Virus record (IMG/VR): IMGVR_UViG_3300038441_001119
Span: 1 to 64,000 of that record
DNA: 64,000 nucleotides
Reading direction: 5' to 3' (one strand)
Shown: positions 1 through 64,000 of the stretch, one piece after another
How the letters are laid out: the number at the start of each line of letters is the position of its first letter
Numbering within the stretch: position 1 is the first letter of the stretch
Translations under genes and position numbers: made by a program
The notes under the pieces: generated by a model
Told to the model about the DNA's origin: nothing
Seen by the model: the letters and a program-made list of their open reading frames with translations, nothing else
Database searches by the model: none

Positions 1-185
1 TACAGTTGCGTCACACCGGGAGTGCTGGCAGGAGGTTGCCATGCAGGAGTCCTAGGAAGTGGTGGCCTGCGCAGGACACCTGAGGGAGCCTTTGGAGGAC
101 GGACTCTTGAGAGCCACTTGCCGCGATTCACTTTACCAATGGTACCGAACACATTGGCTAGTTTAATGAAATCACTTTTTGTCAT
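1..185 (-). CDS. Hypothetical protein, truncated by window edge (MTKSDFIKLANVFGTIGKVNRGKW...); possible internal virion protein
   Basis: Open frame from ATG at 185 to the edge, 3 nt after the stop of the upstream gene; not in ORF track; N-terminus nearly identical to that of the neighbour. Confidence 0.65.
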   Translation of the reverse strand, partial: MTKSDFIKLANVFGTIGKVNRGKWLSRVRPPKAPSGVLRRPPLPRTPAWQPPASTPGVTQL

Positions 186-188
186 AAA

Positions 189-623
189 TTATCTAACTCT
201 ATGCATGTAGTCTGCCACGTCTAGAGGCGACATATTAGAACCACGGGCGTTGTGACCTATAAGCGAGGTGATGGGGTCATTGAAATCTCCTCCGGGAACT
301 TTCAATGCATCTTGTCTTATAATGTCTCTGTCTTCCTTAAAATGACTTAAGACTCGTTTACGCTCTGCCTTGTAAAAGTCTTGCGACTGTGGGAAAAACT
401 TATTGCCTCTAGCATTGGCTCTTTGTTTCCATAACGATTCCAGTTGGGAATTTCGTATTTTACCCAAAACATCGGACGAGTCGTATGCTCCGGTGTTTAC
501 GTACGTAGGCATCGTGGGCTTTGCTCTTGCAAGAATGTCTCTTCCCTTGATTTTAGGATGTGTCAAAAATTCATGCAGAACCCTGAAACGGTTAGCACGT
601 TTAATGAAAGCACTCTTGGTCAT
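189..623 (-). CDS. Hypothetical basic protein (MTKSAFIKRAN...), possible internal virion protein
   Basis: 144-aa ORF downstream of a sigma70-like promoter. Confidence 0.75.
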   Translation of the reverse strand: MTKSAFIKRANRFRVLHEFLTHPKIKGRDILARAKPTMPTYVNTGAYDSSDVLGKIRNSQLESLWKQRANARGNKFFPQSQDFYKAERKRVLSHFKEDRDIIRQDALKVPGGDFNDPITSLIGHNARGSNMSPLDVADYMHRVR

Positions 624-634
624 AGGAATGAGCT

Positions 635-663
635 ATTGTACACAGAACGAGTCATTCTGTCAC
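635..663 (-). promoter_or_regulatory. sigma70-like promoter GTGACA-17-TACAAT
   Basis: 5/6 and 5/6 consensus match, 17-nt spacer, 11 nt upstream of ATG 623. Confidence 0.6.
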
Positions 664-712
664 TAAACAAGAAGCCCCTAGGTGGTTCGCATCGTTGAGA
701 GGCGTCTAGGGG
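664..712 (-). terminator. Putative terminator of the tRNA operon
   Basis: CCCCTAG/CTAGGGG stem (675-681, 706-712) with a long loop, followed by a T-rich tract. Confidence 0.4.
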
Positions 713-722
713 ACCTATTGAT

Positions 723-797
723 TGGAGTCGAATGTCAGGATTGAACTGACGACAGCTTGGTTGGAAGCCAAGTGCTCTACCTCTGAGCTAATTCGAC
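723..797 (-). tRNA. tRNA-Gly(UCC)
   Basis: Canonical cloverleaf: acceptor GTCGAAT/ATTCGAC, anticodon loop CT-TCC-AA, T-arm GTCAG-TTCAATC-CTGAC, encoded CCA. Confidence 0.93.
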
Positions 798-799
798 AT

Positions 800-871
800 T
801 GGTCGTAGGAGTTGGACTCGAACCAACACGTTCCGCTGATCAGGCAGACGCTCTACTTAAGCAATCCTACA
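800..871 (-). tRNA. Atypical tRNA-Ile(GAU)-like
   Basis: Acceptor TGTAGGA/TCCTACG plus ACCA, T-arm GTTGG-TTCGAGT-CCAAC, anticodon loop CT-GAT-CA; 5-nt D-loop without GG, C at position 37. Confidence 0.7.
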
Positions 872-875
872 AATT

Positions 876-1009
876 GAAATTTCGCTTGTCTTTCCAAGCT
901 GTCAAATCTGTTCCAACCTAGGGAACCACTCTCCTCGGCTTACGCCTGTCATGGATTCGAACCATGTCCTTCGCCAGATCTCGATTAGCGAGCGGGAATC
1001 GAACCCGCC
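876..1009 (-). ncRNA. Candidate structured ncRNA inside the tRNA operon, with two T-arm-like hairpins
   Basis: Hairpins GGCGGG-TTCGATT-CCCGCT, CATGG-TTCGAAT-CCATG, GGC-GTAA-GCC and GCTTG-GAAAGA-CAAGC; no ORF; lies between tRNA genes. Confidence 0.55.
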
Positions 1010-1022
1010 TGAATTTATAAAT

Positions 1023-1111
1023 TGGCAGGACGTGCTGGATTTTTACCAACATCCCCCGGCTTTCAACCGGTAGCACTCGCACCCTCATGGGTCTTTTATG
1101 CCTAACGTCCT
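1023..1111 (-). tRNA. Atypical tRNA-Phe(GAA)-like with expanded D-loop and non-canonical T-loop
   Basis: Acceptor AGGACGT/ACGTCCT plus GCCA; anticodon loop TT-GAA-AG; extra hairpin ACCC-ATGA-GGGT in the D-loop; T-loop TAAAAAT. Confidence 0.7.
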
Positions 1112-1118
1112 ATTTGAT

Positions 1119-1192
1119 TGGTTGCGGAAATGGGATTCGAACCCATGTGCAAGGCTTATGAGACCCTTGAGTGACCACTACTCTATTCCGCG
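1119..1192 (-). tRNA. tRNA-Met(CAU), probably initiator type
   Basis: Cloverleaf with CT-CAT-AA loop, C1-A72 mismatch typical of fMet tRNA, encoded CCA; only two G-C pairs next to the anticodon loop. Confidence 0.88.
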
Positions 1193-1201
1193 TTTGAAAA
1201 T

Positions 1202-1272
1202 TGGCAAGGGAGGGTGGAGTCGAACCACCAACCGAAAGTTTCCCAACTGCTTTACTGTTAAGCTACTCCCCT
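1202..1272 (-). ncRNA. Anticodon-less tRNA-like RNA
   Basis: Acceptor AGGGGAG/CTCCCTT plus GCCA, D-arm GCTT/AAGC, T-arm GGTGG-TTCGACT-CCACC; anticodon arm is AGTT-GGGA-AACT (GNRA tetraloop). Confidence 0.75.
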
Positions 1273-1281
1273 ATGTTTGAT

Positions 1282-1380
1282 TGGCTTTTAAAGTCATCCA
1301 ATCTCAGGACTACTCTCTTCTGGTCCGCCCCAACTAGCCTCAGACCTATTCGGAATGCTTCAAGGGGCGGTAAAAGAGAG
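1282..1380 (-). ncRNA. Candidate ncRNA ending in GCCA, first unit of the tRNA operon
   Basis: Stems CTCTCTT/AAGAGAG and CCGCCCC/GGGGCGG, T-arm-like GTCC-TGAGATT-GGAT, 3' GCCA followed by the same ATCAAA spacer as the tRNAs. Confidence 0.45.
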
Positions 1381-1417
1381 TGAGGGGACCTTAATACAGA
1401 TCCCCTCACGTCGTCAA
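1380..1417 (-). promoter_or_regulatory. Putative tRNA-operon promoter (TTGACG-15-TATTAA) overlapping a 9-bp inverted repeat that may also act as a terminator
   Basis: TTGACG at 1412-1417, TATTAA at 1391-1396; arms GTGAGGGGA/TCCCCTCAC with 12-nt loop; spacer shorter than ideal. Confidence 0.45.
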
Positions 1418-1433
1418 CAGTTTATTTCAAGTT

Positions 1434-1967
1434 TTATACAGAAATCTTAAGGTACCCATTGGAGTCGATATAAACGACGCCGGGACTTGCGGGGTCACTC
1501 GTTGGCAAGTTAGTCAGAAACAAAGAGCCTGCCGTCAAATTAGATGGGCTATCGAGAGCATTCTGCACCCGCACGCCGCCGGATCCATCAGAAACAAGTC
1601 TCCCGTTAGGATTACCGGAATCGAGGAACAGGAATTGTCCATGAACGCTTGCGGTATTGTAGGTGCCTGTGCCATTCACGGTAAGATCCCCATTTATTTG
1701 TACGTCACCATACGAAACAACGGGCGGCTCAGTATCTCCACCAGAGCGATTATAAATGGAGAATACAGTACCTTCCGATTCTCCAATGGAAAATATCGCG
1801 TCATCGAAAGGAATATCACCTTGCAGCAACACAAGAGGAGCTGTCACCTCTCCTGCGCCTCCTTCGTCCAGCTCAGTGGCAACAGCTCCTAGCTTGGTAT
1901 AAAGATCATCAACCTGCCGTGTCGTAGTGCGCGGCTTCTTACCGTCTGTAATATCAGAAAAAGACAT
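1434..1967 (-). CDS. Tail-fibre-like virion protein
   Basis: Gly/Ser/Thr-rich beta-type sequence, C-terminal LPTSDPASPGVVYIDSNGYLKIS motif typical of fibre proteins. Confidence 0.6.
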   Translation of the reverse strand: MSFSDITDGKKPRTTTRQVDDLYTKLGAVATELDEGGAGEVTAPLVLLQGDIPFDDAIFSIGESEGTVFSIYNRSGGDTEPPVVSYGDVQINGDLTVNGTGTYNTASVHGQFLFLDSGNPNGRLVSDGSGGVRVQNALDSPSNLTAGSLFLTNLPTSDPASPGVVYIDSNGYLKISV

Positions 1968-2021
1968 GTGGAATATTTTATATTAGAGCAATCGAGTCTT
2001 CCATCTATTTTTTACCTAGCA

Positions 2022-2369
2022 TTAGGCTGGGAAAGGTGCTGGCGCTGGGGATAAAGCCTCATACTCCGCAAGGGTGTGCTCATTGATCATATTGCTAGCA
2101 ATAGCTGCAACCAGCATTTCTTCATCTGCAGGCAATATGCGCCATGTCTCAGACGAAATCAGGATGTCTCCAGTATCGGTCACAAGGCAGTTCTCAGGTA
2201 ACGGTAGTCCTCGCTCTGTAACTGCTGCTGTGCCTTCTCCAGCAGGGAATCCACGTCTCTCATCAATCTGCAGACACAATGCAGTGTAGATTGGTTCAGG
2301 AGCACTGAAGAATCGACGACCTGTGTCGCGTGCTGATTGCTGTAGAGGTGTGAGTGGTGTTTCGTCCAT
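2022..2369 (-). CDS. Hypothetical protein (possible fibre chaperone)
   Basis: 115-aa acidic ORF 1 nt after the 775-aa gene. Confidence 0.6.
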   Translation of the reverse strand: MDETPLTPLQQSARDTGRRFFSAPEPIYTALCLQIDERRGFPAGEGTAAVTERGLPLPENCLVTDTGDILISSETWRILPADEEMLVAAIASNMINEHTLAEYEALSPAPAPFPA

Positions 2370-2370
2370 A

Positions 2371-4698
2371 TCAGAGTGTGTTCAGGTAATTGTTGATACG
2401 GTCAATGTGGTCCGTGAGGTCTTCAAGGCTAAGAAGCACAGCGGTCACATCGCCAGACATAGGGTTGAGGAATCCAGCAGTGTGAACATACAAAGCACCA
2501 AGACATCCGAATCCAGTAAAAGCATCGACTGTCATCTCTCCAAGAAGAGTTCCGTTTTGGTAGGCGTTTGTCACACCACCCGACCGAATGATGTAGATGT
2601 TACTGGCAGTACTCCGCGCCACAATTCCAGCATACGCGTCAAAGGCGCCACCAATACCACTCACAATCTCACCATTTCCAGTGTTCCAAATACGTAGAAT
2701 CTGTTCATTGGTGATGGTTGGAATGGAGTAATCACTTGCGATAACGGAATCACCTGATGAAGTAAGCCGCACAACAAGAGTGAAGTCTCCGGTAAGGGGG
2801 ATCCTCGTGCTTGTCAGGGCGTCATCAATACCATCAAACCTGACCACAGGCTTGCCGCTCACAAACTTCAGGGTAGAGCGTTTGGTTTCAGTAGTCTGAC
2901 CAAAGATACGCTCCGAATCAGTAAGTTCATCGCTCCATCCTCCAACAGGTGAACCATCAACTGCGGAAGGCACTGTGCATTCGTCATCTTGATATAGACC
3001 TAATGGAACATTGTCACCATTGTGGGTCTGCAGGCGGAGAGCGAGGGGCAGATCGACAAGAGGATCGATAACCGCAAGGATATTGCTCCGCTTTCCATTG
3101 GAATCCCATACGCGCACTTCGTCATCCTCAGTCACTGACAAAGGAATGGTTGTATTGGTAGTAGTGAATGTCGCACCAACGTTGACACCATTGACAGTGA
3201 GTTGATATGGAGGAATACCACCTTGCACCACCAAATCTCCACCTGCAAAGGCTCCTTCTGGTGCATAGATGTAGACATCGCCCAGATACTTGTTTAGGAC
3301 GTAGTTACGAATATCTTCTACAATGACGGGATCAGCGTCATGCGGAACAAGCCATGCTCCAAAGAATCGAATTGCAGCATGCGCCTGACCATCGCCGCCT
3401 AAGTAACGACCGCCTATAGCATAATGGGTCACATTCAGATTCTGGTCCGCAGCTACAGTTCCAATCTCAGTATTGTCTCTCCACAAAGTTATGTCACCGC
3501 CAGATGGCTCAAAGAGCGCCTCAAAGACATGCTTGCCTTGATAACTCGTCGAATCACTGATCCGGAAGTTCCCTCCTTGGTGTGCTGCAATATTGGTTCC
3601 CCCATTATTGCGAATGAGCATGAAATGTCCACCGCTGTAGTCCTCGTATTCACTGCCGCTACCAAAGACACGTGCGTACTGCTGACCTCCATTACCGAGA
3701 ACCTGATAGGCCACAAAAAGTCTGGCTCCAGTAAAGGACGTGTTGTATGTACCTCTGAGCCAGTCATCGAATCCCTCGAAGATGGAGGAAGGGCGACGGA
3801 TGACAAGGGCTGGATTGTTGCCGCTTTTGTTGGCAGTTACTACCTGACCTGTGGAACAAGCGAATGATGTGGCATTGTCGATAACTGCTGTGTCAGTGAA
3901 ATCAGCATCGAGGCGTTTATCTGTGCCATTGAGGGAAGCGAAGACCTGCACATGTTGAGCTGCATAGCGTATAGGGCTGCCGGTACCGCGATCATACGTT
4001 CCAATCTCGAAGTTTTCATCCGAATCAAACAAATTAACACCCGGTTGAACCGTTGCAGCGGAGCCTACCTGCGTCCATGTCGTCCCGTCGATACTTTCAT
4101 AGAATTTCAATTCACCATCGCTAACCTGTCTGGTAACTCTGACCCATCCCGGAACTCCGTCTACTAGAGTAATGTCCGCGTCTGATGCATTGGCAGTAAT
4201 TCCACCAGAACCATCCGGGGACATGTAGAAAACAAGTTTCCTATTGTTGACTGCAAACACAAAGCAGTAGTTAGCTACATACCATTTCGAGAACAGAGCC
4301 ATATTGGCGGACGAGGTGTGCCAAGATGCAGGACAAAGCTTAACCCTGATGTCGATATCTCCTGTAATGGAGTCTTCTGTAAGATTAGGTATACTGAAAT
4401 AGTTCCCAGCTACGCCGGGAAGGTAGCCATATCCTCTATTCTCTGTCAAAGGCAGATAGATAGGTTGGCTACCGCTTGTAGGCTGCGTTGCATTGGATGC
4501 TGTACCTCTGTTGATCGTAGTGTTAATCAAATCAAAGATACCAGCAGATGTACCGCCTGTCTTCAGTACGCCGTAGTCCATCTCCAGCCTTACAATGGGC
4601 TGTATATGATCCCACACAGGACCATCGGAGTACCATTCGAGATACTGAGTCAGGTCCACACTTACAATCGGACCATGTACGCTTCTAGACAGAGACAT
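2371..4698 (-). CDS. Virion spike/fibre protein with LamG/concanavalin-like domains
   Basis: 775 aa, beta-rich, LamG-like motifs (FDGIDD, GDVTAVLL); shares the LRLQTHNGDNVPLGLYQD module with 48201-51455. Confidence 0.7.
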   Translation of the reverse strand: MSLSRSVHGPIVSVDLTQYLEWYSDGPVWDHIQPIVRLEMDYGVLKTGGTSAGIFDLINTTINRGTASNATQPTSGSQPIYLPLTENRGYGYLPGVAGNYFSIPNLTEDSITGDIDIRVKLCPASWHTSSANMALFSKWYVANYCFVFAVNNRKLVFYMSPDGSGGITANASDADITLVDGVPGWVRVTRQVSDGELKFYESIDGTTWTQVGSAATVQPGVNLFDSDENFEIGTYDRGTGSPIRYAAQHVQVFASLNGTDKRLDADFTDTAVIDNATSFACSTGQVVTANKSGNNPALVIRRPSSIFEGFDDWLRGTYNTSFTGARLFVAYQVLGNGGQQYARVFGSGSEYEDYSGGHFMLIRNNGGTNIAAHQGGNFRISDSTSYQGKHVFEALFEPSGGDITLWRDNTEIGTVAADQNLNVTHYAIGGRYLGGDGQAHAAIRFFGAWLVPHDADPVIVEDIRNYVLNKYLGDVYIYAPEGAFAGGDLVVQGGIPPYQLTVNGVNVGATFTTTNTTIPLSVTEDDEVRVWDSNGKRSNILAVIDPLVDLPLALRLQTHNGDNVPLGLYQDDECTVPSAVDGSPVGGWSDELTDSERIFGQTTETKRSTLKFVSGKPVVRFDGIDDALTSTRIPLTGDFTLVVRLTSSGDSVIASDYSIPTITNEQILRIWNTGNGEIVSGIGGAFDAYAGIVARSTASNIYIIRSGGVTNAYQNGTLLGEMTVDAFTGFGCLGALYVHTAGFLNPMSGDVTAVLLSLEDLTDHIDRINNYLNTL

Positions 4699-4720
4699 TC
4701 CCTATATTCTACAACTAGAA

Positions 4721-7700
4721 TTAGAATTTACCAGTCTGATTGATCTTTTCACCAAATCCGACACCGTATCCAAGTCTCGGAGCAAAGTGCTGGTTCTCAG
4801 CGAAGTTGGTCTCAGCCCCACGAACAGCACTGTCTGCCAGCTGTTGCGACAGATACGATGTACTCATGCTTGCAAGCCAGTCCTCGTTGGCATGTGAAGC
4901 AGTACGAAGCCTGTCCATACGTGCAGTGAACGGTGGTTTCTCCTCAGTAGCCTTGAAGTTGGTCACACCATTGTTCTTCAGGTCCTTCAGCATACTCTTG
5001 GTGATCCTTGTACCACTGGTGTGATGCAACACATCGCCTGCAAGATACCCTGAAGGGATTGCGTTGTCCGTGCTGACATCAATGATGCTCTTGGGTTTCC
5101 AAGCTCTTGAAGCCTTGTTGTAACTGATGCTGTCATCAGGCAGGTTATCAAGATCTTCCATCTCTTCATCCAGATTGACAGTGCTCAACGCTCCCTTGGC
5201 AAAGATCTCCAGATTTTTTTTATCTGCTGATAGTCCTGAATCCGCATAGATCTCCTTCAAGCGGTCAACATAGTATCTGCGTGCTTCACCAAGGCCCTTG
5301 TAGTTGACCACATCACGCACATCAACGATACCTTCGCTCAGTGCATCGCCTGCTTCCACTTCATCGCCCTGTTTGACAAGCACTGGATAGCCCTGAGGCA
5401 CATACAGCTCCTTCTCATTGACTTTGACGAAGTGTCCACCTTGCGGGGCTTCACGAACCTCTGTAACAATGCCATCTTCCTCAGCGACAGTGCTCTTGTG
5501 CTGGTACTCACTCGGGGACTGCACAAACTGAGACAGGATCTCGAAGCCACCATAGGTACGCTTCGCCTTACCTTGACCTGCAGTATGCTTCGCACTGTTA
5601 CTGACTATCATTCCATTAGCCAGCACGAACAAGTGATCAGGATTAGCCACCTCGATGTCCCAGCATTGCTTGTACATTGGAATGGTTGCACGCACAGCCT
5701 GAGTAAGACCATACATAGTGACAATCTTACTTGGGAATCCCTGTCCATCATTTCTGAGAGTCCTTGTGATGCGCTCACCAAGCTCAACTTGTTTGCCATC
5801 ATTGTAGACAATCTTCTCATTGAGGAACTTGTGGTTCGCAGTGCACTCCACAGAGAAACTCTTTCCATTCACATTGGCAAAGTCCCATGTTTGTACAGGC
5901 TGTTCCCCCTGATTGAACTTATCGGTAACCTCAACAGGTCCCGTTCTGCCCAACTTGTCTGAACCAAGCACAATGTCACCAATACGGATCTTCTCAATGG
6001 CTTTCTCACTGCCATCCCACATACGCACCATGGTTCCCTCCGCCAAGCAAAGAGCACCTTGGGTCACAGGCTCACTGTTGTGTGTGATGAGCAGTCCCTC
6101 TGTAACAAACAGATGTGATTCGTTGTCCACAGTAATGTCCCATGTAGGAAGATTGCCAGCAGGATTAACTTGCTTCAGAAACGCAATGTCACGAAGACTA
6201 CGAATGGCCTTCAGCTTACGCAGCATCTCATCCAATGCGAACTTCTTCACTCCAAGCATGTATGGCAACAGATATGATCCCAGTCTGAAGATACCATTGG
6301 TATTGCGAGTGCGGATATCCCATTCCTTCACACCTTTCCTGTTGTACTCAGTTTTGAACACACCCGGAATAAGCAGTCGGTTCTTGATGAGCCTGAACAC
6401 GTCGTCTGCAAGCTGTTCGCTGCTGTTGGTGAATTTGATCACCTCTCCCTCTTTACCAATGTAGCCATCAGTTACAATCAAGCCTGCAAGGAATGCACAC
6501 ACAGAAGAATGGTCCCAACGAGAGAACACTTCATCAGGGATATGTTTGTCCTTGCATCTGCTTCCCCACAGACCAAGCTCCGTAGCACGTGTCTTGAGGA
6601 AGTTCTTGTACACTCGTGCATTGGCCCCATTGTTGAGTATGGTGAATGTGCCTTGCTGTGCTTCCAATGCCTTGGGACCGCTCAGTTGCATTCCTTTCTC
6701 TTGGAGATAGTCATTCAACTGGCGAACAAGAATGGGATCATAGCAGGAGAACGTCGCTGAACCACCTGCATCAAACGTACCATCGCCCAGCATTGCTCCA
6801 AGGATGAATGCAAGGTTCTCATGTATGCTGTCTTGTGGTTCCCAATGAGTGGAAGCAACGGTGAGGCCCTTACGGAAACGTGCTCCTTGTTTGTTGATAG
6901 GGACATCCTTCAGTGTGGACTCTTCACTTGTGACCAGCTTGTTGCGGCAGTCGTAAACACTTGCGTGCCACCTGTGATTCTCTGTCGCGACTACCGTCGT
7001 CTCTTTTTCCTGCGAATAAGTCGTAAACACATATTTGTTGCACGATTGGTTGCCTCTATCGTGCACAGCAGTCACCTTCGTCGGGGAGAACGTATTGTTA
7101 TGGTTATATCCCACCACAGTATCCCCAACCTTGATCTCCTCAATGTTCTTCCAAGTACTATCACCCATCAGCACCTTTGTACCCTCTGCAAGACACAAGG
7201 CGTTGGCAGCAGTAATACCCACATGCTCCCCTATCTTGGGAAACCTATGCTCGAACGTCATACCCACACACTTGCTGCACAGACCATCAGCCTTACAACT
7301 CAACGGTGATCTGGCTATGACCTTCTCCACTCCTTGTTTCTTGAGAGCTGCCAATGCCTGTCTGTCCAGCAGAGTACCAGCCTTCATACCACCAGTATCC
7401 CTAGCAAGCACTCTATTACGTACAGTACTGTCATCCACCTCATAGGAGATACCATTGTTTGTATGGCAGTCCTTGTCAGTGATCACAAGGTTGGCTGCAG
7501 TCTGTGAAGCAAGCTTACCGAAGTCACCACCTTTGGCAGTTGCAACCTTGGTGGAGATAACGGATGAACGTGCACCATATGTACCAGCCATGTACTCATA
7601 GGGTCTCAGTCCTTCTGCAAATGAGTTCCTGATGAATACTGGGATAGTCTTACCATTGGCATCCTGATACACACCGGGAGTGGATAGCATAGCCTGTACC

Positions 7701-8137
7701 TGTACTGGCTTACCCCGTGATCCCGATGATACTGCCATACCCAGATTGTTGAACTGGGCTTTGGCTGCACTCATGGTGTCTTTGATGAGAAGATCATTGT
7801 ACTTGTACCAGATGGCTTCCCGCTGTCTGTTGAACTCATCTGGATCATTACGGAAGGTTTTCTTTGCTTCCTTGATCTCAGCATCCATTGCCTTGAAGAT
7901 TACTCCCTTGTCTATGACTGGTACGAGATCCTTCAGTCCGATGGATTCACCTTGTTTGTATGATGCTTCCCTGCCCACTGTTGCGATCTTGTGGGAGATG
8001 TCCTTGTACTTGTCCGGATGTTTCTGGTACAGGGTGACAAGCATATTGTTGATGGACTTGTCATCAAACCCTGTGAGTGAGTCTTTCACATCATCAGGGA
8101 GGAGGGAGCGGATAAGTAATTCTACAGCCTTGGCCAT
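4721..8137 (-). CDS. rpoC: Multisubunit RNA polymerase beta' subunit, C-terminal piece, with two inteins
   Basis: SGSRG, NSFAEGL, bridge helix YGARSSVISTKVATAKGG, Zn site C-x5-C-x2-C, spliced trigger helix GEHVGITAANALSEPVTQGALSAKHTAG; start moved to MAKAV (8137). Confidence 0.92.
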   Translation of the reverse strand: MAKAVELLIRSLLPDDVKDSLTGFDDKSINNMLVTLYQKHPDKYKDISHKIATVGREASYKQGESIGLKDLVPVIDKGVIFKAMDAEIKEAKKTFRNDPDEFNRQREAIWYKYNDLLIKDTMSAAKAQFNNLGMAVSSGSRGKPVQVQAMLSTPGVYQDANGKTIPVFIRNSFAEGLRPYEYMAGTYGARSSVISTKVATAKGGDFGKLASQTAANLVITDKDCHTNNGISYEVDDSTVRNRVLARDTGGMKAGTLLDRQALAALKKQGVEKVIARSPLSCKADGLCSKCVGMTFEHRFPKIGEHVGITAANALCLAEGTKVLMGDSTWKNIEEIKVGDTVVGYNHNNTFSPTKVTAVHDRGNQSCNKYVFTTYSQEKETTVVATENHRWHASVYDCRNKLVTSEESTLKDVPINKQGARFRKGLTVASTHWEPQDSIHENLAFILGAMLGDGTFDAGGSATFSCYDPILVRQLNDYLQEKGMQLSGPKALEAQQGTFTILNNGANARVYKNFLKTRATELGLWGSRCKDKHIPDEVFSRWDHSSVCAFLAGLIVTDGYIGKEGEVIKFTNSSEQLADDVFRLIKNRLLIPGVFKTEYNRKGVKEWDIRTRNTNGIFRLGSYLLPYMLGVKKFALDEMLRKLKAIRSLRDIAFLKQVNPAGNLPTWDITVDNESHLFVTEGLLITHNSEPVTQGALCLAEGTMVRMWDGSEKAIEKIRIGDIVLGSDKLGRTGPVEVTDKFNQGEQPVQTWDFANVNGKSFSVECTANHKFLNEKIVYNDGKQVELGERITRTLRNDGQGFPSKIVTMYGLTQAVRATIPMYKQCWDIEVANPDHLFVLANGMIVSNSAKHTAGQGKAKRTYGGFEILSQFVQSPSEYQHKSTVAEEDGIVTEVREAPQGGHFVKVNEKELYVPQGYPVLVKQGDEVEAGDALSEGIVDVRDVVNYKGLGEARRYYVDRLKEIYADSGLSADKKNLEIFAKGALSTVNLDEEMEDLDNLPDDSISYNKASRAWKPKSIIDVSTDNAIPSGYLAGDVLHHTSGTRITKSMLKDLKNNGVTNFKATEEKPPFTARMDRLRTASHANEDWLASMSTSYLSQQLADSAVRGAETNFAENQHFAPRLGYGVGFGEKINQTGKF
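5597..6049 (-). mobile_element. Mini-intein (151 aa, no endonuclease)
   Basis: Starts CLAEGT, block B ECTANHKF, ends WDIEV..HLFVLANGMIVSN followed by Ser+1. Confidence 0.9.
6077..7195 (-). mobile_element. Intein with LAGLIDADG homing endonuclease (373 aa)
   Basis: Starts CLAEGT, block B ATENHRW, motifs LGAMLGDG and LAGLIVTDG, ends HLFVTEGLLITHN followed by Ser+1. Confidence 0.93.
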
Positions 8138-8175
8138 AGAGGTAGGATAAGGGAAGAGAGGGGGATTTGATAGAT

Positions 8176-8216
8176 AAAAAAGAGGAATGCCCTCCACAGG
8201 GGTTAGCTGTGGAGGG
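8176..8216 (-). terminator. Intrinsic terminator
   Basis: 10-bp stem CCCTCCACAG/CTGTGGAGGG plus T-tract. Confidence 0.7.
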
Positions 8217-8221
8217 GTTGA

Positions 8222-8821
8222 TTATCTGATCGATTTGTACTCCACTACTTCCTTGCATCGGAACGACTGTCTCCATGACTCAATGAAGTCTTTCAGGCTA
8301 ATCTTCATCTTACCATCAGACAGTTCACTGAATGAGTCATCGCGTTTCCAGTACACCAATCGATCACCATCTTTCAGGAGCATCAGGATTACGGTATGCC
8401 CGTCTTCCTGCCCTCCGTAATCGATCATACCCTGCATCGGCGTTGTGATAGGCTCTCCTTCGTCATAGGGCGCAGGGTATTCCGTCATATTGACAAACAC
8501 CTTGTCCTTTGGGTACAGACCTTTGGATTGGCAGACTGCCGTAACATCCTCATCCTTTATCACGGTAATAACATCCACCGTCAGGATCGTAGGATCATGT
8601 ACAGGGGAATTGGGGAAGCCGAGGAAGTGAATGTGGTCGCATTTCGGGCAGGACATGTAATATTCCTTTCCGTCCTTTTCCACGGTTTGTTGGTGCGCGA
8701 CGTTGAAATTCGAAGACAACTGGAATTTCAGTTTCTCCATCATTTCAACATCGGTGAATGTATCCTTGCATTTGTTGCACTGGAGTATCTCGGGGCGTGT
8801 GTCGTTGGTTCTTTTGTACAT
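8222..8821 (-). CDS. Hypothetical zinc-ribbon protein
   Basis: CNKC and CPKC pairs; start moved to MYKRT, 5 nt after the upstream stop. Confidence 0.65.
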   Translation of the reverse strand: MYKRTNDTRPEILQCNKCKDTFTDVEMMEKLKFQLSSNFNVAHQQTVEKDGKEYYMSCPKCDHIHFLGFPNSPVHDPTILTVDVITVIKDEDVTAVCQSKGLYPKDKVFVNMTEYPAPYDEGEPITTPMQGMIDYGGQEDGHTVILMLLKDGDRLVYWKRDDSFSELSDGKMKISLKDFIESWRQSFRCKEVVEYKSIR

Positions 8822-8825
8822 CGGT

Positions 8826-9200
8826 TCAGACAGAGTACACGTACGCAGGCACCACTTGGGTATCCAGTACGAATGTTTCGCCATTGCACCATCCATCATT
8901 CTCGTCAATGTGGACTTTCACCTCGTCATCGAAAAGAATGTCCTTGGCTTCCAGTTTCAGATAGGACAGAGGGTCCCAGTCCGTACGGTACTCCAGCTTG
9001 TTCTGGTGCAGCCAGTAAAGACCAGCGCAGGATCTGTTCCAAAGTTCAGCGACCTTTTCCTTCGTCACTTCTCCATAGCGATCAATCCCTCCGTCAAGGA
9101 TAGCTCGCAGGAAGGCAGTGAAGGTTGTGGAGAAGTCATTGTCATGGAAATCAATCGCAATGATCTTTGGATTTACGTGTTTCTTGGTTGGTTCTGACAT
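8826..9200 (-). CDS. Hypothetical protein
   Basis: Tightly packed ORF; start MSEPT. Confidence 0.65.
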   Translation of the reverse strand: MSEPTKKHVNPKIIAIDFHDNDFSTTFTAFLRAILDGGIDRYGEVTKEKVAELWNRSCAGLYWLHQNKLEYRTDWDPLSYLKLEAKDILFDDEVKVHIDENDGWCNGETFVLDTQVVPAYVYSV

Positions 9201-9210
9201 TGGTTTCAGG

Positions 9211-9573
9211 TTAATTTGCAGCCAGACCACGGTAGTAGCGGGACAGCTGTTTCAGGTGTTCGAACATCTGATACAACACTGCTGCTGTTTTCTGATCCTC
9301 GATTTCCGTTTCAATATCACCGCCACGGTTGCTACCATAGTCGGTGACAAGAACGTATTTATCCTTACGCAAGGCAATCCATGAATCCGCGTGTCCGGAG
9401 ACATCGCTTTTGACCCATATATTGGCTTTGCGGGCTGTTGTCACAATGTCTTCGTGAAGTGCTTCCAGCATTGCAATAGGAGTTACCTCCAGTTGCGACA
9501 CGGTGGTAACACTCCCCGTGACTTTGAGTGTGTCGGTTGGTTTTCCCATTGCGGTTAATTGTAAATGCTTCAC
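9211..9573 (-). CDS. Hypothetical protein
   Basis: 120-aa ORF with ATGA overlap. Confidence 0.65.
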   Translation of the reverse strand: MKHLQLTAMGKPTDTLKVTGSVTTVSQLEVTPIAMLEALHEDIVTTARKANIWVKSDVSGHADSWIALRKDKYVLVTDYGSNRGGDIETEIEDQKTAAVLYQMFEHLKQLSRYYRGLAAN

Positions 9574-9932
9574 CTTCTTTCCAGAACCTCGACTGCCTCG
9601 GCTCCGGCGCGCTCGGATGTAACGGTGTCCTTCACATGGAAGTTGCCGTTAGGGATAAGCTTCGCCTGAATACGGTAGATTTTGTGTTTGCTGAACTGGG
9701 CACTTGCGATCAATGCCGCACACTGGGCCTGCTTGAAGGCAGACATTGGAACGCCATTGATCTCCAAGTCCCTGTCATAGATGTTGGGACCATCAGCTCC
9801 TTCCTGACTGAGCCATGTACCGTCAGTGGTATCAAACAAGCCATATTTCAAGCCTGATGGTCCTTTGTCGATTATCACTGGAGGGATCGAGTCCTCCTCG
9901 GTTTCTTCTTCGTTGGTGGGTTGTTGGTTCAT
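9570..9932 (-). CDS. Hypothetical protein
   Basis: 120-aa ORF in operon. Confidence 0.65.
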   Translation of the reverse strand: MNQQPTNEEETEEDSIPPVIIDKGPSGLKYGLFDTTDGTWLSQEGADGPNIYDRDLEINGVPMSAFKQAQCAALIASAQFSKHKIYRIQAKLIPNGNFHVKDTVTSERAGAEAVEVLERR

Positions 9933-9938
9933 TGTTGG

Positions 9939-10238
9939 TTAACGTTTGAATAGTTGTCTTGCTCTTCCGTGTTTACGGTATGTTCCTCTGGTGTATGTAG
10001 GTAGACCTAGCCACCAGCATGCTTTACACCAGTCACACTTGTAGGCCCTGAAAGGTTTGCCCCGAAGGTGACGCAGTACTCTGTCATAGTAGTAGTCATT
10101 ACACCTCAACGGGTAATTCTCCTCAAAGTAACAGAACCTGCACATCGCCTCCAAGGGTAACTCAGGATTAGTGTACCCGAATGGACTCTTGCCTTTTACT
10201 GTCTTTGATGGTGGCATGGAGTCCGAGTGTGGTTGCAA
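9939..10238 (-). CDS. Small Cys-rich hypothetical protein
   Basis: CRFC and RAYKCDWC motifs; start uncertain. Confidence 0.55.
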   Translation of the reverse strand: MQPHSDSMPPSKTVKGKSPFGYTNPELPLEAMCRFCYFEENYPLRCNDYYYDRVLRHLRGKPFRAYKCDWCKACWWLGLPTYTRGTYRKHGRARQLFKR

Positions 10239-10389
10239 GCATTACTGCCACAGCCTGAGCAATAGCAATGACGATGAGTAATGGGAATCCTTTATGCACG
10301 CCGCTAATCGCCGTACACACTGCTGAGGACATCATGGAGATAGTCAGCAGATACATAAGGATAGTGGCTATTATACGTTGGAGTTTCAT
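10168..10389 (-). CDS. Small membrane protein
   Basis: Two hydrophobic segments. Confidence 0.55.
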   Translation of the reverse strand: MKLQRIIATILMYLLTISMMSSAVCTAISGVHKGFPLLIVIAIAQAVAVMLATTLGLHATIKDSKRQESIRVH

Positions 10390-10393
10390 TTGG

Positions 10394-10777
10394 TTATTCT
10401 GGTAGTTTGGATGTATGCACCCATGCGGCGTACTGCTCCCTCGTCATCCCAAGGTACTCGGGCAAGGTACAGTCGAAGCTTCCGGTATGCCATTCATCCA
10501 CAGCGTCATCGACATCAAGCGTAGGGTCCTTCCTATACTTCTCCATGAAAGGTGTGAACTTCATTGGTTTCAGTACACGCTTGGTACGGGGAACACGTTC
10601 TGGTTTGGACGAGAGGATCTTTGGTGGAGGAGATGATTCATACCGGGGATCTGCTGGGATCAGCTCGTCCTCGCCCATGACAAACAGCTTGTCCTCCATT
10701 GTCAGGTAGAATGTACGTCCGTTATAGTCTGTACGCGGATACGTATCCGTCTCCTTGTCGAATACTTCGAATCTCAT
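10394..10777 (-). CDS. Hypothetical protein
   Basis: 127 aa; C-terminal VDEWH...LPEYLGMTREQYAAWV motif. Confidence 0.7.
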   Translation of the reverse strand: MRFEVFDKETDTYPRTDYNGRTFYLTMEDKLFVMGEDELIPADPRYESSPPPKILSSKPERVPRTKRVLKPMKFTPFMEKYRKDPTLDVDDAVDEWHTGSFDCTLPEYLGMTREQYAAWVHTSKLPE

Positions 10778-10977
10778 CAGTCTGTGTTGGGTTTTATTCG
10801 TGTTACTGGAAACATGAAGGTGAGCATCAAGGGACCGATGAACAGCTTGGCGGATAGTACGGTGCAGCGTCTTTTGAAATCATCAGACACGCAGCTACAA
10901 GTTTCCCCTGCTATTCCCAGTCCCCAGACAACACGCCAGTGTTTGTTGAATGCGTAAAACTCTTTGGTTTTCTTCAT
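10777..10977 (-). CDS. Hypothetical protein
   Basis: 66-aa ORF with stop/start overlap. Confidence 0.55.
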   Translation of the reverse strand: MKKTKEFYAFNKHWRVVWGLGIAGETCSCVSDDFKRRCTVLSAKLFIGPLMLTFMFPVTRIKPNTD

Positions 10978-10980
10978 TGG

Positions 10981-11082
10981 TTATTTGGACAAATACCATG
11001 ACAGCCCCATTGCTATCCAGATAAGGATAAACAGGAATGCGGCCAGCAATAGTATTCGCTTATGGTTTAGGGGTTCTTCCAT
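10981..11082 (-). CDS. 33-aa single-pass membrane peptide (MEEPLNHKRILLLAAFLFILIWIAMGLSWYLSK)
   Basis: Translated by hand; fills the operon gap; below the ORF-track cutoff. Confidence 0.55.
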   Translation of the reverse strand: MEEPLNHKRILLLAAFLFILIWIAMGLSWYLSK

Positions 11083-11086
11083 TGGA

Positions 11087-11626
11087 TCAGTAGCCTTCGG
11101 ACCAAAGGTCTTCGGCAAGTTGTTCGTATGGTTCCAGATCCTCAGGTTTGAAGGCGCTCGTAAGACGGAAGCAACGCGCTTCGTACCACGCCTTCAGCAC
11201 ATGGTGCTTTACTCCTTCATTGGAGGATAGTCCCAGATAATTCAACAGAGGACCTATACGCCCTGCGATCCTTCCTTGCCGCAGTCCGTTGATAGCCTCT
11301 TCAAATTCGAGCATATCTTCAAGTTGCGACCCGGTAATTTGGGGCGCAACACCTCCGGACGAGCTGACTTCCTGTGGTGTCAACGGACGCTGGAACGTAC
11401 TTTGTACTGCTGCGGTGGCGGCACAGCCGAAACACTTCACTTTACCAGTAAGGTGGTTGACAGTACTGCGACCATACGTGTCCATGGCTATCTCAAATCC
11501 ACGCTCCTCGTCTGTGCTGCGCAAACCCTTCAGCATCAGTGCGATAGCAACAGAAGTTCGTTGCGCACAGTAATCCCGGAATGTCTCTTCCGGATTCTTT
11601 GATCTTGTTGGTAACATTACTTTCAT
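11087..11626 (-). CDS. Hypothetical protein, paralogue of 11979-12482
   Basis: Shared EERGF-x-I-x-M-x2-YG...C-x-GCAATAA...EFE-x-AI motifs. Confidence 0.75.
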   Translation of the reverse strand: MKVMLPTRSKNPEETFRDYCAQRTSVAIALMLKGLRSTDEERGFEIAMDTYGRSTVNHLTGKVKCFGCAATAAVQSTFQRPLTPQEVSSSGGVAPQITGSQLEDMLEFEEAINGLRQGRIAGRIGPLLNYLGLSSNEGVKHHVLKAWYEARCFRLTSAFKPEDLEPYEQLAEDLWSEGY

Positions 11627-11632
11627 GGTTGG

Positions 11633-11722
11633 CTAACGTGAAATAAGGTTGATGGTTAGAATTACTGCCAGCAGGATTGCAATGACAGTGAATACAAAGG
11701 CGGTTACGGATATTCCTCTCAT
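11633..11722 (-). CDS. 29-aa membrane peptide (MRGISVTAFVFTVIAILLAVILTINLISR)
   Basis: Translated by hand; fills the operon gap. Confidence 0.5.
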   Translation of the reverse strand: MRGISVTAFVFTVIAILLAVILTINLISR

Positions 11723-11727
11723 AGTGT

Positions 11728-11973
11728 TTAATCACTCTTGGAAACGAAGGCAGAAACCAGTGACAGTAGAAACGCCACATAGCTGGCCATCATTGACATG
11801 GTTGTATAGAAGAGACCCTTTATACAAGCCTCCTCAAAGGATAGTCTTATACCGATGTCCGTGGAGAACCACATATATCCGGTACAGATCAACAGGATCA
11901 GTCCCATCAATCCACACAACAGAGAGGTGACCATACATCCCACCCATATTTTAAAACATATTCGTTCGGGCAT
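11728..11973 (-). CDS. Small membrane protein
   Basis: Two hydrophobic helices; start MPERI. Confidence 0.55.
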   Translation of the reverse strand: MPERICFKIWVGCMVTSLLCGLMGLILLICTGYMWFSTDIGIRLSFEEACIKGLFYTTMSMMASYVAFLLSLVSAFVSKSD

Positions 11974-11978
11974 GGATT

Positions 11979-12482
11979 TTAGAGTCCTTGAATGTACAAA
12001 GCTTCTGCGAAGCCTCTCCAAGCCGCGAGTTCCGATGGTGTATACTCGCTGCTTAATGGTGCCAATTCCGAATCATGCAATTTGAGGACTATGCTAAACG
12101 CCTCGCTATGTTGGACCCCCATATATCTCCGAAGGCAGCGGAAGAGTTTCAGACGTACGTTATCTATCGCATTTTCGAATTCGACTAGATCGTTTTCGCT
12201 GAATGTACGACTGAACATATTGCCGCGTGCAAGGCGACGAGAGTGGAACAGGTCTGGATTACCTCTTTCGTGGTCACATGCGTAGATGGCAGCTGTTGCG
12301 GCGCACCCCACGCATATACCGTCAACTGCACCCCCATACGAAAGCATAAGGATACGAAAGCCACGTTCTTCTTCGGACATAGACAGCCCTGTCACCATTG
12401 CAAGGATGGCAAGGGATGGTCTGTTCTGCAGGTAATCAGCAAATGTTTGGTCAGGTCGTTTTGGTTCAGATGGTAGTTCCAT
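11979..12482 (-). CDS. Hypothetical protein, paralogue of 11087-11626
   Basis: Shared motifs as above. Confidence 0.75.
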   Translation of the reverse strand: MELPSEPKRPDQTFADYLQNRPSLAILAMVTGLSMSEEERGFRILMLSYGGAVDGICVGCAATAAIYACDHERGNPDLFHSRRLARGNMFSRTFSENDLVEFENAIDNVRLKLFRCLRRYMGVQHSEAFSIVLKLHDSELAPLSSEYTPSELAAWRGFAEALYIQGL

Positions 12483-12484
12483 GG

Positions 12485-12700
12485 TTATTTTCCTTTGGTT
12501 CTAAGTATGGTACTGATGATGAATAGGCCGAATGATAGGAACAAGCATGCAAGGAACAGCGTCCAGTACCACTCAGGTACCGGCGCTATTGGTGTTTGTT
12601 TGCTGGCACGAAGATAGGCCACAATCCACCCCACTGAAGGAACAATGACGAGGAGATCGGCTACCGCTCCAAGTGCTCTCGATGTTCGGATGGGTCTCAT
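12485..12700 (-). CDS. Small membrane protein
   Basis: Two hydrophobic helices. Confidence 0.6.
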   Translation of the reverse strand: MRPIRTSRALGAVADLLVIVPSVGWIVAYLRASKQTPIAPVPEWYWTLFLACLFLSFGLFIISTILRTKGK

Positions 12701-13044
12701 TCGGCTTTTGGTCCGTTAAGGATTTGCTCATACAGTTCTGGATTTACTTTCAGCTTCTTATAGTGAGCGTTGATGGTTTCGATTGCAGGCATCGCATAAA
12801 TCGTGGAAGTACGGTAGAGTGCTTCAAGGAAAGCGAGGAAGGGATCCTCAGGCTTCTCGAACTCCGCTGCAAGTTCCTCAAAGGTGATAACCTTGCGATT
12901 GATACCAATACCGGAAAGAAGGACCTTACCATCGGCTACTTCTGTGATACGAACGATGCGCTGGTCGGTCTTGCGAATCCAGCAGGTATTGAAAAGGGGA
13001 TGTTCAACGATGGAATCATCGTCCTTGATAATGGAGGTGTTCAT
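12697..13044 (-). CDS. Hypothetical protein
   Basis: First gene after promoter 13088; start MNTSII. Confidence 0.65.
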   Translation of the reverse strand: MNTSIIKDDDSIVEHPLFNTCWIRKTDQRIVRITEVADGKVLLSGIGINRKVITFEELAAEFEKPEDPFLAFLEALYRTSTIYAMPAIETINAHYKKLKVNPELYEQILNGPKAE

Positions 13045-13087
13045 GGTGGTGCGTGTGTTGGTTAACAATGAAGAGCGTTGTGCTCTC

Positions 13088-13103
13088 CAAGTCTATATAG
13101 CAC
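13088..13103 (-). promoter_or_regulatory. Phage promoter motif GTGCTATATAGACTTG
   Basis: One of 11 copies; lies after a terminator and before a 5' hairpin. Confidence 0.75.
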
Positions 13104-13118
13104 GTAAAAGAAAGGAAT

Positions 13119-13150
13119 TACCCTCGACAGATTCACATCTGTCGAGGGTA
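13119..13150 (-). terminator. Intrinsic terminator
   Basis: 13-bp stem TACCCTCGACAGA/TCTGTCGAGGGTA plus T-tract. Confidence 0.75.
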
Positions 13151-13162
13151 ATCGAGATATGG

Positions 13163-13291
13163 TCAGAACCGGAATAGATCTCTATCTCGGAGCATTCGTT
13201 GGGTCCGCTCATAGCAATCCCTACATTGTCCCAGCATATAGATCTTCGTACGGTGACAGTGTATGCACTTGCGTTCAGGTTTCTTTGGCAT
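13163..13291 (-). CDS. 42-aa zinc-finger peptide (MPKKPERKCIHC...CRDC)
   Basis: CxxC...CxxC; ends just before the terminator. Confidence 0.5.
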   Translation of the reverse strand: MPKKPERKCIHCHRTKIYMLGQCRDCYERTQRMLRDRDLFRF

Positions 13292-13580
13292 TTTTCTGTT
13301 CTTTTTGTCTGCCTCCCCAATAGAACTTGATCCCTCGGGGGTTGTATGGTTTCTGTCTGAAACGAGAAGCATCCGCTAGCTTGGATACCCAGCCTAGCTT
13401 ATCCATCATACGCAGCATTGCCCTGAACGCATCATTGATACGCCCCTTACTATCTACCTGCGCTTCAATAATAAGCTTCCCATTATAGAAGACTCTGCAG
13501 CCCCATAGTCCCGTTTTAATGAGCGTGACTTTGGTGGTGATAGGATCAACATACGTGCTCTTGGTTTTACGCTTAGGCAT
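13275..13580 (-). CDS. Basic hypothetical protein
   Basis: Start MPKRKT, 4 nt after the upstream stop. Confidence 0.65.
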   Translation of the reverse strand: MPKRKTKSTYVDPITTKVTLIKTGLWGCRVFYNGKLIIEAQVDSKGRINDAFRAMLRMMDKLGWVSKLADASRFRQKPYNPRGIKFYWGGRQKEQKNAKET

Positions 13581-13584
13581 CGTT

Positions 13585-13989
13585 TTACAGTAAGTCCTCC
13601 ACAGTATAATGATCCGTAGGAAATCCCCTATGGAATGCCATACCACGAATAGCGTCTGTTATTGGCGCCCACATATGCCCGTCACTAATCGCCTTTATTT
13701 CAGGATGGGTCCAGATGTAGGTGCATCCTCCGTGGGACAAGGCAATAGCAACAACCTTGTTATCCGCATTGGAGGCTCCGATAATGGATTTGACCCTGTC
13801 GACCACCTTGGTTTTTACAGGTGCCAAATGAGACCATTCGTATGCTTGTGCGATGACTTTGAATTTCTCGAAGACATCGGCTCTTTGCATGAATCCGCTA
13901 ATCATTTCGTCGGATAGAACGACGATAGCTCTGGCTCTCTCAAAGCCCTCAGGAGTCGCAGGATCACGGTGTAGGACTTGTACCTTCAT
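13585..13989 (-). CDS. Hypothetical protein
   Basis: Start MKVQVL. Confidence 0.6.
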   Translation of the reverse strand: MKVQVLHRDPATPEGFERARAIVVLSDEMISGFMQRADVFEKFKVIAQAYEWSHLAPVKTKVVDRVKSIIGASNADNKVVAIALSHGGCTYIWTHPEIKAISDGHMWAPITDAIRGMAFHRGFPTDHYTVEDLL

Positions 13990-14434
13990 TGGGTGGGGTT
14001 GGTGGTTTCTGCAGGAGATGCAATGCCGTTGCTGCTGGACCTGGTACATCTGTAAGCAATGGGTCGATGTAGTGGATCTGCAGGAGATCTGCGATGTCAC
14101 TATGGCTCAACTGTAGCTTGTCATTGACTTGGATGAAATCGTAGGCTCCCTTGTTTCCCGGTGTACCGAAGTAAGGTTGATAATGCTTTCCTGAGGTAGC
14201 CCAACCAAAGTATGCCGATACGTGGGACACACGCCTCGTAGCATCTGGTTGCTCCTCTTTCATGACATCGAGCGCCACTTCCATACAGCAGCGGGTGAAG
14301 TAACCCGGTTTACCCGGGGATTCGTCGCAATGCTTTTTCCAAGCTCCACGACACTCCTTGCCATTGTTATCCTTGAGTGCTGTGTGGAGCTTTTGGTTGC
14401 GTTCCAGTTTCTGTTCCTTGGTGGGTTCTTCCAT
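13964..14434 (-). CDS. Hypothetical protein, paralogue of 15862-16350
   Basis: Shared RN..L..AL..NNGKE.R.AW.K, SA.FGW, ND.L.LSH.DIA. Confidence 0.75.
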   Translation of the reverse strand: MEEPTKEQKLERNQKLHTALKDNNGKECRGAWKKHCDESPGKPGYFTRCCMEVALDVMKEEQPDATRRVSHVSAYFGWATSGKHYQPYFGTPGNKGAYDFIQVNDKLQLSHSDIADLLQIHYIDPLLTDVPGPAATALHLLQKPPTPPNEGTSPTP

Positions 14435-14442
14435 ACTGTTGG

Positions 14443-14700
14443 TTATTTGCGTGTGAATTTTCTGCGGTTCTTTTTGTATTTGTATCTCGGAGGACGGCGG
14501 AGCAGGTCCATGAGAATTTTAACCAGCACACCTGTTGCTTCAGCAAGCTGGTCTATGAATTCTTTGGCTGCCTTGTTCCCCTCCTGATACCCCATGTAAG
14601 GGAAGATCTCCACAGGTTCACCACATCGGGTAACCTCTGTGGTACCTTCCCATGAAGTGTAAGTAATCTCGTAACCTTTGTATTGTGATGTGGAAATCAT
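14443..14700 (-). CDS. Hypothetical protein
   Basis: First gene after promoter 14723. Confidence 0.65.
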   Translation of the reverse strand: MISTSQYKGYEITYTSWEGTTEVTRCGEPVEIFPYMGYQEGNKAAKEFIDQLAEATGVLVKILMDLLRRPPRYKYKKNRRKFTRK

Positions 14701-14722
14701 TTGAGGAAGAGTTAGTGCTTCT

Positions 14723-14738
14723 CATTAATATATAGCAC
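14723..14738 (-). promoter_or_regulatory. Phage promoter motif GTGCTATATATTAATG (variant)
   Basis: Motif copy. Confidence 0.65.
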
Positions 14739-14761
14739 ACAGGTACAATGAGTTGCGGCAA

Positions 14762-15244
14762 TCAGAGGGCTGCAAACTCCAGTTTCTTTTTATCTATCTG
14801 TTCTTGTAACTGCGACTCCATCAAACTAAATAGCGCAGGGTTAGGAGCGATACAGGGATCAAATGACGATGGAGCCGCGCTATTGCAAACAAACACAAAC
14901 ACTTGCTTTCCAGAATTAACAGAGGACTGTAGTCGAGTTATGGACTTTTCCAGATTGGCAATATCTATCTCCAAACCTACTGCCTTCATGAAAGTTTCTT
15001 CAGATGCGTAAGAAGTAAACTCTTTCAGGAGTGTCGCCTTTCTATCCTCAAAGTAATTGCTCAGGCCCTCTACGTGGGTACGTGTGAACTTGACCTTTTT
15101 GAAAGAGTATGAATTTCTATGGAAGTCTACTCCCAATACCTCTGACGGTCTAAGAGTGACACCTGCGAGGTTGGTGACATTTGTTTCGACGATGTGAAGC
15201 TCGGATTTGATGTCCTTGAGCCTTTGAAGAGTTTCGTAGGTCAT
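14762..15244 (-). CDS. Coiled-coil hypothetical protein
   Basis: 160-aa ORF. Confidence 0.65.
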   Translation of the reverse strand: MTYETLQRLKDIKSELHIVETNVTNLAGVTLRPSEVLGVDFHRNSYSFKKVKFTRTHVEGLSNYFEDRKATLLKEFTSYASEETFMKAVGLEIDIANLEKSITRLQSSVNSGKQVFVFVCNSAAPSSFDPCIAPNPALFSLMESQLQEQIDKKKLEFAAL

Positions 15245-15266
15245 GTGTGGTAAAAGTTAGTCATAT

Positions 15267-15297
15267 GCCCTACTGGAGTGGGTAGTTCCAGTAGGGC
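15267..15297 (-). terminator. Putative terminator
   Basis: 11-bp stem GCCCTACTGGA/TCCAGTAGGGC. Confidence 0.55.
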
Positions 15298-15350
15298 TAC
15301 TTGGTTAGTTGTTAATGTAGGGTGAAATAGTTGTTAATCCTGCGGCGTAC

Positions 15351-15644
15351 TCACCTTCCGGCAGTGGTTGGAGGTACTGGTAAAACATACATTGAACGCG
15401 GGGATGCCAGATAGGTCTGCCCTGTCTGCGTGTTCACTATTTCGAACACTGCCTCAGCATCTCCCTCAGTGGTGGTTGCCTTCTTGGGAGTGACCGTATA
15501 GCTGGCAAGTGGCAGGACTGAAAGACGTGCTTGCGCTTGAGTCTTCCTGTCTATCTCCATGGCGTATGGATATGCCGCTATGATGATGCCAATAATGCAT
15601 ATGATCCAAATGAGGGTGACGATTAACTTGGGGATTGCTCTCAT
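15351..15644 (-). CDS. Membrane-anchored hypothetical protein
   Basis: N-terminal TM helix; start MRAIP. Confidence 0.6.
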   Translation of the reverse strand: MRAIPKLIVTLIWIICIIGIIIAAYPYAMEIDRKTQAQARLSVLPLASYTVTPKKATTTEGDAEAVFEIVNTQTGQTYLASPRSMYVLPVPPTTAGR

Positions 15645-15655
15645 GAGTCTGTTGG

Positions 15656-15862
15656 TTAGTTGGTTTCGGTGTGTCCGCACTTGGGGCATCCTATCTTTGC
15701 ATTGAGAAGGAGAATCCCCCTGCACAGCAAAGATGTATGCCCACAGCGTTCACAAGGTATATGAAGTACAGTTGCTCCCTGCCATGCGTCCAAAGAAAAG
15801 GAATCAGAAATCAGTTCCAGATCTTTCAACTCATCAGCAATGGATTGTATAAGACGTGACAT
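15656..15862 (-). CDS. Small zinc-ribbon protein
   Basis: CERC and CPKC. Confidence 0.6.
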   Translation of the reverse strand: MSRLIQSIADELKDLELISDSFSLDAWQGATVLHIPCERCGHTSLLCRGILLLNAKIGCPKCGHTETN

Positions 15863-16350
15863 CAGGCTGCTTTCTGATCTGCGATGAATTGTCTCAACGC
15901 TTTGGTGGTCAGTGAGAACGCGCCGGGGGTGAAAATCGGGGCAGGTATGCCGTCTGTGAAAGGTTTAACAAAACAAGCTCTTACCATAATAGCGATGTCC
16001 TCATGGGACAGCTCCAGATTGTCATTGAGTTGAAGCGGTCCCATGATTGGACTACCAAAGTGAGGCCAAGAATCGACCGGGCGGTTACTTAACATACCCC
16101 AGCCGAACCACGCGGATGCGCGATATATGCATTGATCTGGAGCTGCTTGCACAAAGGCATGGTCTACCGTAGCACCTTTATCTTCCCTCGCCCATACGTC
16201 GACCACCACCGTAAGGAAGCACCGACACTCATTATCACCGCTCTTCTTGCGCCAAGCGCATCTGGCTTCTTTTCCGTTATTCTCTTCAAGTGCAACGGCG
16301 AGCAGCTCATTGCGACGGGCGTATTCAAGTATTTCTTCTTTGGGGTTCAT
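15862..16350 (-). CDS. Hypothetical protein, paralogue of 13964-14434
   Basis: Start MNPKEE; the track start lies inside the promoter motif. Confidence 0.75.
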   Translation of the reverse strand: MNPKEEILEYARRNELLAVALEENNGKEARCAWRKKSGDNECRCFLTVVVDVWAREDKGATVDHAFVQAAPDQCIYRASAWFGWGMLSNRPVDSWPHFGSPIMGPLQLNDNLELSHEDIAIMVRACFVKPFTDGIPAPIFTPGAFSLTTKALRQFIADQKAA

Positions 16351-16378
16351 ACGTGTGTGGGAGGATTTGTTATCCTCA

Positions 16379-16392
16379 CAAGTATATAGCAC
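16379..16392 (-). promoter_or_regulatory. Phage promoter motif GTGCTATATACTTG
   Basis: Motif copy directly after a terminator. Confidence 0.75.
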
Positions 16393-16394
16393 AT

Positions 16395-16432
16395 AAAAAA
16401 GAAGAAGTGCCCGTCAGGGAGCACCTGACGGG
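16395..16432 (-). terminator. Intrinsic terminator
   Basis: Stem CCCGTCAGG/CCTGACGGG plus T-tract. Confidence 0.7.
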
Positions 16433-16449
16433 GTTACTTCTTTTAAACC

Positions 16450-17235
16450 CTAAAACGCAACAACGCGGGCTTTGTCCAACTGCTTGATGAAATAGTGCAG
16501 GTAACAAGGCATGATATGCGCTACCAATTCAGTGATAGGCATGGACAGCGATTGCACGAACACTTTGTCAATGGCAGCTTGGTCACCTTTGAACATAACC
16601 TTACCCACCATTTGCCGAAATCCAAGCATCTGGAACGGTGGTATTGTTTTCATCTTTTCTTCAACCTCCTTACGCAGTGTGGCAAGCTCCGTCATATCCT
16701 TCACTTTGACCACAGGACCATACAGACCACGCTGATTGGTTGTGGGTTCTTGTGCTAGGATATCGACAGGAGGTGCTTTGGATACTGTGATCTGCGGCTT
16801 GGAGGGTGCTGAGTGTTTCCATGTGTACAGCTCCTTTTTCTCAAGTGGACGAGCATATGCGCACTCAGACTTGATGTTGCTGCAGTATGGGCGACTAACG
16901 ATGGTGATCTCGTCGCACTCAAGATTGCAGATCCATCGGCGCCGGTTGTATGTGAAGTGAATCCTGACCGTACCTTCATAGAAGAGAACGAACCCTCTCG
17001 ACGTTACGATCTTTCCGTTATGTTCGTGCCTTACAGACACGACATCGCCTTCATAGATCATGCGGTCATTTTGGTCAATGATTCCCGTGGAACGATACAC
17101 CCGGTAGTCTTTTCTGGAAATAGCCTGTAAGCCTAAGGCATCCGGGATGTAGAGAACACCGTTGGAAGAAGCAAGGACATTGGGTACAAACCGTCCTGTC
17201 TTCTTATTGATCACTCTGAATGGGTTGATGTTCAT
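16450..17235 (-). CDS. YopX-domain protein (N-terminal half)
   Basis: STGIIDQNDRMIYEGDVV matches the YopX signature. Confidence 0.7.
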   Translation of the reverse strand: MNINPFRVINKKTGRFVPNVLASSNGVLYIPDALGLQAISRKDYRVYRSTGIIDQNDRMIYEGDVVSVRHEHNGKIVTSRGFVLFYEGTVRIHFTYNRRRWICNLECDEITIVSRPYCSNIKSECAYARPLEKKELYTWKHSAPSKPQITVSKAPPVDILAQEPTTNQRGLYGPVVKVKDMTELATLRKEVEEKMKTIPPFQMLGFRQMVGKVMFKGDQAAIDKVFVQSLSMPITELVAHIMPCYLHYFIKQLDKARVVAF

Positions 17236-17238
17236 AGG

Positions 17239-17385
17239 TCAGATGACTAGGTTCAATGCTTTCATCAACCCTAGGAAAATAACCAGAGTTATGAAGAAAC
17301 CGACAAACCGGAAAATCATACCGAGGGGCAGCCAATCCGGGGCTGCTTCCTCCCACTCATTGAGTTTGTTAAAAAAGTTTTTCAT
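17239..17385 (-). CDS. 48-aa membrane peptide
   Basis: Start MKNFF; one TM helix. Confidence 0.55.
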   Translation of the reverse strand: MKNFFNKLNEWEEAAPDWLPLGMIFRFVGFFITLVIFLGLMKALNLVI

Positions 17386-17438
17386 GTTATGAGCTAGTTC
17401 GTGTGTGTTGATTTTGTGCGTAGGGGAGTAGTCTCCTC

Positions 17439-17454
17439 CAAGTTTATATAGCAC
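17439..17454 (-). promoter_or_regulatory. Phage promoter motif GTGCTATATAAACTTG
   Basis: Motif copy after a terminator. Confidence 0.75.
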
Positions 17455-17456
17455 AT

Positions 17457-17500
17457 AAAAAAGAAATACTGCCCTCCACCAGTCAAGGCAGAGGGCAGTA
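17457..17500 (-). terminator. Intrinsic terminator
   Basis: Stem TACTGCCCTC/GAGGGCAGTA plus T-tract. Confidence 0.7.
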
Positions 17501-17503
17501 AGA

Positions 17504-17713
17504 TCACGTGAGCTGATTGGACCAGCGGGAGCGGAGTTGTCGTCTGATTTTGTTGCGAGTCGAGTGGATTCGACGTAACACTATGGGGTTATTGATGATG
17601 GGGCGAGGGCCTGTCGGCATCATTTCAACCTCAGCAAGCATGGCAGCCATGGATTCATAGCTGCGACCTACTTTGGTGAACCGACACTGTCTTGTAATGG
17701 AGAATCTTGCCAT
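17504..17713 (-). CDS. Small Arg-rich hypothetical protein
   Basis: 69-aa ORF. Confidence 0.55.
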   Translation of the reverse strand: MARFSITRQCRFTKVGRSYESMAAMLAEVEMMPTGPRPIINNPIVLRRIHSTRNKIRRQLRSRWSNQLT

Positions 17714-17761
17714 GTGTATGATAAAAGAAAACCCACCCTGTTGCTAGCAGGGTGGGTAGGA

Positions 17762-17980
17762 TTATTCGAAATAGTCGTAGGGCGGATGACCAGTAAACTG
17801 CTCAGTCGCACACCACGTTATCTCGACCGCGTAGCCGATACCGAAATTATTTATATGTCCGTAAAACAATCCGGCAGGTGTTTCCGCCAGCCAGTTGTAT
17901 GCGTCTATACAAGCGAAATCAGTCATCTCGCTACCACCGGGTATGTATTCCTGTACTGCTTCGATATATGTTGTTGCCAT
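17762..17980 (-). CDS. Small acidic hypothetical protein
   Basis: 72-aa ORF. Confidence 0.55.
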   Translation of the reverse strand: MATTYIEAVQEYIPGGSEMTDFACIDAYNWLAETPAGLFYGHINNFGIGYAVEITWCATEQFTGHPPYDYFE

Positions 17981-18021
17981 AGAGTAGGTTGATTTAGTTC
18001 TCTAGACACAACAACATGCTT

Positions 18022-18267
18022 TTACTCAGCAGACCAGCCGTACTGGATTTGTGTATTGGCGTATACGCCTCCGACGATGATCTCCTCGTACCACCACTCG
18101 GGGTAACCCCCGTTGGCACGCTTGACCATATCACAGTGCTCGTTCCACATGTCCGACGAATTGGATGAGGACATGAGGTGCTTCACATCTTTGACGGTCG
18201 TAAGGTCGAGGGACTCGACTGACTTGGCTTCGTTTTGTTCTTGGTTTTGTTCCGGTTTGTCTTGCAT
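18022..18267 (-). CDS. Hypothetical protein
   Basis: 81 aa; W-x3-C-x2-VK-x-ANGGYP-x-WW motif. Confidence 0.65.
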   Translation of the reverse strand: MQDKPEQNQEQNEAKSVESLDLTTVKDVKHLMSSSNSSDMWNEHCDMVKRANGGYPEWWYEEIIVGGVYANTQIQYGWSAE

Positions 18268-18282
18268 GGTGAGAGAGGGGTG

Positions 18283-18308
18283 AGCGGGGTTACCTCGGTA
18301 ACCCCGCT
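18283..18308 (-). terminator. Putative terminator
   Basis: 11-bp stem AGCGGGGTTAC/GTAACCCCGCT. Confidence 0.6.
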
Positions 18309-18313
18309 ATAGA

Positions 18314-19066
18314 CTACGATGGGAGGATCAGGTCGTCCTGATGTCCTCCGGGACCGTGGATCTTTCCACAACCCGGACATGGTTTTCCGGGAGCAAACAG
18401 ATCCGCCAGTTCTTCAATACTGTCAACCGAGATGACCTTCACATCCGCAATGACGGCACCTTTCGATTGTGACATGGTGCGGGTGATCTGGTCATGCATG
18501 ACGACCTTTGCCTGACGCAGACCGATCTCGACGATGTCATTCGAAATAGGTCTCGCCTTGGCCAAACGTTGGTGCAGCTCCAGCAAACGATGCATGGCGT
18601 TATCCATGACAACATCTTCCGGTGTACCCACTGACGCCTCGGCGGTTGCTGCGGCGGCGAGGGCTGGGAAGAGTTCCGCTGTTTCCGGGTACATTGCCGC
18701 CAGCATCTTGCGATACTTGGTGGACGTGTGGAGGATCTCCATGGAAGTGATTGCCTTGAAATCGTGCAGCCACTCTTCTGGAACCTCAAACTCCCAGTTC
18801 ACGACTTCAGGGATATTCTTGTCAGTGGTACCTGACACGAGACCCTTCATCGCTGCGATCTTACCGTTTTCCGCTGCGAACTGTTCGCTACCCATGGGAC
18901 CGGTAACGGTGGAGATCCAGATGCGGTCTTTCGGCTTCTCGTCGAAATACATCAGTGGGCCGTGACCGTTCAGGAAGTTCGGGATGTCCTCCGCTTTTAC
19001 TCCCAACATTGGGACAAGGAGGAAGGCCGCGGAACTGATTTTCTGAAGACTAGTGCTTGCGGACAT
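18314..19066 (-). CDS. Hypothetical protein with C-terminal CPGC-x3-H motif
   Basis: 250-aa ORF. Confidence 0.7.
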   Translation of the reverse strand: MSASTSLQKISSAAFLLVPMLGVKAEDIPNFLNGHGPLMYFDEKPKDRIWISTVTGPMGSEQFAAENGKIAAMKGLVSGTTDKNIPEVVNWEFEVPEEWLHDFKAITSMEILHTSTKYRKMLAAMYPETAELFPALAAAATAEASVGTPEDVVMDNAMHRLLELHQRLAKARPISNDIVEIGLRQAKVVMHDQITRTMSQSKGAVIADVKVISVDSIEELADLFAPGKPCPGCGKIHGPGGHQDDLILPS

Positions 19067-19328
19067 GATTTGTGCGGGGTTCGAGTTTGCTCAAAACAAA
19101 GGCATCGTACATATACAGGGACGCAGCTATAGCAAGCAGTATCCCAGCATAGGCAATGCATTTCGCGGATGTCAGGTCGGGTGCTCTCCAGCTGGAATCC
19201 AGCATGGAATACACTGCATAAGACAGTCCGAGTAGTAGGATGAGGAAGGACGCGATCATTGTCGACATGCGTACGACATAGATGCGTTTGTCTCCCATGT
19301 TATCAGTCGTTCTTTTCCGATTTGCCAT
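19050..19328 (-). CDS. Small membrane protein
   Basis: Two TM helices. Confidence 0.6.
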   Translation of the reverse strand: MANRKRTTDNMGDKRIYVVRMSTMIASFLILLLGLSYAVYSMLDSSWRAPDLTSAKCIAYAGILLAIAASLYMYDAFVLSKLEPRTNHVRKH

Positions 19329-19351
19329 GGCGTGTGTGCTTTGTGTGTTAT

Positions 19352-20011
19352 TTAGAAACCGCGGTCATTGTCTTTCTTGATAATGCCGCTTTTTACCATG
19401 AGGTAGAACCTTTCGGTCATTACGCCCATGCATTTGTGGTTGGTGTCTGCCGTGTTTTCAAGGACGCCCTTTTTGCACCAAGTGACGATGGGCAGGTTTG
19501 TATTTCTCCTGATCCACATTGGGCCGTCACAATCAGGACACTCCACATCGCCATCCTTGACCTCTCCTTCCAGATCCGGTCGGCGTGACAGCGGTAGGTG
19601 CCATTTGCTGCATACAGGGCATTCCTTGTCTTTCCCCGAGCATGTCCCGCAGGTAGTCTTAGCCACCTCGTGGGACATACCAGTCAACTTAGCTAGGAAG
19701 AACAGAGAATCAGAGGTCAGCTTGGAATGCTTGAATCTCTCATTTTCATACTCTTCCTCCATTATCGCAAGCCTTGCCAGCCTCTCTTCCCTTATTCGTC
19801 TGGCTTGCGCCCGGATGGACGCCATCATCAGCACAGCGCCGAGGATAGTACCCACCATGTAGGAAGACGATAGGACCGTGTAGACATTAACTTTGTCCTT
19901 GGGGATCTTGTGATCATACGATGCCTTGTATCGAATGGCTCCAATACAGCACATGGTTCCAAGGATAACAGACAGTATACCGGAGAATAGGAGGCGTTGT
20001 TCTTTGCGCAT
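19352..20011 (-). CDS. Membrane protein with C-terminal Cys-rich zinc ribbons
   Basis: Two TM helices; CGTC, CPVC, CPDC. Confidence 0.65.
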   Translation of the reverse strand: MRKEQRLLFSGILSVILGTMCCIGAIRYKASYDHKIPKDKVNVYTVLSSSYMVGTILGAVLMMASIRAQARRIREERLARLAIMEEEYENERFKHSKLTSDSLFFLAKLTGMSHEVAKTTCGTCSGKDKECPVCSKWHLPLSRRPDLEGEVKDGDVECPDCDGPMWIRRNTNLPIVTWCKKGVLENTADTNHKCMGVMTERFYLMVKSGIIKKDNDRGF

Positions 20012-20209
20012 TTAAGTTAATTGGATTTCAGGGGGTTCTTCTGGTGGAGGTGCGTGAGCCTCAAACCATGCGTCGAACTCGTTTCGCGTTGTCCACGAGA
20101 CGAGTTCGTTGTCTTTCAACATCTGAGCGTACCATTTTTCAAAGGACGCGCTGTTGACGACAGTAGCTGCGCCTCCAGCATTGAAGGCGGCGAGTAATAA
20201 TGCTTTCAC
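20012..20209 (-). CDS. Hypothetical protein
   Basis: 65-aa ORF in operon. Confidence 0.55.
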   Translation of the reverse strand: MKALLLAAFNAGGAATVVNSASFEKWYAQMLKDNELVSWTTRNEFDAWFEAHAPPPEEPPEIQLT

Positions 20210-20736
20210 TTCTTGGGAGGTCCGAGAGTCTTGTCCACGTAAGCCTTGAAGTCATCCGGGATAGGGACCTCCATGATCTTCGCCTGCTTGAGCAGATGAG
20301 GATTGTAGTCACGAGTTGTCACCGTCGTGGTGGTGATAATAACTTTGCAATCCCCTAGCCACGAGAAGATGGCGCTTTTACCTGATTCGAAGATATCCAG
20401 TTCACCGAAGCCTCCACGACCTTTGGGGAGCTTCTTGAGGAAGTCCACAGCCTCTTGAGAGATCTGCAGCTTCTCCATCTCCGTCACGAAGCCGATGTTA
20501 CCTTTATTGGCAGGGCTGGCCAAAACTCCATCAGCTTTGTAATCCGAAATGATGCCTACATGTCCCCGATAGTAGAAACACTGAGTCACCTTTGGGGTAG
20601 CTTCAGCTGTGTCCTTCTTGTCTTCCTTCGGTGTGGTCGCCTTCATCTTTGCCCTCGGCTTGACTGGGGTTTCCTTCTTTTTCTGGCCGGTCTTCTGCGC
20701 CGCCTGCTTCGTTTGCTTTGGTTTCGTTTGAGACAT
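20206..20736 (-). CDS. Hypothetical protein with Lys-rich N-terminus
   Basis: 176-aa ORF. Confidence 0.7.
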   Translation of the reverse strand: MSQTKPKQTKQAAQKTGQKKKETPVKPRAKMKATTPKEDKKDTAEATPKVTQCFYYRGHVGIISDYKADGVLASPANKGNIGFVTEMEKLQISQEAVDFLKKLPKGRGGFGELDIFESGKSAIFSWLGDCKVIITTTTVTTRDYNPHLLKQAKIMEVPIPDDFKAYVDKTLGPPKK

Positions 20737-21088
20737 GTACTGGTTTTCGTGCTGGAGGTGTGTACTCTGGTGTATGTCTTGCGAACGCGGCCTGCGCGTC
20801 TTGTTGCCATTCCGGCGAAAACAGCATGGCGCCTATAGCATCTCCGATGTGGTATGTGATCTGACGGTATTGCTCCCGGTCAACATAGAACGCAGGTCCT
20901 TTCTGCCCATTGGAGCGGCTTTTCTCCAAGGCGAACAGGAAGTCCGTGTAGCTCATGTTCCAATCATCATCAATGTCTGCCTGAGTCTTCATTATCAGAA
21001 GAGCAAGACTTTCCTTGGTCTCGTTCTTCAGTTTGCTGTTATGTGGGAACGACACAAAGTCGCTGGGTCGCAGTTCTTTTACGGGCAT
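20603..21088 (-). CDS. Hypothetical protein
   Basis: 161-aa ORF; 3' end overlaps the next gene. Confidence 0.55.
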   Translation of the reverse strand: MPVKELRPSDFVSFPHNSKLKNETKESLALLIMKTQADIDDDWNMSYTDFLFALEKSRSNGQKGPAFYVDREQYRQITYHIGDAIGAMLFSPEWQQDAQAAFARHTPEYTPPARKPVHVSNETKANEAGGAEDRPEKEGNPSQAEGKDEGDHTEGRQEGHS

Positions 21089-21393
21089 GGTGGAACTTGT
21101 TCGGGTGGGATGTAGTAATAGTTATCCGTAACATGCCCCAGTTGGAGCCTGCTAGGAGTGGCGTACCTGTGGTACTTCTCAAAACGGAAGTCGTGGTTGT
21201 AATGAGCATCTTCAGGAGGAGTCTCCAGAAGCTTGATCATGTACTCGGGATTGAACTTGAAACGAAAGATGGCTCCTTCTTTCAGATGTTCAAACTGAAC
21301 CAGTATTCCTATCCCATCCGAAACTTTGCCGAAGTTCCTACGCCTTCGTGCCCGTTTCAGCTTTTCCGGTGTATCAACAGTATCGAGGGACAT
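21079..21393 (-). CDS. Hypothetical protein
   Basis: First gene after promoter 21426. Confidence 0.6.
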   Translation of the reverse strand: MSLDTVDTPEKLKRARRRRNFGKVSDGIGILVQFEHLKEGAIFRFKFNPEYMIKLLETPPEDAHYNHDFRFEKYHRYATPSRLQLGHVTDNYYYIPPEQVPPCP

Positions 21394-21425
21394 GGTGTGC
21401 GTATTTCATGAGGACGTAATACCCT

Positions 21426-21441
21426 CAAGATTATATAACAC
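21426..21441 (-). promoter_or_regulatory. Phage promoter motif GTGTTATATAATCTTG
   Basis: Motif copy. Confidence 0.75.
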
Positions 21442-21444
21442 ATA

Positions 21445-21915
21445 TCAGCCTCTCTTATCATCAGGGAACATAGCATGAAGGATCACATCGAGGATCCTTA
21501 GCTTGTTGTCCAGCTGGTAGTAATAGTACTCGGAGAACCTTCGTTTGATGATCTGCGGCAGTGTCAGCTTGAGAGAGGGCCACCGCCACCACATAGGAAT
21601 CGCCGATACCTTAAATGGATCGTTGCATCCCTGCACATGGTAGGTGTCTTTCCCAAGAGCACAACAAATGGAAACCATCAGGCTGTGCGCACAGTCATAG
21701 TACTTCTGCTGAGTGAACGAAATGATCAGCAGATTATCATCCCGGTTGATGTTCAAGATGTCCTCAGGTAGCTCCCATTTGTTGGCACGCAAGCGCAGGC
21801 CAACAAATATGTGCCCGAAGAGTTCTTGGAAGTCCGGGGTAAACAGAGAGAACAGCTTGTTCTTCTGATCGAGTGTGACGTTAATTGCTAGGTGGTTGTA
21901 TTTCGCTTTGGCCAT
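21445..21915 (-). CDS. Hypothetical protein
   Basis: 156-aa ORF after promoter 21947. Confidence 0.65.
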   Translation of the reverse strand: MAKAKYNHLAINVTLDQKNKLFSLFTPDFQELFGHIFVGLRLRANKWELPEDILNINRDDNLLIISFTQQKYYDCAHSLMVSICCALGKDTYHVQGCNDPFKVSAIPMWWRWPSLKLTLPQIIKRRFSEYYYYQLDNKLRILDVILHAMFPDDKRG

Positions 21916-21946
21916 AAAGATAAATAGTTTTGTGAGTTAATACCCA

Positions 21947-21962
21947 CAAAACTATATAACTC
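21947..21962 (-). promoter_or_regulatory. Phage promoter motif GAGTTATATAGTTTTG (variant)
   Basis: Motif copy. Confidence 0.6.
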
Positions 21963-21986
21963 CCACAGCTCGGCTATTGCTCGATT

Positions 21987-22253
21987 TTACTTCCTTGAGG
22001 CAGGAAGCTCCTGAGCCTTAAGCTCTTTCAAAACTCGCTTACTCTGTGCAACATTTAGGATCGCGCCCACCTTACGGTATTTACAGGCTAGTGCAGTGGC
22101 TTGCCGAACGCTAACAGAAACGTTCTCAGGGATCATCGCGAGGACGATCTCTTCTTGTCCATCATACACTACGACAGCACCATTGATCCCGTGTTCGAAG
22201 TTAACGCCGAGAGATGCCACCCGTTTGGCTTTGCGGTTCTTGGAGGTTGCCAT
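21987..22253 (-). CDS. Hypothetical protein
   Basis: 88-aa ORF divergent from the plus-strand cassette. Confidence 0.6.
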   Translation of the reverse strand: MATSKNRKAKRVASLGVNFEHGINGAVVVYDGQEEIVLAMIPENVSVSVRQATALACKYRKVGAILNVAQSKRVLKELKAQELPASRK

Positions 22254-22354
22254 TTCGGAGATAAGTGTAGCTGGTTCATTGCATAAAGGGAACTGGAATT
22301 AAATTGAAATTAGCACTTGCATACTGGTTGGTTAAAGGCCACCGTGAGCAGGTA

Positions 22355-22993
22355 ATGAATAACGAAGCACCTCGTCTGATCGCCGTTTCCGCTTTTGCGC
22401 AATCGGGTAAAGATACCTTCTATGAGTTCCTGAAACACCACGCACATGATGCTTGGGGTATGAAGGTTCACAAATGGAAATTCGCTGATGCACTCAGGCA
22501 ATCAGTCAGAGAGGAATGTCTGGAACTTGGTATTGATCCTTGGACCGAGCACCCTGATGAGAAGGAGATCATCCGCCCCATCCTTGTTCGTGTTGGTCAA
22601 GAAGCTCGTGCCAAGAACCCTGATCACTGGGTTGAGACCCTCCTTGCAAACAAGCTACCGTTGAATGGTATCGTCGTCATCACTGACATGCGTTACGTCA
22701 ATGAGCTACTCAAGGTGGAGGCTCAGAAAGATCCTGAGGACAAGTTCTATGTCTGGTTGGATCGCGAAGGGAAGGGTCCTGCCAACGATGAGGAGAAAGA
22801 GTATACTACTTTGCTGCGTGAAGAGCTGTTCAAATATGACAATGCTGTTCACTATGCATGGCTCAAGGACTTCGACAACCTCGCTTATGAGAACTGGGAT
22901 TCCGGTTCCAAGGCTGAGATCTACAAGGATCTGACTGAACAAGTCTTCAACCCTATTCAAGAATACTGGGGTCTTAAAATCGTTAAGCCATGA
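22355..22993 (+). CDS. Deoxynucleoside-monophosphate kinase family P-loop kinase
   Basis: P-loop AFAQSGKDT, KFADALR, EKEIIRPILVRVGQEARAKNPDHW, VVITDMRY. Confidence 0.75.
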   Translation: MNNEAPRLIAVSAFAQSGKDTFYEFLKHHAHDAWGMKVHKWKFADALRQSVREECLELGIDPWTEHPDEKEIIRPILVRVGQEARAKNPDHWVETLLANKLPLNGIVVITDMRYVNELLKVEAQKDPEDKFYVWLDREGKGPANDEEKEYTTLLREELFKYDNAVHYAWLKDFDNLAYENWDSGSKAEIYKDLTEQVFNPIQEYWGLKIVKP

Positions 22994-23187
22994 AAAAGCG
23001 ACCCACTCGTATTATAGAACACACTCGTCCTAGTGGTACACAGTACTACACGGTTCAATTCAAACGATTTGGCATCTGGTTTACTTATGACGACGAGTGG
23101 ACTGGGTCGTACACAACATTGGAAGACGCTAGAAAAGCTATATGCTGGTGCGATGGAACTAAATTTACAAAGAGAATAATAGAATGA
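22990..23187 (+). CDS. Hypothetical protein
   Basis: 65 aa; Y-x-VQ-x-KRFGIW motif; ATGA overlaps. Confidence 0.65.
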   Translation: MKKRPTRIIEHTRPSGTQYYTVQFKRFGIWFTYDDEWTGSYTTLEDARKAICWCDGTKFTKRIIE

Positions 23188-23432
23188 ACGACAACCCTGT
23201 CATACAGAACAAACAATGGCGCAAGCAACTCGACGACATCCTGCAGGAACTACAAACTCCTCTAGATGGACGTAAGAGTCGAAACCGTTCAATTGCTATC
23301 ACTCGCCTTGAGGACGTCATCATGCGACTTGGTCTTGATCTCAAGGAATTGAATGAAACCAATCCTTATCCCAATAGTAAGGATCCTACCAATGCTAAGA
23401 TCGAACCTACAGCAGATGGGCTAAAGTTTTAA
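23184..23432 (+). CDS. Acb2/Tad1-like helical-hairpin protein (candidate cyclic-nucleotide sponge)
   Basis: SRNRSIAITRLEDVIMRLG resembles the SRE-x3-A-x-T-x-LEEA-x-MW core of Tad1/Acb2-like proteins, as recalled. Confidence 0.55.
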   Translation: MNDNPVIQNKQWRKQLDDILQELQTPLDGRKSRNRSIAITRLEDVIMRLGLDLKELNETNPYPNSKDPTNAKIEPTADGLKF

Positions 23433-23447
23433 CACATAAAAGAATCA

Positions 23448-23477
23448 AAGAAGGGGACCCCGAAAGGTCCCCTTCTT
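23448..23477. terminator. Bidirectional terminator between convergent genes
   Basis: 12-bp stem AAGAAGGGGACC/GGTCCCCTTCTT. Confidence 0.75.
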
Positions 23478-23507
23478 CTTATCTATGCCAATGGACTAAC
23501 CCGGAAA

Positions 23508-24131
23508 TCAGTGTAAGTAAACCATAGGATCCTTGTGCAGAACCGTTGTAGTACCACGGTGACCGAAGTCATAGGCATTGACATTCTGCGACTCAGGCAT
23601 TGGTGTGTGGGCTGACCACGAGGTGAAGTACCAGTCACAGATGCCATGATTCGGCTTGAGGAAAGAACTGATACGCATATCAACGCGCAGCTTATATCCC
23701 TCCTTCAAGTGAATGTCCTGCTGTACCATCTCTTTCCAAATACGAGTATCTTCGAGCCATTTTCTGCGAACAACAATCTGTTGCGAAAATGACATTACTT
23801 TCCTGTAATTGGAAATAGTCACGACTATGGCGTCCCTCCCGGGTACGTCGACCAGATCGAAGCGAACGGTGTCGATATGCTTCATCCATTCGACCTCAAT
23901 TTGCGTCTTGAGGATATTGGCGATGCCCGTGACTGACTCGTCCTTCGGGAGGTTGTCCTTGAAGCTGCTGAGGTATGCTCCAATGAATTCCCGCAAGTAC
24001 TCTTCCTTCATGTTTTCAGGAAGAGTCTTGAAGTTCATCACTTCTGGAGTAGCCAGAGCAGCCACCACAGGAGGAGCGCAGGTAACAGCTGCGAGACCGA
24101 TAATGCCTTTGAAGAAATGCCTGCGTTTCAT
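23508..24131 (-). CDS. Hypothetical protein with Tat signal peptide
   Basis: N-terminus MKRRHFFKGIIGLAAVTCAPPVVAALA. Confidence 0.7.
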   Translation of the reverse strand: MKRRHFFKGIIGLAAVTCAPPVVAALATPEVMNFKTLPENMKEEYLREFIGAYLSSFKDNLPKDESVTGIANILKTQIEVEWMKHIDTVRFDLVDVPGRDAIVVTISNYRKVMSFSQQIVVRRKWLEDTRIWKEMVQQDIHLKEGYKLRVDMRISSFLKPNHGICDWYFTSWSAHTPMPESQNVNAYDFGHRGTTTVLHKDPMVYLH

Positions 24132-24787
24132 GCCATGAGATGAGGCCAGAGTTTGTAACCGTAGAACTGCTGCGCAGCGTAATGGATTTTGTCTGGGTCA
24201 ATGCTACCCATACTGCTCACCAGACCGCAGTTGCTACCTGTGTAAGAATTCTTACCAAAGTAGTATGCAGGTCTGAATGAGTAGGCGAGCGGACGGGTGT
24301 TGGGATTCTTTTCAGATTCGTAAACAGCTTTGACCAAACTCTTGTACACAACCGTATCTTTCAGCGCTTCAATGTTCGCACCGAGGATGATTATGTTGAA
24401 TTCAGGAGCAGCCGCGTTCTTGTGGTGCTCCATGGGTCGTGCCTGAATCCGGATAGAACTGAGGAGATCCGAAGTGGCCTCTTCCAGAACTATCGTCAAC
24501 ATGACATCCGACTCACCGTCCCACCAGTCCTTGCGGTACATAGGTGGTGCGGATTGTGGGTTGTCCAGCAACGAGAAATGTCTGGAAACAGGACCAGACT
24601 TGATACCCAGGACAGCATGATCCAAAGCCTGCACAAAGGCACGTAAAGCCTCCGCAGATTCTTCTCTGGTCATGTCCTCGAATTCCAGTACCTTTGTTTC
24701 CTCAGGTACCGTGATTACGGCAGCCGAAGCTGCCGTACAGAGGGTAGCAAATGCCGCTACTCCTCTGATGAAATCACGTCTTTTCAT
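24128..24787 (-). CDS. Hypothetical protein with Tat signal peptide
   Basis: N-terminus MKRRDFIRGVAAFATLCTAASAA. Confidence 0.7.
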   Translation of the reverse strand: MKRRDFIRGVAAFATLCTAASAAVITVPEETKVLEFEDMTREESAEALRAFVQALDHAVLGIKSGPVSRHFSLLDNPQSAPPMYRKDWWDGESDVMLTIVLEEATSDLLSSIRIQARPMEHHKNAAAPEFNIIILGANIEALKDTVVYKSLVKAVYESEKNPNTRPLAYSFRPAYYFGKNSYTGSNCGLVSSMGSIDPDKIHYAAQQFYGYKLWPHLMA

Positions 24788-24789
24788 GG

Positions 24790-25839
24790 TTACTCGGCGT
24801 TGAGGGGTACGAGGGCGGAGAAGATGATGACCTTGGTGAGGTTCATCGTCTGCTGCTTGTTGAGCTTGGTTCCCTTGAGGTCGATGGTGATCGAGGACTC
24901 GGTAACCGTCTCACCTTGGAACTTGTCAACGTAGTTCATCGTGCCGCCAAGAACCGAGATGTCAGGTGCCGTCGTAAAGAAAGCACTCTCGTCGTCGGCT
25001 TTGGCAAACGCATCGCTTTCAGTGGCAACAGGCTCATTGACCCGGATGTCAAAGTCGTAGTGACCTTTGCCGGTGACGTCCTTGTCCTCTGCGTCGATCC
25101 AACGGAGTGACCCGGAGATCTTGTCGGTGACATTCCTGTTATCCTTCTCCGTGTAGGTGATGGACAGGTTGTGGAAGTACCATGCCGAGCGGTCATAGTC
25201 GAACACCATCGCCCCGTTGACCGTGATCTCAGGGTAGATAGGCACAGGCCCCACAGGAATCACATGCTGGCGAAACTCCATCAGGTCGTAGTCCTTGACC
25301 GTGATCTTGGACTTGCCGCCCTTGAGGGTCAGTGCGTTCTTGGCTGTACGGACGAACCCCTTCGGTTTGTGCAGGGGCTTGCCCATCGTAATACCGTCGA
25401 ACTTCGCATCGATACCACGCGCATTACCCATCTGGTGGATGCCGATCTTCAGCTCGCCTGTGTTGTACCTGTAGGTACCATCCTGCTGAACGGGAACCTT
25501 GCCGAAGATCTTCCCGACGTTACGACGCTGGGTAGGATTGGCAGGGTTCATGACGTCGCACTCCATGTCGTAGCTGACAAACGCCGACTGCTTGACGGTG
25601 TTACCACCGATGCCTCCCATGATGAGAGGCATGAAGTAGACGTTGCCCTTGTAGCCGACGCTGTTGTTGACGTTCAGGTCCAGCATGTAGAAGTCACGGG
25701 TATTCTCCTTGTCCTTGTAGATGCGGCTGTTGTACTTGATGTCCAGCGTACCCTTGACGAATGTGGTTTCGACAGGGGTCTGAGAGTAGGCGGATGACGA
25801 GGCGAGCAGCATACAAGCTGCGAACAGTAGTTTCTTCAT
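24790..25839 (-). CDS. Secreted beta-rich protein (Sec signal peptide)
   Basis: MKKLLFAACMLLASSSAYS signal; start moved from the track. Confidence 0.75.
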   Translation of the reverse strand: MKKLLFAACMLLASSSAYSQTPVETTFVKGTLDIKYNSRIYKDKENTRDFYMLDLNVNNSVGYKGNVYFMPLIMGGIGGNTVKQSAFVSYDMECDVMNPANPTQRRNVGKIFGKVPVQQDGTYRYNTGELKIGIHQMGNARGIDAKFDGITMGKPLHKPKGFVRTAKNALTLKGGKSKITVKDYDLMEFRQHVIPVGPVPIYPEITVNGAMVFDYDRSAWYFHNLSITYTEKDNRNVTDKISGSLRWIDAEDKDVTGKGHYDFDIRVNEPVATESDAFAKADDESAFFTTAPDISVLGGTMNYVDKFQGETVTESSITIDLKGTKLNKQQTMNLTKVIIFSALVPLNAE

Positions 25840-25864
25840 GGTGATGTGGTAGGTGGGGAATTGG

Positions 25865-25987
25865 TTATTGGTTGATGTAAGACGGCGTGTAGCTTTCTTC
25901 GACTTCTTCAGTAGGGGCACTGAACATGAGAAGATAGACAACAGCCAACAACAGGAGGATGATACCTCCAATAATGCGGAATTTCAT
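25865..25987 (-). CDS. 40-aa single-pass membrane peptide (MKFRIIGGIILLLLAVVYLLMFSAPTEEVEESYTPSYINQ)
   Basis: ATGA overlap with the upstream stop; absent from the ORF track. Confidence 0.65.
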   Translation of the reverse strand: MKFRIIGGIILLLLAVVYLLMFSAPTEEVEESYTPSYINQ

Positions 25988-26772
25988 CGTGGGAGGGTTA
26001 CTTTCTCTTTTTCAGTGTTGCGGACGTTCAGGGTGTCGATTTCGAAAGCCGGAGCTTCGATACCGAGGGGATCGGCTTTGTTTGATTTGGTGGACACCAC
26101 CTCAGCTTCGACCTCGATGGACTCGTTGAGGATGGAGGTTTCCAGATCAGCGAACGCAGAGTTCATACTCGACTGGATAGCCGTCACAGCTGTGTCGGTC
26201 ATCAGTTTGGTGATGAAGTCTTCTCCAGCGTTGGCTGCCGAACTCAGTTTGGCAGCAGCCTGAGCCACACGCCATTCAGCACGCTTGTGATCGATCATCT
26301 CGCCAAACTTGACAAGGTCGGACTGCGCCTTCTTGTATTTGGCTTTGCGAAGTTCGAACAGCTGTACCAGTTTTTTGTATGGTTCAGCGAACTTGTCCGG
26401 CTGATCGGGATACTTCTCTTTGAAGTCAGTATATTCCGATCTGAAGTTGAGCACTTCATTATGGAACGTTCTGATGGTCTCCAAGAAACGAGCCAGATCC
26501 TTTTCGCGTTGAACGAATTGGTTCTCCAAGGTTTCCACCGGATTGATGGTTGCCTCATACTTCATGGCCTTCAACCTCCAGTTGGCGAACTTCATGGAGA
26601 TCGCCGGAAGGAATGTCAGGGTGAGCGCCGCAATGACACCTGCGACAATCAGCGCAAGCAGTCCTTGGATGGCGAGGAAGACGAACGGATAGACGACAAA
26701 ACCAATGATCAGGAGACCGATGATTTTGGCGACTTGTTCGAGTTGTTTTCTTTTTCTTTCGAGTTGGTTCAT
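25984..26772 (-). CDS. Membrane-anchored long coiled-coil protein (PspA/IM30-like architecture)
   Basis: Two N-terminal TM helices followed by about 150 aa of heptad-rich helix. Confidence 0.65.
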   Translation of the reverse strand: MNQLERKRKQLEQVAKIIGLLIIGFVVYPFVFLAIQGLLALIVAGVIAALTLTFLPAISMKFANWRLKAMKYEATINPVETLENQFVQREKDLARFLETIRTFHNEVLNFRSEYTDFKEKYPDQPDKFAEPYKKLVQLFELRKAKYKKAQSDLVKFGEMIDHKRAEWRVAQAAAKLSSAANAGEDFITKLMTDTAVTAIQSSMNSAFADLETSILNESIEVEAEVVSTKSNKADPLGIEAPAFEIDTLNVRNTEKEKVTLPR

Positions 26773-26832
26773 TGTGCTGTGTTTACAAGTATAAAGAGAG
26801 CACCGAGTTGTCCCGATGCTATCTGGTGGATG

Positions 26833-27465
26833 TCAGACGATTGCGTCGTAGGGTAAGTTGTGGGACACTTTGTAGGAGCCTTCCACGCCCTTGACCTTCT
26901 TAAAATATGCCTCGCGTCTTGCGACAACGTCAGCAGAAGGCAGGTATATCATATGACCAACACAGTTTGCACTGACCAGCTTACCGCTAGGATCATTCTC
27001 CACATAACCATAAGCCACCGTGAAGTCTGATTCCGCACAGCAGCTAATGTAGAAACTCTCCTTGTCTCCCACATTGGAATAAAAGTCTTCCCACGCTACC
27101 GTACTTTTGAGATGAGGGATATCCTCGTAATCCTGTTGCCAAGAAAACTGACGACATGCGTAGGGGTCGTAGTAACGCATAGTGACAGTGTACCCGCAAG
27201 TCCGGCATCCGTCATGGCCCTGTCTCCACCGCTTGATGTACAGCAGAACATCCAGACCTTCGTTGATAGCATGCTTGAGTTGGTATTGAGCCTCACAGCT
27301 CTCACGATAGAAAGGTGCGTCCATACCTGCAGCAGCTGCAAGCAAGAACTCCTTGAACCCACGAATACATGTCGCAGGTGCTTCCGCTGTCGCCACTTGT
27401 GGTACAGCGAGCAGGGTCGCGATGGCAACGCCAAGGACCCCCGATAGGAATGATCTTCTTTTCAT
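26833..27465 (-). CDS. Hypothetical protein with Tat signal peptide
   Basis: N-terminus MKRRSFLSGVLGVAIATLLAVPQVATA. Confidence 0.7.
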   Translation of the reverse strand: MKRRSFLSGVLGVAIATLLAVPQVATAEAPATCIRGFKEFLLAAAAGMDAPFYRESCEAQYQLKHAINEGLDVLLYIKRWRQGHDGCRTCGYTVTMRYYDPYACRQFSWQQDYEDIPHLKSTVAWEDFYSNVGDKESFYISCCAESDFTVAYGYVENDPSGKLVSANCVGHMIYLPSADVVARREAYFKKVKGVEGSYKVSHNLPYDAIV

Positions 27466-27474
27466 GGTGTGAAT

Positions 27475-27498
27475 GAGGGGCTGCCGAAACAGCCCCTC
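27475..27498 (-). terminator. Putative terminator
   Basis: Stem GAGGGGCTG/CAGCCCCTC. Confidence 0.55.
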
Positions 27499-27508
27499 TG
27501 TTGATACG

Positions 27509-28399
27509 TTACATATTGTCTGCGGTCAGCAGGTTGGTGAACTCATCCGAAAGGGCCAAGATGCTCGACCATTTCTCGAATTCATTACCGGCACCGGTTG
27601 CAAGTTCCTGCAGCTGTGACACTGGAATGAACTTGGGATCGTGCATGCTGTTTTCGAACTCAAGGTTGTCGATGTTCTTCAGATTGACCGTGAACACCAG
27701 TCCGAGATGGACTTTGGACACGGAGGACTCCGAATCGCACAACAACCCTTCGTACTCGATGAGATCGATGTCCTTGGGCAGGATACCAAGCTCTTCTTTC
27801 AGCTCACGCAGAAGCGCAATCATCTTCCAGTTGTCGGGCATGTTGTGTGCGCCGAACTGCTGAACACCGATACCGAAATCAGTGTCATTGATGTGCCCTC
27901 CGACGCCGACAGCATACTTTCCGACGAGCCTGCCTTCGCCGCTCTTCTTGGAACGCTGGTAAACGAGCACCCGATCTTGGAAGCGCACCACCGCGTAGTT
28001 GATGAGCTGCCTGTACATCGGGTCCAGTTCGGCTTGGAAACGCGGAATGAACGTCAGTTCGGACTCCGAGATGGAATCAGATCCAACAGACATAAATCCA
28101 TCTTGGCTAGGCTCCTGTTTGGTAACCAAGACCCGTTCACCGTTGTAGTGGTCATCCGGATCCGTTTTGACCTGTTCCACGATAATGATGGTTTCCTTCA
28201 GAACCGTGTGCGGGATATGGATGGTGGCACCAGACTGGCTTTCCACTTCCACCAAGATACGCTTTGAGCTTGCGGACAAAGCCTCTTCGATGGCTGACTG
28301 TACAATAGCGATGCCTGCCTTGGTAAGCGCAGGAGTCACTACGATAGGACCCAGTGGTCCGGGGCGCTTGATGATGAGAGTATACAATACTTCAGTCAT
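27509..28399 (-). CDS. NUDIX-family phosphoesterase (COG4112/YmaB-like) with N-terminal extension
   Basis: E-x-DP-x-YRQ, GEGRL..KYAVGVGGHIN, RELKEELG, VHLG. Confidence 0.75.
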   Translation of the reverse strand: MTEVLYTLIIKRPGPLGPIVVTPALTKAGIAIVQSAIEEALSASSKRILVEVESQSGATIHIPHTVLKETIIIVEQVKTDPDDHYNGERVLVTKQEPSQDGFMSVGSDSISESELTFIPRFQAELDPMYRQLINYAVVRFQDRVLVYQRSKKSGEGRLVGKYAVGVGGHINDTDFGIGVQQFGAHNMPDNWKMIALLRELKEELGILPKDIDLIEYEGLLCDSESSVSKVHLGLVFTVNLKNIDNLEFENSMHDPKFIPVSQLQELATGAGNEFEKWSSILALSDEFTNLLTADNM

Positions 28400-28416
28400 A
28401 GATAAAGCGGCTGAGG

Positions 28417-28977
28417 TTAGTTGCGCTCGTGATAAGGAGTATTGAATCCTCCCGGAGACTTCTTCTTGATCTCCTCCACTAGTTCTGGATTCCACACAGG
28501 AATGCCGTCACCAGCGACTTGGAGGATGTTAATCTCCATGCGATCAGGCACCTGTCCTGTCTTCGGAATGCGTCCTTCGGGCTGGAAACAAACGTGCTGA
28601 CACCCCGACATCAAGAAGGCAGTGCGGATGGCAACGCCCTTGATACCGCTGTGAACATCGGTCACAACATTACCGAGGAAGTCACGTGGATCGACGCTAC
28701 CTTCCGGCAGGTCAACAAATTCAGCTCCGTCGAGACGCTCAGGAACCACCCAGAATCCTTTGACCGGATGAAGGGTTTCCTTGTCGATTTCGCGTGGTTG
28801 GAAGTGGTACTCCACGTTCCCGCCTAGTGCGAAGATCATGAAGTCCAAATGCCCGTGCTGTCCGGTAACTTTGTCAAACACTCTGGTGTTGAGTTTCAGC
28901 ATCTTCAGCAGAGTACGCTCCGCTTTGTCAGGTGTTCCGGGAGCTGGTGCCGGTGTTTTGGCTGCTTTGTCTTTCAT
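28417..28977 (-). CDS. Hypothetical protein with two internal repeats
   Basis: Twice D...G..G........G......FQP. Confidence 0.7.
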   Translation of the reverse strand: MKDKAAKTPAPAPGTPDKAERTLLKMLKLNTRVFDKVTGQHGHLDFMIFALGGNVEYHFQPREIDKETLHPVKGFWVVPERLDGAEFVDLPEGSVDPRDFLGNVVTDVHSGIKGVAIRTAFLMSGCQHVCFQPEGRIPKTGQVPDRMEINILQVAGDGIPVWNPELVEEIKKKSPGGFNTPYHERN

Positions 28978-29003
28978 GGTGGTTTGGTTTCTGTACGTGT
29001 TGG

Positions 29004-29630
29004 TTATTGGTTTTGGGGAGATTCTTCTTGGCGGTATTCGTGGGCTTCAAGATAGTCTTTGTACTTCTCTTTCCATCCGTTTACCGCGTGACCGAGTTTG
29101 CCGACGTCAATGTGTACTTCCTTGCCGGTTTCATTGCCATAGGGTAACTCAAAGTTGGTGATGTACTGGTTGGGGTTATTGAACTCCCTGATCAGTGTCT
29201 TACCTTGCCCATCCTGCATAGTTGGATAGCCTGCCTTGGTAAACTCCTCCAAGAGCTTGGTGGCATGATGTCGGGAGATCTGCGCAACAGTCACGTAAGC
29301 CAGACGGGTTGCCATGATACGGAAGCACTGGAAAGCTTCGTCCCATGTAGCGAACCTGTACTCACGATTATGAGTAACGCCGAAATCATCCACATGGCGG
29401 ATGATCCAAGGAGAACCTCCGGGTTCTTCCAGACATCCTTCTACGAGCCATGGGCGAAACTCTACAAGCAGGTCGTAGGTCCTGAAATAAGCAGAACCTC
29501 CATAGACCGCGTGGGTATAGGTGCTGGATCCTCTGTCAGATTTGGTTCTGAAGAGTGCTTGGGCTTCTTGCGTTTGTTCACGAAAGACATCGAGCTGTTC
29601 TTTCGTCCAGATTACTTTGGGTTCAGGCAT
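29004..29630 (-). CDS. Hypothetical protein
   Basis: Start MPEPKV, after promoter 29666. Confidence 0.7.
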   Translation of the reverse strand: MPEPKVIWTKEQLDVFREQTQEAQALFRTKSDRGSSTYTHAVYGGSAYFRTYDLLVEFRPWLVEGCLEEPGGSPWIIRHVDDFGVTHNREYRFATWDEAFQCFRIMATRLAYVTVAQISRHHATKLLEEFTKAGYPTMQDGQGKTLIREFNNPNQYITNFELPYGNETGKEVHIDVGKLGHAVNGWKEKYKDYLEAHEYRQEESPQNQ

Positions 29631-29665
29631 GGATATGTTGGTTAATGAATAAGGATGTAACTCCT

Positions 29666-29681
29666 CAAGAATATATAACGC
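29666..29681 (-). promoter_or_regulatory. Phage promoter motif GCGTTATATATTCTTG
   Basis: Motif copy. Confidence 0.75.
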
Positions 29682-29862
29682 AGGGTGGGGGTTATTTACC
29701 TGCAGGTAAAAAAGAGACTGCATACCCGGTGCCTGTCTAACACCGGGTATGCTCACAAATCATGAATAAAATACAAAAAGAAAAATCAGTGTGCGTTGGT
29801 TAAGTTACTTCATTGTTAGATGAGTTTTATCCCTTCTATTATATCCGGAGTTGGCTACAAAT

Positions 29863-30171
29863 ATTATCTATGGACGCCGGGGCGCCTCACGGAGTTTCAC
29901 CGTCCGTTTAGTTGTCTTGGTTTTACATAGGCGTATTCTACAGGCTCTTTTGTGTGCGTTCCTTGTCTCCCTTACGGGATTACGGAGAGGGGTCTCCCAG
30001 TTGCTGGCATGTTTCATCACGTAGTTCCCCCATTCTTCACGACCCCACTCAGGGTACACGAAGTCAGCAACCGGGAGCTTGGAAAAGGAATCCTCAACTG
30101 CAGCTATTAACCATCCAGACTATGTCAGCGCCAACCGAACATGCTAGAAACCAAATGGCGCTGCAGTTGAG
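29863..30171 (-). ncRNA. Candidate structured ncRNA directly downstream of tRNA-Ile2
   Basis: 12-bp stem 30093-30104/30160-30171, 13-bp stem 29994-30006/30066-30078, GNRA hairpin CCC-GTAA-GGG. Confidence 0.45.
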
Positions 30172-30176
30172 AAAAG

Positions 30177-30251
30177 TGGTAGGCCCGGCTGGATTCGAAC
30201 CAGCGACTCAAGGATTATGAGTCCTTTACTCTACCGCTGAGTTACAAGCCC
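30177..30251 (-). tRNA. tRNA with CAU anticodon, probably tRNA-Ile2 (lysidine type)
   Basis: Cloverleaf, GA-CTCATAA-TC anticodon arm, GTCGCTGGTTCGAATCCAGC 3' half typical of Ile2, paired 1:72, encoded CCA. Confidence 0.88.
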
Positions 30252-30293
30252 ATTTTTCTAGCTATGAACAACTTCATAACGTAGAATGTTTAC

Positions 30294-30659
30294 ATGAAGA
30301 AATGCTTAGTATGTGGTACTTACGTACCTGAAACTTACAAAAAGTTCTGCTCTAAAAAATGCAAGGTACGTCATAACAGTTCTTATCCTGCGCAGCAGGC
30401 TAGAGGACTGGAACGAAAAACCACTTTAGTAAAACAGAAAGGTGGATGTTGCGAGCACTGCGGTTACCGTAAGAATTTATCTGCGCTACAGTTCCATCAC
30501 ATAGATCCAACCGCTAAGCTAGGACAAGTCGACATGCGCAGCCTTAGCAACCATTCTTGGGAATGGTGTGTTAGGGAAGTTGCGAAATGCCAGCTACTAT
30601 GCGCAAACTGCCATTCGGAACTGCATAATCCTCATCTAGACATCACATCTCTTAGTTGA
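30294..30659 (+). CDS. HNH endonuclease (putative free-standing homing endonuclease)
   Basis: CEHCGY, LQFHHIDP, KCQLLCANCHSELH; N-terminal C-x2-C...FCSKKC Zn motif. Confidence 0.85.
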   Translation: MKKCLVCGTYVPETYKKFCSKKCKVRHNSSYPAQQARGLERKTTLVKQKGGCCEHCGYRKNLSALQFHHIDPTAKLGQVDMRSLSNHSWEWCVREVAKCQLLCANCHSELHNPHLDITSLS

Positions 30660-31404
30660 ACCTGTTTGCAAAAAGGTTCACACGTTTCAGACTATCTTTG
30701 GGGATACTGTCCTTGTGTTCAGAGATTTCCTTCTTGCTTGCAGAGCGAATGTGCCTCGTGTCGATGTGGCAAATCACCGCCTTCGTACCAGACGGACTAG
30801 GGAGCGTGCGATACAGGAAAACAGCACCTGCAGTCCTGACGGCTGTGTAGCGCCCGACATTATGAGGAGTGAAGCCAAGCGATACGTTGACTTCGTCAAG
30901 TGGCGCCTTGAAGACGTGCCCCTTCTCGCGGAACCAAATGTGACCGTCCTTCTCATAATAGTTGGCCTTGAAACTATAAGGCGCGTGATGCCGTTTGTAG
31001 CATCGGAGGATACCTTCTGGATCGACGTACAAGGCTCCGTCGTAAAGACTTTCGACAGTGCGGGGTTGTCCTCCTCCGTCGATTACCAATACGCTCTTAT
31101 GAGTGTCGTCTGCGTAGGCAGATGTTGTGTATACATGCCGAAAGAGCTGCTCCACCTCTTTCTTGCTGCAATGACTGTGAATCCATGAACTGACTGTTGT
31201 CCATGATTTGCCGACCATCGAATTGAGCATACGATGCCCGGCACTGTTCAGATATTGCCGTGGTGTGAAATCACGGTTCCGAGGCTTGGTGGGAAGTCTG
31301 CTCGGTGTTTCGTCGTCTTCGGGATCAGAACCGGGACGAGCTTTAGGTGCCTTGAGTGGGGCGCCGTCGAACTCTTTCTCGGCTGTAAGGATGTTGCTTT
31401 TCAT
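30652..31404 (-). CDS. Hypothetical protein
   Basis: Start MKSNIL, after promoter 31510. Confidence 0.7.
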   Translation of the reverse strand: MKSNILTAEKEFDGAPLKAPKARPGSDPEDDETPSRLPTKPRNRDFTPRQYLNSAGHRMLNSMVGKSWTTVSSWIHSHCSKKEVEQLFRHVYTTSAYADDTHKSVLVIDGGGQPRTVESLYDGALYVDPEGILRCYKRHHAPYSFKANYYEKDGHIWFREKGHVFKAPLDEVNVSLGFTPHNVGRYTAVRTAGAVFLYRTLPSPSGTKAVICHIDTRHIRSASKKEISEHKDSIPKDSLKRVNLFANRFN

Positions 31405-31504
31405 GATGAATGTGTAGGGGTTAAAAAGAATGAGTGCAGGGAGGACATGTCCCAAAAGCCTCCCTGCACCGGTTGTTGTCTTCCGTTATGGAAGCACAGA
31501 TGTG

Positions 31505-31762
31505 CTACCCAAGAATATATAGCACGATGTTCTTGATTGTTGCGAGGTGTCGCAGAGCAAGCTGGATCAGTATAAACAGAAGTGCTGCTATCCAGATGGA
31601 CTGTCTCATCCAAAAGAATCTACCAGCATTACCGAATGTGCGGTCCGGACAACGGGCGCAGCCTACTGCTGTAATCGCAATAGCGTTAATAGCCAGCAAG
31701 AGCCAGTTGGTTTCGGGTTTACCGTTGATGGCAGCAACACTGGATATAGAGAAGCTGATCAT
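31505..31762 (-). CDS. Small membrane protein (start uncertain)
   Basis: Hydrophobic helices; 3' end overlaps the promoter motif. Confidence 0.45.
   Translation of the reverse strand: MISFSISSVAAINGKPETNWLLLAINAIAITAVGCARCPDRTFGNAGRFFWMRQSIWIAALLFILIQLALRHLATIKNIVLYILG
31510..31525 (-). promoter_or_regulatory. Phage promoter motif GTGCTATATATTCTTG
   Basis: Motif copy. Confidence 0.75.
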
Positions 31763-31824
31763 GCATAGTACGTAGCAGAACCTGCCTATGAAAACCCTCG
31801 TAGGTTTATTGTAGTCGCTCACTG

Positions 31825-32355
31825 TTAGTTGCGTCTTGGTAGTGGAGGAAGCTTGATCATATTGTCGAGTTCCTTTGAAACCTTTGCCCACACATCACCG
31901 CGCAGAGCTTCCTTGAACCCACTAACTACCTCGACCATGCTGTCCTTCATGGCTTGCGTGAAGACTTCCAGCATGACGCTTCGCATGAGGTACTGTGCGC
32001 GGGTCTGGTTACCGTATGTGGTGGGTTTGCCGCCGCTGTCCACTTTTGCGTCCCAGTATTCTTTGGACTGTGCGTAAAGCATATCCCGAATGGTGGTCTT
32101 CTTGCCTGTGGCTTGACCCCATTGATCGACTGGAGTGAACTCCATGAGGGCGGTTTGCTCGATATTCTCTCGTAGATAGTCCCCAACGAGAGTCTGAGCC
32201 TGCTGTTGCATTTCAGGCTTGATGACGTTTTTGACATGGTTCTCCAGCCCAGTCATTACTCCGTCTTTATTGAATGACTCGATCAACTGGTCGATGGCTC
32301 GTTGAGTGAGTTCCTCTTGAGTGAGGCCAAGTATGTTTAACAGATCTAGTCCCAT
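31825..32355 (-). CDS. Helical hypothetical protein
   Basis: 176 aa; D-x-WG-x-ATGKKTT motif. Confidence 0.7.
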   Translation of the reverse strand: MGLDLLNILGLTQEELTQRAIDQLIESFNKDGVMTGLENHVKNVIKPEMQQQAQTLVGDYLRENIEQTALMEFTPVDQWGQATGKKTTIRDMLYAQSKEYWDAKVDSGGKPTTYGNQTRAQYLMRSVMLEVFTQAMKDSMVEVVSGFKEALRGDVWAKVSKELDNMIKLPPLPRRN

Positions 32356-32369
32356 ATTGTAAAAGAATG

Positions 32370-32395
32370 AGGGTACCCCCTTTCGAGGGTACCCT
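32370..32395 (-). terminator. Intrinsic terminator
   Basis: Stem AGGGTACCC/GGGTACCCT plus T-tract. Confidence 0.65.
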
Positions 32396-32430
32396 GTTTA
32401 TTTCCCGGTGGCGTGTGTGTAGGTGGGAAG

Positions 32431-34311
32431 TTAGTTGGCGTTGTACTGTCCGTCGACAGGTTCCAGCGGCCAGAGACCCTGCAGGGTAGGATGCTGGTTC
32501 CGAGCGTCGAGCGATGCCTTGACATAGTCAGTGTACGGTTGACCACGACGGGCAACGCGTTGTTCTTCGAGCCGCTTGCGGACATCGTCGAGCGTACACG
32601 TATTGTATTGCTTGCTGTCCTTGAAGATGAGCTGGTAAGCGCAGTTCTCCAATTCTTGCATCGTGGCCTTGTCCTTGAGGTAGGGGACGCCGTCCTTCGA
32701 GAAGAACACAGCGGGGATACCTTCAGCCGACTTCTTGGTACCGTCATCGGTAGCAGGGTTCTTCGACAGAGCGATGGGCTTGTCACCAAAGATACCGAAC
32801 GTCGCTTTGACAGCCATGGCGTGTGTGTCACGGGTGACGAACTGATAGCTGTAGCTTCCGATACCGAAGACGATATTCGTCGAGCAGAAGCCGAGAGCCT
32901 TCATCTGCTCAAGGATCGACTGGCAACGCTGAAGCGTGATCGAGTCACCGTAGATCAGACCAACGAATGGATTGATCTCCCGGTAGCCCTTCGCATTGAC
33001 CTTTCCGCCGAACTCATCCCAGAGACACTCCAGCGATCCGCGAAGGACCGGGGTGTCGACGACAGGAACCAGCTCGTAGTAGTCGTGCTGCGAGTTGGCC
33101 TTGATCTCGTAAGGCTGCCCCTTGTGCCGGACATGGAAGTAGCCGAGAACACGGATCTTCTCCAGAGCGAGTTTGAGGATTTCGTCTTCGATGCGAGTAC
33201 CGACGGCGATTTCCTCAACGTCATAGATCGCCTTGAGAGGATAGGCTTCGCCGCAGACGATCTTGATTGGATCTCCACTGTCAGGGCGGAACACCACCTT
33301 GGCAGGCTGTCCGTTTTGATTGGGCTTCCGGTCGAGGATGATGGGCTTGAGACGCTTGAGACCTTCCGTCATCACCTTCCAGTAGTTGTTGGTGTCCGAG
33401 ACAGCCGACACGATACCGGTAGGGTACTTCTTCGAGAAGAGGTTCTCCATGAAGCGCATCTCACCTTCCCACTTGTCAGTACCGCCGCCGTAGACAGCGA
33501 TACCAGCTTGGGTAACCGAGTGTTCCGTGGCCCGCACCGAGGTACCAATAAGGCTTTCAGTCGGGTAGTAGTTCCGAGTGAATGGGACCGCAGGCATGGT
33601 GTCCGTACCGCAGAAGCTGGTAAGGTGCGACATGCCGGTAAGACACGAGGCTTCCAGACCCTGCATACCTCGCATCGAGAAGTCGTGACCTTGGAATGGA
33701 ACAAAACCCATGTCGCCGCCGGTGTCCTCGCAGAAGCGATCCATCAGTGTACGATACAGATGCGCCGTGGTTGCAGCCGTGACACAGGGCCACATGTTCT
33801 GCGACAACGAGGTCTCCTGATGGTTGACAAGCCAGAAGAAGCGGCTGTCGGTGTTGTAGATCACCATCATCGGAACACGAAGCGGAGTGAGTGTACCTTC
33901 GGGAAGCGCCCAGATAGCCAGAGGCAGATAGCCGAGATCGTGCAGTTCACGTACGTGGTTGTCTCCGACAACACCGGGACCATAGAAGGCGTCGATGTTC
34001 TTGCGGTACAACAGTACGGCGATCTCCTTGTCGCACGAGAAGAAGGCTTCATCCCAGACACCGAGTAGCTGGTACTGGACCCAATACTGGCTACCGAAAG
34101 CAACCACCTCGGTAAGACCGGGATGGCGGGTTGCGCGAGCAGTCAGGTTGGCCATGATCAACTGCGTGTTGTCAGGGTGCTGTGGAAGGTGGTCACCTTT
34201 GTAGGCATCACATCCGGTCATGGGGTCTTGCCACGGGCGGTAGACCTTGTTGTTTGGAGTACGGCGAGCCTTCGGTTTGTCGGCTGCGATCTCTTTGGCG
34301 ATGTTTGTCAT
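32431..34311 (-). CDS. nadV: Nicotinamide phosphoribosyltransferase-like protein (Nampt/Namat)
   Basis: DAYKGDH, GYLPL..ALPEGT, HDFSMRG, GTDT, ATEHSV, VSDT, RPDSGDP, GLIYGDSIT, NIVFGIGS, RDT. Confidence 0.92.
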   Translation of the reverse strand: MTNIAKEIAADKPKARRTPNNKVYRPWQDPMTGCDAYKGDHLPQHPDNTQLIMANLTARATRHPGLTEVVAFGSQYWVQYQLLGVWDEAFFSCDKEIAVLLYRKNIDAFYGPGVVGDNHVRELHDLGYLPLAIWALPEGTLTPLRVPMMVIYNTDSRFFWLVNHQETSLSQNMWPCVTAATTAHLYRTLMDRFCEDTGGDMGFVPFQGHDFSMRGMQGLEASCLTGMSHLTSFCGTDTMPAVPFTRNYYPTESLIGTSVRATEHSVTQAGIAVYGGGTDKWEGEMRFMENLFSKKYPTGIVSAVSDTNNYWKVMTEGLKRLKPIILDRKPNQNGQPAKVVFRPDSGDPIKIVCGEAYPLKAIYDVEEIAVGTRIEDEILKLALEKIRVLGYFHVRHKGQPYEIKANSQHDYYELVPVVDTPVLRGSLECLWDEFGGKVNAKGYREINPFVGLIYGDSITLQRCQSILEQMKALGFCSTNIVFGIGSYSYQFVTRDTHAMAVKATFGIFGDKPIALSKNPATDDGTKKSAEGIPAVFFSKDGVPYLKDKATMQELENCAYQLIFKDSKQYNTCTLDDVRKRLEEQRVARRGQPYTDYVKASLDARNQHPTLQGLWPLEPVDGQYNAN

Positions 34312-34368
34312 ATGTTGGTTACGATGGGAATGGAGCAGGTTCTCAGCCTGCCATATTTGCTGTAAAAA

Positions 34369-35298
34369 TTATACCGGTGCAGGTGCTTCAATAGCCACTG
34401 TAGATGGTGTCGAGAACATGGCTGCGGTTGCCTTTTCGACGGCCTCCAGTACGTCAATCGCACCATTGGTCTGAAGCTGACTGCTGAGGATACCAATCTC
34501 CAGAGAGCGGGTATTCTTATGGACGTTCTTCTGCATATTGCGAAGCTCACGTTGTTCCATTGCAACCTTTTCCAGCTCGATGGACAGTTCCAGAACGCGA
34601 AGGACGGTTTCACCTAAGGCACCATCCAGAGAGAACTCCAGATCAACCGAGGTATAGTTGTATTCATCGTCGCGATAAAATCCTGGAGAATCCCTATACT
34701 CTTTGCTGACACGGTGTGCCAGTGCGATATTTGTACCGATGGTTACCTTCAACACTCCCTCTTTGAGGATCTGTTCCCACACGGATGGTCGGGCAACGTA
34801 AGTGTTACCCGAAAGGTAATTGTGTGTCAGATTGGACACACCGCCACTGGTGCGTCCTGTTATCAGATCATCCAGAGGATGTGAGGTCTCGGTGACCTTC
34901 GGAAAACGGAAAGACAGGTTCATACTGTCGATGAACTTGTCAGCTTCAGCTTTCTTCTGCTCAGGTGTGACTTTGTCGTCAGATTTGAAGACCAGAACCT
35001 GCATTGCCCAGAACACGAGGTTCTTCAGTCCGTCGTGACTTGCCACGATATGTTTCGGGTCCAACAATGGATGCTTGAGGAAGCCGTCGGTGTAAGCGAT
35101 CTTGAGTGCTTCGGCAATCTCGTCATAACGCTTGAGCAAAGCGTTATTTCTATTATCTATTTCTTCTTCAGATTTCAGTTTGACGAGCTGAAGGGCAGCT
35201 TCAACGCGTGCTTGGTCGACTGCTACCGAGTCGCGGGTCTGGGTTGGCACTCCAACAACTTCTACTGTGGTTTCTGCTCGGTCGATATTATCGGACAT
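34369..35298 (-). CDS. Hypothetical protein inside the NAD cluster
   Basis: 309-aa ORF. Confidence 0.75.
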   Translation of the reverse strand: MSDNIDRAETTVEVVGVPTQTRDSVAVDQARVEAALQLVKLKSEEEIDNRNNALLKRYDEIAEALKIAYTDGFLKHPLLDPKHIVASHDGLKNLVFWAMQVLVFKSDDKVTPEQKKAEADKFIDSMNLSFRFPKVTETSHPLDDLITGRTSGGVSNLTHNYLSGNTYVARPSVWEQILKEGVLKVTIGTNIALAHRVSKEYRDSPGFYRDDEYNYTSVDLEFSLDGALGETVLRVLELSIELEKVAMEQRELRNMQKNVHKNTRSLEIGILSSQLQTNGAIDVLEAVEKATAAMFSTPSTVAIEAPAPV

Positions 35299-36089
35299 TT
35301 GGTTTCTTCTTTGGGGATGTATTGGGTCAGGTCAACCAGAAGTTCACGATTGAACTCTGGGTTGAGATGGTCAGGAACATAACCGTGTGGGTTTGAGATC
35401 ACACGGGTATTGTTTATTTTGTAATCATTGCTTGCATGAATATGCCCATGTATCCACAAGGGGATAGCATATTTTGCAGTAATAGCTGATAGGTCGGAGG
35501 CATACGCCGCACGAAGGGGGTCTTCCATTTCCGCAGGAGGTACTGAGAAAATGGATGGAGCATGATGCGTAACGACGATGGTTCTCTTTGGGTCGTGCTC
35601 TTCCAAGAACTGCTCCAGCAAGAACCGACTCCTTATGTGGGTGGAGCGCGTATCAGCAGCTGAAAGCTTACGGTATTTATCTCCTCTGTTATAAGTGATC
35701 TTTACGTAGTCATTCATCTGATATGCTGCGATACCCATGTCCGCCCACCAGTCATTGTGGAGATTGAAGTCAGCCCACAGCGTGCAGCCGTAGAAATACC
35801 AACCGTCAATCTCCACAAAACTGTCTTCCAAGAAGTGTATGTTACTCTTGGGATTCTGATTCTTAAGCTCTGCAACGAGATTAGGGAACTTCTCTCCATA
35901 GTACTCGTGGTTACCGCAGACATATATAACAGGGATACCTTCCGCAAACTCCCGCAGCCATTTGAAGCCAAGGGTGCCTTTGTCGATATCACCTGCTGCA
36001 ATGAACACATCTGCGTATTCCGAATGTATGGGAGTAGTAGGTCCTTCACCGAATTCACGGTGCAGGTCGCTGAAGATCTGAAGTTTCAT
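35262..36089 (-). CDS. Calcineurin-like metallophosphoesterase
   Basis: SDLH, AGDI, GNHEYY, THHAP, HGHIH, SNPHGY. Confidence 0.9.
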   Translation of the reverse strand: MKLQIFSDLHREFGEGPTTPIHSEYADVFIAAGDIDKGTLGFKWLREFAEGIPVIYVCGNHEYYGEKFPNLVAELKNQNPKSNIHFLEDSFVEIDGWYFYGCTLWADFNLHNDWWADMGIAAYQMNDYVKITYNRGDKYRKLSAADTRSTHIRSRFLLEQFLEEHDPKRTIVVTHHAPSIFSVPPAEMEDPLRAAYASDLSAITAKYAIPLWIHGHIHASNDYKINNTRVISNPHGYVPDHLNPEFNRELLVDLTQYIPKEETKCPIISTEQKPQ

Positions 36090-36103
36090 AAGGGGTGCTG
36101 TTT

Positions 36104-37075
36104 TCACTTATAGTACCCGTACACTGGTATACGAGTAAGATAGGGGTATGACAGGTTTCCTTCTTGCAGGAAGTAAGGAGCTGCCATGCTATCAGTGGAA
36201 ATACACCTGTCAATACCAGCTGCCAACATTTCAGCCTGATTCATCGTTCCTTCGTTGTGGGAAGTGACGAGGACGATCTCCCGAGCGCCGATGACTTTCA
36301 GGGCAGCTGCGATACCTTTGAAGGTTCCTCCCTTAGAGCAGATGTCGTCGATGATAAGGAACTTACCATCACTCAGCACCGAAGACACGGAAGCTTGCAG
36401 GGATGCCGTGTCGAGCTTGGTCTTGCTGTGGTCGATCACACCAGTAGACGGGTCGCGATCCTTGTACGCCGTAACAATAGGACCTTTGAATTCCAGATTT
36501 CTGGCCAGCGTGAAGATCTTCTTGGCAGCTCCTGCATCAGGCGCAACCCAGACATACTTGTGATATGCCAGCCCTCCATAGGGAGGAAGCGAAGCCATGG
36601 ACAGTACGTTCTCCTGTGTGTATTCCTGCACTCCATTGATGAGGAGTTTCGACACATTGCTGTGCAGATCAAGAACCTCCACTCTATCGAAATTGAGGGA
36701 GTTCAGTATTTTGGAATATGTCAGAATGCCGCAACCTTCTCCCGGCGTCATCTGTCTGTCCGAGCGGGTGCAGGGCACGTACGGCAGACGCAGTGTGAGG
36801 TATTGTTCCGGTTCGCAGGTCCAGCGGATGGCATCTCTGAGAAGGGCCAGCTCGTACAACCGCGAGGCCGCATTGTCTTGGAAAAGAACAATGAGGTTCT
36901 TTACGATGGCACCGTTTGGCTTCAAGATACGGAGACCTGCTTCTCCTGTAGGATAGGTGATGAATTCCAAACCAAGCTTGTGTTGCAGCTCGTTCGGTTG
37001 ACTGTCGATCCTCGTGCGTGCATCGAGGTACCATGTGTATGGATCGTTTTCTCTGAAATCAAACTGTTGAAACAT
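36104..37075 (-). CDS. prs: Ribose-phosphate pyrophosphokinase-like protein (Prs/Adps)
   Basis: YPTGE, LPYVPCTRSDR, DLHS, VAPDAGAAKK, LIIDDICSKGGTF. Confidence 0.88.
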   Translation of the reverse strand: MFQQFDFRENDPYTWYLDARTRIDSQPNELQHKLGLEFITYPTGEAGLRILKPNGAIVKNLIVLFQDNAASRLYELALLRDAIRWTCEPEQYLTLRLPYVPCTRSDRQMTPGEGCGILTYSKILNSLNFDRVEVLDLHSNVSKLLINGVQEYTQENVLSMASLPPYGGLAYHKYVWVAPDAGAAKKIFTLARNLEFKGPIVTAYKDRDPSTGVIDHSKTKLDTASLQASVSSVLSDGKFLIIDDICSKGGTFKGIAAALKVIGAREIVLVTSHNEGTMNQAEMLAAGIDRCISTDSMAAPYFLQEGNLSYPYLTRIPVYGYYK

Positions 37076-37364
37076 TTCGTGTAGGTCTGGGTGGGAGTGT
37101 GTTGATGAGTTCGTTGAAGGCAGCTTCTTGATCCGGGGTGCCTGCGCATTTACCCAGAGTGAATTCCTTGCCTGTCAAAGTGGTGACGATATTACCGTCT
37201 TTGAAAGCAATGCGAGCTGTCATGATAGCCTGCCCATCTTTGGACTGAGCAGAGCCGAAGATGCTGCCTCTAAGGGAAGCATGATTGTTGCCATCTTTGC
37301 GGTACGCTGTGAACACAACGAGGGTCCAATCTTCCAGTGTAGGTATATTGACCTTTATTTCCAT
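37059..37364 (-). CDS. Hypothetical protein
   Basis: Start MEIKVN; L-x-G-x-IFG motif. Confidence 0.6.
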   Translation of the reverse strand: MEIKVNIPTLEDWTLVVFTAYRKDGNNHASLRGSIFGSAQSKDGQAIMTARIAFKDGNIVTTLTGKEFTLGKCAGTPDQEAAFNELINTLPPRPTRNVSTV

Positions 37365-38206
37365 AAGACACCAAATACTACACCGATGATACCGATAGCT
37401 GTTCCGATGGCGGCACAGATCCATGCTTTCTTGGAAGAAGGCGGCTGGTTCCATGTTACGGTGGTTGTATGCCTGACTCCCAAATGCGGAGCGCCATAGA
37501 TCTTCTCCAGAAGCTCAGGGCGATCATCTTTGATTGTTCTTCTGACCTGAGAAGGGATGTTGTACCAATAGGCGGCCTTATCCGTGGGTCCAGTTGGAAC
37601 GTAGCTCTCGATGGTTTCGATCAGCAACTGAGCTGGGACGGCGTAAGATATCCAGTCATTGCGCAGCAGGTCGGGAGTGATCTCCAGAGCCTTTCTGTAC
37701 ATGGACTCCGTAACCCTGTCTTTACCTGCATGCGTGAAGACAGCCTTGAAGTCACTACCATTACCATTGGTAATAATCTCCATCAGTTGCTCCTCAGTAA
37801 GAAGTTCGTGGTTGGCCAGCAGCGCATCCGATGGGTGCAATTTGATAAGCCTTTTGAGTTTGTCTGCATCTACCTTGTTGGTGAGGTATTCGAAGAAAGT
37901 ACGTGGGTCATTGGCGACAACGAACTCCACCATCTCTTCGTCCAACTGGGCGTCCAAGTGCCCGATACCCTCTTCACCTACACCGCCTGCGATGAAGTCT
38001 TGCAGGTATTTCCAGATGTGCTTCTTCTCGCCTGCGATGAACTTCCAAGGTTCCCCATCAGAGGCTTCCTTGATTTGTTCGTACGTCATATACCGTACAC
38101 AGGCCATGAGGGTGTCCTCGCTCATAGCCCCGGCATCGACGACGTCTTTGATCAAGGCATGGAACAAGTCTTTCGAAACTAGAACAGTCTTGTTATTTTC
38201 AGACAT
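37355..38206 (-). CDS. Helical-repeat protein with C-terminal TM anchor
   Basis: Repeats such as LLTEEQLMEII and VTESMYRKAL; hydrophobic C-terminus. Confidence 0.7.
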   Translation of the reverse strand: MSENNKTVLVSKDLFHALIKDVVDAGAMSEDTLMACVRYMTYEQIKEASDGEPWKFIAGEKKHIWKYLQDFIAGGVGEEGIGHLDAQLDEEMVEFVVANDPRTFFEYLTNKVDADKLKRLIKLHPSDALLANHELLTEEQLMEIITNGNGSDFKAVFTHAGKDRVTESMYRKALEITPDLLRNDWISYAVPAQLLIETIESYVPTGPTDKAAYWYNIPSQVRRTIKDDRPELLEKIYGAPHLGVRHTTTVTWNQPPSSKKAWICAAIGTAIGIIGVVFGVLWK

Positions 38207-38236
38207 GAGGGTTGTTGTATGTAAAAGTAAGGAGAA

Positions 38237-38269
38237 AGCCCCGACAGGGTACGTGACCTTGTCGGGGCT
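38237..38269 (-). terminator. Intrinsic terminator
   Basis: Stem AGCCCCGACAGG/CCTTGTCGGGGCT. Confidence 0.65.
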
Positions 38270-38289
38270 GGGGCCTCTAGGAGGTGGCG

Positions 38290-39780
38290 TTACTTTCTCT
38301 TACTAGGAGAAGTGAACGTAGATGCCGATTTGACGATATGGTCAGCGAAATAGCGGGCAGAGGCTTTCTTAGTATTCTCTCTAAGATCGTCGAGTGCTTG
38401 CTTCAGTTTTTCACTGCCGGTTTTGGGTTCAAAATTGATCACTGCAAATCCCAAGCCAAGAGGATCTTCTTTCTTTTCTTTGACTGGAGTGGCAATAGGC
38501 GCTTCCATGACCACGCGACCAAAGATGGTCTCCTGTGCAAGGGCTTGGATGTGTGACTGGTTGCAGAGCTTGTTCTTGTCAGGGAATCTCGCTTCGTACA
38601 GACCAGAACGGTCATCTGTCCACTCAGCGGAATCGAGGAAGTTGTTGAACACCTGCTTTCCTTGCTCCCATGGTACGCCCGTCAGGGTAACCCTGTGATC
38701 AACACGACCCGGTCTAAGCAGGGCCTTATCGAACTTCTCGGGATGGTTGCTAGTTAAAATGAAGACACACTTTTCTGGAGTTGTCGCTCCATCGAAAAAG
38801 TTCAGTAGCTGTGACAACTGGATGGCGTCATTATTGGGATTGCCGCTGCGATCAGTAGAAGCACCTTGGACGTCGAAATCCTCGATCAGTACAACGGACC
38901 CACCACGAGTTGGGATCAGCGACAGATAGTCTCCGAAATCGGTTGCCTTGGCACCAGACAGGTCCAGCTGAACCAGACGTTTGCGGAACTCGGTGGCGAT
39001 CGCCTTTGCAAGAGAGGTCTTGCCTGTGCCGGGTTCGCCGTCAAGAAGCAGGACGTACTTGAATGGTACGCCCAGCTTCTTGTAGGCATCTTCAGACTGT
39101 GAGAACTTACGGAGCGACTCCATGATCTCCTCAAGCTGTCCGCCCATGAGGACAATCGACGACAGAGGACGACCCGGTTTGAACTCGTAAGAAGAGGTAA
39201 CGCCTTTGCTGCTATTGAAGATGCGGCGAATCTCAATATCCGGTACCGTCTGCGTTTTGCTGATTTCGTGTTTCTTTGGTTCCGCCAAGGTAACAGTGCG
39301 GTGGATCTCCGCCATCTGTTTTCTGGTTTTGAAGGGGAACCATATTTGCAGCTCTCTGTGAGGTAGACCAATCATACCCGGTACGATCCTGTAGCGAACC
39401 ACGACACGGTGATTGCCTTTCAGCTTGCACAAATGGAAATGGTCCGTGGCAAGATCGTACACATGGTGTCCGGTGTGCTTGATTCCTTCGAACATCTCAC
39501 TTCTGTCCTGACGAACGAGGAACCCTTTATTGTCTTTGTTGACTTCCTCCTTCCATGCTTTGAACGCCTCGGTATCGAGTCGGTTGTGTGAAAAGATATG
39601 CGTACGCAGGTGGGGCTTGGTGACACTGATGAGATCACGGAAGTAGTAGTCAGCTGGCGTCTTATCCGCCTCGTCGGTCGGATAAGAATCGTACATAATC
39701 ATCGATGGTACGAACCAACGGACATACATAGCGGACAGGACGAGTAGACCTAACAGAGATAGCAGAATAGTGGAAATCAT
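38290..39780 (-). CDS. Membrane-anchored AAA+ ATPase, BCS1-like
   Basis: N-terminal TM, Walker A GEPGTGKT, Walker B LIEDFD, SRH TSNHPEKFDKALLRPGRVD. Confidence 0.85.
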   Translation of the reverse strand: MISTILLSLLGLLVLSAMYVRWFVPSMIMYDSYPTDEADKTPADYYFRDLISVTKPHLRTHIFSHNRLDTEAFKAWKEEVNKDNKGFLVRQDRSEMFEGIKHTGHHVYDLATDHFHLCKLKGNHRVVVRYRIVPGMIGLPHRELQIWFPFKTRKQMAEIHRTVTLAEPKKHEISKTQTVPDIEIRRIFNSSKGVTSSYEFKPGRPLSSIVLMGGQLEEIMESLRKFSQSEDAYKKLGVPFKYVLLLDGEPGTGKTSLAKAIATEFRKRLVQLDLSGAKATDFGDYLSLIPTRGGSVVLIEDFDVQGASTDRSGNPNNDAIQLSQLLNFFDGATTPEKCVFILTSNHPEKFDKALLRPGRVDHRVTLTGVPWEQGKQVFNNFLDSAEWTDDRSGLYEARFPDKNKLCNQSHIQALAQETIFGRVVMEAPIATPVKEKKEDPLGLGFAVINFEPKTGSEKLKQALDDLRENTKKASARYFADHIVKSASTFTSPSKRK

Positions 39781-39784
39781 GTAA

Positions 39785-40333
39785 TTAACGGGAGTAGATG
39801 CACTGGATGATGGACTTGTCTTGGGAGACAGTACGAATGTTTCTGAACCTGTGTTCGAAGTTAGGGAAACGTTCGTCGTAGAAAGATGGATTGGAACCAA
39901 CAGGTTCGCTGTCCAACAGGAAGGTAACATGCAGTTCGTCAATCTTGCGCTCCGTGATGAACGAAGCCCAATGTTTGGGACCCACATGTAGATAGACATC
40001 CGTTTCCGTCGCGAAGCATTCCTCTACGGAGGACACCACGTGAGCGAAGGACATCGGACTTTCAGGAGGGAAGGACTCCTTAACATGCCGGGAGAGTACC
40101 CTGACGTTCCAACTTCCACTCTTGGCTGCCATTTCCTCAGCCGAGGTGAAGTTGAAACGTTTGACGATCTCCTCAAAAGTAAGGCGCCCCAGCAGGAGTG
40201 TTGATCCCTTTGGGGCGCCTTCTGGTAAGAAGAAGTGGTATTTCCCTGCAACGTCACGAGGTACCCTTTGTTGTCCGAGTGTCATACGGACACCCATGAT
40301 AACTTTCGGTTTAGTCGGGGCTTTGGGAGGCAT
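39785..40333 (-). CDS. Divergent dihydrofolate-reductase-fold protein
   Basis: LLLGRLTFE, NVRVLSR, VSSVEECF, IDELHVT in DHFR order; catalytic N-terminal motifs not recognisable. Confidence 0.55.
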   Translation of the reverse strand: MPPKAPTKPKVIMGVRMTLGQQRVPRDVAGKYHFFLPEGAPKGSTLLLGRLTFEEIVKRFNFTSAEEMAAKSGSWNVRVLSRHVKESFPPESPMSFAHVVSSVEECFATETDVYLHVGPKHWASFITERKIDELHVTFLLDSEPVGSNPSFYDERFPNFEHRFRNIRTVSQDKSIIQCIYSR

Positions 40334-41015
40334 ACGCTTTGATGATTTGCGAAGACAGTAGTTGTTTGTTGAACTTTTGTTTCGATGTCGGATGGACTGT
40401 CTGTGCCCACGACACCATGTCGTTATTCATCCTGATTACCGTATCCATCGATGCACTGTTGTTACACAGGGCTTCAATGGTTTTCAGTTCATCCAGATCG
40501 AAGAGTACCTCATGGTTGAACTCGACTTTACCTGTTGTCAGCAGGCGCCCCAGCATACGAGTGTACGTATACCTGAACGCAAGTCGCAGTCCGTCGTACT
40601 GTTTGTTGGTACGTCCTTCGCCTACACAAATCTTGAAAGCTTCCGCTAAGTAACGTTCCATGGACAGCTTCAACTTGTCAGCTGCCAGAAACTCACCAGC
40701 GTTTGCTCTAAGGTTCTTGGCGATTTCCGTCATCTTCACAAACGTCCAAGAGGGGGCCAACAGGAAATTAATGGCGTACGGTGTGACGTACGCACAATCC
40801 TTGAACAGAGTAAACAGATCCATTGACTCCAGCACCTCTCCTTCGATCTGTGACTTCACAAGCGTCAGAGGAGTGCCAAGTTCATTACTGGCCTGTAACA
40901 TCTCGAAACCATTGGGCGAGAGATGGAAACCTGAGTACCCTACCGGAACACCGACTGGGAACGAAGATTTCAATCCAAACGAGCTAGGTTCAACTTTGAA
41001 TGCGGCAACGATCAT
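40311..41015 (-). CDS. Hypothetical protein
   Basis: 234-aa ORF in operon. Confidence 0.7.
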   Translation of the reverse strand: MIVAAFKVEPSSFGLKSSFPVGVPVGYSGFHLSPNGFEMLQASNELGTPLTLVKSQIEGEVLESMDLFTLFKDCAYVTPYAINFLLAPSWTFVKMTEIAKNLRANAGEFLAADKLKLSMERYLAEAFKICVGEGRTNKQYDGLRLAFRYTYTRMLGRLLTTGKVEFNHEVLFDLDELKTIEALCNNSASMDTVIRMNNDMVSWAQTVHPTSKQKFNKQLLSSQIIKAYASQSPD

Positions 41016-41356
41016 GCTACTTTGGACACTTTGGCTATGAGGGTAACATTATCACGGACATCTGCAGGAAGATCCGGATGATGTACGAATAGAAACAGAC
41101 CAAAGGGTTGTTCGAAATTCGTCACTTTCTCTCCTTCTGCAAAATACTCAATTGGGCCGCGCTCGGGGTTATTCGCTGGAGGGCGACTGACTCCCATAGG
41201 TACCAGAGTCCGTAGCTTGTAAGCACCGTTGAATTCTGGGGCAGGAACCAGCTGGTTGGGGTGCAGCAACAAAGACTTGATGATCTCTGAAGATGCCTCC
41301 TTGCTGAGATGCCCCATGGGTTCCGTTACCAGAACGTTGGCGTCAGATATTTTCAT
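41012..41356 (-). CDS. Hypothetical protein
   Basis: 114-aa ORF. Confidence 0.65.
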   Translation of the reverse strand: MKISDANVLVTEPMGHLSKEASSEIIKSLLLHPNQLVPAPEFNGAYKLRTLVPMGVSRPPANNPERGPIEYFAEGEKVTNFEQPFGLFLFVHHPDLPADVRDNVTLIAKVSKVA

Positions 41357-41365
41357 GTGATGAGG

Positions 41366-41746
41366 TCAATAGGTGGGGTCGAGGGATAGGCTGGTTCTGG
41401 ACGGGGTTCTCTTTTCGAGGAACGTGTCGAGCTGCTGGCTTTCAAGAAACAAACCGTGCAGCTCAAACAACATCGAATCGAGAGTCGTCCTGATAGGCTT
41501 GTACATCACACGGGGAGGCTTGGGTTTGCTGTTGGTTCTCTCCGTGAACATGCTCTTTGGAAGTGAATCAGGATGCGGTCTGCCGAATTGGAGTCTGAAG
41601 ATAGCACGTCGTGCCAATGCCAGTTCTTCCGGGGTCATGGGAAGAGGTTTGGTGTATCCCGGTCCCAGAGCGTGACAAGCCAGCTCGGCTACTTTTCTCA
41701 GGGTACGGGATTGTGTGTGACCAAGTGGAGACAGTTTTTTATGCAT
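41366..41746 (-). CDS. Hypothetical protein
   Basis: 126-aa ORF. Confidence 0.6.
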   Translation of the reverse strand: MHKKLSPLGHTQSRTLRKVAELACHALGPGYTKPLPMTPEELALARRAIFRLQFGRPHPDSLPKSMFTERTNSKPKPPRVMYKPIRTTLDSMLFELHGLFLESQQLDTFLEKRTPSRTSLSLDPTY

Positions 41747-41811
41747 GGGGTATAAAAAGAAAAACCCCGACTCTTTGCAGAGACGGGGTTGGGTTGTTTA
41801 TAACTTTGCTA

Positions 41812-42240
41812 TTACTTGACGTCGAAGCCAAGTACCTTTGGGGGTTCCGTAACAGGGGAGGTTGGAACTTCGCCTAGGAACTGCAGTTCAGCAAACAGAG
41901 GGGCTACTTGCGTATCCACCTCGATATCACCAAAGTGCTCTTCCTTGACCTCTCTGATTCGTCGCACCACAGCGGATGCAAGACGCTCCAGCGCAAGGCC
42001 AATACTGTCGTCATAGATTGCAATCAGCGGACGAAGGATCTCGGTTTCACCAAGGTTCTCTTCGATATTGGTTGCAGGAAATGCCTGTTCTACCTTTGAT
42101 TCCTGTAGATCGTTAAGTGCGGTTTCCACTGCTTCCTGATACTCCTGAAGGAAGGAGAAGTCAGTGTCAGCTGCAATGGACGCGGTTGGTTCACAATTAC
42201 AGTTACCGCAGCAGGTGTTGGTGGTGTTGTCGGTGCTCAT
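41812..42240 (-). CDS. Acidic hypothetical protein
   Basis: 142 aa; preceded by two promoter types. Confidence 0.7.
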   Translation of the reverse strand: MSTDNTTNTCCGNCNCEPTASIAADTDFSFLQEYQEAVETALNDLQESKVEQAFPATNIEENLGETEILRPLIAIYDDSIGLALERLASAVVRRIREVKEEHFGDIEVDTQVAPLFAELQFLGEVPTSPVTEPPKVLGFDVK

Positions 42241-42249
42241 GAGGACCGA

Positions 42250-42277
42250 AACATAAACAAAACAAAGGAGAGGTCAA
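42250..42277 (-). promoter_or_regulatory. sigma70-like promoter TTGACC-16-TATGTT
   Basis: 9 nt upstream of ATG 42240. Confidence 0.5.
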
Positions 42278-42298
42278 CCATAAAAATGCTGTCCTCTC

Positions 42299-42314
42299 CA
42301 AGTTTATATAGCGC
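42299..42314 (-). promoter_or_regulatory. Phage promoter motif GCGCTATATAAACTTG
   Basis: Motif copy. Confidence 0.75.
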
Positions 42315-42339
42315 AAAAGCGCACTCTGTTGCAACTACC

Positions 42340-43026
42340 TTACAGAGAGATCCTTCGATCTTTGGTAATCTTGACGTGACCTTTGTTCTCCAGAACTTTC
42401 ATGATAGCAACCGTTCCCAGCTGCTTATCCATGACATTCCGATCAAACTTACCGTCTGCGACGTACTTGCCCTTTTGTTGCTCCGTAGTAGCGCCGAACA
42501 GGTAAGGACTTGCCAGACCCTTGTTACGATAACCAAGACCATTGTAACGTTCGTTTTTCTCCAGCAACACTCCCAGTGTCCAAGGGTTAACGCCAATGAA
42601 CTTGTCGTAGGCCATAGCATCTACAGCAGACTCATACCAAGTGAAAGGAGGATTACCTTTCAATGGGCGTCCTTTGGGGATCCACTTGGTTCTACCTGTA
42701 AGGGGTGAGCCTTCATGGAGATGCTTGGAGAAAGACAGAGAAGCTTCCCGGTAATGTAGTACGCCTACAAGGAACCACGGTACGCCTGTAGACTCCTGCA
42801 CCTGCTCATAGCGAGACTTATGCTTAAGGATGCTGTTAGCCGCATTGGTAGCCTCATTGACGCGCTCAGGACGAACCTTGGCTCGATACCAGCGTTGTTC
42901 ATTGGCAGAGGTAGTCTGAACCGCAGCAGTGATACGCTTTGGCTCTGTCTTACCTTCTTCCTTCAGAGGGATGGTCGAAGCTGCTACAGCTCCGACACCC
43001 AGCCATGTAAGTAGCTTAGTTACCAT
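42340..43026 (-). CDS. Endolysin, COG5526-type lysozyme with N-terminal signal/SAR-like segment
   Basis: GVPWFLVGVLHYREAS, ERYNGLGYR, SPYLF, GKYVADGKFD, QLG. Confidence 0.88.
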   Translation of the reverse strand: MVTKLLTWLGVGAVAASTIPLKEEGKTEPKRITAAVQTTSANEQRWYRAKVRPERVNEATNAANSILKHKSRYEQVQESTGVPWFLVGVLHYREASLSFSKHLHEGSPLTGRTKWIPKGRPLKGNPPFTWYESAVDAMAYDKFIGVNPWTLGVLLEKNERYNGLGYRNKGLASPYLFGATTEQQKGKYVADGKFDRNVMDKQLGTVAIMKVLENKGHVKITKDRRISL

Positions 43027-43390
43027 TGATGACGAACAGGATGGGTTTGAATGCTATCACAGCGGTGACCAGCAAGACCCACACAGTTGCAAACAGAAGC
43101 TTGAACTTCAGTTCGTCAGGCAGAGCCTTGAACCTTTCAGCAAAATCCTCCTGATCCGTCAGAGCATCCAGTGTACGGCGGAAGGTGATCTGAATGAACA
43201 GCCAGACAGTCAGAGCTGCAAGGGTGAGGATAACCGTACCAGTAGAGATGACACTCAGCACCGACAGGTCGAGGATAGCCGACGAGGGGTCAATCAGCTT
43301 GAACAGCTTAGGTAGACCAAGGAACACGACAGTACCCGCAGTTACAGCTGCGAGCGCGTGTTTGACATTAGATGACAGATTCTTAAACAT
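43016..43390 (-). CDS. Putative holin (three TM helices)
   Basis: Hydrophobic protein directly upstream of the endolysin. Confidence 0.6.
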   Translation of the reverse strand: MFKNLSSNVKHALAAVTAGTVVFLGLPKLFKLIDPSSAILDLSVLSVISTGTVILTLAALTVWLFIQITFRRTLDALTDQEDFAERFKALPDELKFKLLFATVWVLLVTAVIAFKPILFVINGN

Positions 43391-43920
43391 TACTTAATTA
43401 GTCCGAGGGTTTGTACACTTCTGACCTTTTTGTAGATCCTAAAGATACAGTAGAGAACGATAACGAGAATAATGGAGAAGTAAATCCAATTCCATTTGCG
43501 GGAGTTGGCTAACTTGGTTTCTCCTTTGGCGTTCTTCTCTTTCTCCTTTAGCTTGGCGTCATGTTCTCGCTGCCAAGCATCCAGCGTTGCTTTGATTTCT
43601 TTGACAACTCCTTCTGCCAGAACTTCTGATTTGATGGTGGCTCCTTTGCCAGCATCAAGTTCTACAGCGGCATTGTCAATATGCTCGTTTAGTTCTTTGG
43701 TGTCTTTGGAGTTGGCCTCCAGACCTTGCTTGTCTGCTTTAACTGCGATGACTTTAGCTTTACCAATAGAACCTTGGGCATTGACTATGTGTTTCCTCGT
43801 CTCCTTGATAGCAGGGACGGGTGACTCCACTACAGGTGCATTCCTAGGTGGAGGGGTATTACTGGTACAGCCTGTGAGTGCAATCAAACAGGCTGCCGCA
43901 ATGTGTAGATATTTAGACAA
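43390..43920 (-). CDS. Putative unimolecular spanin-like lipoprotein
   Basis: TTG start, lipobox LTGC, coiled-coil middle, C-terminal TM WNWIYFSIILVIVLYCIF. Confidence 0.6.
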   Translation of the reverse strand: MSKYLHIAAACLIALTGCTSNTPPPRNAPVVESPVPAIKETRKHIVNAQGSIGKAKVIAVKADKQGLEANSKDTKELNEHIDNAAVELDAGKGATIKSEVLAEGVVKEIKATLDAWQREHDAKLKEKEKNAKGETKLANSRKWNWIYFSIILVIVLYCIFRIYKKVRSVQTLGLIK

Positions 43921-44230
43921 GTGAGATGTTTCCACTCCAGACATTGGGTTGTACCGCCAGTCTGACACTGTAGAACGCATCACCGCCCGTAGCAGTGATT
44001 CTAAGCGTTTTGCTGGGCGCCCAGACTAGCTTACCGCCCGCAGCCGTGAAAGGATCATCAGTCACCGGAATGACGTAATCGTTACCTTCAAAGTTGATGA
44101 CAGCTTCAACAGTCGCAGAAGTGAAGCCCTCGTCTCCAATGGATACGATGTAAGGGAACCCGGCAGTGACGGGGATGTCAACGGAGTCACCTCCCGTAAC
44201 GATACCAGCAGCGGCTGTATAAGCTTTCAT
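43913..44230 (-). CDS. Small beta-rich putative virion protein
   Basis: 105-aa ORF between fibre and lysis genes. Confidence 0.65.
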   Translation of the reverse strand: MKAYTAAAGIVTGGDSVDIPVTAGFPYIVSIGDEGFTSATVEAVINFEGNDYVIPVTDDPFTAAGGKLVWAPSKTLRITATGGDAFYSVRLAVQPNVWSGNISLV

Positions 44231-44263
44231 TAGTAGGAATGATAAATCAAAAGAAACCCGAAA

Positions 44264-46408
44264 TCAAGAGACGAATTGGTCGAAGCCGCCTGAGAACCCG
44301 ATGTAGATCAGACGTGCCGAAGTCAGCGTAGAGATACTGACATTACTTCCATTGTTAACTCTGCAGGTGCCACTGCCTGTAACAGTCATCGTCTGAGTCG
44401 AGCTATTACGTACGATGAAATGTTGACCTACTTGCATGGTACCAAGGCTGTCTATAGTCAGAGTATGTCCGCCAGAGTTGTAGATACCGATGTATACCTT
44501 GCCTGCCGGATTGCCACCAGAGTAAGTGGAGATGTCGAGAGAAGCAGAGGAGGCCAGACCAACAATATCGTAAGGAAGAGTCTCCAAGTCCGTAATGTCA
44601 GCCATTACGTGAGTGTGCGTTCTGTCCGCTGCATCAAGGAAGATCCGAGCATCGTTGTCGTTCAACGCCACAAGGAAGTCCTCCATGAACGGCTCCACGT
44701 CGACAATATCCTCTACAGTAATAGTGTGGGTGTGCGATGTAGAGGGTACATCCAGAGCAGTACGCCATGCTGCTGCATTCGCCAACGAGGCAAGGGTACC
44801 AGAGAAATAGATGTCAACGCCAGTGATGGACGCTATAGCGTGAGTATGAGAAGTGGAAGCCGCGTCTAGGTAACTGCGTGCACTTGTTGCCGTAGTTGCA
44901 GTTGCCAAGTTAAGACCAAGAGTGGAGAAACCACTAGTGATATCACTGAGGCTATGCGTATGCGATGCTGCTGCAGCAGAGATCGTGGCGCGAGCTGAGG
45001 CTGCATCGACAGTTGCGAGTAGGGACGCACCAGTGACACCGGCATTGGAGATTTGACTGATCGTATGGGTGTGTACTGTAGAGGGTACACCAAGCGTGGT
45101 CCTGATTGCAGTAGCGTCTGCACCAGTGAGCACTGCTCTGCCAGTTGAACTGGAGTCACTGATATCAACAGCGGTAATGCCGAGAGCAGACTTGGCAGCA
45201 GACGCTGAAGTCGTGGCTAGCAGGGTACTACCAAAGGAGCCTTTATAGCTGGAGACGACCCATGTGGTGTCATACTGATCAATGTCATAAGTACCAGCAG
45301 GAAGGATCACCGATGCGCCCAGCGAGTTACCCGAGTCAGAGACTAGGGTCGCAGGCGATGTGACATTGACTGTGAAGGTGTAGCCAGTACCAACGAACAC
45401 GCTGATCTTACTATGCGTGTTCGTATAATTGGCGGGGTTGATGTTAACCGCACTCGAAACAGAATTGACGATATACTTCTTAGTACCAGAGCTGTTGATC
45501 AGGTTGAAGGAACCGGTATTAACAACCACCAGATCCATGGACCCCTGACTGGAGAGCGCATCAATGGCTGTGCGAGCATCGGCTGCGGAAGCTACGGCCA
45601 TCAGTGTTTTACCCAGCGCGGAAGTGTCGGTGATGTCGTTGATGACGTGCGTGTGGACTTCGTTGGCAGCATCAATCAGATCCCGAACCACCGAAGCAGA
45701 AGCAGCCCCAGCAATGCTGCGACCAAGAGAAGTCGTATCAGTGATGTCTGTGAGAACATGGACATGAGAGGCTGCCGCCGCAGCGATTGCTGCACGTGCG
45801 TTAAGTTGCGAAGAAGCACCCAACACGGCTCTGCCAATCGCAGTGGAGTCACTGATCTCAGAAGCGGTGTGCGTATGCGAAGAAGGCGCTCCGCCGATGA
45901 TGGTGAGCACTGAGCCTCCGGATGCTGCGGTCATGATCAGGCGACCAGTGGCGGTGGCATCGGACAGCTGGCTTACAGTATGGTTATGGGCATTACCCAT
46001 CAGGGACTGCAGCTTGTCCCAGCGAACCGTAAAGGTGCTCTCCCTAGCAGAAGGAATGACAATGGGAAGGCGAGAGTTAGCAGGGAGGCTATTACCCTTG
46101 AAAGGAGGAAGCGAGGAGAAGGGTATACCCCTGTCCGGACCTTCCGTTACGATCTCGGCGTCTTCACTACCAGCCAACCACGACAACACGTAGTCATCGG
46201 TATCAGGAGGGGTAATCAGATCCACAGTGAAACCTGTTTCTGATCTAGAGGTAACAACAGCTTCAAGCCAAAGCTGCGATTCAGCCTCCGCAGCATTGTA
46301 AACATCCGTATGGATCAGCTGTGGAGGAGCCGTGAATGCAGAAGGATAGGAGACCTCATAAGAGACCTCACCAGTTACCAAAGAAAGTAGACCTTGTTGA
46401 AGCGCCAT
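44264..46408 (-). CDS. Long tail fibre with nine H-x-H repeats
   Basis: Roughly 37-aa Ala/Ser/Thr repeats each containing HTH/HNH/HVH...(I/L)(S/T)D. Confidence 0.85.
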   Translation of the reverse strand: MALQQGLLSLVTGEVSYEVSYPSAFTAPPQLIHTDVYNAAEAESQLWLEAVVTSRSETGFTVDLITPPDTDDYVLSWLAGSEDAEIVTEGPDRGIPFSSLPPFKGNSLPANSRLPIVIPSARESTFTVRWDKLQSLMGNAHNHTVSQLSDATATGRLIMTAASGGSVLTIIGGAPSSHTHTASEISDSTAIGRAVLGASSQLNARAAIAAAAASHVHVLTDITDTTSLGRSIAGAASASVVRDLIDAANEVHTHVINDITDTSALGKTLMAVASAADARTAIDALSSQGSMDLVVVNTGSFNLINSSGTKKYIVNSVSSAVNINPANYTNTHSKISVFVGTGYTFTVNVTSPATLVSDSGNSLGASVILPAGTYDIDQYDTTWVVSSYKGSFGSTLLATTSASAAKSALGITAVDISDSSSTGRAVLTGADATAIRTTLGVPSTVHTHTISQISNAGVTGASLLATVDAASARATISAAAASHTHSLSDITSGFSTLGLNLATATTATSARSYLDAASTSHTHAIASITGVDIYFSGTLASLANAAAWRTALDVPSTSHTHTITVEDIVDVEPFMEDFLVALNDNDARIFLDAADRTHTHVMADITDLETLPYDIVGLASSASLDISTYSGGNPAGKVYIGIYNSGGHTLTIDSLGTMQVGQHFIVRNSSTQTMTVTGSGTCRVNNGSNVSISTLTSARLIYIGFSGGFDQFVS

Positions 46409-46422
46409 AACTACACCCTGTA

Positions 46423-46767
46423 TTATAGATCCTTAGGCTTGTCTTGTCGCTTCTTTTTATTGTATCTCTGACAAGCTCTCTTGGCTACAGGTACAGCATT
46501 CCATAGTAATGCATCAGACATCCTGATGATGGCCTCGATCTGATCCTCTGTAAACAGGTAAGCCAAACCAGAGTAAGCGAATAAGGCATGATGCAACTCA
46601 TGCCTTACAGTCCCTTCAAACAGGGCGGTATCTTTGACTGTATTGGGATGCAGTATGATTGCGTCCCTTTCATAGTCGTAGTTACCGTGGTCCTCTAATG
46701 AAGGGTCTTCGATTACGGGGATCTTGCGACCTGCTATCTTCAAATTAAATAGCAACGTCTCTGCCAT
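46423..46767 (-). CDS. Small HExxH zinc-metallopeptidase-like protein
   Basis: G.Y......I.L......TVRHELHHALF. Confidence 0.65.
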   Translation of the reverse strand: MAETLLFNLKIAGRKIPVIEDPSLEDHGNYDYERDAIILHPNTVKDTALFEGTVRHELHHALFAYSGLAYLFTEDQIEAIIRMSDALLWNAVPVAKRACQRYNKKKRQDKPKDL

Positions 46768-46777
46768 ACAATCAGGA

Positions 46778-48148
46778 TTATACCTGACCGGGTTCGGATC
46801 TCCAGCTCAAATTAGGAAGCAGGTGTTTCCACGTTTCGTAAATGGATTTATTCTTGTGGTAGGAGTTAGGAAGCAATATCGCCTTACGTCCTGCTACGAG
46901 GGCGGAGATAGCGAAGTGCAGACAGTCTGTTTCCACCTCCCTATACCTAGCTGCACTCCTGACGTAATCCATAGCAGTCTTCATTCCGAGCCGGGGATCA
47001 TTCTTAGGGTGCGACGGAAAGAAGGATTCTATATCGTCACGTAAGAAGACGCCCTTTTCATTAGGAGGGTCAGGGAACTTCAGAAGTGGGATGGAGAACG
47101 CGAAGTCCGGGACAATACGTGTGTCTTTGTGTTTGGACATATCAAACGAGGTCTGCTCCCGTACAAACAGAATGTCCGCCAGATCCAGATGCGGGCGGTA
47201 CTCTTCGATAGTCTGCGGAAACACGATCACCTTCTTGCCTAGCGGTTTGACAGCCTTAGCCAGTCCAACAAGGATATGATCATGGTTCCAACTTCCTGAG
47301 ACACCTCCACCTCCCCCGTATGCATAAATGTCAGCTTGAGGGAGGTTCGTAGATGTCTTGGAATCATAGATACCGTGTTCAATCCCATTACGTTTGAACA
47401 GGGAAACCATACCTTCAACTATAAGGTCATCCCCTACATTACCGGGAGGTTTGATTACTACGACCGACTTACCTCTGAGTTCTTTCAGTAGAGGTTCGAA
47501 GTTACTATCTGGGACCAGTACATCGTCAGCGTTCAAGGAACGGGGCGGCATGTACTCGCCGGTTCGGTCGGAGAAGCCCTCCACCGTTGAGAAGTACATC
47601 TTGGGTAGGCGCAGGATTCTTGTACCTACATCTTTGCACGCGAGAGCAATAAGCTGCTCGTAGCATACTGCTTTAGCTTTGAGGGGTTTGGTGGCTGCGT
47701 TCTCGTAGGCAGCTAACAGCCATCCATTACTCTTAAGTAGGGGAGCATCATACAACACCGCTTGAGTTCCATGATATGGAAGAAAGACTTCATAGAACCC
47801 GGTACCCGTGGAAACCGAGTACAGCACTTCAGCACCCAGCAAGAAGATACCTTCGCCTTCAGGAGCTTCAAAAGTCAGTGTCTTAAGTTCCTCCACGTTC
47901 TGCGGTAGAGCATCATCCTCCAAAACAAGGACCATTCCTTTGGCTTCTTTAACTGCCTTGAGGTGGCTTAGCGAACACCCACGAATAGCACGAGCTGTCC
48001 TGTCCATTTCCCAGTCTGGGGTAATGGCATTCATAATCCGTGATTTGGGAAAGATCTTTCGAACCTCTGCAATAGCTGGCTCGCGGTCTACTCGTGTAGG
48101 AGAGTGGATGATTACGACTTCGCACTCCTGTAAAGAAATAAGGCTCAT
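46778..48148 (-). CDS. GT25-like glycosyltransferase fused to polysaccharide pyruvyltransferase
   Basis: N-terminal GCSLSH, VLVLEDDA, GTQAVLY; C-terminal GNVGDDLI, GGGG, PQTI, VRE..S, PDFAF, LHFAI.A, NSYHKNKSIY. Confidence 0.8.
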   Translation of the reverse strand: MSLISLQECEVVIIHSPTRVDREPAIAEVRKIFPKSRIMNAITPDWEMDRTARAIRGCSLSHLKAVKEAKGMVLVLEDDALPQNVEELKTLTFEAPEGEGIFLLGAEVLYSVSTGTGFYEVFLPYHGTQAVLYDAPLLKSNGWLLAAYENAATKPLKAKAVCYEQLIALACKDVGTRILRLPKMYFSTVEGFSDRTGEYMPPRSLNADDVLVPDSNFEPLLKELRGKSVVVIKPPGNVGDDLIVEGMVSLFKRNGIEHGIYDSKTSTNLPQADIYAYGGGGGVSGSWNHDHILVGLAKAVKPLGKKVIVFPQTIEEYRPHLDLADILFVREQTSFDMSKHKDTRIVPDFAFSIPLLKFPDPPNEKGVFLRDDIESFFPSHPKNDPRLGMKTAMDYVRSAARYREVETDCLHFAISALVAGRKAILLPNSYHKNKSIYETWKHLLPNLSWRSEPGQV

Positions 48149-48188
48149 TGCTGGAGCAACTAAACCCCAGCAATGAGCCTTGTGTCAA
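48140..48188 (-). promoter_or_regulatory. 15-bp perfect inverted repeat covering the start codon, preceded by TTGACA
   Basis: Arms 48140-48154 and 48167-48181, 12-nt loop, TTGACA at 48183-48188; could also be a terminator. Confidence 0.5.
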
Positions 48189-48200
48189 CTTTATTTATGA

Positions 48201-51200
48201 TTAACCCCTCAGGTCATTCAAGTAGTCCATCAGATGTGCGTCAATGGTATCAAGAGATGCCGCTACTGCGTAAACATCTCCTTTGAAGAACCTGCTGGAG
48301 GTACCATCTATGTAACCGCCCACAGAGCTACCCATAGTCGGAGTGTTGAATGTACCGGCTCTGGAGTAGCGGGGAACCAGGTCGTTAACGTATACATAGG
48401 CTTGGCTACTACCATTCTTCATAGCAATAACCCCTCCGTCCTCTAGATTCACCGTAGTGGACATCCACTCCAGTGCATCATGTATACAGACACCGTAGGA
48501 GCCGGGAACATCAAACGAACTTCCTGCAGCACCGGAGCCAATAGACCAGCCAGTACCCAGCCCTCCATTACTGAAGGCAGAGCCTCCGGAATCGCTGTCA
48601 GGTCTGCAGACCACATAGGTCGTCAAATCTGTAGAGTTATCAGCGAGCGTAGTATTGGAGATAAGGATCTTTCTGGTACCTCCGGGGAAATTAACCACAG
48701 GAACACCGTAACGGAACCTAAGTGTTGGGCGCTGAGATGAATCCGGAGCTGTATACACTAGGCCAGATGAGGTCAATACGTCTTTCCACACGTAGATAGG
48801 ATCTCCATCTTCCATTGCTGGAATGGTCATAGCAGCGTCTTGATAGAGACCTAATGGGACATTGTCGCCATTGTGAGTCTGCAGACGAAGCTGATACGAT
48901 GGAGGCGGTCTAAGGGAGTGGGAGTGCTGCGCTACTTTCTGCAGATCTGCGAATGATAGGTATGCAGTACCTGCGAAGTACCCCGTTCCTTTATGCGTAG
49001 AAATGGAATATCCCGCTCCTCCGCTAATATCCGTACCATGCACAGCAAGTTCCAGATTACCAAGTGAAGCAGAGAAGGGAGAACTTAGTGTACCTGTGGT
49101 TTCGATATTGGACGTGGGGGTAATGGTGACCTGCCTAACGCTAGTTCCATTCCACGTCACGGCTACCGTATTCCATTTATTAGCAGTTACAGCTTGCGCG
49201 TTAACCGGACCGGTCACACCGATGTGCCCAAGGCCATAGATATTAGTAGTATTATCGCGACATAGGGCGGCTCCCCCGCTGCTGACTCCAAGCAATGTAC
49301 CATAGGGCGCGGTTTCTTCGGCAAGGAATGTGGCCACCAAGAAACCTGATGAGTTGATGCTGGTGGCTGGGAGGTCTGTAACCATACGAACTGTACCCCC
49401 GGTCATTGCTAGCACCGGAGTACCGTTGATGTAGTCAACTGATGGGCGTTTACCTGCGTCGGTCTGCGTTCCAACACCATCAATACCGCTCCAAGTATGT
49501 ACAAGATCCCCATCAGCAACTGCAGGAGTCTCACCTGAGTCTTTCCTCATTTTATACGGGAAAGGCGTTCTATCTCCCAAATGCGATTGAAGTCTGAGAC
49601 TAAAATCAATATCTACGATAGGGTCCACCGGAATCTGCGATCCAAGGTAATTACGAATGACTGTACGGTCGCCGTCCAGAGTATCCGATGCGCGGCTGAC
49701 GAAGATTACTTCTCGCACAGTACCGGACCATGTGGAGGGGCGGGAGTCTCCTATAACAGGATCCTCTCCTAAGGCAAACGTATTGTCACCAGTGGCGTGA
49801 AGTAACGTACTGTTCAACCAAGCTTTCCAATAACCATTCTTACTGGAGACTTCATATATGTACCAGTCCGACAGGACGGTGGAGGGGTTGCCAACAACCT
49901 TCCTTACATTACTGGCAAAATCATCATAGATTATCCCGTCCAGATATGGCATATGGCCACCATATTCCGCACCATTTCCTACATCACCAATTAGACCTCC
50001 ATCGCCGGTTCCGATCACTGGTGGATCAAGGTTGTTCTTTGCCAAGACAAATACGGACAGCTCTGAATATCCTTCTCCTTCAAAGGTTGGTAAATGGAGG
50101 CGGTCGCCAACTCCATCAAATCTTACACCAGTTTCATACAACGTCGGTGCAGAACCTACAGTATCAGATGTACCGGCACCGGCAAGTGTTCCACGGTTAG
50201 GCCACGACATGACAGACGCTCCGATACCGTCAAGGTCAGTATAGCGATATCGTGCGACAACGTCTGGCACGTTGACAATAGGATCCGTGTAGTTGTGGAA
50301 CGATCTGAGGTCCACAACTTCAGGAAGATAGTACGTAGCAATACCTGCGGCTGCGTCTACAGCTGAGATGATAGCTTCCCAGTCACGATTGTAGTAGTAG
50401 GGACCTCTGTGAGGGTAGTACCAATGACTCAGCAATACCAGCTCTCCATTTACAGGGATTACAGAGGGACCTCCAGAATCTCCCGCAACAGGATAGCGGA
50501 AGAAGGGGGACAGATTGTCTCCGGACAAGGTTCCATATGTAGCACTGGTAATGGAATCATCTAGATACTCCAGAGTATAAACAGCTGCCTCTCCAAATTG
50601 ATTCCTACCAAACGTATGAACGCCCCACTCGGTCTTCCTGAGGTAGTCACCAAGGTTGTCAGGCGGAATCAGTAGAGGCTTGATGACAGATGGTAAATCC
50701 TCGTTGAGTGCGGCTATGGCAATGTCAGTTCCCGGAACGAAGTAGGTTGCCAAGACTGTTCTATCGTAGACATCATCATCAGCACTTACAAACCTTACAG
50801 TGCTGCCTGTAGGGAATGGATTGCCGTAGTGGACTGCTCCGACAATATGCCGAGGGGTAATGAGATTGGCAGCCGATGTTTGACCCCACACGGAGTTCCA
50901 CACTGCCATACCTGACATACCGGCTGCAAAATCAGCACACCACACATCAGTATTACGGACATAGGACGCCTCCGTATGGGCAGCGGAAGAAAATATCTTC
51001 CACGTAGTCGGACTGACTGTTAGCCCTTCGGTTCTACCATCGATTTCGTCAAAGATATGCTTTGCGAGGGATCCGTCAGCCCACCTCGAAAAGGTATATG
51101 TTTCCGCAGGATCCAGTAGCTCTACATTGACCGTGAACTTCTGGGTCCTTGGTCCTGTGTAAGCCATAATCTCCGCTGCACCATCAGATACATACGTGAT

Positions 51201-51455
51201 ATTTCCTTCCGCGTCCACTGTGGCAATGGAAGGATCCAGACTGGCGAAGGTACCGTTGTTACCGAACCCCCTAGGTACGAGAACGCCTTCCTTATAGTAG
51301 GAAGCACCTTCATGCGCCCAGAGAACAGCGTCCTCTTGTACCTCTTCAGTAGTACTACCGGGGTCTGCAATGCGTTGGGTGTACTGCAAAGCGTACCCAT
51401 CATTGGGCAGCTTGCCTACAAGATAATGCGAACTAGAGCTGTCACCGACAATCAT
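48201..51455 (-). CDS. Multidomain spike/fibre: Ig-like domain, trypsin-like serine protease, LamG-like modules
   Basis: SLDPSIATVDAEG (Ig-like), LITPRHIVGAVH / TDIAI / GDSGGP triad, LamG-like repeats. Confidence 0.8.
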   Translation of the reverse strand: MIVGDSSSSHYLVGKLPNDGYALQYTQRIADPGSTTEEVQEDAVLWAHEGASYYKEGVLVPRGFGNNGTFASLDPSIATVDAEGNITYVSDGAAEIMAYTGPRTQKFTVNVELLDPAETYTFSRWADGSLAKHIFDEIDGRTEGLTVSPTTWKIFSSAAHTEASYVRNTDVWCADFAAGMSGMAVWNSVWGQTSAANLITPRHIVGAVHYGNPFPTGSTVRFVSADDDVYDRTVLATYFVPGTDIAIAALNEDLPSVIKPLLIPPDNLGDYLRKTEWGVHTFGRNQFGEAAVYTLEYLDDSITSATYGTLSGDNLSPFFRYPVAGDSGGPSVIPVNGELVLLSHWYYPHRGPYYYNRDWEAIISAVDAAAGIATYYLPEVVDLRSFHNYTDPIVNVPDVVARYRYTDLDGIGASVMSWPNRGTLAGAGTSDTVGSAPTLYETGVRFDGVGDRLHLPTFEGEGYSELSVFVLAKNNLDPPVIGTGDGGLIGDVGNGAEYGGHMPYLDGIIYDDFASNVRKVVGNPSTVLSDWYIYEVSSKNGYWKAWLNSTLLHATGDNTFALGEDPVIGDSRPSTWSGTVREVIFVSRASDTLDGDRTVIRNYLGSQIPVDPIVDIDFSLRLQSHLGDRTPFPYKMRKDSGETPAVADGDLVHTWSGIDGVGTQTDAGKRPSVDYINGTPVLAMTGGTVRMVTDLPATSINSSGFLVATFLAEETAPYGTLLGVSSGGAALCRDNTTNIYGLGHIGVTGPVNAQAVTANKWNTVAVTWNGTSVRQVTITPTSNIETTGTLSSPFSASLGNLELAVHGTDISGGAGYSISTHKGTGYFAGTAYLSFADLQKVAQHSHSLRPPPSYQLRLQTHNGDNVPLGLYQDAAMTIPAMEDGDPIYVWKDVLTSSGLVYTAPDSSQRPTLRFRYGVPVVNFPGGTRKILISNTTLADNSTDLTTYVVCRPDSDSGGSAFSNGGLGTGWSIGSGAAGSSFDVPGSYGVCIHDALEWMSTTVNLEDGGVIAMKNGSSQAYVYVNDLVPRYSRAGTFNTPTMGSSVGGYIDGTSSRFFKGDVYAVAASLDTIDAHLMDYLNDLRG

Positions 51456-53263
51456 TACGAAGAAGCATACATTAGGGTAGCACCGTTACAAGCAAGAAGC
51501 AGAGCCGAGGCGGACCCCAGAGCAACGGAATCATTTATTTTGAAAACAACAGAACGGGGATCGTTCACTGTAGATTCGGTGTAGAATCCGGTGTATACCA
51601 CATTGTGAGGAAATATCTCCCGCATATAATGGTTTACCTGCCCATAGTAACCCGGACCGGACGCATTGAATACAACCTCCGTGTTGTAATTGTATGTATC
51701 GAATTCTATAACACCGGTTCCACCTGCCGATACCGGCGAGTACGATTGGTTGATCGTAACTTTATCTGCATTCAGCGGCAGCGTAACTATCCCGTCGATG
51801 AGGTTCAGGTAATCTACGTAGTCAGGGTGACTTGAAAGCGTATAGATCTGATGACCGCGCCAAGGAAGCTCACCAGCCACCGTGACCCCATCTCCCATAC
51901 CAGTACAGTAGTTGAAATAAGGCACAGTGAACAGCTCACCTGCAGCAGGTACGTCCGTGCTAAGATCACCGTACGGGATCTCGCGGGGCTTCAGCCCAGC
52001 AACAGGCCACTCCCCATCAAAGTTAAGACGGGGAACTTTGGCAATGGAAGCAACATCCTTGATACCGATAACGTCAGGCTGATCAACCAAGAACAACACT
52101 TGTCCATTGTTGAGCTTGTTGAAGTATAGGCGAGGATTAGTGAAATTAGCGGGGGCGGGAGCCGTACCCCCCGAAATCCACGTCCAGTTGCCTCCGGGGC
52201 TGTCCACGTTAGGACCTCCACCGACACGTCTCCACAAACGGTGATCAGGGAACCCGAGGGTTCCCAATGGGTTTTCATATAGAAGTTCCCATGCACTATT
52301 GACGCTGGACCAAGTCATACTGACGCCGCCGAAAAATTCGTGAACAGGGGTGCCGTTTTTATAATAGGCCAGCTTGCCGTTAACGATGTCACCGTTAGTG
52401 TACCACTCTCCCCAGAAGTAATAATCTTCCGGCAACATGTTACGAGAAGGGTACACCCAAAACGAGTCCCAGTAAGCTGTGGGATCTTCAGGCTCTTCCT
52501 CTAATTGAATAGCCGTTCTGGAACGTGTTTCGACCATCCTGAGTACAGTAGTCGAAGTTGTAGCAGTGCTGTTTTCTGCAAAGGGCTGTGGTTGATAACC
52601 GGAGAACCACCCGATGTCGCCTTCCATGATCATGGCGGCGGAACCTCCGTGAAGAGTGTTACTGATCTTCACCACAGGATATGTGTTGTTAGCAGTAGAG
52701 CCGGTGAAGGTCGTAACCTGTCCAGTCGTAGTGGTATGCTGCGCGTTAGCCAGTGGTGCCTTCAGAGCAAGGTCCGAGACAAGGTTAACTACGGTCGACT
52801 GATCTTGAGTACCGGTGTGATTGGAACGGGCAAGCAGGGAAGCGTTGTCAAGGTTAGCGGTAGCACCCGGAGAAATGTTGGAAAGCTTGATATGCTCCGC
52901 GGAAGTCATGAAGCCCGATTGAAGACTGTCCACGTAAGCATGGGCAGATCCTCCAGCTCCTATATGACTGCTCAATGAAGACGACACGAAAGACAGTTCG
53001 TCTGTAAGAACGGACACATCAGTAGAAAGATCTGAGACTTCTGTCGTAAGATCATCCACGGCATCTTCAAACCCGACTATGTCTGATGATTTGGCAAGTT
53101 CAGCCCATCCACCATCCGTCGGAAACTTATAGTAAATACGATTACCGTCCGATGCAGTCTGTCCAAAGTCTCCCGGAGTTTCAGGATCAACATTAGACGG
53201 AATACCAAAGTAAGGGTCTGGAATACCATTCCCGAAAGGGTTAGTTACAACGAAATCCGACAT
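51455..53263 (-). CDS. Tail fibre protein
   Basis: LLARSNHTGTQ..STVVNLVSDLALKAPLA motif; Ser/Thr/Gly-rich. Confidence 0.75.
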   Translation of the reverse strand: MSDFVVTNPFGNGIPDPYFGIPSNVDPETPGDFGQTASDGNRIYYKFPTDGGWAELAKSSDIVGFEDAVDDLTTEVSDLSTDVSVLTDELSFVSSSLSSHIGAGGSAHAYVDSLQSGFMTSAEHIKLSNISPGATANLDNASLLARSNHTGTQDQSTVVNLVSDLALKAPLANAQHTTTTGQVTTFTGSTANNTYPVVKISNTLHGGSAAMIMEGDIGWFSGYQPQPFAENSTATTSTTVLRMVETRSRTAIQLEEEPEDPTAYWDSFWVYPSRNMLPEDYYFWGEWYTNGDIVNGKLAYYKNGTPVHEFFGGVSMTWSSVNSAWELLYENPLGTLGFPDHRLWRRVGGGPNVDSPGGNWTWISGGTAPAPANFTNPRLYFNKLNNGQVLFLVDQPDVIGIKDVASIAKVPRLNFDGEWPVAGLKPREIPYGDLSTDVPAAGELFTVPYFNYCTGMGDGVTVAGELPWRGHQIYTLSSHPDYVDYLNLIDGIVTLPLNADKVTINQSYSPVSAGGTGVIEFDTYNYNTEVVFNASGPGYYGQVNHYMREIFPHNVVYTGFYTESTVNDPRSVVFKINDSVALGSASALLLACNGATLMYASS

Positions 53264-53303
53264 ATCAGTACGGTAATTATAGTCTATGTAACTACTTACG
53301 GAA

Positions 53304-53332
53304 AGTAGAAATCTACCACGTAGATTTCTACT
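53304..53332 (-). terminator. Perfect 12-bp hairpin, probable terminator
   Basis: AGTAGAAATCTA-CCACG-TAGATTTCTACT. Confidence 0.55.
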
Positions 53333-53757
53333 AGCAAATTATTTTTAGGCAGACCTGTCCTTAAACCCTTTGGCTATTTTTGTTTTAGCAGTCGCTTTGT
53401 CCTTGGTCTTCGTTTCGCCATCCTCTGTCCTGTTACTTTATCACCTTCACTTTCATCTAGCCTCTGCGCGAGTAGCGAGCGAGAGAGAGCGGAAGCGGCG
53501 TTAGGCCGCGATGCGCAGGGCGTTATCCGTCGCAGACTTCGTCTGGCGACACGTTGTCGACTCTAAATCGACTTTTGGGGGCCCCGAGGCGATGCCTCAC
53601 CCCTCAAAAGCTCGATTTTTAAAAGGGTTATTTTTAATTGTGTCCCCTTTGTAGACAGTATAGAGAACACTTACATTGTTTGAACTTAATTACATTTTGT
53701 TTGTAACCTCTTTACTGGAGCAGAAACATTGTAAGCATTTTCTCTTGGAATACAGAT

Positions 53758-53785
53758 ATTATACCATAACTTATTTCCATGTCAA
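53758..53785 (-). promoter_or_regulatory. Perfect-consensus sigma70 promoter TTGACA-16-TATAAT
   Basis: TTGACA at 53780-53785, TATAAT at 53758-53763; points into about 490 nt of non-coding DNA. Confidence 0.8.
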
Positions 53786-53809
53786 GGAAAAAAGTGAGTA
53801 CAAGGAGAT

Positions 53810-53861
53810 AAAAAAAAGATGTATCTCTGTAAGATACTCTGGGTGAATATCTTACAGAGAT
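53810..53861 (-). terminator. Intrinsic terminator
   Basis: 14-bp stem ATCTCTGTAAGATA/TATCTTACAGAGAT plus T-tract. Confidence 0.8.
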
Positions 53862-53876
53862 GAAAAAAGTATGAAA

Positions 53877-54860
53877 TTAGATCAGAAGATTCTCCTGAGT
53901 GATAGCTTTGATCAGTTTTTCAACTGTAGGATTATCCTCCTTATATTTCTGAATGATCTGTTCATCCATGTAGTCAGGATTTTTTCTTCCTGTATAACAG
54001 TGGAATTTGTTATGTAGAAATGCTTTGTTATCCTTATACCTTCCATGGTCTGGTAAACATGAAGCCAAGGAAATAGCCACGTGTGGATGCTTCTTAATCA
54101 GCTTCAAACTGGCAGCCATATACTTTGCGTATCTCTTGCTCATGTATACTGGTCTGTCCTTGTTCTCCATGTATACCAGAGCCAAAGCATGTCTGTTCTC
54201 CAGATTCAGGAAACCAATGGAGAAAGTCTTCCACCATTGTTTAAGGTAAACATAAGTAGAGAGACCAAGAGCCATTCCCATAATGCTGCCCACATCCTTT
54301 GGAGAAGTGTGCGCTAGAGCGCCGGTTTGATTCGCAAGTGCCGCGACCCCCAGTACGAATACAGGATATGGGATGGCGATATTGGTGAGATTTTTCTTAA
54401 CCCATTTCTCCAGTATCGTCAGAGGTTGAAGGACATGCTTATCTAAGTAGGTTGTAATATATTTAGCGGTAAGATCGTTCATCCGCTCTTCGTCAATAGC
54501 TTGTCCGGGTGCCTCTTCCTTGCATTCTTCTTCCGCTTGTTTCAATGCTGATCTAACACAGAACCAGATCCTATCCTTCCCCGCTCTCGCACCGTGATTA
54601 GCTATACCTGTGCGAAGCAACCAGCCGGGAGGTCTTACAGTAAGTATACGTCCCAGTACGTTGAGGCTGATCACCGACAGGATCGGGATAGCCATCAGTT
54701 TCGGGTTAGCCATCTTGTCCTCCTGTCCAAACCACAGAACAAGCATCAGGATCAACCCAAGCATACTGCCTAGCATGATCGTAAGGCGTGAAACGTATTC
54801 TGGTGGAGCGCAGACCGAGTCTTTCAGGTCTGCTTGGTAGACTTTTGTATGTGGTTGCAT
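53877..54860 (-). CDS. Multi-pass membrane hypothetical protein
   Basis: 327 aa with about four hydrophobic segments. Confidence 0.7.
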   Translation of the reverse strand: MQPHTKVYQADLKDSVCAPPEYVSRLTIMLGSMLGLILMLVLWFGQEDKMANPKLMAIPILSVISLNVLGRILTVRPPGWLLRTGIANHGARAGKDRIWFCVRSALKQAEEECKEEAPGQAIDEERMNDLTAKYITTYLDKHVLQPLTILEKWVKKNLTNIAIPYPVFVLGVAALANQTGALAHTSPKDVGSIMGMALGLSTYVYLKQWWKTFSIGFLNLENRHALALVYMENKDRPVYMSKRYAKYMAASLKLIKKHPHVAISLASCLPDHGRYKDNKAFLHNKFHCYTGRKNPDYMDEQIIQKYKEDNPTVEKLIKAITQENLLI

Positions 54861-55396
54861 TACTGTATGAATGTGTAGGTGGCTTTTGTGTAGTCCCCGT
54901 GCAGGGCTGCCAGTGGGGGTTCTGTTGGGATCTTGGGTTCTTCGAGGCGTTGCGTGGAAAGAAGGATACCCGTGTGAGGGCAGACATCTTCCAGACGGAT
55001 GGACAGGGCTGTAAGGAGGTGCTCTGTAGTCCGGTGTATTGTTGTTTCCACTGCGGTGGGTTCAAATGTGTTATCCAGCTGGAAATCCAGAATACCATGC
55101 TCGGTAACCCACATCCTCATAATGTGCAGAACCATAGGTTCTCGGTACTCTTCGTACTCGCCGGTTATAACCTTCAGCAGTTTGCGGAACGGGTGCAGCT
55201 TCCTCCAATCATTCAGATTTCCAACGTGCAGGTTGGTGGCCAGCTCATTGAGAGTGATCAGAGTCTCGGATATTGTACGAACCCATCCGATAGGTATGAA
55301 GTCCGGAGTAGTCAGCAACGATATCCGGTGGTTGTGTTCCAATTGATTGTTGAATAGAACGACAGCGCCGTTCTCAGGAGGGGTTGGTTTAGACAT
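54860..55396 (-). CDS. Hypothetical protein
   Basis: 178-aa ORF. Confidence 0.7.
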   Translation of the reverse strand: MSKPTPPENGAVVLFNNQLEHNHRISLLTTPDFIPIGWVRTISETLITLNELATNLHVGNLNDWRKLHPFRKLLKVITGEYEEYREPMVLHIMRMWVTEHGILDFQLDNTFEPTAVETTIHRTTEHLLTALSIRLEDVCPHTGILLSTQRLEEPKIPTEPPLAALHGDYTKATYTFIQ

Positions 55397-55411
55397 GTGT
55401 GAAATAAAAGG

Positions 55412-55441
55412 AAAAAGCCCGGAGGGTTCCCTCCGGGCTTT
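55412..55441 (-). terminator. Intrinsic terminator
   Basis: AAAGCCCGGAGGG-TTC-CCTCCGGGCTTT. Confidence 0.7.
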
Positions 55442-55443
55442 GG

Positions 55444-55716
55444 TCAGGGTGGTGTGGGTGGTCCAAAGTGACGCGAGAACAGATCCCTATTCTCAGGCCA
55501 CCTTGTTATCGCATGCATGCAGTCCTCGCAGTAGTACTTGTGTGTACCCCTGTTGTACCAGAAGATACCTTCCGTCGCTTGGCATGCCTTGCGGTAGCAT
55601 CTCTTACCAAGTTCTCCAGCATCAGGCATCCGCCCGTACTTGTCCAAGAGCTTGGGGTCGATGTCACCTTTCGGGATTTCATAATAAAGTGCGAGTGGAT
55701 GTTTGAACATGGTCAT
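55444..55716 (-). CDS. Small Cys/His-rich hypothetical protein
   Basis: C-x4-C, WYNRGT-x-KYYC-x2-C. Confidence 0.65.
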   Translation of the reverse strand: MTMFKHPLALYYEIPKGDIDPKLLDKYGRMPDAGELGKRCYRKACQATEGIFWYNRGTHKYYCEDCMHAITRWPENRDLFSRHFGPPTPP

Positions 55717-56648
55717 AGTCCTACGTCTTTGCATGCTGCCTCCAACTCCTTGTCGAAGTCGTAGGCTTTTTCAGTTTCAAGAAGGTCCGCGATGTTGTCC
55801 ACACGTGCCCCGGCATTCTTATAAGGAGGAAGTCCCTGCAGAATGTTGAGAGCAATGTGTGCGAAGATCTGAACGGAGTCCGTGTTGCGGTGACCCTTCA
55901 GTTTCGGTTCAGCGAACAATGCCTCCCAGAGAGTCTGTGTACTGGTGACATGCAGTCCCAGTCCCACTTTCTCAGCGGCATACAGACGAGTGATACCAAA
56001 GTCACGCAGACAGAGCAAATCCCAGAACGACGAGGACAGGGAGGTGCTCGCTACCTTGGGTTGAGGGAACACTGTCTTCTGTGTCAGCGCCCAGTAACCC
56101 AGCGGATCGCAGGTACCGATGTTCTTGATGTCATTGAGCTTGTCCACCGACCAGATGTGCTTGCCTGTAGCGTCACCAAGGTAAGGACCAAAGTTCAGCT
56201 TGAATTTGTGCTCATCCAGATGTAGGTAGATTTCGTTGTCCTCCACTTTGTGATTGAGGAGCATCAACTGTGCAAGTGTGGCAAGATTCTGGCGTTGTTT
56301 TTGAGTCATTGGGAAATACTGTAGTAAGTTTCGGGGTTCTTCTATCAGAGTCCAGTCCTTCCAGTCCTGCCAAGGGGTTGCAGGGTTGAATGTTCCTACT
56401 CCATCTTTTCGGTGGTACACCAGTCGACCTGAAGACAAGTCTTCACTGATGATGGGATACCTGTCATGCGGGCTAGCCTTGGTGACTACTCTGCATGCCC
56501 TTCCGTTGTGGTAGCGTGTACTTCCATTTTCGGAGGGGTGGTGGTTTGTTGAGTCTTCCGGCGGTTCAATTCTTTTTCGAAATAGACGGCTTTTTGACAG
56601 CTGCGTACTGCGAAAAAGCCTAATACGATTAAAGCTATCAATAGACAT
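55713..56648 (-). CDS. Hypothetical protein; C-terminal domain paralogous to 57339-57821
   Basis: Shared L..LA.L.L.NH and CD.LG.W motifs; start uncertain. Confidence 0.7.
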   Translation of the reverse strand: MSIDSFNRIRLFRSTQLSKSRLFRKRIEPPEDSTNHHPSENGSTRYHNGRACRVVTKASPHDRYPIISEDLSSGRLVYHRKDGVGTFNPATPWQDWKDWTLIEEPRNLLQYFPMTQKQRQNLATLAQLMLLNHKVEDNEIYLHLDEHKFKLNFGPYLGDATGKHIWSVDKLNDIKNIGTCDPLGYWALTQKTVFPQPKVASTSLSSSFWDLLCLRDFGITRLYAAEKVGLGLHVTSTQTLWEALFAEPKLKGHRNTDSVQIFAHIALNILQGLPPYKNAGARVDNIADLLETEKAYDFDKELEAACKDVGL

Positions 56649-56722
56649 ATGATAAAGGATACGATGCGTGCTGCGACGTCGAACATGTCGTCGAGAAGTT
56701 TTCGAATGATGTCAGCGTCCAT
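56486..56722 (-). CDS. Small membrane protein
   Basis: One TM helix; overlaps the 5' end of the next ORF. Confidence 0.45.
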   Translation of the reverse strand: MDADIIRKLLDDMFDVAARIVSFIICLLIALIVLGFFAVRSCQKAVYFEKELNRRKTQQTTTPPKMEVHATTTEGHAE

Positions 56723-56858
56723 TGTACTTTTCGTAGGCTTTGCGTTCCAGTTTTCTGCCTGTATGCATACCAATACCGCAACCAAGAATGAACGAGGATA
56801 CAGCAATGAACAGCACAAGCAGGACAGCCTCTCGGGTGGATAGGATGTTGAGTTTCAT
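56712..56858 (-). CDS. 48-aa membrane peptide (MKLNILSTREAVLLVLFIAVSSFILGCGIGMHTGRKLERKAYEKYNGR)
   Basis: Translated by hand; overlaps the upstream stop. Confidence 0.55.
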   Translation of the reverse strand: MKLNILSTREAVLLVLFIAVSSFILGCGIGMHTGRKLERKAYEKYNGR

Positions 56859-57088
56859 TTATTCTTGTATTTCATGTCCGCGTACAAGCAGAGCAGAATG
56901 AAAAAGGGACCGAACAGGTAGAGCAGGATGTATAGCGTAAGCTTCAACCTCCTTACCGACCATTTGGATTTCATGGACATTGCGTCCAACCTGTGCGGCA
57001 TTCCGTTAACTGCTGCCATCACATGCGATCCACAGTATATGTTGAACAGCAGGTACAGGAGCAGTATTAGCGTTATGGTGTGGGACAT
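56855..57088 (-). CDS. Small membrane protein
   Basis: Two TM helices; start MSHTI. Confidence 0.6.
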   Translation of the reverse strand: MSHTITLILLLYLLFNIYCGSHVMAAVNGMPHRLDAMSMKSKWSVRRLKLTLYILLYLFGPFFILLCLYADMKYKNK

Positions 57089-57342
57089 GGTTCGTTTTTC
57101 TTCAGGTGTTTGCGTGCCAATTGTTTCCAACCTTCTCCCCAAGTGCGCATACTTTTGAACGCTTCCCTGATGTTCTCCATTTCATCAGGGAGGTTCACCA
57201 GACTTGCATAGATGTCGCTGGTGCGTTCGTCCTCGATCTCCATGTTGTCGAGAGCAAACTCCAGCTTGTCTATAATGGCATCAATAGTAGGGCACTGGGG
57301 CGGAGGCTGTGCTTCGATATTATACTGATCTTCCGATGTCAT
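57073..57342 (-). CDS. Small coiled-coil protein
   Basis: CP-x-ID...E-x-IR-x5-R-x-WG motif; ATGA overlap. Confidence 0.65.
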   Translation of the reverse strand: MTSEDQYNIEAQPPPQCPTIDAIIDKLEFALDNMEIEDERTSDIYASLVNLPDEMENIREAFKSMRTWGEGWKQLARKHLKKNEPCPTP

Positions 57343-57821
57343 TTCGGCTTGGCTTCCGAGGTTAACCTTGCTTGCAGACAATCCAACATGTCGTTGAGAT
57401 CCTCCACGTCGTAGGTCAGCTCACTATAGCACCCGTGCCTGAGCAACCAGTCGTCATACCATACGAAGGCGATCACTCTTCTAGTGAACTCACGGACTCC
57501 GTATTTGGGGTCATGAGCGAACATGTAGTAGTACGGTGTGTTCTTCTTAATGGATAACTGCACACCGAATTCACGCTGGAGGATCTCAGCCCAGTTGTCT
57601 TTTTCATGTTCCACACATTCAGGATGTGCATAAACCCAGAAGCCTAGGGCATCGCACTTGTCCGCGTTGGTCACATGAAACGGATAACTGATAGGCACAC
57701 CATTCTCGGAAGCAAACTCGGCAGGGCTGTATCCGAGGTCCCACCCTTCATGCATACAGTCAGTATGGTTCAGTACGAGATCCGCAAGTTCCAGTAGGTT
57801 AAGTTTTTGGTCGAGGGTCAT
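57339..57821 (-). CDS. Hypothetical protein, paralogue of the 55713-56648 C-terminal domain
   Basis: LLELADLVLNH, CDALGFW. Confidence 0.7.
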   Translation of the reverse strand: MTLDQKLNLLELADLVLNHTDCMHEGWDLGYSPAEFASENGVPISYPFHVTNADKCDALGFWVYAHPECVEHEKDNWAEILQREFGVQLSIKKNTPYYYMFAHDPKYGVREFTRRVIAFVWYDDWLLRHGCYSELTYDVEDLNDMLDCLQARLTSEAKPK

Positions 57822-57840
57822 AGGGAGGTGCTGTAAATGG

Positions 57841-58215
57841 TTAATCGGATAACAGTTCGTCCCAGCCTTTGGGGCGGGATTTTTCTACCATCTTCAAACA
57901 AGGGGTACAGTGATTGAACCAAAAGATGCTAACCTGCTCGTTGACTCTTTTGAATTCGTTCGGATTATCCTTATCCTTTTCGATAGCAGCGGCTTCACCG
58001 GTGATTTCCTCTATGAAAGTCCAGAGCAGAAGCCTGTTCTCGTAGTTACCATTCTCCCGTGCCAGATCGTACAGCTTTGCGAATTTCTCGCGATGCTCCT
58101 TGGGGATGATGTACGTGTGAAGCTTTGGTGACGCAGGCTTCGGTTTCCTGAAGAAAAGCTTGGCCCAAAAGCCTTGCTTAATTACCGGGGGTGTTGTCGG
58201 GAGGGTGGTGTCCAT
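57841..58215 (-). CDS. Hypothetical protein
   Basis: 124-aa ORF. Confidence 0.65.
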   Translation of the reverse strand: MDTTLPTTPPVIKQGFWAKLFFRKPKPASPKLHTYIIPKEHREKFAKLYDLARENGNYENRLLLWTFIEEITGEAAAIEKDKDNPNEFKRVNEQVSIFWFNHCTPCLKMVEKSRPKGWDELLSD

Positions 58216-58726
58216 CTGTTTCTGGGAGAGTAGGGACTTCAGGTACGTCTGGTCCTTTGAGATCCTGCAGTTCAGCTTTCAGTTTGTCCAAGGCGTCAGC
58301 CTGTTGCTTGTTAAGCTCAGCGGCCTTGTCGAGTTTTGCCTGCAGCTTCCTTTCGGATTCTGTCAGAGCTACGATTTTGTAATACCGCTGCGAGGATTCG
58401 TCTCTTGCAGCATCTCGCTCGCGTTCGATGGTGGCTATCTGCACTGCATTCCGAATCATCCTGTTGACCTCGCCCTGTGAAACACTAGTGCCTGCCTGAT
58501 CTGGAATCATTGCATCGCGAATCTTGACAATGTCACACGAGGCGTGGATAGCCTGAATGACTTGTTTGATCAGTTTGCACACGCAGAGGATGGCTACAAT
58601 ACCTACGCTATAAGGTACGATGATCTTCAGGAATTCCAGAACGATCCAGACGATTGCGAAGTCTTTGACTCCTTCGGCGGTACCTTGAACTACTTCAAGG
58701 ATCGTTTTCATTTTTGCGAAGTCCAT
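58178..58726 (-). CDS. Membrane-anchored coiled-coil protein
   Basis: TM segment followed by a heptad region. Confidence 0.65.
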   Translation of the reverse strand: MDFAKMKTILEVVQGTAEGVKDFAIVWIVLEFLKIIVPYSVGIVAILCVCKLIKQVIQAIHASCDIVKIRDAMIPDQAGTSVSQGEVNRMIRNAVQIATIERERDAARDESSQRYYKIVALTESERKLQAKLDKAAELNKQQADALDKLKAELQDLKGPDVPEVPTLPETDGHHPPDNTPGN

Positions 58727-58743
58727 ATTGGGTAACGGTGAGA

Positions 58744-59139
58744 TTAGTCGATAAGTTCAACCCAGCCGGTTGGTGCGTCCACGACGCGCATAAAGATAGC
58801 CAGAGGTGCATTACATCCTTTGTAGTTTCTCTCACGCAAATAGAAGATACCGATAGGATCCGCAGGGTTCTTGCGATCCGCATTGATGATCTTCAGCAGG
58901 TAGGAGTTGAGGTTGATTACCGCCCTTTCGAAGTTGTGTGGAGTAATGTGCGAATGGTTCAGGTTACGTTCCATCGCATTCTTCTTATGTTCCTCCTGCG
59001 CCTTTCTTTCGATAAGCGAGGTTACTTCAGGGATGTGTTTCTCAGGGATGAGGTATGTCGCATGAGTTTTTGGTTTCACCTTGTCCTCCTCTTTCGGCGG
59101 AGTAGATGGGGGTCTACCGAACGCTAGTATGTTTATCAT
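58744..59139 (-). CDS. Hypothetical protein
   Basis: 131-aa ORF, first after promoter 59248. Confidence 0.6.
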   Translation of the reverse strand: MINILAFGRPPSTPPKEEDKVKPKTHATYLIPEKHIPEVTSLIERKAQEEHKKNAMERNLNHSHITPHNFERAVINLNSYLLKIINADRKNPADPIGIFYLRERNYKGCNAPLAIFMRVVDAPTGWVELID

Positions 59140-59247
59140 GTGTATGTTGTTGGGGGTAAAAACAATTCAGGGGAACCGGCATGCATTGCAGTACCGGTTC
59201 CCCTTAGGAATTAATCACCAATTTCTTGTAGACAACTGTGTTACCTA

Positions 59248-59263
59248 CAAGATTATATAACTC
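59248..59263 (-). promoter_or_regulatory. Phage promoter motif GAGTTATATAATCTTG
   Basis: Motif copy. Confidence 0.7.
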
Positions 59264-59283
59264 AAACCACCCTCTGGTTGCTA

Positions 59284-59535
59284 TTACTTCTTAACCACCT
59301 TGGAGAGAGTCCCTTCGCCATCATCTTTATATTCTTGTAGAGGGACGAACTCGACCTTGGGAAAAAGCTTCTTGTAATTCTTAGCTTCAGGAGTCTTATC
59401 CGTGAAGGTGCAGGTCTGTTGACCATCTTGGAAAAAGACAATACCGACCTTACCATCCATATCCACCAGTTCAATGAAACGAAACTCGGGAGGCAGTTGG
59501 ATGTAATCGCCGTTTGTCTTTCTTAGTCTGATCAA
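59284..59535 (-). CDS. Hypothetical protein
   Basis: 83 aa; ATGA overlap. Confidence 0.7.
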   Translation of the reverse strand: MIRLRKTNGDYIQLPPEFRFIELVDMDGKVGIVFFQDGQQTCTFTDKTPEAKNYKKLFPKVEFVPLQEYKDDGEGTLSKVVKK

Positions 59536-60071
59536 AATGCCTGCATTTGTTGATTCATCTCCTGATCCTTAAGGAAGGACTGAACCACACGGGTTACTTG
59601 TTCGAAGTCCTGCTCAAGAGCTTCAATGCGAGCTTGCAACTCTTGGTTGCCCTCTTCCTTCTCTTGCTGCAGTTGATCGAATCCTGCCTTAAGCTCTTCT
59701 ATATGTCCAGAGATTTCCTCAACTGCTTGTGCCACTTCTTGAATCACCTGTACGAGCTGTGCGAGATCTTCTTCGCTGACCCCTGAGACCATAGGATCGC
59801 CACCGCCCTGTGGGGGAGGCCCTGCAGGAGCGCCCTGAGGAGGAGCACCTCCCATCATAGCAGGGTCCATGGGTTGTCCAGTGGCTGGATCAATTGGCAT
59901 GCCTGTAGCAGGATCCACTGGAGGACCACCAGCAGGAGCACCCTGAGGAGGAGCGCCTCCCGGGGGCATGCCGCCACCCGGAGGAACCATGGGCTGGAAT
60001 GCCTTCTTGACAATCAATTCCTTCAGTTCCTTCATGGCGCTGATGCTATCTTCAATTTGTTTCCTATCCAT
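59532..60071 (-). CDS. Pro/Gly/Met-rich low-complexity plus coiled-coil protein (possible scaffold or virion protein)
   Basis: GGAPPQGAPAG twice, DPATG twice, acidic coiled-coil C-terminus. Confidence 0.8.
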   Translation of the reverse strand: MDRKQIEDSISAMKELKELIVKKAFQPMVPPGGGMPPGGAPPQGAPAGGPPVDPATGMPIDPATGQPMDPAMMGGAPPQGAPAGPPPQGGGDPMVSGVSEEDLAQLVQVIQEVAQAVEEISGHIEELKAGFDQLQQEKEEGNQELQARIEALEQDFEQVTRVVQSFLKDQEMNQQMQAF

Positions 60072-60087
60072 AGGGCGACTTCTAAGT

Positions 60088-60116
60088 AGTTTACATTTTT
60101 TTAACTACTGTGTCAC
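60088..60116 (-). promoter_or_regulatory. sigma70-like promoter GTGACA-17-TAAACT
   Basis: 16 nt upstream of ATG 60071. Confidence 0.55.
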
Positions 60117-60164
60117 GGGTTTATGATAGGTAAAGAAAAGGGACCCAGTAGGTCCCTTTTCGTT

Positions 60165-60581
60165 TCAATTGGCTACAGCCGCTACCTGAGGTTTATGTTC
60201 CTTCAGATATCCCTCGATGTAGCTCGGGTAATGTATTGGGTTCGCGATAGGCTGAACTTCTGCGTTCAAATATGACACGAAGAAGCGTTGCCCGTTGCGA
60301 GGATCGTCAGCAGTGAGTAGCAGAAATCCAGTTCTCTTTTCGTACTGGACGTAGTGCTTATTTCCGATCTCATCGACCGTTGTGGAATACAATGTATCCA
60401 AGGTCTCACACTTATTTGGAATAAATGTACTGGGACCGACCGGATGTTTGATAGTGTACGTGAAGTACTCGTTCTTGGCTTTCTCTTCGGCGTTCGATAC
60501 GTGAAGGATCAGCTTGACGGTTCCGAAGACCGTAGCAAGTCCTAGAAAAATCAAAAAGGCGAATGATTTATTTGAGTTCAT
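60165..60581 (-). CDS. Membrane-anchored hypothetical protein
   Basis: N-terminal TM; follows promoter 60607. Confidence 0.65.
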   Translation of the reverse strand: MNSNKSFAFLIFLGLATVFGTVKLILHVSNAEEKAKNEYFTYTIKHPVGPSTFIPNKCETLDTLYSTTVDEIGNKHYVQYEKRTGFLLLTADDPRNGQRFFVSYLNAEVQPIANPIHYPSYIEGYLKEHKPQVAAVAN

Positions 60582-60606
60582 AGCTTTGTGTTGAATAGGG
60601 GTTACT

Positions 60607-60622
60607 CAAAGCTATATACCCT
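60607..60622 (-). promoter_or_regulatory. Phage promoter motif AGGGTATATAGCTTTG (variant)
   Basis: Motif copy with a 5' hairpin. Confidence 0.55.
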
Positions 60623-60623
60623 G

Positions 60624-61844
60624 TTATACCGGATTATTGCCTATTTGAGGACCTTGTACTGGAGCAGGGACTGGCATACCTCCCATAGGAGCAGGAGGCA
60701 TCATAGGAGGAGGTCCGATCTCAACGTTATCCGACAGTCTTACCTTCTTGTCTCTGATGGCTTGCATAGCTGTAGCCTCGTCAGGGAAGTAGTGGGTCTC
60801 CTTGGCAGGACGTTGGTGCGCGGAGTACAGCCCAAGGATCTGCTCGTGCTTCAGTGCGGGAACAATCTTGTCAGCTTCCTTGATGGAGTAAACCATCTTG
60901 GAAGGCATAAGGATGTCCTTGGCCTCATCCACAGACTCCTTCATGGAAGGAACGTGGATGTTCAGAGTATCACCGTCGTGGTCAAGGTTAAGGCCAGTGG
61001 ACACATATGGATTGGTAGCAACGTTGTCTCCGTCGATTAGTTTTGGCCATCCTGCAAGGACGTTGTACTTGTGCCACGCTGGAGCGCGAGAGTAGATAAC
61101 AGGACGCTCAGTTACTTCCCGGTCCAGTGCTTTCTTGGCGAAGTCCGTACGCTTGGAAACGTGCTCAAGGGCAGACAGGGAACTCATACCTGACTGCACA
61201 AGGCGGCGTTGGATATATGGGCCGTACACCTTCCATGCCATGTCAATAGGGATACCGATCTGATCCATGTCGAGATCTGGATTAGCGGTAGCAACGCCAC
61301 GTCCGACAGAGTCCATTGTCTTGGAGAATAGACGGCGATGAAATATAGAGTGCTTGGGACCAGCTCCTTTTCCAATGAGATGGTCCAGGAAGCCGCTGAC
61401 ACCGCGTTGTTTTGTCTTAGGGTTGACGGCCTCGCCATACCCATAAACAGCTTTAGCAGCGTTGTAGAGTTGGTATGCAGCATCTTTGGAGCCTTCTTCT
61501 CCAACCTCACCCTTGAGATCATTGTAGACTCCCTTGTAGTTGATCAGGTCCTTGTACAGCTCGTTTGCGTCACCGGGCATGAAGGTGTCGCCTGTGATGG
61601 AGAACGGTCTGAAGACAGGGGGAATGACTGGTACCTTGGAGATGGTCAGGTCAGCAGGCGCAATCTCATTCTTGCGCAAACCCGCAATGACGTTGAGGAT
61701 CTTGACGGCAGGTCCGCGCTTGGTCTTCTTGCCTGTAGCCAGATCATCCCTAGCTTGTTTCTCCAGAGCGTCAATGTCGACTTCCTGCAATGCCTTGTAG
61801 ATGGCCATTGGTCCGGTTCCATAACGTCTTTCTTCCTGCTGCAT
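60624..61844 (-). CDS. rpoC: Multisubunit RNA polymerase beta' subunit, catalytic (N-proximal) piece
   Basis: VPVIPPVFRP, RRLFSKTMDSVGRGV, SRAPAWH, catalytic NLDHDGD (60969-60989; NADFDGD equivalent). Confidence 0.92.
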   Translation of the reverse strand: MQQEERRYGTGPMAIYKALQEVDIDALEKQARDDLATGKKTKRGPAVKILNVIAGLRKNEIAPADLTISKVPVIPPVFRPFSITGDTFMPGDANELYKDLINYKGVYNDLKGEVGEEGSKDAAYQLYNAAKAVYGYGEAVNPKTKQRGVSGFLDHLIGKGAGPKHSIFHRRLFSKTMDSVGRGVATANPDLDMDQIGIPIDMAWKVYGPYIQRRLVQSGMSSLSALEHVSKRTDFAKKALDREVTERPVIYSRAPAWHKYNVLAGWPKLIDGDNVATNPYVSTGLNLDHDGDTLNIHVPSMKESVDEAKDILMPSKMVYSIKEADKIVPALKHEQILGLYSAHQRPAKETHYFPDEATAMQAIRDKKVRLSDNVEIGPPPMMPPAPMGGMPVPAPVQGPQIGNNPV

Positions 61845-61882
61845 TCCTTGTATTGTAATGCATACAGGGTTCTATTACATAA

Positions 61883-61915
61883 AAAAATAGCGCCCCTTTT
61901 GAGGGCGCTATTTTT
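61883..61915 (-). terminator. Intrinsic terminator
   Basis: 13-bp stem AAAAATAGCGCCC/GGGCGCTATTTTT. Confidence 0.8.
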
Positions 61916-62166
61916 CAAACCTTACCTAGTTCTTCGTCTAGTAGTTTCTGGTAATGGGCTATTTGTTTCTCGATACCGGGATACGGACAGTGCTGGAAAT
62001 GACCGTCGTAACTAAGGGCTGGGGCGGATTTACCACACCCTGCACACATATAGTAAGGGTTACCTCCTCCTATAGGTACATCCTCCCTTATCTTTCCTCG
62101 GAGAGTATTTATCCTGTTCTGTAAACGTACAGCCCGGGGAATGTGGTTATCCTTCATTGTAACCAT
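61915..62166 (-). CDS. Small Cys-containing hypothetical protein
   Basis: NPYYMCAGC...H..HC. Confidence 0.6.
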   Translation of the reverse strand: MVTMKDNHIPRAVRLQNRINTLRGKIREDVPIGGGNPYYMCAGCGKSAPALSYDGHFQHCPYPGIEKQIAHYQKLLDEELGKV

Positions 62167-62342
62167 AATTTGATTAGCCGTACGGAAGCCGCCACCACCA
62201 CAAGCAATCCTATATGAAACATGAATGCGGCAAAGAAATCCACCACTGCTGTAAGCCTGTCAGTATGCGGTCGTCCTTTGTATCCTTTGAAAACCAGAGC
62301 AGGCAGTATCAGGCGTCGGTAAATATTTGGAAAGTCTTTCAT
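62154..62342 (-). CDS. Small membrane protein
   Basis: 62 aa; C-terminal TM. Confidence 0.55.
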   Translation of the reverse strand: MKDFPNIYRRLILPALVFKGYKGRPHTDRLTAVVDFFAAFMFHIGLLVVVAASVRLIKLWLQ

Positions 62343-62635
62343 GCGGCGTAAGTGGGTACGAGTCTGGATATCAGTATCAAGCCTTTGGGTCCTCTGATAA
62401 TAAGTTCATCAGGCAGGGACAGCTCAAACAGTTGCCTCATATGCAGATACCATTTGGTGGTCTCTTCGTTGCTCTTGTTACTGAAGGGTGTTATCCCTAC
62501 CATCACCATCTGAGCTGCGTTCATTTCGCTCCACTGCTCTTTGGCCTTCTGCTGTACATGCTGACGTAGGGCAGTCAAGTCGTACACAGGGATTGACGAA
62601 TCAGGGCCTATGGGGATAGGTTTTTCAGTGGGCAC
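62339..62635 (-). CDS. Hypothetical protein
   Basis: 98-aa ORF. Confidence 0.6.
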   Translation of the reverse strand: MPTEKPIPIGPDSSIPVYDLTALRQHVQQKAKEQWSEMNAAQMVMVGITPFSNKSNEETTKWYLHMRQLFELSLPDELIIRGPKGLILISRLVPTYAA

Positions 62636-62891
62636 AGCGTTTGGATGAGGGTTGAGGTAAATTTCTCCATTCTTTGTAGGAAAGGTTACCGGGGTTACCT
62701 GTGTGCTTTGTCCAAGCCTCGTATCGTTCCACGTCCCACTTGGTTACCTTCAGGTAATAGGCGTACGGGACAACAGTAATGAGGATGAAGACTTCAATAG
62801 CCAATATGATCTTCAGCTTGGTCAGAGGATCCATTGATTTCTTGTTTTTACCTGCAGCCAATTTCTGACAGTGTACGCAGTTGTCTTTCAT
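62625..62891 (-). CDS. Small membrane protein
   Basis: Start MKDNC; TM helix; Y-x-AW-x-K-x-TGN...LSYKEW motif. Confidence 0.6.
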   Translation of the reverse strand: MKDNCVHCQKLAAGKNKKSMDPLTKLKIILAIEVFILITVVPYAYYLKVTKWDVERYEAWTKHTGNPGNLSYKEWRNLPQPSSKRCAH

Positions 62892-63145
62892 TTCTGTGGT
62901 CTCTTTGTGACTTTGACGTGGTGATTGCAGGTGTGCCTGACGAGGGCGAATGCTTTGCGGAGCGAGTCTGCAAATCCATCTGCGGCTTCCCTTGTCGTAA
63001 AGGCTTCCACTTCTGGTTGTATGTCGAACGACATCTCTCCATGACGGGAGGTCCACTCGACATAGAATAGATCGATAGCATCGACTTCCTTGGTGTTATT
63101 GGTTTCAGGGACGGTTAGTTTTTTGAATCTGAAGAATCGGAACAT
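62888..63145 (-). CDS. Hypothetical protein
   Basis: V-x-W-x-SRHG...E-x-EAF-x5-A-x2-F...L-x2-A motif. Confidence 0.7.
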   Translation of the reverse strand: MFRFFRFKKLTVPETNNTKEVDAIDLFYVEWTSRHGEMSFDIQPEVEAFTTREAADGFADSLRKAFALVRHTCNHHVKVTKRPQK

Positions 63146-63169
63146 GGTGTGAATTGAGAGTTAAAAGAA

Positions 63170-63200
63170 AAAGGGAAGGGACCCTCACGAGTCCCTTCCC
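63170..63200 (-). terminator. Intrinsic terminator
   Basis: GGGAAGGGA/TCCCTTCCC stem plus T-tract. Confidence 0.65.
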
Positions 63201-63209
63201 ACAAAAACG

Positions 63210-63617
63210 TTAAGCAGCTTTGGTCAAGACCTCCTTTCCAGCTACCAGCCATGCACGGACGTCGTCGCCAGTGTAGGTAGGTTTGCAACCATACGTACGC
63301 ACCATTTGAGCGATGCGTTGGATCTGTTTGGTCTCCAGTGTGGTAGCTTTCTGCTCGACAGTTTCGTAAGTCTTACCGCGAACAATAGCCAGAGCCAGCA
63401 ATGCTTCCCGTGCTGCAGTTCGAACCTCATTGACTCGATGCATACGCAGGTAGTTGTACTGATTCCAGCTGCTTGTTCGTTGTTCTTCCTTGCGGATTAC
63501 CATAGCTTCCAGCGCCAGCGATTTGATCTTGACCCGCAAGGCACACCTCCGATCCAATGGTTGGATAGTTGATGTCTTCTTACGGGCCTTTCTCTTATCG
63601 CGTGTCGCTGCTTTCAT
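63210..63617 (-). CDS. Basic helical hypothetical protein
   Basis: KIKSLA-x-EA-x2-IRKEE...HR-x2-EVR-x2-AR-x2-LLA...RG motif. Confidence 0.75.
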   Translation of the reverse strand: MKAATRDKRKARKKTSTIQPLDRRCALRVKIKSLALEAMVIRKEEQRTSSWNQYNYLRMHRVNEVRTAAREALLALAIVRGKTYETVEQKATTLETKQIQRIAQMVRTYGCKPTYTGDDVRAWLVAGKEVLTKAA

Positions 63618-63678
63618 GTTTTTGTTTTGGTCAATCTACGTTTTCATTGTGCGTAGTTCTCCTTTGTTCGTGGGAGAG

Positions 63679-63758
63679 TGGTGGAGTATTGCGGAGTTTA
63701 ACCGCCCTAGGGGTATTAAGAGGGGCTTCCCTCACCTAGTCGTACGAACTTATACCCC
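63679..63758 (-). ncRNA. 80-nt alanine-acceptor RNA resembling the tmRNA tRNA-like domain, without mRNA-like domain
   Basis: Acceptor GGGGUAU/AUACUCC with G3-U70, discriminator A, CCA; stemless D-loop ending CGAC; CUAGG/CCUAG helix capped by a short hairpin; T-arm GCGG-UUAAACU-CCGC. Confidence 0.75.
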
Positions 63759-63847
63759 AGAAAAAGTAGCCTCGAATTCCCGACATTATTGGGGCATACG
63801 GATAGGTCCCGAAGTCAAGCATCCTCGCATTCGACGACCTTTGGAAA

Positions 63848-64000
63848 TTATTTCTTGATAGTCTTGTTGGAGGTAACGGCCTTGGTGACGAGCTTGGCCA
63901 ACGCAAGAATCGAGGCAGGGGCAAGGGTCTGGCATTCCACCTTGACGGTACCGTCCGAGGCGACGACAGCCACGTAATCGCCAAGCTTCATGGTTGCCGC
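63848..64000 (-). CDS. Hypothetical protein, 3' part only (window edge)
   Basis: Open frame ...MKLGDYVAVVASDGTVKVECQTLAP...IKK-stop. Confidence 0.5.
   Translation of the reverse strand, partial: AATMKLGDYVAVVASDGTVKVECQTLAPASILALAKLVTKAVTSNKTIKK

Follow-up and report, generated by a model that had tools for sequence, protein, structure and literature searches.

The window analyzed here is a 64,000-nucleotide stretch of viral DNA, and it raises the question of what the two inserts in the trigger-loop region of one of its RNA polymerase genes are, how they came to lie only nine residues apart, and whether their proximity serves the polymerase in any way. A sequence-only reading had described the inserts as tandem related inteins at positions 5597-7195 and had suggested that cross-splicing between them could act as a post-translational switch. 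The span proved to be exact, running from the first base of the intein 1 Cys codon to the last base of the intein 2 Asn codon; what that description left unsaid is that the feature lies on the minus strand.

The host gene occupies a minus-strand open reading frame at 4721..8197, and its likely start is the ATG at 8137, which agrees with the MxxAxxLL start of homologues. The gene delimited in this way (4721..8137, minus strand; 1138 aa with both inteins and ~615 aa after both are excised) encodes the C-terminal half of the beta' subunit of a phage multisubunit RNA polymerase. A Pfam search of the host part identified RNA_pol_Rpb1_5 (PF04998) at 43.3 bits versus a cut-off of 28.5, and a phmmer search of the PDB with the intein-free homologue P0013, which aligns with Taq beta' across the bridge helix (GAR...) as well as the trigger-loop segment, returned bacterial beta' chains with an E value of 1e-36. 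Likewise, the AF2 model of the whole precursor matched beta' chains in Foldseek (E 1e-24), with RNA polymerase chains as the sole matches. Rpb1 domain 5, the bridge-helix and trigger-loop motifs and the catalytic His that mark membership in the beta' family are all present. The N-extein (314 aa, 7196..8137, minus strand) contains a bridge-helix-like segment and ends with ...GITAANAL, the N-terminal base of the trigger loop, and the C-extein (291 aa plus stop, 4721..5596, minus strand) begins with SAKHTAG, the His of which is equivalent to H936, the catalytic His of the E. coli trigger loop. The N-terminal-half beta' partner subunit is encoded by a separate gene without an intein at 60624..61844 on the minus strand (406 aa; Pfam RNA_pol_Rpb1_2, 1.1e-16; phrog_25354, 7e-41).

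A megablast search of 50,697 phage records with 8 kb of sequence surrounding the gene gave no match. Relatives were recovered by tblastn, all at ~30% identity, in Vibrio phages D69/D181/D148, Salmonella phage Arash and Rhizobium RHph phages; the Arash protein, gp216, is 606 aa long and intein-free. A scan of genome contigs yielded a single MAG contig and no clue to the host. Intein-bearing beta' genes are 2-3 times the expected length, and their sources mostly label them "hypothetical protein".

Translation of the minus strand gives the order ...GITAANAL, intein 1 (373 aa), SEPVTQGAL, intein 2 (151 aa), SAKHTAG..., in which each insert is preceded by Ala-Leu and followed by Ser, as had been claimed. 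The micro-extein SEPVTQGAL (27 bp, 6050..6076, minus strand) lies in the N-terminal arm of the trigger loop and corresponds to G924-M932 of E. coli beta' (GEPGTQLTM). The earlier assignment of the spliced segment to E. coli beta' 924-936 was confirmed by aligning P0013 to both Taq and E. coli beta'. The P0013 segment ...GEHVGITSANALSEPVTQGALSAKHTGG aligns to the Taq trigger loop. In the register of the E. coli chain, residues 124-336 of the query correspond to 715-946, and the 924-936 mapping holds because, provided that no gap falls among the last residues, this register places H326 at H936 and L322 at M932. E315, Q319, L322, K325 and H326 are invariant in the alignment of the intein-free family. 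Since the two inteins split these invariant residues of the trigger loop, both of them must come out for the residues to be restored, as the earlier description implied. In a first survey, 60 of 115 family members were without an intein and read continuously through ...ANAL-SEPVTQGAL-SAKH..., and such intein-free homologues place both insert boundaries exactly at C1 and N|S.

Intein 1 (373 aa, 6077..7195, minus strand) is of the class-1 type and occupies family site 313, which is I923|G924 of E. coli beta'. It begins with Cys1, has T-E-N-H in block B and W-D-I-x-V...H-L-F-V in block F, and ends with ...THN|S, so that the penultimate His is present. Pfam assigns it LAGLIDADG_3 (1.7e-11) and Hom_end_hint, the whole protein scoring 1.1e-14 for Hom_end_hint and 2.3e-10 for LAGLIDADG_3, and AF2 models it with pLDDT values of 81-98. 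It has the features of a double-motif LAGLIDADG endonuclease, namely an alpha/beta domain inside the Hint domain and two motifs that each keep the acidic residue: ILGAMLGDG (aa 131-139, 6779..6805, minus strand), which aligns with that of other large inteins, and LAGLIVTDG (aa 236-244, 6464..6490, minus strand). Intein 1 is taken to be a full homing intein with an apparently intact LAGLIDADG endonuclease.

Intein 2 (151 aa, 5597..6049, minus strand) is an endonuclease-free mini-intein at family site 322, which is M932|R933 of E. coli beta'. It too begins with Cys1 and has the W-D-I-x-V...H-L-F-V block F, with T-A-N-H in block B and an end of ...VSN|S. Searched alone, it scores 33.6 bits for Hom_end_hint versus a cut-off of 32.1, and its Hint core is modelled with a pLDDT of ~90. 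Upon alignment, intein 2 equals the Hint domain of large site-322 inteins minus a LAGLIDADG domain of ~250 aa, and in the P0019 mini-intein the last 27 residues shown are identical to those of the large site-322 intein of P0007. The sequence-only reading was correct that intein 2 lacks the usual penultimate His, but this is no oddity: Ser is the norm at site 322, where it stands in all 21 inteins of the first survey and in 68 of the 73 of a larger one. A Ser-Asn terminus can slow Asn cyclization in some inteins, and intein 2 could therefore splice slowly or conditionally. Penultimate residues other than His are on record elsewhere (Gly-Asn; PMC1635734), and the absence of this His does not decide, in either direction, whether intein 2 is an intein. 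Cys1, block B, block F, the terminal Asn and the +1 Ser, which comprise all of the splicing residues, are kept in both inteins.

The AF2 model of the cassette (mean pLDDT 85.4, pTM 0.73) contains two separately folded Hint domains, and the only parts modelled with low confidence are the flexible 9-aa linker between them and the loop of intein 2 that replaces the endonuclease. When the cassette alone, rather than the whole precursor, was used as the Foldseek query, the best matches were PI-SceI, TliVMA and PI-PfuI (E 5e-18 to 6e-12), followed by mini-inteins; the Ssp DnaB, Npu DnaE and Mtu RecA inteins were further Hint-fold matches. Like PI-SceI (the yeast VMA1 intein), TliVMA and PI-PfuI, intein 1 has a Hint domain into which a double-motif LAGLIDADG domain is inserted, but sequence identity to these inteins is 14-18% and both the host proteins and the insertion sites differ. 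Thus, Pfam, the splicing motifs and the fold all uphold the original description of the inserts as a LAGLIDADG intein and a mini-intein. A single unbroken open reading frame spans both, which rules out a split, trans-splicing intein, and the 64,000-nt window contains no further Hint domain.

The distribution of inteins across the family was surveyed twice. In the first survey, of 115 family proteins, insertions were placed by global alignment; this approach broke up on a more divergent set and was replaced, in a larger survey of 252 representatives, by HMMs for the N-terminal and the C-terminal block of the Hint domain. Among these ~250 metagenomic representatives, the bridge helix and trigger loop have no fewer than 12 positions at which inteins sit; a single protein can hold as many as four of them, and neighbours are 0-12 aa apart. 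The pair 313+322 is present in 11 of the 252 representatives and the pair 313+323 in 4, counts that are not population frequencies because both surveys consist of metagenome cluster representatives and the second set was chosen by intein similarity. On a FastTree tree of the exteins, near-identical host proteins differ in occupancy, from no intein through either one alone to both. One such set comprises P0012 (none), P0015 (313-mini) and P0017 (322-large), and another comprises P0019 (313-mini and 322-mini), P0022 (313-large) and P0020-24 (none). Some site-322 inteins have their own LAGLIDADG domain and some are lone mini-inteins without a neighbour; mini-inteins at 322/323 stood alone in nine cases of the first survey, and others lay beside a mini-intein or beside inteins at other sites. 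Co-occurrence of inteins at 313 with inteins at 322/323 was not significant in that survey (6/7/27/75, Fisher p=0.19). In the extein clade closest to the window, every one of the five members has a large site-313 intein, joined in four of them by a mini-intein at 322 or 323, a pattern that is compatible with some linked inheritance. One intein family appears to be almost confined to phage beta' as its host. In the literature that we searched, we found no description of inteins in the trigger loop or bridge helix of a phage RNA polymerase and no mention of phage beta' inteins or of pairs a few residues apart, and this hotspot has apparently been undescribed so far.

Several known systems resemble the one described here in part. 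The inteins MCM-a to MCM-d (CDC21) of the haloarchaeal replicative helicase (Turgeman-Grott et al. 2023, PMC10643990) likewise occupy several close sites in the catalytic region of one essential protein, mix full inteins with mini-inteins, occur in all occupancy combinations among strains, and are often gained and lost along the extein tree. The phage system differs in that the host is an RNA polymerase subunit, in that there are at least 12 sites versus four, and in that the sites are 0-12 residues apart in sequence. Polymerase inteins are known from Mja rPol A', Mja rPol A'' and Nph rPol A'' and from eukaryotic and viral RPB2, RPA2 and RPC2 (Goodwin et al. 2006, PMC1635734). They resemble the phage inteins in sitting at highly conserved sites near the active centre, and some of them lack the His-Asn end, but they are single in each gene, lie at scattered sites, and belong to cellular or eukaryote-virus polymerases. 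Two inteins in one essential protein are also found in M. smegmatis DnaB, where DnaBi1 and DnaBi2 differ in splicing rate and stress response (PMC6195587, in the sections cited here) and one of the two is a mini-intein (PMC10643990, discussion). Unlike the phage pair, the DnaB inteins are not described in those sections of PMC6195587 as lying a few residues apart, and their conditional splicing has been shown experimentally.

We then compared the two inteins of the window with one another. Over the Hint domain they are 30.4% identical, which is the background level for site-313 versus site-322/323 pairs drawn from different phages (30.0 ± 4.5%, n=410), and each is more similar to inteins that occupy its own site in other phages (45% and 49%). 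In a Hint tree based on 129 columns, 12 of 13 site-313 inteins, intein 1 included, form one clade (99/87), and intein 2 falls in the other major clade, beyond a 96/90 branch. An AU test rejected the two inteins as sisters (p=0.022). By these comparisons, intein 1 and intein 2 are homologous and not specially related, and their earlier description as "tandem related" does not hold. The sequence-only reading had itself named unrelated lineages and a common pair of insertion sites as findings that would speak against it, and these are largely what we observed, in the form of distinct lineages and a 313+322 pair that recurs among the representatives.

The window very probably contains two separate selfish inteins, each of which independently settled at one of two neighbouring hotspot positions and each of which splices alone. 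Intein 2 would be an endonuclease-deleted descendant of a site-322-specific lineage whose full-length members have a LAGLIDADG domain of their own. After translation, each Hint domain would fold alone and remove itself by the standard class-1 route, in which a thioester forms at Cys1, the N-extein is moved to the +1 Ser, and the terminal Asn cyclizes. The two ligations would restore ...AANAL-SEPVTQGAL-SAKH... and with it the trigger loop, including the catalytic His. Neither the precursor nor either half-spliced form is expected to be active, because a folded domain would occupy the mobile catalytic loop. The anatomy, the catalytic motifs, the fold, the distinct lineages and the polymorphic occupancy of each site are observed directly, whereas splicing of both inteins, its independence in each and the activity of the intein 1 endonuclease are inferred. 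For cleavage of the intein-free allele at a specific site, the presence or absence of inteins on near-identical exteins provides indirect support.

Of the other ways in which such a pair could arise, a recent tandem copy of one intein into a second nearby A-L|S site would account for the common C-L-A-E-G-T start and the identical -2, -1 and +1 extein residues. Such events have parallels within the family, since the two mini-inteins of P0099 are mutual closest relatives (62.7% identity, support 99/98), as are those of P0055 (support 98/93), and within-gene moves or homogenization therefore do occur. For the window's own pair, however, the background-level identity, the closer same-site relatives and the AU test rule duplication out, and we give it next to no credence. 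Hardly any probability attaches, either, to the inserts being lineage-specific domains that are kept in the mature enzyme, or dead intein relics. Lineage-specific trigger-loop insertions do occur in bacterial beta', SI3 of E. coli being an example, but the Hint and LAGLIDADG folds together with the full set of splicing residues rule out a retained domain of this kind, and the inserts break up family-invariant residues and, between near-identical exteins, are present or absent with edges exactly at C1 and N|S. A more serious alternative, though still an unlikely one, is that intein 2 spreads mainly by co-conversion, through cleavage by intein 1 27 bp away, so that the pair forms one mobile unit. 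The joint occupancy in four of five members of the window's extein clade and the recurrence of the 313+322 and 313+323 pairs would fit such hitch-hiking, and the view that a mini-intein with a full-intein neighbour "must rely on co-homing, if it homes at all" has already been published (PMC10643990). Nevertheless, the 322/323 mini-inteins also occur alone or in other company, the co-occurrence of the sites is not significant, and intein 2 is not one of the closest relatives of the mini-inteins of P0004 and P0005 even though their site-313 inteins and exteins are close. Large site-322 inteins with endonucleases, which sit on near-identical exteins, could cut in trans. In haloarchaea, two neighbouring MCM inteins jointly invaded an empty allele only very inefficiently (PMC10643990). 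The spread by co-conversion that had been proposed for the mini-intein is thus possible and not required, as site-322 inteins with their own endonuclease and lone mini-inteins at this site both exist.

The proposed switch, in which the N-terminal half of intein 1 cross-splices with the C-terminal half of intein 2, or splicing is conditional, so that the polymerase is gated after translation, is very improbable. In its favour, both inteins begin with Cys1, sit in an A-L|...|S context and have homologous Hint folds; if the unspliced forms are inactive, the rate of splicing would set the time at which active enzyme appears; and conditional splicing of one of the two inteins of M. smegmatis DnaB is reported in the cited part of PMC6195587. 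Against this, the two Hint domains are only ~30% identical and of different lineages, and in the model they are predicted to be self-contained. A cross-spliced product would lack the invariant E315, Q319 and L322 of the catalytic loop, and no result favours this part of the earlier proposal. Moreover, many phages have a working host protein that contains a single intein or none, and occupancy varies between near-identical exteins, as befits selfish gain and loss and not a conserved regulatory device. It is likewise very improbable that removal of the inteins is ordered or conditional (on redox state, on temperature, or through slowing by the Ser-Asn end), with an inactive pool of beta' being activated after translation and cross-splicing serving as an inactivating side path. 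If this were true, the catalytic loops of this phage polymerase would be a regulated site, beyond a refuge for selfish elements.

With two independent selfish inteins as the preferred reading, the feature in the window is ordinary in mechanism, since inteins, genes with two inteins, and mini-inteins are all known. What stands out is the setting, in which insertion points are crowded into one small phage polymerase subunit. The family is relevant to annotation, as overlong beta' genes mostly go as "hypothetical protein", and it offers a natural system for how inteins colonize new, non-allelic sites, for the ways in which neighbouring inteins aid or impede one another's homing, and for the minimal extein that a splicing Hint domain needs on each side.

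The intein-bearing RNA polymerase beta' gene of this phage occupies an ORF on the minus strand (4721..8197), with a likely start at ATG 8137 that matches the N-termini of homologues and gives a product of 1138 aa. Translation of this ORF yields, all on the minus strand, an N-extein of 314 aa (7196..8137) ending in GITAANAL, intein 1 of 373 aa (6077..7195), a micro-extein of 9 aa, SEPVTQGAL (6050..6076), intein 2 of 151 aa (5597..6049), and a C-extein of 291 aa plus stop codon (4721..5596) beginning SAKHTAG. These data confirm the coordinates and every sequence detail of the sequence-only reading. Pfam searches match RNA_pol_Rpb1_5 above cut-off in the host part, Hom_end_hint and Hint in both inserts, and LAGLIDADG_3 (1.7e-11) in intein 1 only. 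Intein 1 carries two LAGLIDADG motifs, ILGAMLGDG and LAGLIVTDG, with an acidic residue in each. The usual splicing residues are intact in the two inteins: Cys1, a block B T-x-x-H, a terminal Asn that follows His in intein 1 and Ser in intein 2, and Ser at +1. In both, block F reads W-D-I-x-V...H-L-F-V.

The source of the window is a 212-kb IMG/VR contig, and the phage's beta' is split over two distant genes. The N-terminal half (Rpb1 domain 2) is encoded at 60624..61844 (minus), 55 kb from the C-terminal half, and has no intein. The nearest cultured relatives share only about 30% identity, and one of these, Salmonella phage Arash gp216, is intein-free. Directly downstream of the intein-bearing gene lies a 775-aa ORF (2371..4698, minus). 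This ORF and two others, of 1084 aa (48201..51455, minus) and 602 aa (51455..53263, minus), have no PHROG family match, and a borderline Ig-like domain in the 1084-aa ORF is the only Pfam match among the three. The window also carries a phage-borne NAD-salvage gene, a 626-aa nicotinamide phosphoribosyltransferase homologue (32431..34311, minus; phrog_448, E 1.6e-155).

We located the inserts in the polymerase using P0013, an intein-free homologue of 612 aa that serves as the reference for site numbering. Searched against the PDB, P0013 hits bacterial beta' chains with E about 1e-36, and its ...GEHVGITSANAL-SEPVTQGAL-SAKHTGG aligns to a 28-letter segment of Taq beta'. In the E. coli register, residues 124-336 of P0013 correspond to 715-946, with H326 equivalent to H936 provided that no gap falls in the final residues. 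Intein 1 (site 313) thus falls at the equivalent of the E. coli beta' I923/G924 junction and intein 2 (site 322) at that of M932/R933. The nine residues of the micro-extein form the N-terminal arm of the trigger loop, and the catalytic His comes four residues after the start of the C-extein. Among 26 intein-free relatives, E315, Q319, L322, K325, and H326 are invariant.

AF2 models of the whole precursor (mean pLDDT 78.6) and of the cassette with 8-aa flanks (mean pLDDT 85.4, pTM 0.73) both show two self-contained beta-rich domains, the first of which encloses an alpha/beta domain. Confidence is low only at the termini, at cassette residues 385-387 inside the micro-extein, and in the loop that replaces the endonuclease of intein 2. 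The best Foldseek matches of the cassette are PI-SceI (E 5e-18), TliVMA, and PI-PfuI, followed by the mini-inteins Ssp DnaB, Npu DnaE, and Mtu RecA. Each intein would splice autonomously by the class-1 route, and a working trigger loop would be present only in the doubly spliced protein. Cross-splicing between the two inteins, proposed earlier as a post-translational switch, finds no supporting result. The two lineages have diverged, and a cross-spliced product would lose invariant residues.

The two inserts had also been described as related inteins in tandem. They are homologous (37% identity over 76 aa, E 5e-12, BLASTP), as are all inteins in this beta' family, but they are no closer to one another than background: their identity over 125 Hint-domain columns is 30.4%, compared to 30.0 ± 4.5% (n=410) for site-313 versus site-322/323 pairs from different proteins. 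The nearest relatives of intein 1 are site-313 inteins of other phages (45%), while the nearest relative of intein 2 is a site-322 mini-intein (49%), with inteins of sites 205, 323, 326, and 196 close behind (45-48%). In the IQ-TREE tree, which is based on a short alignment, 12 of 13 site-313 inteins, intein 1 included, form one clade (99/87), and intein 2 lies beyond a 96/90 branch in a large clade of 196/197/205/322/323/326 inteins. A tree constrained to join the pair is worse by 48.5 log-likelihood units (AU p=0.022). Therefore, we reject an origin of the pair by tandem duplication in favor of two separate lineages; the common C-L-A-E-G-T start and the A-L/S context are family and site features.

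Likewise, the lack of a penultimate His in intein 2, although real, is not unusual. Ser holds this position in all 21 site-322 inteins of our first survey and in 68 of 73 in the larger one, His being dominant only at site 313, and some working inteins elsewhere end in Gly-Asn (PMC1635734). The Ser-Asn terminus is a feature of the lineage and no defect of this copy.

Both surveys were built on metagenome cluster representatives. The first, a search with the N-extein, yielded 115 members of the family (clustered at 90%), and insertions were mapped against P0013. Sixty members have no intein; the remaining 55 hold 73, each starting with Cys-(Leu/Ile) and ending with Asn followed by Ser or Thr. 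Eight sites are occupied, three in the bridge-helix segment (196, 197, 205) and five in the trigger loop (313, 317, 322, 323, 326). Inteins of 128-164 aa and of 361-418 aa are both present at every site but 205, which has large inteins only. The two sites seen in the window occur in every combination: both empty, an intein (mini or large) at 313 alone, an intein (mini or large) at 322/323 alone, or both filled.

When 1.84 billion representatives were searched by phmmer with intein 2, 495 matched at E <= 1e-3, and 136 of 137 new top matches reside in the same polymerase subunit family, so this intein family looks largely restricted to one host protein. The lone exception, P0208 (1285 aa), is a repeat protein of Hint-N-like units: the N-terminal Hint block matches it seven times at even spacing, the C-terminal block not once. 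HMMs built on the two terminal blocks (N and C) of the Hint domain served to locate inteins in the combined set of 252 representatives; since the second set was chosen by intein similarity, the counts that follow are occurrences, not frequencies. Inteins occupy at least 12 sites (182, 192-194, 196, 197, 205, 313, 317, 319, 322, 323, 326, 327). The maximum is four inteins per protein, in P0121 (1219 aa; 197+205+313+322) and P0157 (1516 aa; 197+205+322+326), more than half of each precursor being intein. The 313+322 pair with a 9-aa micro-extein recurs in 11 representatives (five mini+mini, four large+mini, two large+large), and a 313+323 pair in four. Micro-exteins shorter than nine residues also occur, namely TKH (3 aa), SAKH/SSKH, STKF, and SGLN (4 aa), and TQMAL (5 aa), carried by P0204, P0018, P0125, P0138, P0157, P0129, P0185, P0198, P0164, P0048, P0095, and P0140. 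In P0217 (1288 aa, residues 199-863), two inteins appear to abut with zero extein residues between them (...LIVHN directly followed by CLDADT...), in which case Cys1 of the second intein would serve the first as its +1 nucleophile. The two may be genuinely back to back or nested, or the junction may be an artefact of assembly. Most of 80 more distant viral loci are intein-free, their trigger loop reading SEPVTQ(S/A)Q(I/L)SSKHSGG, and Cys-Leu intein starts follow GEPA (site 317) and STKH (site 326) in IMG/VR loci L074 and L075.

In a FastTree tree of exteins, also based on a short alignment, unlike intein states are found in host proteins with less than about 1% divergence. One such group comprises P0012 (none), P0015 (313-mini), and P0017 (322-large); another P0014 (313-mini), P0007 (322-large), and P0008/10/11 (none); a third P0019 (313-mini+322-mini), P0022 (313-large), P0025/26 (313-mini), and P0020-24 (none); and a fourth P0075 (322-large), P0078 (none), P0081 (317-large), P0095 (three inteins), and P0096 (196-large). 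Such mixed states are the mark of inteins still being gained and lost, independently at each site. Sites 313 and 322/323 are not significantly co-occupied (6, 7, 27, 75; Fisher p=0.19, in a test that ignores phylogeny). The main hint of linkage is the window's own extein clade, P0001-P0005, with a large 313 intein in all five members and a mini-intein at 322 or 323 in four. The closest relatives of the P0004/P0005 mini-inteins, however, do not include intein 2.

Site-322 mini-inteins align as large site-322 inteins minus a LAGLIDADG domain of roughly 250 aa, and the last 27 displayed residues of the P0019 mini-intein and the P0007 large intein are identical. Thus, the best reading of intein 2 is that it has lost its endonuclease domain and belongs to a lineage equipped, now or formerly, with an endonuclease of its own. 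Such loss is typical of a late phase in the homing cycle. The intein 1 endonuclease would home into empty site-313 alleles, and intein 2 may spread by ordinary recombination between co-infecting phages, by repair after a trans cut by a full site-322 intein, or by co-conversion with intein 1. The last route, suggested in the sequence-only reading, is plausible given the 27-bp spacing of the sites, and PMC10643990 states the idea for other mini/full pairs, but it is not required. That paper also found that two full neighboring inteins hinder joint homing into empty alleles.

Other proteins contain inteins that are mutually closest. The two of P0099 (sites 196, 322) share 62.7% identity (support 99/98), those of P0055 (sites 197, 323) group at 98/93, and P0091/P0097 (sites 196, 322) show the same pattern, with one bridge-helix and one trigger-loop intein in each case. 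This suggests either that an intein relocated inside the gene or that one copy was converted by the other.

Multiple inteins in one gene are already established, as are the haloarchaeal MCM a-d inteins at neighboring sites in catalytic motifs and RNA polymerase inteins in archaeal rPol A'/A'' and eukaryotic RPB2, RPA2, and RPC2. Our literature search found no description of trigger-loop or bridge-helix inteins, of inteins in phage multisubunit RNA polymerases, or of inteins with a spacing of a few residues. The earlier observation of the pair stands in full and its interpretation in part: these are two ordinary inteins at insertion sites for which we found no description in the literature. Of more interest than the pair itself are the hotspot across the family, micro-exteins of very short length, and the occurrence of sister inteins at different sites within single proteins.

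What the first reader, a model, noticed from the sequence alone, without database searches (positions are those of the whole stretch)
13088..60622. Conserved phage promoter GYGYTATATAWWCTT-G coupled to a 5' stem-loop (11 copies)
Seen at 13088, 14723, 16379, 17439, 21426, 21947, 29666, 31510, 42299, 59248 and 60607, all on the minus strand, at operon heads and often right after a terminator, with no conserved -35. The terminal G of the motif begins a hairpin, e.g. GGAGAGC-ACAAC-GCTCTTC (13088), GAGG-GTATTACGT-CCTC (21426), GG.AGCAC-ATCT-GTGCT.CC (31510), GTAGGTAAC-ACA-GTTGTCTAC (59248). Inference: a promoter for the phage RNAP with +1 at that G, and a 5' hairpin of variable sequence but conserved structure that protects transcripts from 5'-end-dependent RNases or aids recognition.
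Basis: partly seen in the sequence, partly recalled or inferred. Interest (0 to 1): 0.7.

Follow-up and report, generated by a model that had tools for sequence, protein, structure and literature searches.

The report
Phage promoter with 5' RNA hairpin
An uncultured 212-kb soil phage that carries its own bacterial-type RNA polymerase and sigma-like factor repeats a roughly 45-bp two-part promoter about 20 times, and most copies run straight into a short hairpin at the predicted start of the RNA; the signal is real and shared with related phages but has never been tested at the bench.

Summary
The motif is real. All 11 sites exist, all lie on the minus strand, and chance gives under one. Across the whole 212,352-bp phage record there are about 20 sites, none on the plus strand.

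The full consensus is GCAAYA-N12-GYGY-TATATA-NN-YTTG, about 30 bits. GCA sits at a fixed distance in 17 of 21 sites.

The hairpin that starts at the last G is statistically real. It shows more G·U than A·C wobbles and covaries in relatives. That points to an RNA structure.

The phage encodes one split multisubunit RNA polymerase and a sigma70-family protein. The same promoter occurs in related uncultured phages of 38-54% GC, both Shine-Dalgarno-less and Shine-Dalgarno-using. It is absent from relatives with more distant sigma.

My best reading is an early or middle promoter read by the phage's own sigma and polymerase. Transcription would start at the conserved T|G step and give a 5'-terminal stem-loop, most likely an mRNA stabiliser.

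The main rival is a host promoter of the Bacteroidota type, because TAnnYTTG matches their -7 element.

No RNA data were available, so the start site, the polymerase and the hairpin's function are all inferred.

The parts
13070..13121 (-). Promoter unit 1. GTAATT (-35-like) at 13121-13116, TATATA at 13099-13094, T|G at 13089/13088, hairpin GGAGAGC-ACAAC-GCTCTTC at 13088-13070. A gene starts 44 nt after the G.
14703..14756 (-). Promoter unit 2, a weaker variant ending TTAATG. GCAACT, TATATA at 14734-14729, G at 14723, imperfect hairpin.
16361..16410 (-). Promoter unit 3. GCACTT, TATATA at 16388-16383, G at 16377 (not 16379), hairpin GAGGAT-AACAA-ATCCTC.
17423..17472 (-). Promoter unit 4. GCAGTA, TATATA at 17450-17445, G at 17439, hairpin GG.AGGAG..CTCC.CC.
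21410..21459 (-). Promoter unit 5. The upstream element is degenerate (GATAAG). TATATA at 21437-21432, G at 21426, hairpin GAGGGT-ATTAC-GTCCTC.
21932..21980 (-). Promoter unit 6. GCAATA, TATATA at 21958-21953, G at 21947, hairpin GTGGGT-ATTA-ACTCAC with one G.U pair.
29651..29699 (-). Promoter unit 7. GTAAAT, TATATA at 29677-29672, G at 29666, hairpin GAGGA-GTTACA-TCCTT.
31490..31543 (-). Promoter unit 8. GCAACA, TATATA at 31521-31516, G at 31510, hairpin GGG.AGCAC-ATCT-GTGCT.CC.
42267..42332 (-). Promoter unit 9. GCAACA, TATATA at 42310-42305, G at 42299, long-loop hairpin GGAGAGG-(19 nt)-CCTCTCC.
59228..59281 (-). Promoter unit 10. GCAACC, TATATA at 59259-59254, G at 59248, hairpin GTAGGTAAC-ACA-GTTGTCTAC with two G.U pairs.
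60593..60640 (-). Promoter unit 11. GCAATA, TATATA at 60618-60613, G at 60607, weak 5-bp hairpin. It lies 6 nt after the beta' N-terminal gene.
13116..13153 (-). Terminator-like hairpin of 17 bp with a T-run. Its 3' arm and T-run double as the -35 element and spacer of promoter unit 1. Similar terminators lie at 16410-16432, 17467-17500 and 29720-29752.
60624..61844 (-). Gene for the beta' N-terminal part of the phage multisubunit RNA polymerase (Pfam RNA_pol_Rpb1_2). It is a candidate subunit of the enzyme that reads the promoter.
4721..8197 (-). Gene for the beta' C-terminal part of the phage RNA polymerase (Rpb1 domains 4 and 5), interrupted by an intein (Hint plus LAGLIDADG).

Best explanation
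This is a phage-specific, sigma-type two-part promoter. It marks the early or middle transcription units of an uncultured jumbo phage that encodes a bacterial-type multisubunit RNA polymerase.

Recognition. A phage sigma70-family protein (G000:172535-173311, minus strand, outside the window) works with the phage's split beta/beta' polymerase. By analogy with Salmonella phage Arash, this holoenzyme may be delivered in the virion. It binds GCAAYA as a -35-like element and, 16 bp downstream, TATATA as a -10-like element, with an invariant G three bases before TATATA in the extended -10 position.

Start site. Transcription starts at or next to the invariant T|G step, 5-6 nt after TATATA.

Hairpin. 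The first 15-21 nt of the RNA fold at once into a stem-loop of variable sequence. This 5'-terminal stem-loop most likely shields the triphosphate end from 5'-end-dependent decay, as other 5' stem-loop stabilisers do. It may also help the polymerase leave a very tightly bound promoter.

What is shown and what is inferred. Shown: the motif, its strand and position bias, the upstream element, the hairpin statistics, the wobble asymmetry and covariation, the sigma and polymerase genes, and conservation in relatives. Inferred: which polymerase reads the promoter, the exact +1, the timing class, virion packaging, and what the hairpin does.
For: Motif:
- 8 strict hits against 0.85 expected, all on the minus strand.
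- About 20 sites in the whole genome and none on the plus strand.
- 29.7 bits of information; GCA at a fixed distance in 17 of 21 sites.
- Sites are intergenic with short leaders, and four window sites follow terminators directly.

Polymerase and sigma:
- One set of polymerase genes.
- The sigma-like protein is homologous to Arash gp10. A profile of it matches regions 2-3 of SigA/RpoD in solved structures at E=1e-11.
- The G004 homologue passes Pfam's Sigma70_r3 cut-off.
- Arash packages beta, beta' and sigma in its virions (PMC10585845).
- The sigma gene lies inside the structural block, and no motif site occurs in the 164-212 kb structural region.

Specificity:
- The same promoter occurs in 19 IMG/VR stretches from syntenic relatives at 38-54% GC, partly at matching positions.
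- It is present where sigma is 40-43% identical (G004, G011). It is absent or variant where sigma is 32% identical or less (G012-G019, Arash).
- It is shared by a Shine-Dalgarno-less phage (G000) and a Shine-Dalgarno-using one (G004).
- The generic host -7 motif is not enriched elsewhere in the phage.
- All 10 downstream genes tested have no PHROG match, as is common for early genes.

Hairpin:
- Folding energy and start-register statistics.
- The register rises sharply at -1/0 relative to the G.
- 29 G.T against 8 A.C wobbles in the stems (p=0.003).
- Covariation and a conserved G.U pair in relatives; 0 of 500 shuffles reach the observed score.
Against: - No transcript data. No RNA run could be listed, so +1, the polymerase and the timing are all untested.
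- TAnnYTTG equals the Bacteroidota sigma A -7 element, and the phage's leaders lack Shine-Dalgarno sequences. Host RNA polymerase could therefore read these sites, starting about 5 nt inside the hairpin.
- Read as a -10 hexamer, TATATA has A where sigma70-family hexamers have the nearly invariant T at -7.
- Motif presence tracking sigma similarity could simply reflect shared ancestry or shared host range.
- The low-GC relatives that carry the motif (G001, G002, G003, G005) are 26-67% complete fragments in which no polymerase or sigma gene was found.
- The hairpin is weak or absent in 5-7 of the 20 sites and in most sites of G004 and G011, so it is not obligatory.
- The whole-window comparison of sense and antisense folding energy was not significant (p=0.14).
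Confidence: 0.55

Rival explanations
1. These are host-type early promoters. The host is a Bacteroidota bacterium whose housekeeping sigma A reads TAnnTTTG at -7 (here TA-NN-YTTG) plus an upstream element. The phage sites are unusually strong, uniform versions read by host RNA polymerase right after injection. The start would then lie about 5 nt after the G, so the hairpin's 5' arm is largely untranscribed and the inverted repeat needs another explanation.
For: - The last 8 nt of the motif match the Bacteroidota -7 consensus, and the spacing to the upstream element (20 bp) fits the -33/-7 layout (PMC6847099).
- In the low-GC relatives the element is a perfect TAAATTTG.
- G000 leaders are depleted of Shine-Dalgarno motifs, 4.6% against 12.8% random, as in Bacteroidota.
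- The 14-mer is about 2.7-fold over its reversed control in two Bacteroidota MAGs.
Against: - The upstream element is GCAAYA, not TTTG.
- The base at -8 is C in half of the strong sites, and G occurs at -10/-9 in 5 of 12. Both are near-forbidden in Flavobacterium promoters.
- Weak sites lose the TTT but keep TATATA and TG.
- Generic TAnnTTTG is not enriched at other phage genes.
- The motif is shared with an SD-using relative and with islands in Verrucomicrobiota and Eremiobacterota MAGs.
- This reading does not explain a hairpin register that begins exactly at the G, nor the G.U excess.
- No pyrimidine-purine step exists at the predicted start in G000 or G004.
Confidence: 0.25
2. The promoter is real, but the hairpin acts during transcription rather than as an RNA stabiliser. 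It could be a nascent-RNA element that modifies the polymerase, giving antitermination of the put or nut type so that early transcripts read through the many terminators. It could also promote sigma release and promoter escape, or be bound by a phage protein.
For: - The hairpin is promoter-proximal, RNA-level and conserved in structure.
- The genome has many intrinsic terminator-like sites: 32 against 16.9 expected in 19.5 kb.
- A promoter of about 30 bits is expected to bind tightly and escape slowly. This last point is inference.
Against: - Loops and stems vary freely in sequence and size (loops of 3-19 nt), unlike boxB or put.
- Some promoters and whole relatives lack the hairpin.
- No N-like or Q-like protein was identified, and none was searched for.
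Confidence: 0.12
3. This is a repeated non-promoter DNA element, such as a small mobile repeat or a replication, packaging or recombination site, that happens to lie between genes.
For: It is a repeat of about 45 bp adjoining an inverted repeat. The same core is also found next to tRNA genes in bacterial MAGs.
Against: - Only the promoter-like positions are conserved, while spacers and hairpins differ in sequence.
- Orientation follows the genes strictly, and sites sit 19-136 nt before start codons.
- There are no flanking duplications or terminal repeats. Conservation follows a -35/-10 geometry.
Confidence: 0.03

Closest known systems
T7-group class III promoters with the phi10 leader (23-bp promoter, transcripts beginning GGGAGA and folding into a 5' stem-loop that stabilises the mRNA). 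This comparison rests on my own knowledge.
   Same: A highly uniform phage-specific promoter. Transcription starts with a purine run. A hairpin is formed by the very first transcribed bases. The units are often placed after terminators in a genome transcribed in one direction.
   Different: T7 uses a single-subunit polymerase and one contiguous promoter block. Here the layout is two-part (-35-like, 16 bp, -10-like with an extended -10 G), and the genome encodes a multisubunit polymerase and a sigma-like factor.
Early promoters of phiKZ-like jumbo phages, read by a virion-packaged multisubunit RNA polymerase (PMC11512511, PMC7598289)
   Same: A long conserved early promoter, conserved around -10, -20 and -30, placed before small genes of unknown function and read, on this hypothesis, by an injected phage polymerase.
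   Different: phiKZ polymerases are highly diverged and have no sigma. Here the polymerase parts hit Pfam Rpb1 and Rpb2 domains, there is only one set, and a sigma70-family protein is present. No promoter-coupled 5' hairpin is described in that paper.
Salmonella phage Arash and the 'mReC' lineage of phages with a bacterial-type multisubunit polymerase (PMC10585845, PMC7481178)
   Same: Homologous beta/beta', sigma, portal, terminase and capsid genes. Arash carries beta, beta' and sigma in its virions.
   Different: Identity is only 22-32%. Arash and Vibrio phage D69 lack this motif. Neither paper reports promoters for this lineage. Here the polymerase is split into at least five scattered genes, one with an intein.
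Bacteroidota housekeeping promoter, -33 TTTG / -7 TAnnTTTG (PMC6847099)
   Same: TA-NN-YTTG at the 3' end of the motif, about 20 bp from an upstream element, with leaders lacking Shine-Dalgarno sequences.
   Different: The upstream element is GCAAYA. The additional invariant GYGYTATA is not part of the host consensus. C at -8 and G at -10/-9 are tolerated. The motif occurs in an SD-using relative and in non-Bacteroidota MAGs.
5'-terminal stem-loop mRNA stabilisers (E. coli ompA leader, B. subtilis ermC and phage SP82 5' stabilisers). This comparison rests on my own knowledge.
   Same: A stem-loop that begins within 0-1 nt of the predicted 5' end, of variable sequence, followed by an unstructured leader.
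   Different: Here it is coupled systematically to one promoter class across many genes and across phages. Its stabilising function was not tested.

Membership tests
sigma70-family two-part promoter (-35 / -10, extended -10) | Two conserved elements at a fixed spacing of 16-18 bp | tested here: met
   GCAAYA lies exactly 16 bp before TATATA. GCA is at that position in 17 of 21 sites.
sigma70-family two-part promoter (-35 / -10, extended -10) | -10 hexamer with A at position 2 and T at position 6 | tested here: not met
   A at position 2 is invariant, but position 6 of TATATA is an invariant A. If TAnnYT is taken as the hexamer instead, T at position 6 is present in 15 of 21 sites.
sigma70-family two-part promoter (-35 / -10, extended -10) | A cognate sigma factor encoded or available | tested here: met
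   A 258-aa protein at G000:172535-173311. Its profile matches SigA/RpoD regions 2-3 at E=1e-11, and the G004 homologue passes Pfam's Sigma70_r3 cut-off.
sigma70-family two-part promoter (-35 / -10, extended -10) | Transcripts start 6-8 nt after the -10 element | not testable with these tools
   No RNA run could be listed. The only evidence is indirect: the conserved T|G step and the hairpin register.
Bacteroidota sigma A promoter (-33 TTTG / -7 TAnnTTTG) | -7 element TAHHTTTG with T at -8 and no G at -10/-9 | tested here: inconclusive
   The match to TAnnTTTG is perfect in 6 of the G000 sites and in nearly all sites of the low-GC relatives. In G000, C at -8 occurs in half of the strong sites and G at -10/-9 in 5 of 12.
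Bacteroidota sigma A promoter (-33 TTTG / -7 TAnnTTTG) | -33 element TTTG | tested here: not met
   The conserved upstream element is GCAAYA.
Bacteroidota sigma A promoter (-33 TTTG / -7 TAnnTTTG) | Restricted to elements living in Bacteroidota hosts | tested here: not met
   The same motif occurs in an SD-using relative (G004) and in tRNA-adjacent islands of Verrucomicrobiota and Baltobacteraceae MAGs. MAG binning is a caveat.
5'-terminal stem-loop mRNA stabiliser | The stem begins within a few nt of the RNA 5' end | tested here: inconclusive
   The stem starts at the G in 13 of 20 sites, and the register rises sharply at -1/0. Whether that G is the 5' end is not known.
5'-terminal stem-loop mRNA stabiliser | The structure forms in RNA and is under selection | tested here: met
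   29 G.T against 8 A.C wobbles (p=0.003). Compensatory changes and a conserved G.U pair in 14 related sequences; 0 of 500 shuffles reach the observed score.
5'-terminal stem-loop mRNA stabiliser | Removing the stem shortens mRNA half-life | not testable with these tools
   This needs an experiment.
N4-type hairpin promoter (virion single-subunit polymerase) | A hairpin with a 5-7 bp stem and 3-nt loop lies upstream of +1 and is itself the recognition element | tested here: not met
   Here the hairpin lies downstream of all conserved positions. Loops are 3-19 nt and stems 4-9 bp of free sequence.
nut/boxB or put antitermination RNA | Conserved loop or stem sequence recognised by a protein or by the polymerase | tested here: not met
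   No sequence is conserved in the loops among the 20 G000 hairpins.

The most novel reading that the evidence does not exclude
The promoter is the private signal of the phage-encoded sigma and polymerase of this uncultured lineage, and other mobile elements have copied it. Nearly the same core (GCAAYA-N12-GYGYTATATA-NNYTTG followed by a hairpin) heads small tRNA-adjacent islands. These islands are present in 1-3 copies per genome in Verrucomicrobiota and Baltobacteraceae MAGs, in front of a small conserved ORF or a sigma-region-4-like ORF. The islands could be satellites or infection sensors that stay silent until a phage of this kind brings its polymerase into the cell.
Probability: 0.12. 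Interest if true: 0.8.

Novelty: new variant of a known kind. Interest (0 to 1): 0.55.

Why it matters
Phages of this lineage carry a bacterial-type RNA polymerase and a sigma-like factor. They are known almost only from metagenomes, and in the papers I could search no promoter has been reported for them.

A 30-bit two-part promoter conserved across relatives gives a concrete, testable recognition sequence for that enzyme. It also gives a way to mark early transcription units in uncultured genomes. If confirmed, it would be a compact orthogonal promoter and sigma pair.

The systematic coupling to a 5'-terminal hairpin, with covariation, suggests that these phages build RNA-end protection or an escape aid into the promoter unit itself. 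Finding the same core at tRNA-adjacent islands in other phyla hints at elements that listen for this polymerase.

Tried and rejected
- No near-identical phage exists in the GenBank phage set.
- The only cultured relatives are Arash and Vibrio phages D69, D148 and D181, at 22-32% identity. Arash and D69 were scanned and lack the motif.
- RNA evidence: no RNA run could be listed.
- 23 loci with beta' N-terminal homologues at 35-39% identity show neither the motif nor an obvious repeated 9-mer.
- A single-protein search for sigma relatives found nothing. The three-sequence alignment found 10.
- Sense against antisense folding energy over whole windows was not significant (p=0.14). I replaced it with the symmetric wobble count.
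- The sigma-like ORF of the islands shows no detectable similarity to the phage sigma.
- PHROGs gave nothing for 10 promoter-proximal genes.
- A sigma70-consensus scan finds fewer sites than shuffles do, 11 against 21.3. Ordinary E. coli-type promoters are therefore not the explanation.
- I considered and rejected an N4-like hairpin promoter, nut/put elements, and a mobile repeat (see Membership tests and Rival explanations).

Full report
**What the window is.** The window is the first 64 kb of a 212,352-bp IMG/VR virus record (G000, rated complete) assembled from soil metagenomes. A simple codon-based gene call puts 217 of 223 genes on the minus strand. The phage has no near relative among GenBank phages.

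Its only cultured relatives are distant: Salmonella phage Arash and Vibrio phages D69, D148 and D181, at 22-32% protein identity. It belongs with the phages that encode a bacterial-type multisubunit RNA polymerase, a lineage called mReC in PMC7481178.

**Checking the observation.** The pattern GYGYTATATAWWCTT with up to two mismatches gives 8 hits, all on the minus strand. Shuffles give 0.85 on average, and none of 100 reaches 8.

Across the whole genome the matrix finds about 20 sites scoring over 10 on the minus strand and none on the plus strand. They run from 13,099 to 163,399, where the coordinate is the first T of TATATA. They are intergenic and lie 19-136 nt before start codons.

Four of the 11 window sites directly follow strong terminator-like hairpins. 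In three of these, the terminator's 3' arm and T-run double as the upstream element and spacer of the promoter.

One claim is wrong. There is a conserved upstream element, GCAAYA, exactly 16 bp before TATATA, with GCA in place in 17 of 21 sites. The full consensus is GCAAYA-N12-GYGY-TATATA-NN-YTTG, about 30 bits over 20 sites. Weaker sites replace YTTG with NNTG, but every site keeps TATATA and the final TG.

**The hairpin.**
- Windows starting at the final G fold at -5.8 kcal/mol on average. Random windows give -2.8 and windows upstream of genes give -2.5 (Mann-Whitney p about 1e-6).
- A stem of at least 5 bp starts exactly at the G in 13 of 20 sites, against 17.7% of random positions (p=3.7e-6).
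- Over 64 non-redundant sites from this phage, its relatives and the MAG hits, the number of sites with a stem rises sharply at -1/0 relative to the G: 10 at -2, 21 at -1 and 25 at 0.
- When G.T and A.C mismatches are allowed on equal terms, the stems contain 29 G.T and 8 A.C, against an expected G.T share of 0.55 (p=0.003). This asymmetry points to a structure on the sense strand, which means RNA. A symmetric DNA feature or a protein operator would not show it.
- In 14 homologous leaders of low-GC relatives, the stem shows compensatory changes at three pairs and a conserved G.U pair. None of 500 shuffles reaches the observed covariation.
- The hairpin is not universal. It is weak or missing in 5-7 of the 20 sites. 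In the relatives G004 and G011 most sites lack it, and G004 has a conserved GAnnCCCC instead.

**The transcription machinery.** The genome has one polymerase set, split into at least five scattered genes when mapped against Arash gp206 and gp216. These are 116147-117595, 115374-116147, 81642-83561, 60624-61844 and 4721-8197. The last carries an intein with Hint and LAGLIDADG domains.

A 258-aa protein at 172535-173311 is homologous to Arash gp10. A three-sequence profile of this protein matches regions 2.2-3.1 of primary sigma factors among solved structures at E=1e-11. The G004 homologue passes Pfam's Sigma70_r3 threshold.

In Arash, beta, beta' and sigma are abundant virion proteins (PMC10585845). 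In G000 the sigma gene also lies inside the structural block, roughly 165-212 kb by homology with the Arash capsid and other Arash structural proteins (the terminase at 151 kb and the portal at 107 kb lie outside it). That 48-kb block has no motif site. The ten promoter-proximal genes I tested have no PHROG match, as is common for early genes.

**Relatives.** An exact-pattern scan of IMG/VR found 19 stretches. All show the same layout, mostly followed by a hairpin. They come from syntenic relatives at 38-54% GC, and some promoters sit at matching positions, for example after the homologues of 163425-164015 and 102449-102943.

Motif presence follows sigma similarity:

| Genome | Sigma identity to G000 | Motif |
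|---|---|---|
| G011 | 43% | 5 oriented sites |
| G004 | 40% | 5 oriented sites |
| G012, G013, G014 | 31-32% | none, or a variant |
| G015, G019, Arash | 26% or less | none |

The phages that share the motif differ in how their genes start translation. G000 avoids Shine-Dalgarno motifs, whereas G004 is enriched for them at 0.45 against 0.20 random.

**The main rival.** The last eight bases, TA-NN-YTTG, equal the -7 element of Bacteroidota housekeeping promoters. In Flavobacterium the start site lies about 5 nt after that G (PMC6847099). G000's leaders without Shine-Dalgarno sequences suggest a Bacteroidota host. On this reading the start would fall inside the hairpin's 5' arm.

Several points count against it:
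- The upstream element is not TTTG.
- C at -8 and G at -10/-9 are common.
- Weak sites lose the TTT but keep TATATA.
- Generic TAnnTTTG is not enriched at other phage genes.
- The motif is shared with an SD-using relative.
- The motif appears in non-Bacteroidota MAGs.
- T|G is the only pyrimidine-purine step conserved in every lineage, which start GAGAG..., GTACGG... and GAAGCCCC... respectively.

I therefore favour recognition by the phage sigma and a start at or next to the G. Both remain inferences.

**Genome-wide scan of bacteria and archaea.** The strict pattern occurs in only 17 stretches of 596 Gb. Several cluster in Verrucomicrobiota and Baltobacteraceae MAGs. There it occurs 1-3 times per genome, close to the level of a reversed control pattern. 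It lies next to tRNA genes and is followed by a hairpin, a Shine-Dalgarno-type leader, and either a small conserved ORF or an ORF resembling sigma region 4.

One copy is a remnant of about 1 kb inside a true chromosomal contig. So the motif is not a general promoter of those bacteria. It may belong to small integrated elements that share the phage signal.

**Verdict.** It is a two-part promoter of about 45 bp coupled to an RNA hairpin at the predicted 5' end, and it is conserved in an uncultured phage lineage with its own sigma and polymerase. It is a new variant of known kinds, namely phage-specific promoters and 5' stem-loop leaders. The start site, the polymerase, the timing class and the hairpin's function still need experiments.

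Noticed in passing
window 4721-8197 (-): The beta' C-terminal polymerase gene carries an intein with a homing endonuclease (Hom_end_hint, Hint and LAGLIDADG_3 at about residues 566-810 of 1158).
   Followed up: partly
G000: 116147-117595, 115374-116147, 81642-83561, window 60624-61844, window 4721-8197: The polymerase that Arash encodes in two genes (gp206, gp216) is split here into at least five genes scattered over 110 kb. The role of the neighbouring 619-aa gene at 83568-85427 was not determined.
   Followed up: partly
window 61845-61870; G000 85428-85445 and 173312-173330: The beta' N-terminal gene, the 83568-85427 gene and the sigma gene share ATACAAG(G/T) a few bases before the start codon, with a GTAATAG-like box about 20 nt upstream in two of them. 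This may be a second promoter or leader class for the transcription genes.
   Followed up: partly
genome-wide, e.g. window 9941, 13064, 14445, 15658, 25867, 29006, 29644, 34321: TAACCAAC(A) lies 0-25 nt before many start codons, often with TAA as the stop of the previous gene. It occurs 30 times on the sense strand and 11 on the antisense. Leaders are rich in C and A, poor in G and depleted of Shine-Dalgarno motifs. This may be a Shine-Dalgarno-independent initiation or re-initiation signal.
   Followed up: partly
window 10376, 34374, 46783, 53764 and G000 114045, 126974, 129616, 165168, 208951: GTATAAT occurs 10 times on the sense strand, 9 of them intergenic. This may be another promoter class.
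   Followed up: no
window 53738-53770 (-): A near-perfect E. coli-type promoter, TTGACA-16 bp-TATAAT with a TG two bases before the -10 hexamer. It is isolated and could be chance.
   Followed up: no
L078-L094, L124, L125 (MAG contigs of Verrucomicrobiota and Baltobacteraceae): The same promoter core plus a hairpin heads tRNA-adjacent islands, 1-3 copies per genome. It sits before a small ORF (MPRKGYYSPPLRRDL...) followed by a PD-(D/E)XK nuclease, or before an ORF resembling sigma region 4. One copy is a short remnant beside urease genes.
   Followed up: partly
window 32431-34311 (-): A nicotinamide phosphoribosyltransferase gene for NAD salvage (phrog_448, E=1.6e-155).
   Followed up: no
G004 sites (L035, L071-L077): In this relative the promoter is followed by a conserved GAnnCCCC(TC) instead of a hairpin. 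Its meaning is unknown.
   Followed up: no

Follow-up and report, generated by a model that had tools for sequence, protein, structure and literature searches.

The stretch of DNA analysed here (the window, 64,000 nucleotides) corresponds to positions 1 to 64,000 of the virus record IMGVR_UViG_3300038441_001119 and is part of the complete 212,352 bp genome of a soil phage. It contains two separate genes for parts of the beta' subunit of a multisubunit RNA polymerase (RNAP), which are designated beta'2 and beta'3. The following features were assigned:

60624..61844, minus strand: beta'2, catalytic module of beta', 406 aa (open frame, Pfam, PDB matches)
60969..60989, minus strand: NLDHDGD, Mg-binding loop, canonical NADFDGD (alignment, sequence reading)
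61071..61088, minus strand: RAPAWH, canonical RAPTLH (alignment, sequence reading)
61850..61880, minus strand: promoter-like element ATGTAA-N17-TACAAT (motif search)
61881..61910, minus strand: hairpin resembling an intrinsic terminator, with a G+C-rich stem of 8 bp and a subsequent T7 (direct sequence reading)
4721..8137, minus strand: beta'3 precursor gene, 1138 codons (Pfam, alignments)
7196..8137, minus strand: N-extein of beta'3, equivalent to E. coli beta' 597-922 (alignment)
6077..7195, minus strand: intein 1, 373 aa, with LAGLIDADG homing endonuclease (Pfam, sequence)
6050..6076, minus strand: middle extein SEPVTQGAL, nine residues, tip of the first trigger helix (sequence)
5597..6049, minus strand: intein 2, a mini-intein of 151 aa (Pfam, sequence)
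4724..5596, minus strand: C-extein of beta'3 (alignment)

The reading frame of beta'2 is uninterrupted. Its product matches the Pfam domain RNA_pol_Rpb1_2 with 61.9 bits (cut-off 25.3) and, in a PDB search, more than 100 solved beta' chains with a top E-value of 2.3e-37, which bears out the initial annotation of this gene as the catalytic piece of beta'. In the PDB search, residues 11-341 align with E. coli beta' 181-512; the whole of beta'2 is equivalent to approximately 181-565 and ends in a Pro/Gly/Met-rich tail that is absent from relatives. GTGPMAI is paired with GMGAEAV and YSRAPAWH with LNRAPTLH, and GLNLDHDGDTLNIHVP of beta'2 stands opposite AYNADFDGDQMAIHVP of beta' in the same printed alignment. 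This is in exact agreement with the previously proposed start in the GAEAI segment and with the reading of NLDHDGD for NADFDGD and of RAPAWH for RAPTLH. The Asp-x-Asp-x-Asp Mg loop of the double-psi beta-barrel (Rpb1 domain 2) is present in beta'2, where NLDHDGD lies opposite NADFDGD. D288, D290, G291, and D292 are unchanged in all aligned relatives (n=30), and the Mg triad is presumably functional. Beside the catalytic aspartates, the putative enzyme has a Leu instead of an Ala and a His instead of a Phe.

More than 324 homologues of beta'2, equal in length and with a common N-terminus, were found among metagenome proteins; the boundaries of beta'2 are common to more than 300 of such proteins, most of which possess the canonical NADFDGD. 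This canonical motif occurs in 19 of the 30 aligned family members, and NLDHDGD-type variants are confined to one subclade of the beta'2 tree with seven members. Thus, the variant motif exists, but it is not the mark of the whole lineage that it had been taken for. RAP[AS]WH is present family-wide, its W and H being invariant.

The terminator-like hairpin, which is absent from the list of the automated scan, is located between the stop codon of the upstream gene (61915) and beta'2. The promoter-like element ends 7 nt ahead of the beta'2 ATG. An extended motif, TGTAATAG-N13/14-TACAATACAAG, has one further copy in the genome, which precedes a sigma-like gene. K-mer counts across 77 upstream gaps yielded T-runs only and no shared promoter word, and a scan with the sigma70 consensus gave matches no better than chance.

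The gene for beta'3 is separated from beta'2 by 52.5 kb. Its open frame extends to 8197, with the ATG at 8137 as the likely start codon. The exteins and inteins were searched one by one. Pfam matches comprise Rpb1 domains 4 and 5 and the beta' hybrid domain; the gene encodes the bridge helix, the trigger loop, and the C-terminal clamp part of beta', and is interrupted by two inteins that account for 524 of the 1138 codons. The N-extein keeps the cysteines of the second zinc site (DKDC..., SC...C..C). The C-extein starts with SAKHTAG, including the trigger-loop His, and corresponds to residues 1187-1284 of E. coli beta' and to approximately 1248-1382 of T. aquaticus/T. thermophilus beta'. The matches to Rpb1 domains 4 and 5, together with the extein alignments, substantiate the earlier assignment of a separate bridge-helix/trigger-loop gene to this position. 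The inteins had not been remarked upon.

Intein 1 spans CLAEGT... to ...ITHN, is followed by a Ser, and is inserted directly after the equivalent of E. coli I923 and before that of G924; it resembles PI-SceI (E 4e-5). Intein 2 spans CLAEGT... to ...IVSN, is likewise followed by a Ser, and is inserted between the equivalents of M932 and R933; it has no sequence match in the PDB. The intein domains found by Pfam in beta'3 are Hom_end_hint (E 1e-14), Hint (9e-9), and LAGLIDADG_3 (2.5e-10). The residues required for splicing (Cys1, TxxH, terminal Asn, +1 Ser) are complete in both cases, with C...TENH...THN/S in intein 1 and C...TANH...VSN/S in intein 2. Across the exteins the trigger loop reads GITAANAL/SEPVTQGAL/SAKH, and the trigger-loop Arg R933 of E. 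coli is replaced by a Ser. The predicted spliced protein consists of 614 aa. Intein-free alleles exist in two relatives: the gene of G003 contains ...AAHALSEPLTQGALNVKH... contiguously and encodes 614 aa, and that of G001 encodes 617 aa. By these sequence features both inteins look intact; nine residues of the trigger loop separate them. Relatives have at least four intein insertion points inside 14 residues. A tblastn search of the genome with both inteins revealed no other intein-like sequence. Both inteins would have to be excised for the trigger loop to function, and an active enzyme would therefore be formed only after protein splicing.

The remaining parts of beta and beta' were located outside of the window, together with a sigma-like gene:

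116147-117595, minus strand: beta1, aligns to E. coli beta 57-196
115374-116147, minus strand: beta2, aligns to E. coli beta 425-580
81642-83561, minus strand: beta3::beta'1 (protein P0001), 639 aa (Rpb2_6 E 1e-54; alignment with Arash gp206)
172535-173311: sigma-like ORF (phrog_351 E 1.3e-10, Sigma70_r3 E 1.5e-4)

At least three fragments of beta' had been postulated, and the third was found fused to the C-terminal piece of beta at 81642-83561, where the last approximately 100 aa constitute beta'1. Residues 7-633 of P0001 are colinear with residues 483-1110 of gp206 from Salmonella phage Arash (32% identity, E 2e-93), and Pfam assigns Rpb1_1 to residues 1022-1260 of the same gp206 chain. When compared to the PDB, a profile of seven such tails matches beta' N-termini only (residues ~9-58) with an E-value of 1e-3, which is weak alone; 38 of the 39 matches are bacterial beta'/gamma chains and one is Pol I RPA190. 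A phmmer search of the PDB with the tail of P0001 alone detected only the C-terminal part of beta, and beta' was seen just with the seven-tail profile. Furthermore, a single frame continues from the beta'1 tail directly into beta'2 in the relative G007, and the fused homologues (Arash gp206 and metagenomic relatives) are continuous across both junctions.

An N-terminal Cys4 zinc ribbon was not found, as neither the tail of P0001 nor its six homologues contain a Cys between GGLFD and WGKI. In these seven proteins the two motifs are spaced by 8-11 residues, at the site that is occupied by the zinc ribbon in bacteria. Because zinc-binding cysteines are missing from the beta' N-part of the phage and of the examined relatives, no such zinc-binding region is encoded anywhere. 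The beta' N-terminus missing from beta'2 is therefore encoded elsewhere, as the initial annotation had supposed, but it is not a free gene and does not comprise the zinc-binding region. A 619-aa ORF that adjoins beta3 (83568-85427) was considered as the N-terminus of beta and rejected; it resembles neither Arash gp206 nor any solved chain, and produced only a sub-threshold GNAT match.

All five RNAP genes are single-copy and lie on the minus strand. They are spread over 112 kb and keep the order from rpoB to rpoC along the direction of transcription: beta1, beta2, beta3::beta'1, beta'2, beta'3. Genome-wide there is one match per module (phrog_25354, PF00562, PF04565, phrog_2987). The search for beta and for the remaining fragments of beta' thus located beta1, beta2, and beta3::beta'1, and there is no intact beta' gene elsewhere in the genome. 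Taken together, the five predicted products cover beta and beta' continuously except for the N-terminal zinc ribbon, which is absent from the lineage, and the boundary between the two subunits is bridged by a covalent fusion. All modules are present in 13 of 13 long relatives. At the level of sequence it is confirmed that the split RNAP is real and that the odd motif marks a small sub-branch only. Very probably, beta'2 is the active-centre module of the sole multisubunit RNAP of this phage, a bacterial-type enzyme encoded by five genes. A search of sequencing runs matched DNA runs from soil only and no RNA run.

Co-assembly of the pieces was addressed by complex prediction. The model of beta'2 with residues 500-639 of P0001 reached an ipSAE of 0.73, compared to 0.00 for the best of three controls; it represents one interface (beta'1-beta'2), and the score may partly reflect memory of solved RNAPs. 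Of 78 solved complexes, 51 attain this ipSAE mark, as do 2 of 108 mismatched pairs. The runs share at least 61% of contacts, and the pLDDT of the partner is at least 50. The model supports binding of beta'1 to beta'2. The five polypeptides would assemble non-covalently into one core, and contacts that are intrachain in an ordinary beta' would be made in trans.

Among cultured phages, the closest relatives of the RNAP are gp206 and gp216 of Arash and a 1527-aa homologue from Vibrio phage D69, with about 32-33% identity; in the beta'2 tree, Arash and D69 form the sister group (SH-aLRT 98). The phage collection contains no near-identical phages. As in the present genome, beta is fused to the N-part of beta' in Arash, the cut between catalytic and bridge-helix parts coincides, the zinc ribbon is missing, and a sigma factor is encoded (PMC10585845). 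When compared alone, the Arash portal gp204 matches the gene at 107194-108963 (E 4e-29, residues 24-578 of 579). In Arash, however, beta and the N-half of beta' form one 1525-aa protein beside the portal gene, whereas four genes across 57 kb encode these parts here; the Arash motif is AADYDGD instead of NLDHDGD, and the two inteins distinguish beta'3 from its Arash counterpart.

The sigma-like protein of the phage would direct the enzyme to sigma70-like promoters, but it could redirect the host polymerase instead. Homologues of alpha or omega were not detected in the genome, so that either the beta-beta' fusion would take over scaffolding or host alpha/omega would be borrowed. In Arash, virion proteomics detected 116 of 272 proteins (PMC10585845). 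By analogy to this relative of approximately 32% identity, the enzyme may possibly be carried in the virion, although we consider this somewhat doubtful. Since Arash is cultured, virion carriage and rifampicin independence are directly testable.

Split beta and beta' genes without alpha and omega in a genome of more than 200 kb, along with weak matches to phage-RNAP PHROGs (phrog_2987 E 1e-6, phrog_3015 4e-12), are also what a jumbo-phage RNAP of the phiKZ/AR9 type would present, that is, two paralogous, highly diverged and sigma-independent enzymes, one virion and one non-virion. In these phages, too, the beta/beta' homologues consist of several polypeptides (PMC7598289, PMC7824862). However, they possess two enzyme sets that are far more diverged, with neither a sigma factor nor a beta::beta' fusion (PMC7598289, PMC7824862), and group 1 jumbo phages lack sigma factors (PMC7824862). 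The phage studied here has one set with a single copy per module, a sigma-like gene, a different cutting pattern that includes a beta::beta' fusion, and a portal homologous to that of Arash; the match to bacterial beta' (E 1e-37) far exceeds the PHROG matches, placing the enzyme nearer to the bacterial one. An assignment to the phiKZ/AR9 type is therefore largely refuted and highly improbable. The initial comparison with these phages holds as an analogy of a split phage RNAP, but not as identity of type, and the number of sets, the sigma-like gene, and the cuts agree with the distinct phage lineage that had been proposed. One might also take the pieces for relics of a bacterial rpoBC operon that was captured and is now decaying, its enzyme lost, given their spread over 112 kb, the lost zinc ribbon, the replaced R933, and a non-canonical catalytic loop that would then be a sign of decay. 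Yet every frame is open, each of the 13 long relatives retains the five modules, more than 300 homologues have invariant catalytic residues, and the fragment ends are conserved; moreover, the inteins retain all their splicing residues, as would be expected only of inteins in a protein that is needed. Decay is thus hardly credible.

Alternatively, split inteins could link the fragments covalently by trans-splicing, in place of a non-covalent assembly. In G007, beta'3 consists of three ORFs with intein halves at their ends, and trans-splicing of RNAP pieces therefore seems to occur in the lineage. In the present genome, by contrast, no fragment end bears an intein half: beta'2 starts with MQQEERRYGTGP and has a Pro-rich end, beta'3 starts with MAKAVELL, and P0001 ends with ...RNRKHR. 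Together with the negative genome-wide tblastn search, this leaves a very small chance for such joining here. Finally, the phage pieces might not be self-sufficient and might form a hybrid, either on host alpha2 and omega or by replacing parts of the host enzyme. The missing alpha and omega homologues and the bacterial-type, not highly diverged enzyme are in line with this proposal. Against it, enzymes of the phiKZ and AR9 type are generally known to function without alpha and omega (Sokolova et al. 2020, PMC7598289), the approximately 30% identity to any bacterial beta' makes conserved alpha-docking surfaces uncertain, and the Arash virion spectra are dominated by the fusion protein and beta', host alpha being unmentioned (PMC10585845). 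A hybrid enzyme is thus unlikely.

Several other systems share individual features with the enzyme of five phage-encoded pieces. The mReC phages (Weinheimer and Aylward 2020, PMC7481178) are also uncultured Caudoviricetes whose beta/beta' are recognised by cellular profiles, but their beta and beta' are mostly full-length, and they encode a Gp23-type capsid (PF07068) and Terminase_6N; a search of the whole genome studied here gave no match to PF07068 or PF03237 (Terminase_6N) at E <= 1. A contig that shares the metagenome and the 1056-aa beta gene of the relative G005 is outside the mReC cluster (Supplementary Data 2, sheet 2; PMC7481178). In cyanobacterial and plastid rpoC1/rpoC2, the boundary between gamma and beta' is no more than a few tens of residues away from that between beta'2 and beta'3: gamma 185-544 of ~625 residues aligns to beta'2 7-363, and cyanobacterial beta' ~21-41 to beta'3 ~31-49. 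The two cyanobacterial genes, however, are adjacent, keep the zinc ribbon, and show neither further cuts nor a fusion to beta. In the natural rpoB-rpoC fusions of Helicobacter and Wolbachia, the C-terminus of beta is covalently joined to the N-terminus of beta'. There, a full-length beta and a full-length beta' are linked, whereas the 639-aa protein of the phage comprises the junction only. RNAP inteins are known from the most conserved active-site segments of large subunits, namely of Mja rPol A', Mja rPol A'', Nph rPol A'', and eukaryotic RPB2/RPA2/RPC2 (PMC1635734); in comparison, two inteins are located nine residues apart in one phage trigger loop here. Literature searches on inteins in phage RNAPs or in trigger loops revealed no report of inteins in a phage RNAP trigger loop.

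As a tentative and rather unlikely scenario, an ancestral fused rpoB-rpoC-like gene might have been progressively shattered, largely by homing elements, with its order kept; it would be reassembled in three modes, and virions would contain the enzyme along with a sigma factor of its own. The modes would be non-covalent assembly and cis-splicing in the present genome, and trans-splicing by split inteins in G007. If this were true, host-independent early transcription would exist in non-phiKZ-like soil and aquatic phages.

Most knowledge of multisubunit phage RNAPs comes from phiKZ- and AR9-like phages, and the divergence of their enzymes makes a comparison with cellular RNAPs hard. With over 300 homologues, the present lineage is abundant in metagenomes, and its sequences can still be aligned readily with bacterial beta and beta'. 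It tolerates features that are foreign to ordinary RNAPs, namely unusual cuts, a fusion across subunits, loss of the N-terminal zinc ribbon, changes beside the catalytic aspartates, and inteins in the trigger loop. It would provide a case of polymerase activity that awaits protein splicing, and its relatives supply candidate natural split inteins. The lineage is thereby a map of the sites at which an RNAP of bacterial type can be divided and put back together.

The gene at 60624-61844 (minus strand; beta'2) is one of five genes for a single bacterial-type phage RNA polymerase (RNAP). Its frame is open across 406 aa, and the product matches Pfam RNA_pol_Rpb1_2 with 61.9 bits (cut-off 25.3) and more than 100 solved beta' chains (best E 2.3e-37). 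Its residues 11-341 correspond to E. coli beta' 181-512. In this alignment GTGPMAI stands opposite GMGAEAV, YSRAPAWH opposite LNRAPTLH, and GLNLDHDGDTLNIHVP opposite AYNADFDGDQMAIHVP, which agrees with the GAEAI-segment alignment and the variant motifs described in the initial annotation. The feature is real and the core reading of that annotation, a beta' subunit divided between this catalytic gene and another at 4721-8137, is right, as Pfam and solved-chain matches confirm; important details differ. A search of the whole 212,352-bp genome for RNAP modules found no intact beta' gene and a single copy of each module, which removes the alternative, named in that annotation, of one intact beta' gene with these pieces as degenerate copies. 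It also located the beta pieces and the third beta' fragment, which had been implied. The features are listed below; "genome" denotes coordinates of the full contig.

genome 116147-117595 (-): beta1, 482 aa; E. coli beta about 57-196
genome 115374-116147 (-): beta2, 257 aa; Rpb2_3; E. coli beta 425-580
genome 81642-83561 (-): beta3::beta'1 (P0001), 639 aa; Rpb2_6 (E 1e-54), then N-terminal part of beta'
60624-61844 (-): beta'2, flagged gene, 406 aa; E. coli beta' about 181-565
61071-61088 (-): RAPAWH in beta'2
60969-60989 (-): NLDHDGD in beta'2
4721-8137 (-): beta'3, 1138 codons; E. coli beta' 597 to C-terminal part
6077-7195 (-): intein 1, 373 aa; two LAGLIDADG motifs; CLAEGT... to ...ITHN, then Ser
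5597-6049 (-): intein 2, 151-aa mini-intein; CLAEGT... to ...IVSN, then Ser
genome 172535-173311 (-): sigma-70-like gene, 258 aa; phrog_351 (E 1e-10); Sigma70_r3; weak r2

The source is a single virus contig of 212,352 bp from soil metagenome JGI 3300038441 with a CheckV completeness of 100%. Its two ends (genome 1-140 and 212213-212352) share about 140 bp, with one or more mismatches. IMG/VR classes the record as linear, but the overlap is consistent with a complete genome that was assembled as a circle or has terminal repeats. The minus strand carries nearly all genes. Since all five RNAP pieces lie on this strand, their order, read in the direction of transcription, is rpoB to rpoC. Allowing for circular permutation, this order is kept in 11 of 14 genomes (this one and the long metagenomic relatives G001-G013; the exceptions are G004/G008 and G007). 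Despite the kept order, distances between the pieces reach 50 kb; the pattern looks like that of a single ancestral gene spread out by insertions. Between the two beta' pieces are structural-looking genes (44264-46408 and 48201-51455 (-)); one 714-aa product has head-fibre, tail-fibre and phage-tail-repeat matches, and one of 1084 aa has Ig-like domains.

Four lines of evidence support placing the N-terminal fragment of beta' in the final ~100 residues of P0001. Residues 7-633 of P0001 are colinear with residues 483-1110 of gp206 from Salmonella phage Arash (32% identity, E 2e-93), and beta'2 aligns to the next stretch, about 1147-1511; in this 1525-aa protein Pfam places Rpb2 domains up to residue 934, Rpb1_1 at 1022-1260 and Rpb1_2 at 1363-1456. 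A profile of seven P0001-type tails, searched against the PDB, gave matches over residues ~9-58 (E ~1e-3), and 39 of 39 were N-termini of RNAP largest subunits. In G007 one reading frame is continuous from the tail into beta'2 (...RGDKALEGYGKGSEALYKAL...), and the same fusion occurs in G003, G011 and G012; nothing is therefore missing between the P0001 tail and beta'2. Complex modelling, which had been proposed as a check, yielded for one interface, beta'2 with P0001 500-639, an ipSAE of 0.73 versus 0.00 for the best control. Of 78 solved complexes 51 reached that mark, and of 108 mismatched pairs 2 did. The runs had 61% or more of their contacts in common, and the partner pLDDT was at least 50. 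To the modelled interface P0001 contributes residues 579-634 and beta'2 its VPVIPPVFRP segment. The model supports binding of the tail, but because many RNAPs are already solved, the score indicates likeness to an intrachain contact and is not proof.

The N-terminal zinc-binding region had been expected to be encoded elsewhere. The N-terminal part was indeed found, but its tail has no cysteines at the place of the bacterial Cys4 zinc ribbon, and GGLFD and WGKI are only 8-11 residues apart in all seven tails; judged by these sequences, the zinc-binding region is encoded nowhere in the genome. The second zinc site is kept in beta'3 (DKDC; SC...C..C).

The locus 4721-8137 does contain RNAP domains (Rpb1 domains 4 and 5 and the beta' hybrid domain in Pfam), but it is not one uninterrupted beta' piece: 524 codons are two inteins. 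Exteins and inteins were searched separately, each as its own query. Intein 1 resembles PI-SceI (E 4e-5) and is 37% identical to intein 2 across the first 76 residues. By alignment they are inserted between the equivalents of E. coli I923 and G924 and of M932 and R933, respectively, separated by a nine-residue extein, SEPVTQGAL; intein 2 lies within the first trigger helix, adjoining the catalytic His (SAKH). The predicted spliced product has 614 aa, and the intein-free homologues of G003 and G001 have 614 and 617 aa; the G003 trigger loop is uninterrupted (...AAHALSEPLTQGALNVKH...). No further copy of either intein was found in the genome and no intein half at any of its RNAP fragment ends, so the five chains must associate non-covalently.

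Every RNAP module is present in all 13 long relatives, and the gene architecture is very plastic. beta3::beta'1 is a gene of ~640 aa, as here, in G001, G004, G006 and G008 and extends into beta'2 in the four genomes with the fusion. In relatives beta3 has two intein sites, inteins are also found in beta2, and the trigger loop has no fewer than four insertion points within 14 residues. In G007 (IMGVR_UViG_3300045988_180738) beta'3 is fractured into three ORFs (L070 4130-4939(-), L070 585-1421(-), L071 759-2987(-)). The first ends in an intein N-part; the second has an intein C-part at its start and a second N-part at its end; the third lies 22 kb away and opens with an intein C-part, after which come five extein residues, a complete LAGLIDADG intein and the C-extein. 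The halves resemble two natural split inteins. Between the first two ORFs is one of 610 aa, whose IEFNGTYWH motif is endonuclease-like. Further variation was seen at loci L027, L028 and L029 (about 277 codons past locus base 3001), L032 and L037. In some relatives an insert of ~520 aa directly follows the catalytic DxDGD, with Cys or Ser first, ...VQD last and then Thr; the G009 and G011 frames end 13 codons past DGD (...DGDCQWGHVFVC...). An intein of atypical form, an insert specific to the lineage and an additional cut are all possible readings.

At least 324 proteins matched beta'2 with E <= 1e-10 in a word-based search, mostly of 373-400 aa and 50-71% identical, on contigs of up to 225 kb. 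All of 30 aligned homologues begin at one common point (...PLTGPAAI...), D288, D290, G291, D292, W257 and H258 are invariant, and RAP[AS]WH is family-wide. The family forms one clade (SH-aLRT 99), sister to Arash and Vibrio phage D69 (SH-aLRT 98; the long branches call for caution). The lineage is distinct, as had been inferred, but NLDHDGD does not mark it. The canonical NADFDGD is present in 19 of the 30 homologues, and all members of the seven-member subclade that holds the flagged protein depart from the consensus (SH-aLRT 91; NLDHDGD twice, NADHDGD, GGDHDGD, GGDYDGD, SGDFDGD twice), which argues for local relaxation at non-ligand positions rather than a lineage signature. The C-terminus of beta'2 (60624-60720 (-)) is a Pro/Gly/Met-rich tail (PPPMMPPAPMGGMPVPAP...) absent from relatives; the second ORF downstream (59532-60071 (-)) contains an extended segment with a comparable composition (PPGGGMPPGGAPPQGAPAGG...).

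Phages of the phiKZ/AR9 type carry two sets of RNAP genes and lack a sigma factor (PMC7824862, PMC7598289). Here there are one set, a sigma-like gene and a different cutting pattern, and beta'2 is much closer to bacterial beta' than to phage RNAP PHROGs, which largely rules this type out. Membership of mReC, a group of uncultured phages (PMC7481178), is unlikely, as neither a Gp23-type capsid nor Terminase_6N was found in this genome; a contig from the G005 metagenome with the same 1056-aa beta gene is among those that do not cluster with mReC (PMC7481178). The nearest isolates are Arash and D69, in which a beta::beta'N fusion of 1525-1527 aa adjoins the portal gene; the Arash portal has a homologue here (genome 107194-108963, E 4e-29). 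Rhizobium phage RHph_Y65 and Vibrio phage 1.031.O differ in having unsplit beta' genes (1127 and 1263 aa). In purified Arash particles gp206 gave the most spectra of any protein (3516), the beta' C-half gp216 gave 1210, and sigma factor gp10 was also found; the authors, who detected 116 of the 272 proteins, allow for carry-over (PMC10585845). By this analogy virion carriage of the present RNAP is possible but rather doubtful.

Just past the end of the window, ARAGORN predicts three tRNA-like genes whose anticodons have four bases (ccta, gaaa, tttg):

genome 65697-65775 (-): tRNA-like gene
genome 71124-71199 (-): tRNA-like gene
genome 71214-71291 (-): tRNA-like gene

Ordinary tRNAs are found in the window (723-1192, 30177-30251: Gly, Ile, two Met) and beyond it (Gln, Arg). 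A family A DNA polymerase (genome 130975-134322 (-)) has an N-terminal uracil-DNA-glycosylase-superfamily domain (residues 95-202).

Upstream of beta'2 and of the sigma-like gene the following elements were found.

61881-61910 (-): strong hairpin-plus-T7 terminator-like element between the upstream gene and beta'2; absent from the consensus-scan list
61850-61880 (-): ATGTAA-N17-TACAAT, after this hairpin, ending 7 nt before the beta'2 ATG
genome 173317-173344 (-): second copy of TGTAATAG-N13/14-TACAATACAAG, 6 nt upstream of the start codon of the sigma-like gene

The extended motif TGTAATAG-N13/14-TACAATACAAG looks like the -35 and -10 elements of a sigma70-type promoter, spaced 16-17 nt apart. 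Its only two copies in 212 kb precede these two genes, each about 6-8 nt before the start codon, which suggests that they are co-regulated from sigma70-like promoters with nearly leaderless mRNAs.

On the sequence evidence, the five predicted products tile beta and beta', are single-copy and conserved, and have intact catalytic and splicing residues. They would assemble into one core whose beta-beta' junction is held covalently; the trigger loop, and hence the full catalytic rate, would be restored only once both inteins have spliced. The phage sigma-like protein would supply promoter recognition, and alpha and omega may be dispensable or borrowed, because a search of the genome found no homologue of either. 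Phage multisubunit RNAPs and RNAP inteins are known separately; a literature search found no description of this five-gene, fused, intein-bearing architecture. The RNAP, with its fusion across the subunit boundary, lost zinc ribbon and two trigger-loop inteins, comes from a large lineage of uncultured phages, to which the Arash-like phages are the closest isolates.
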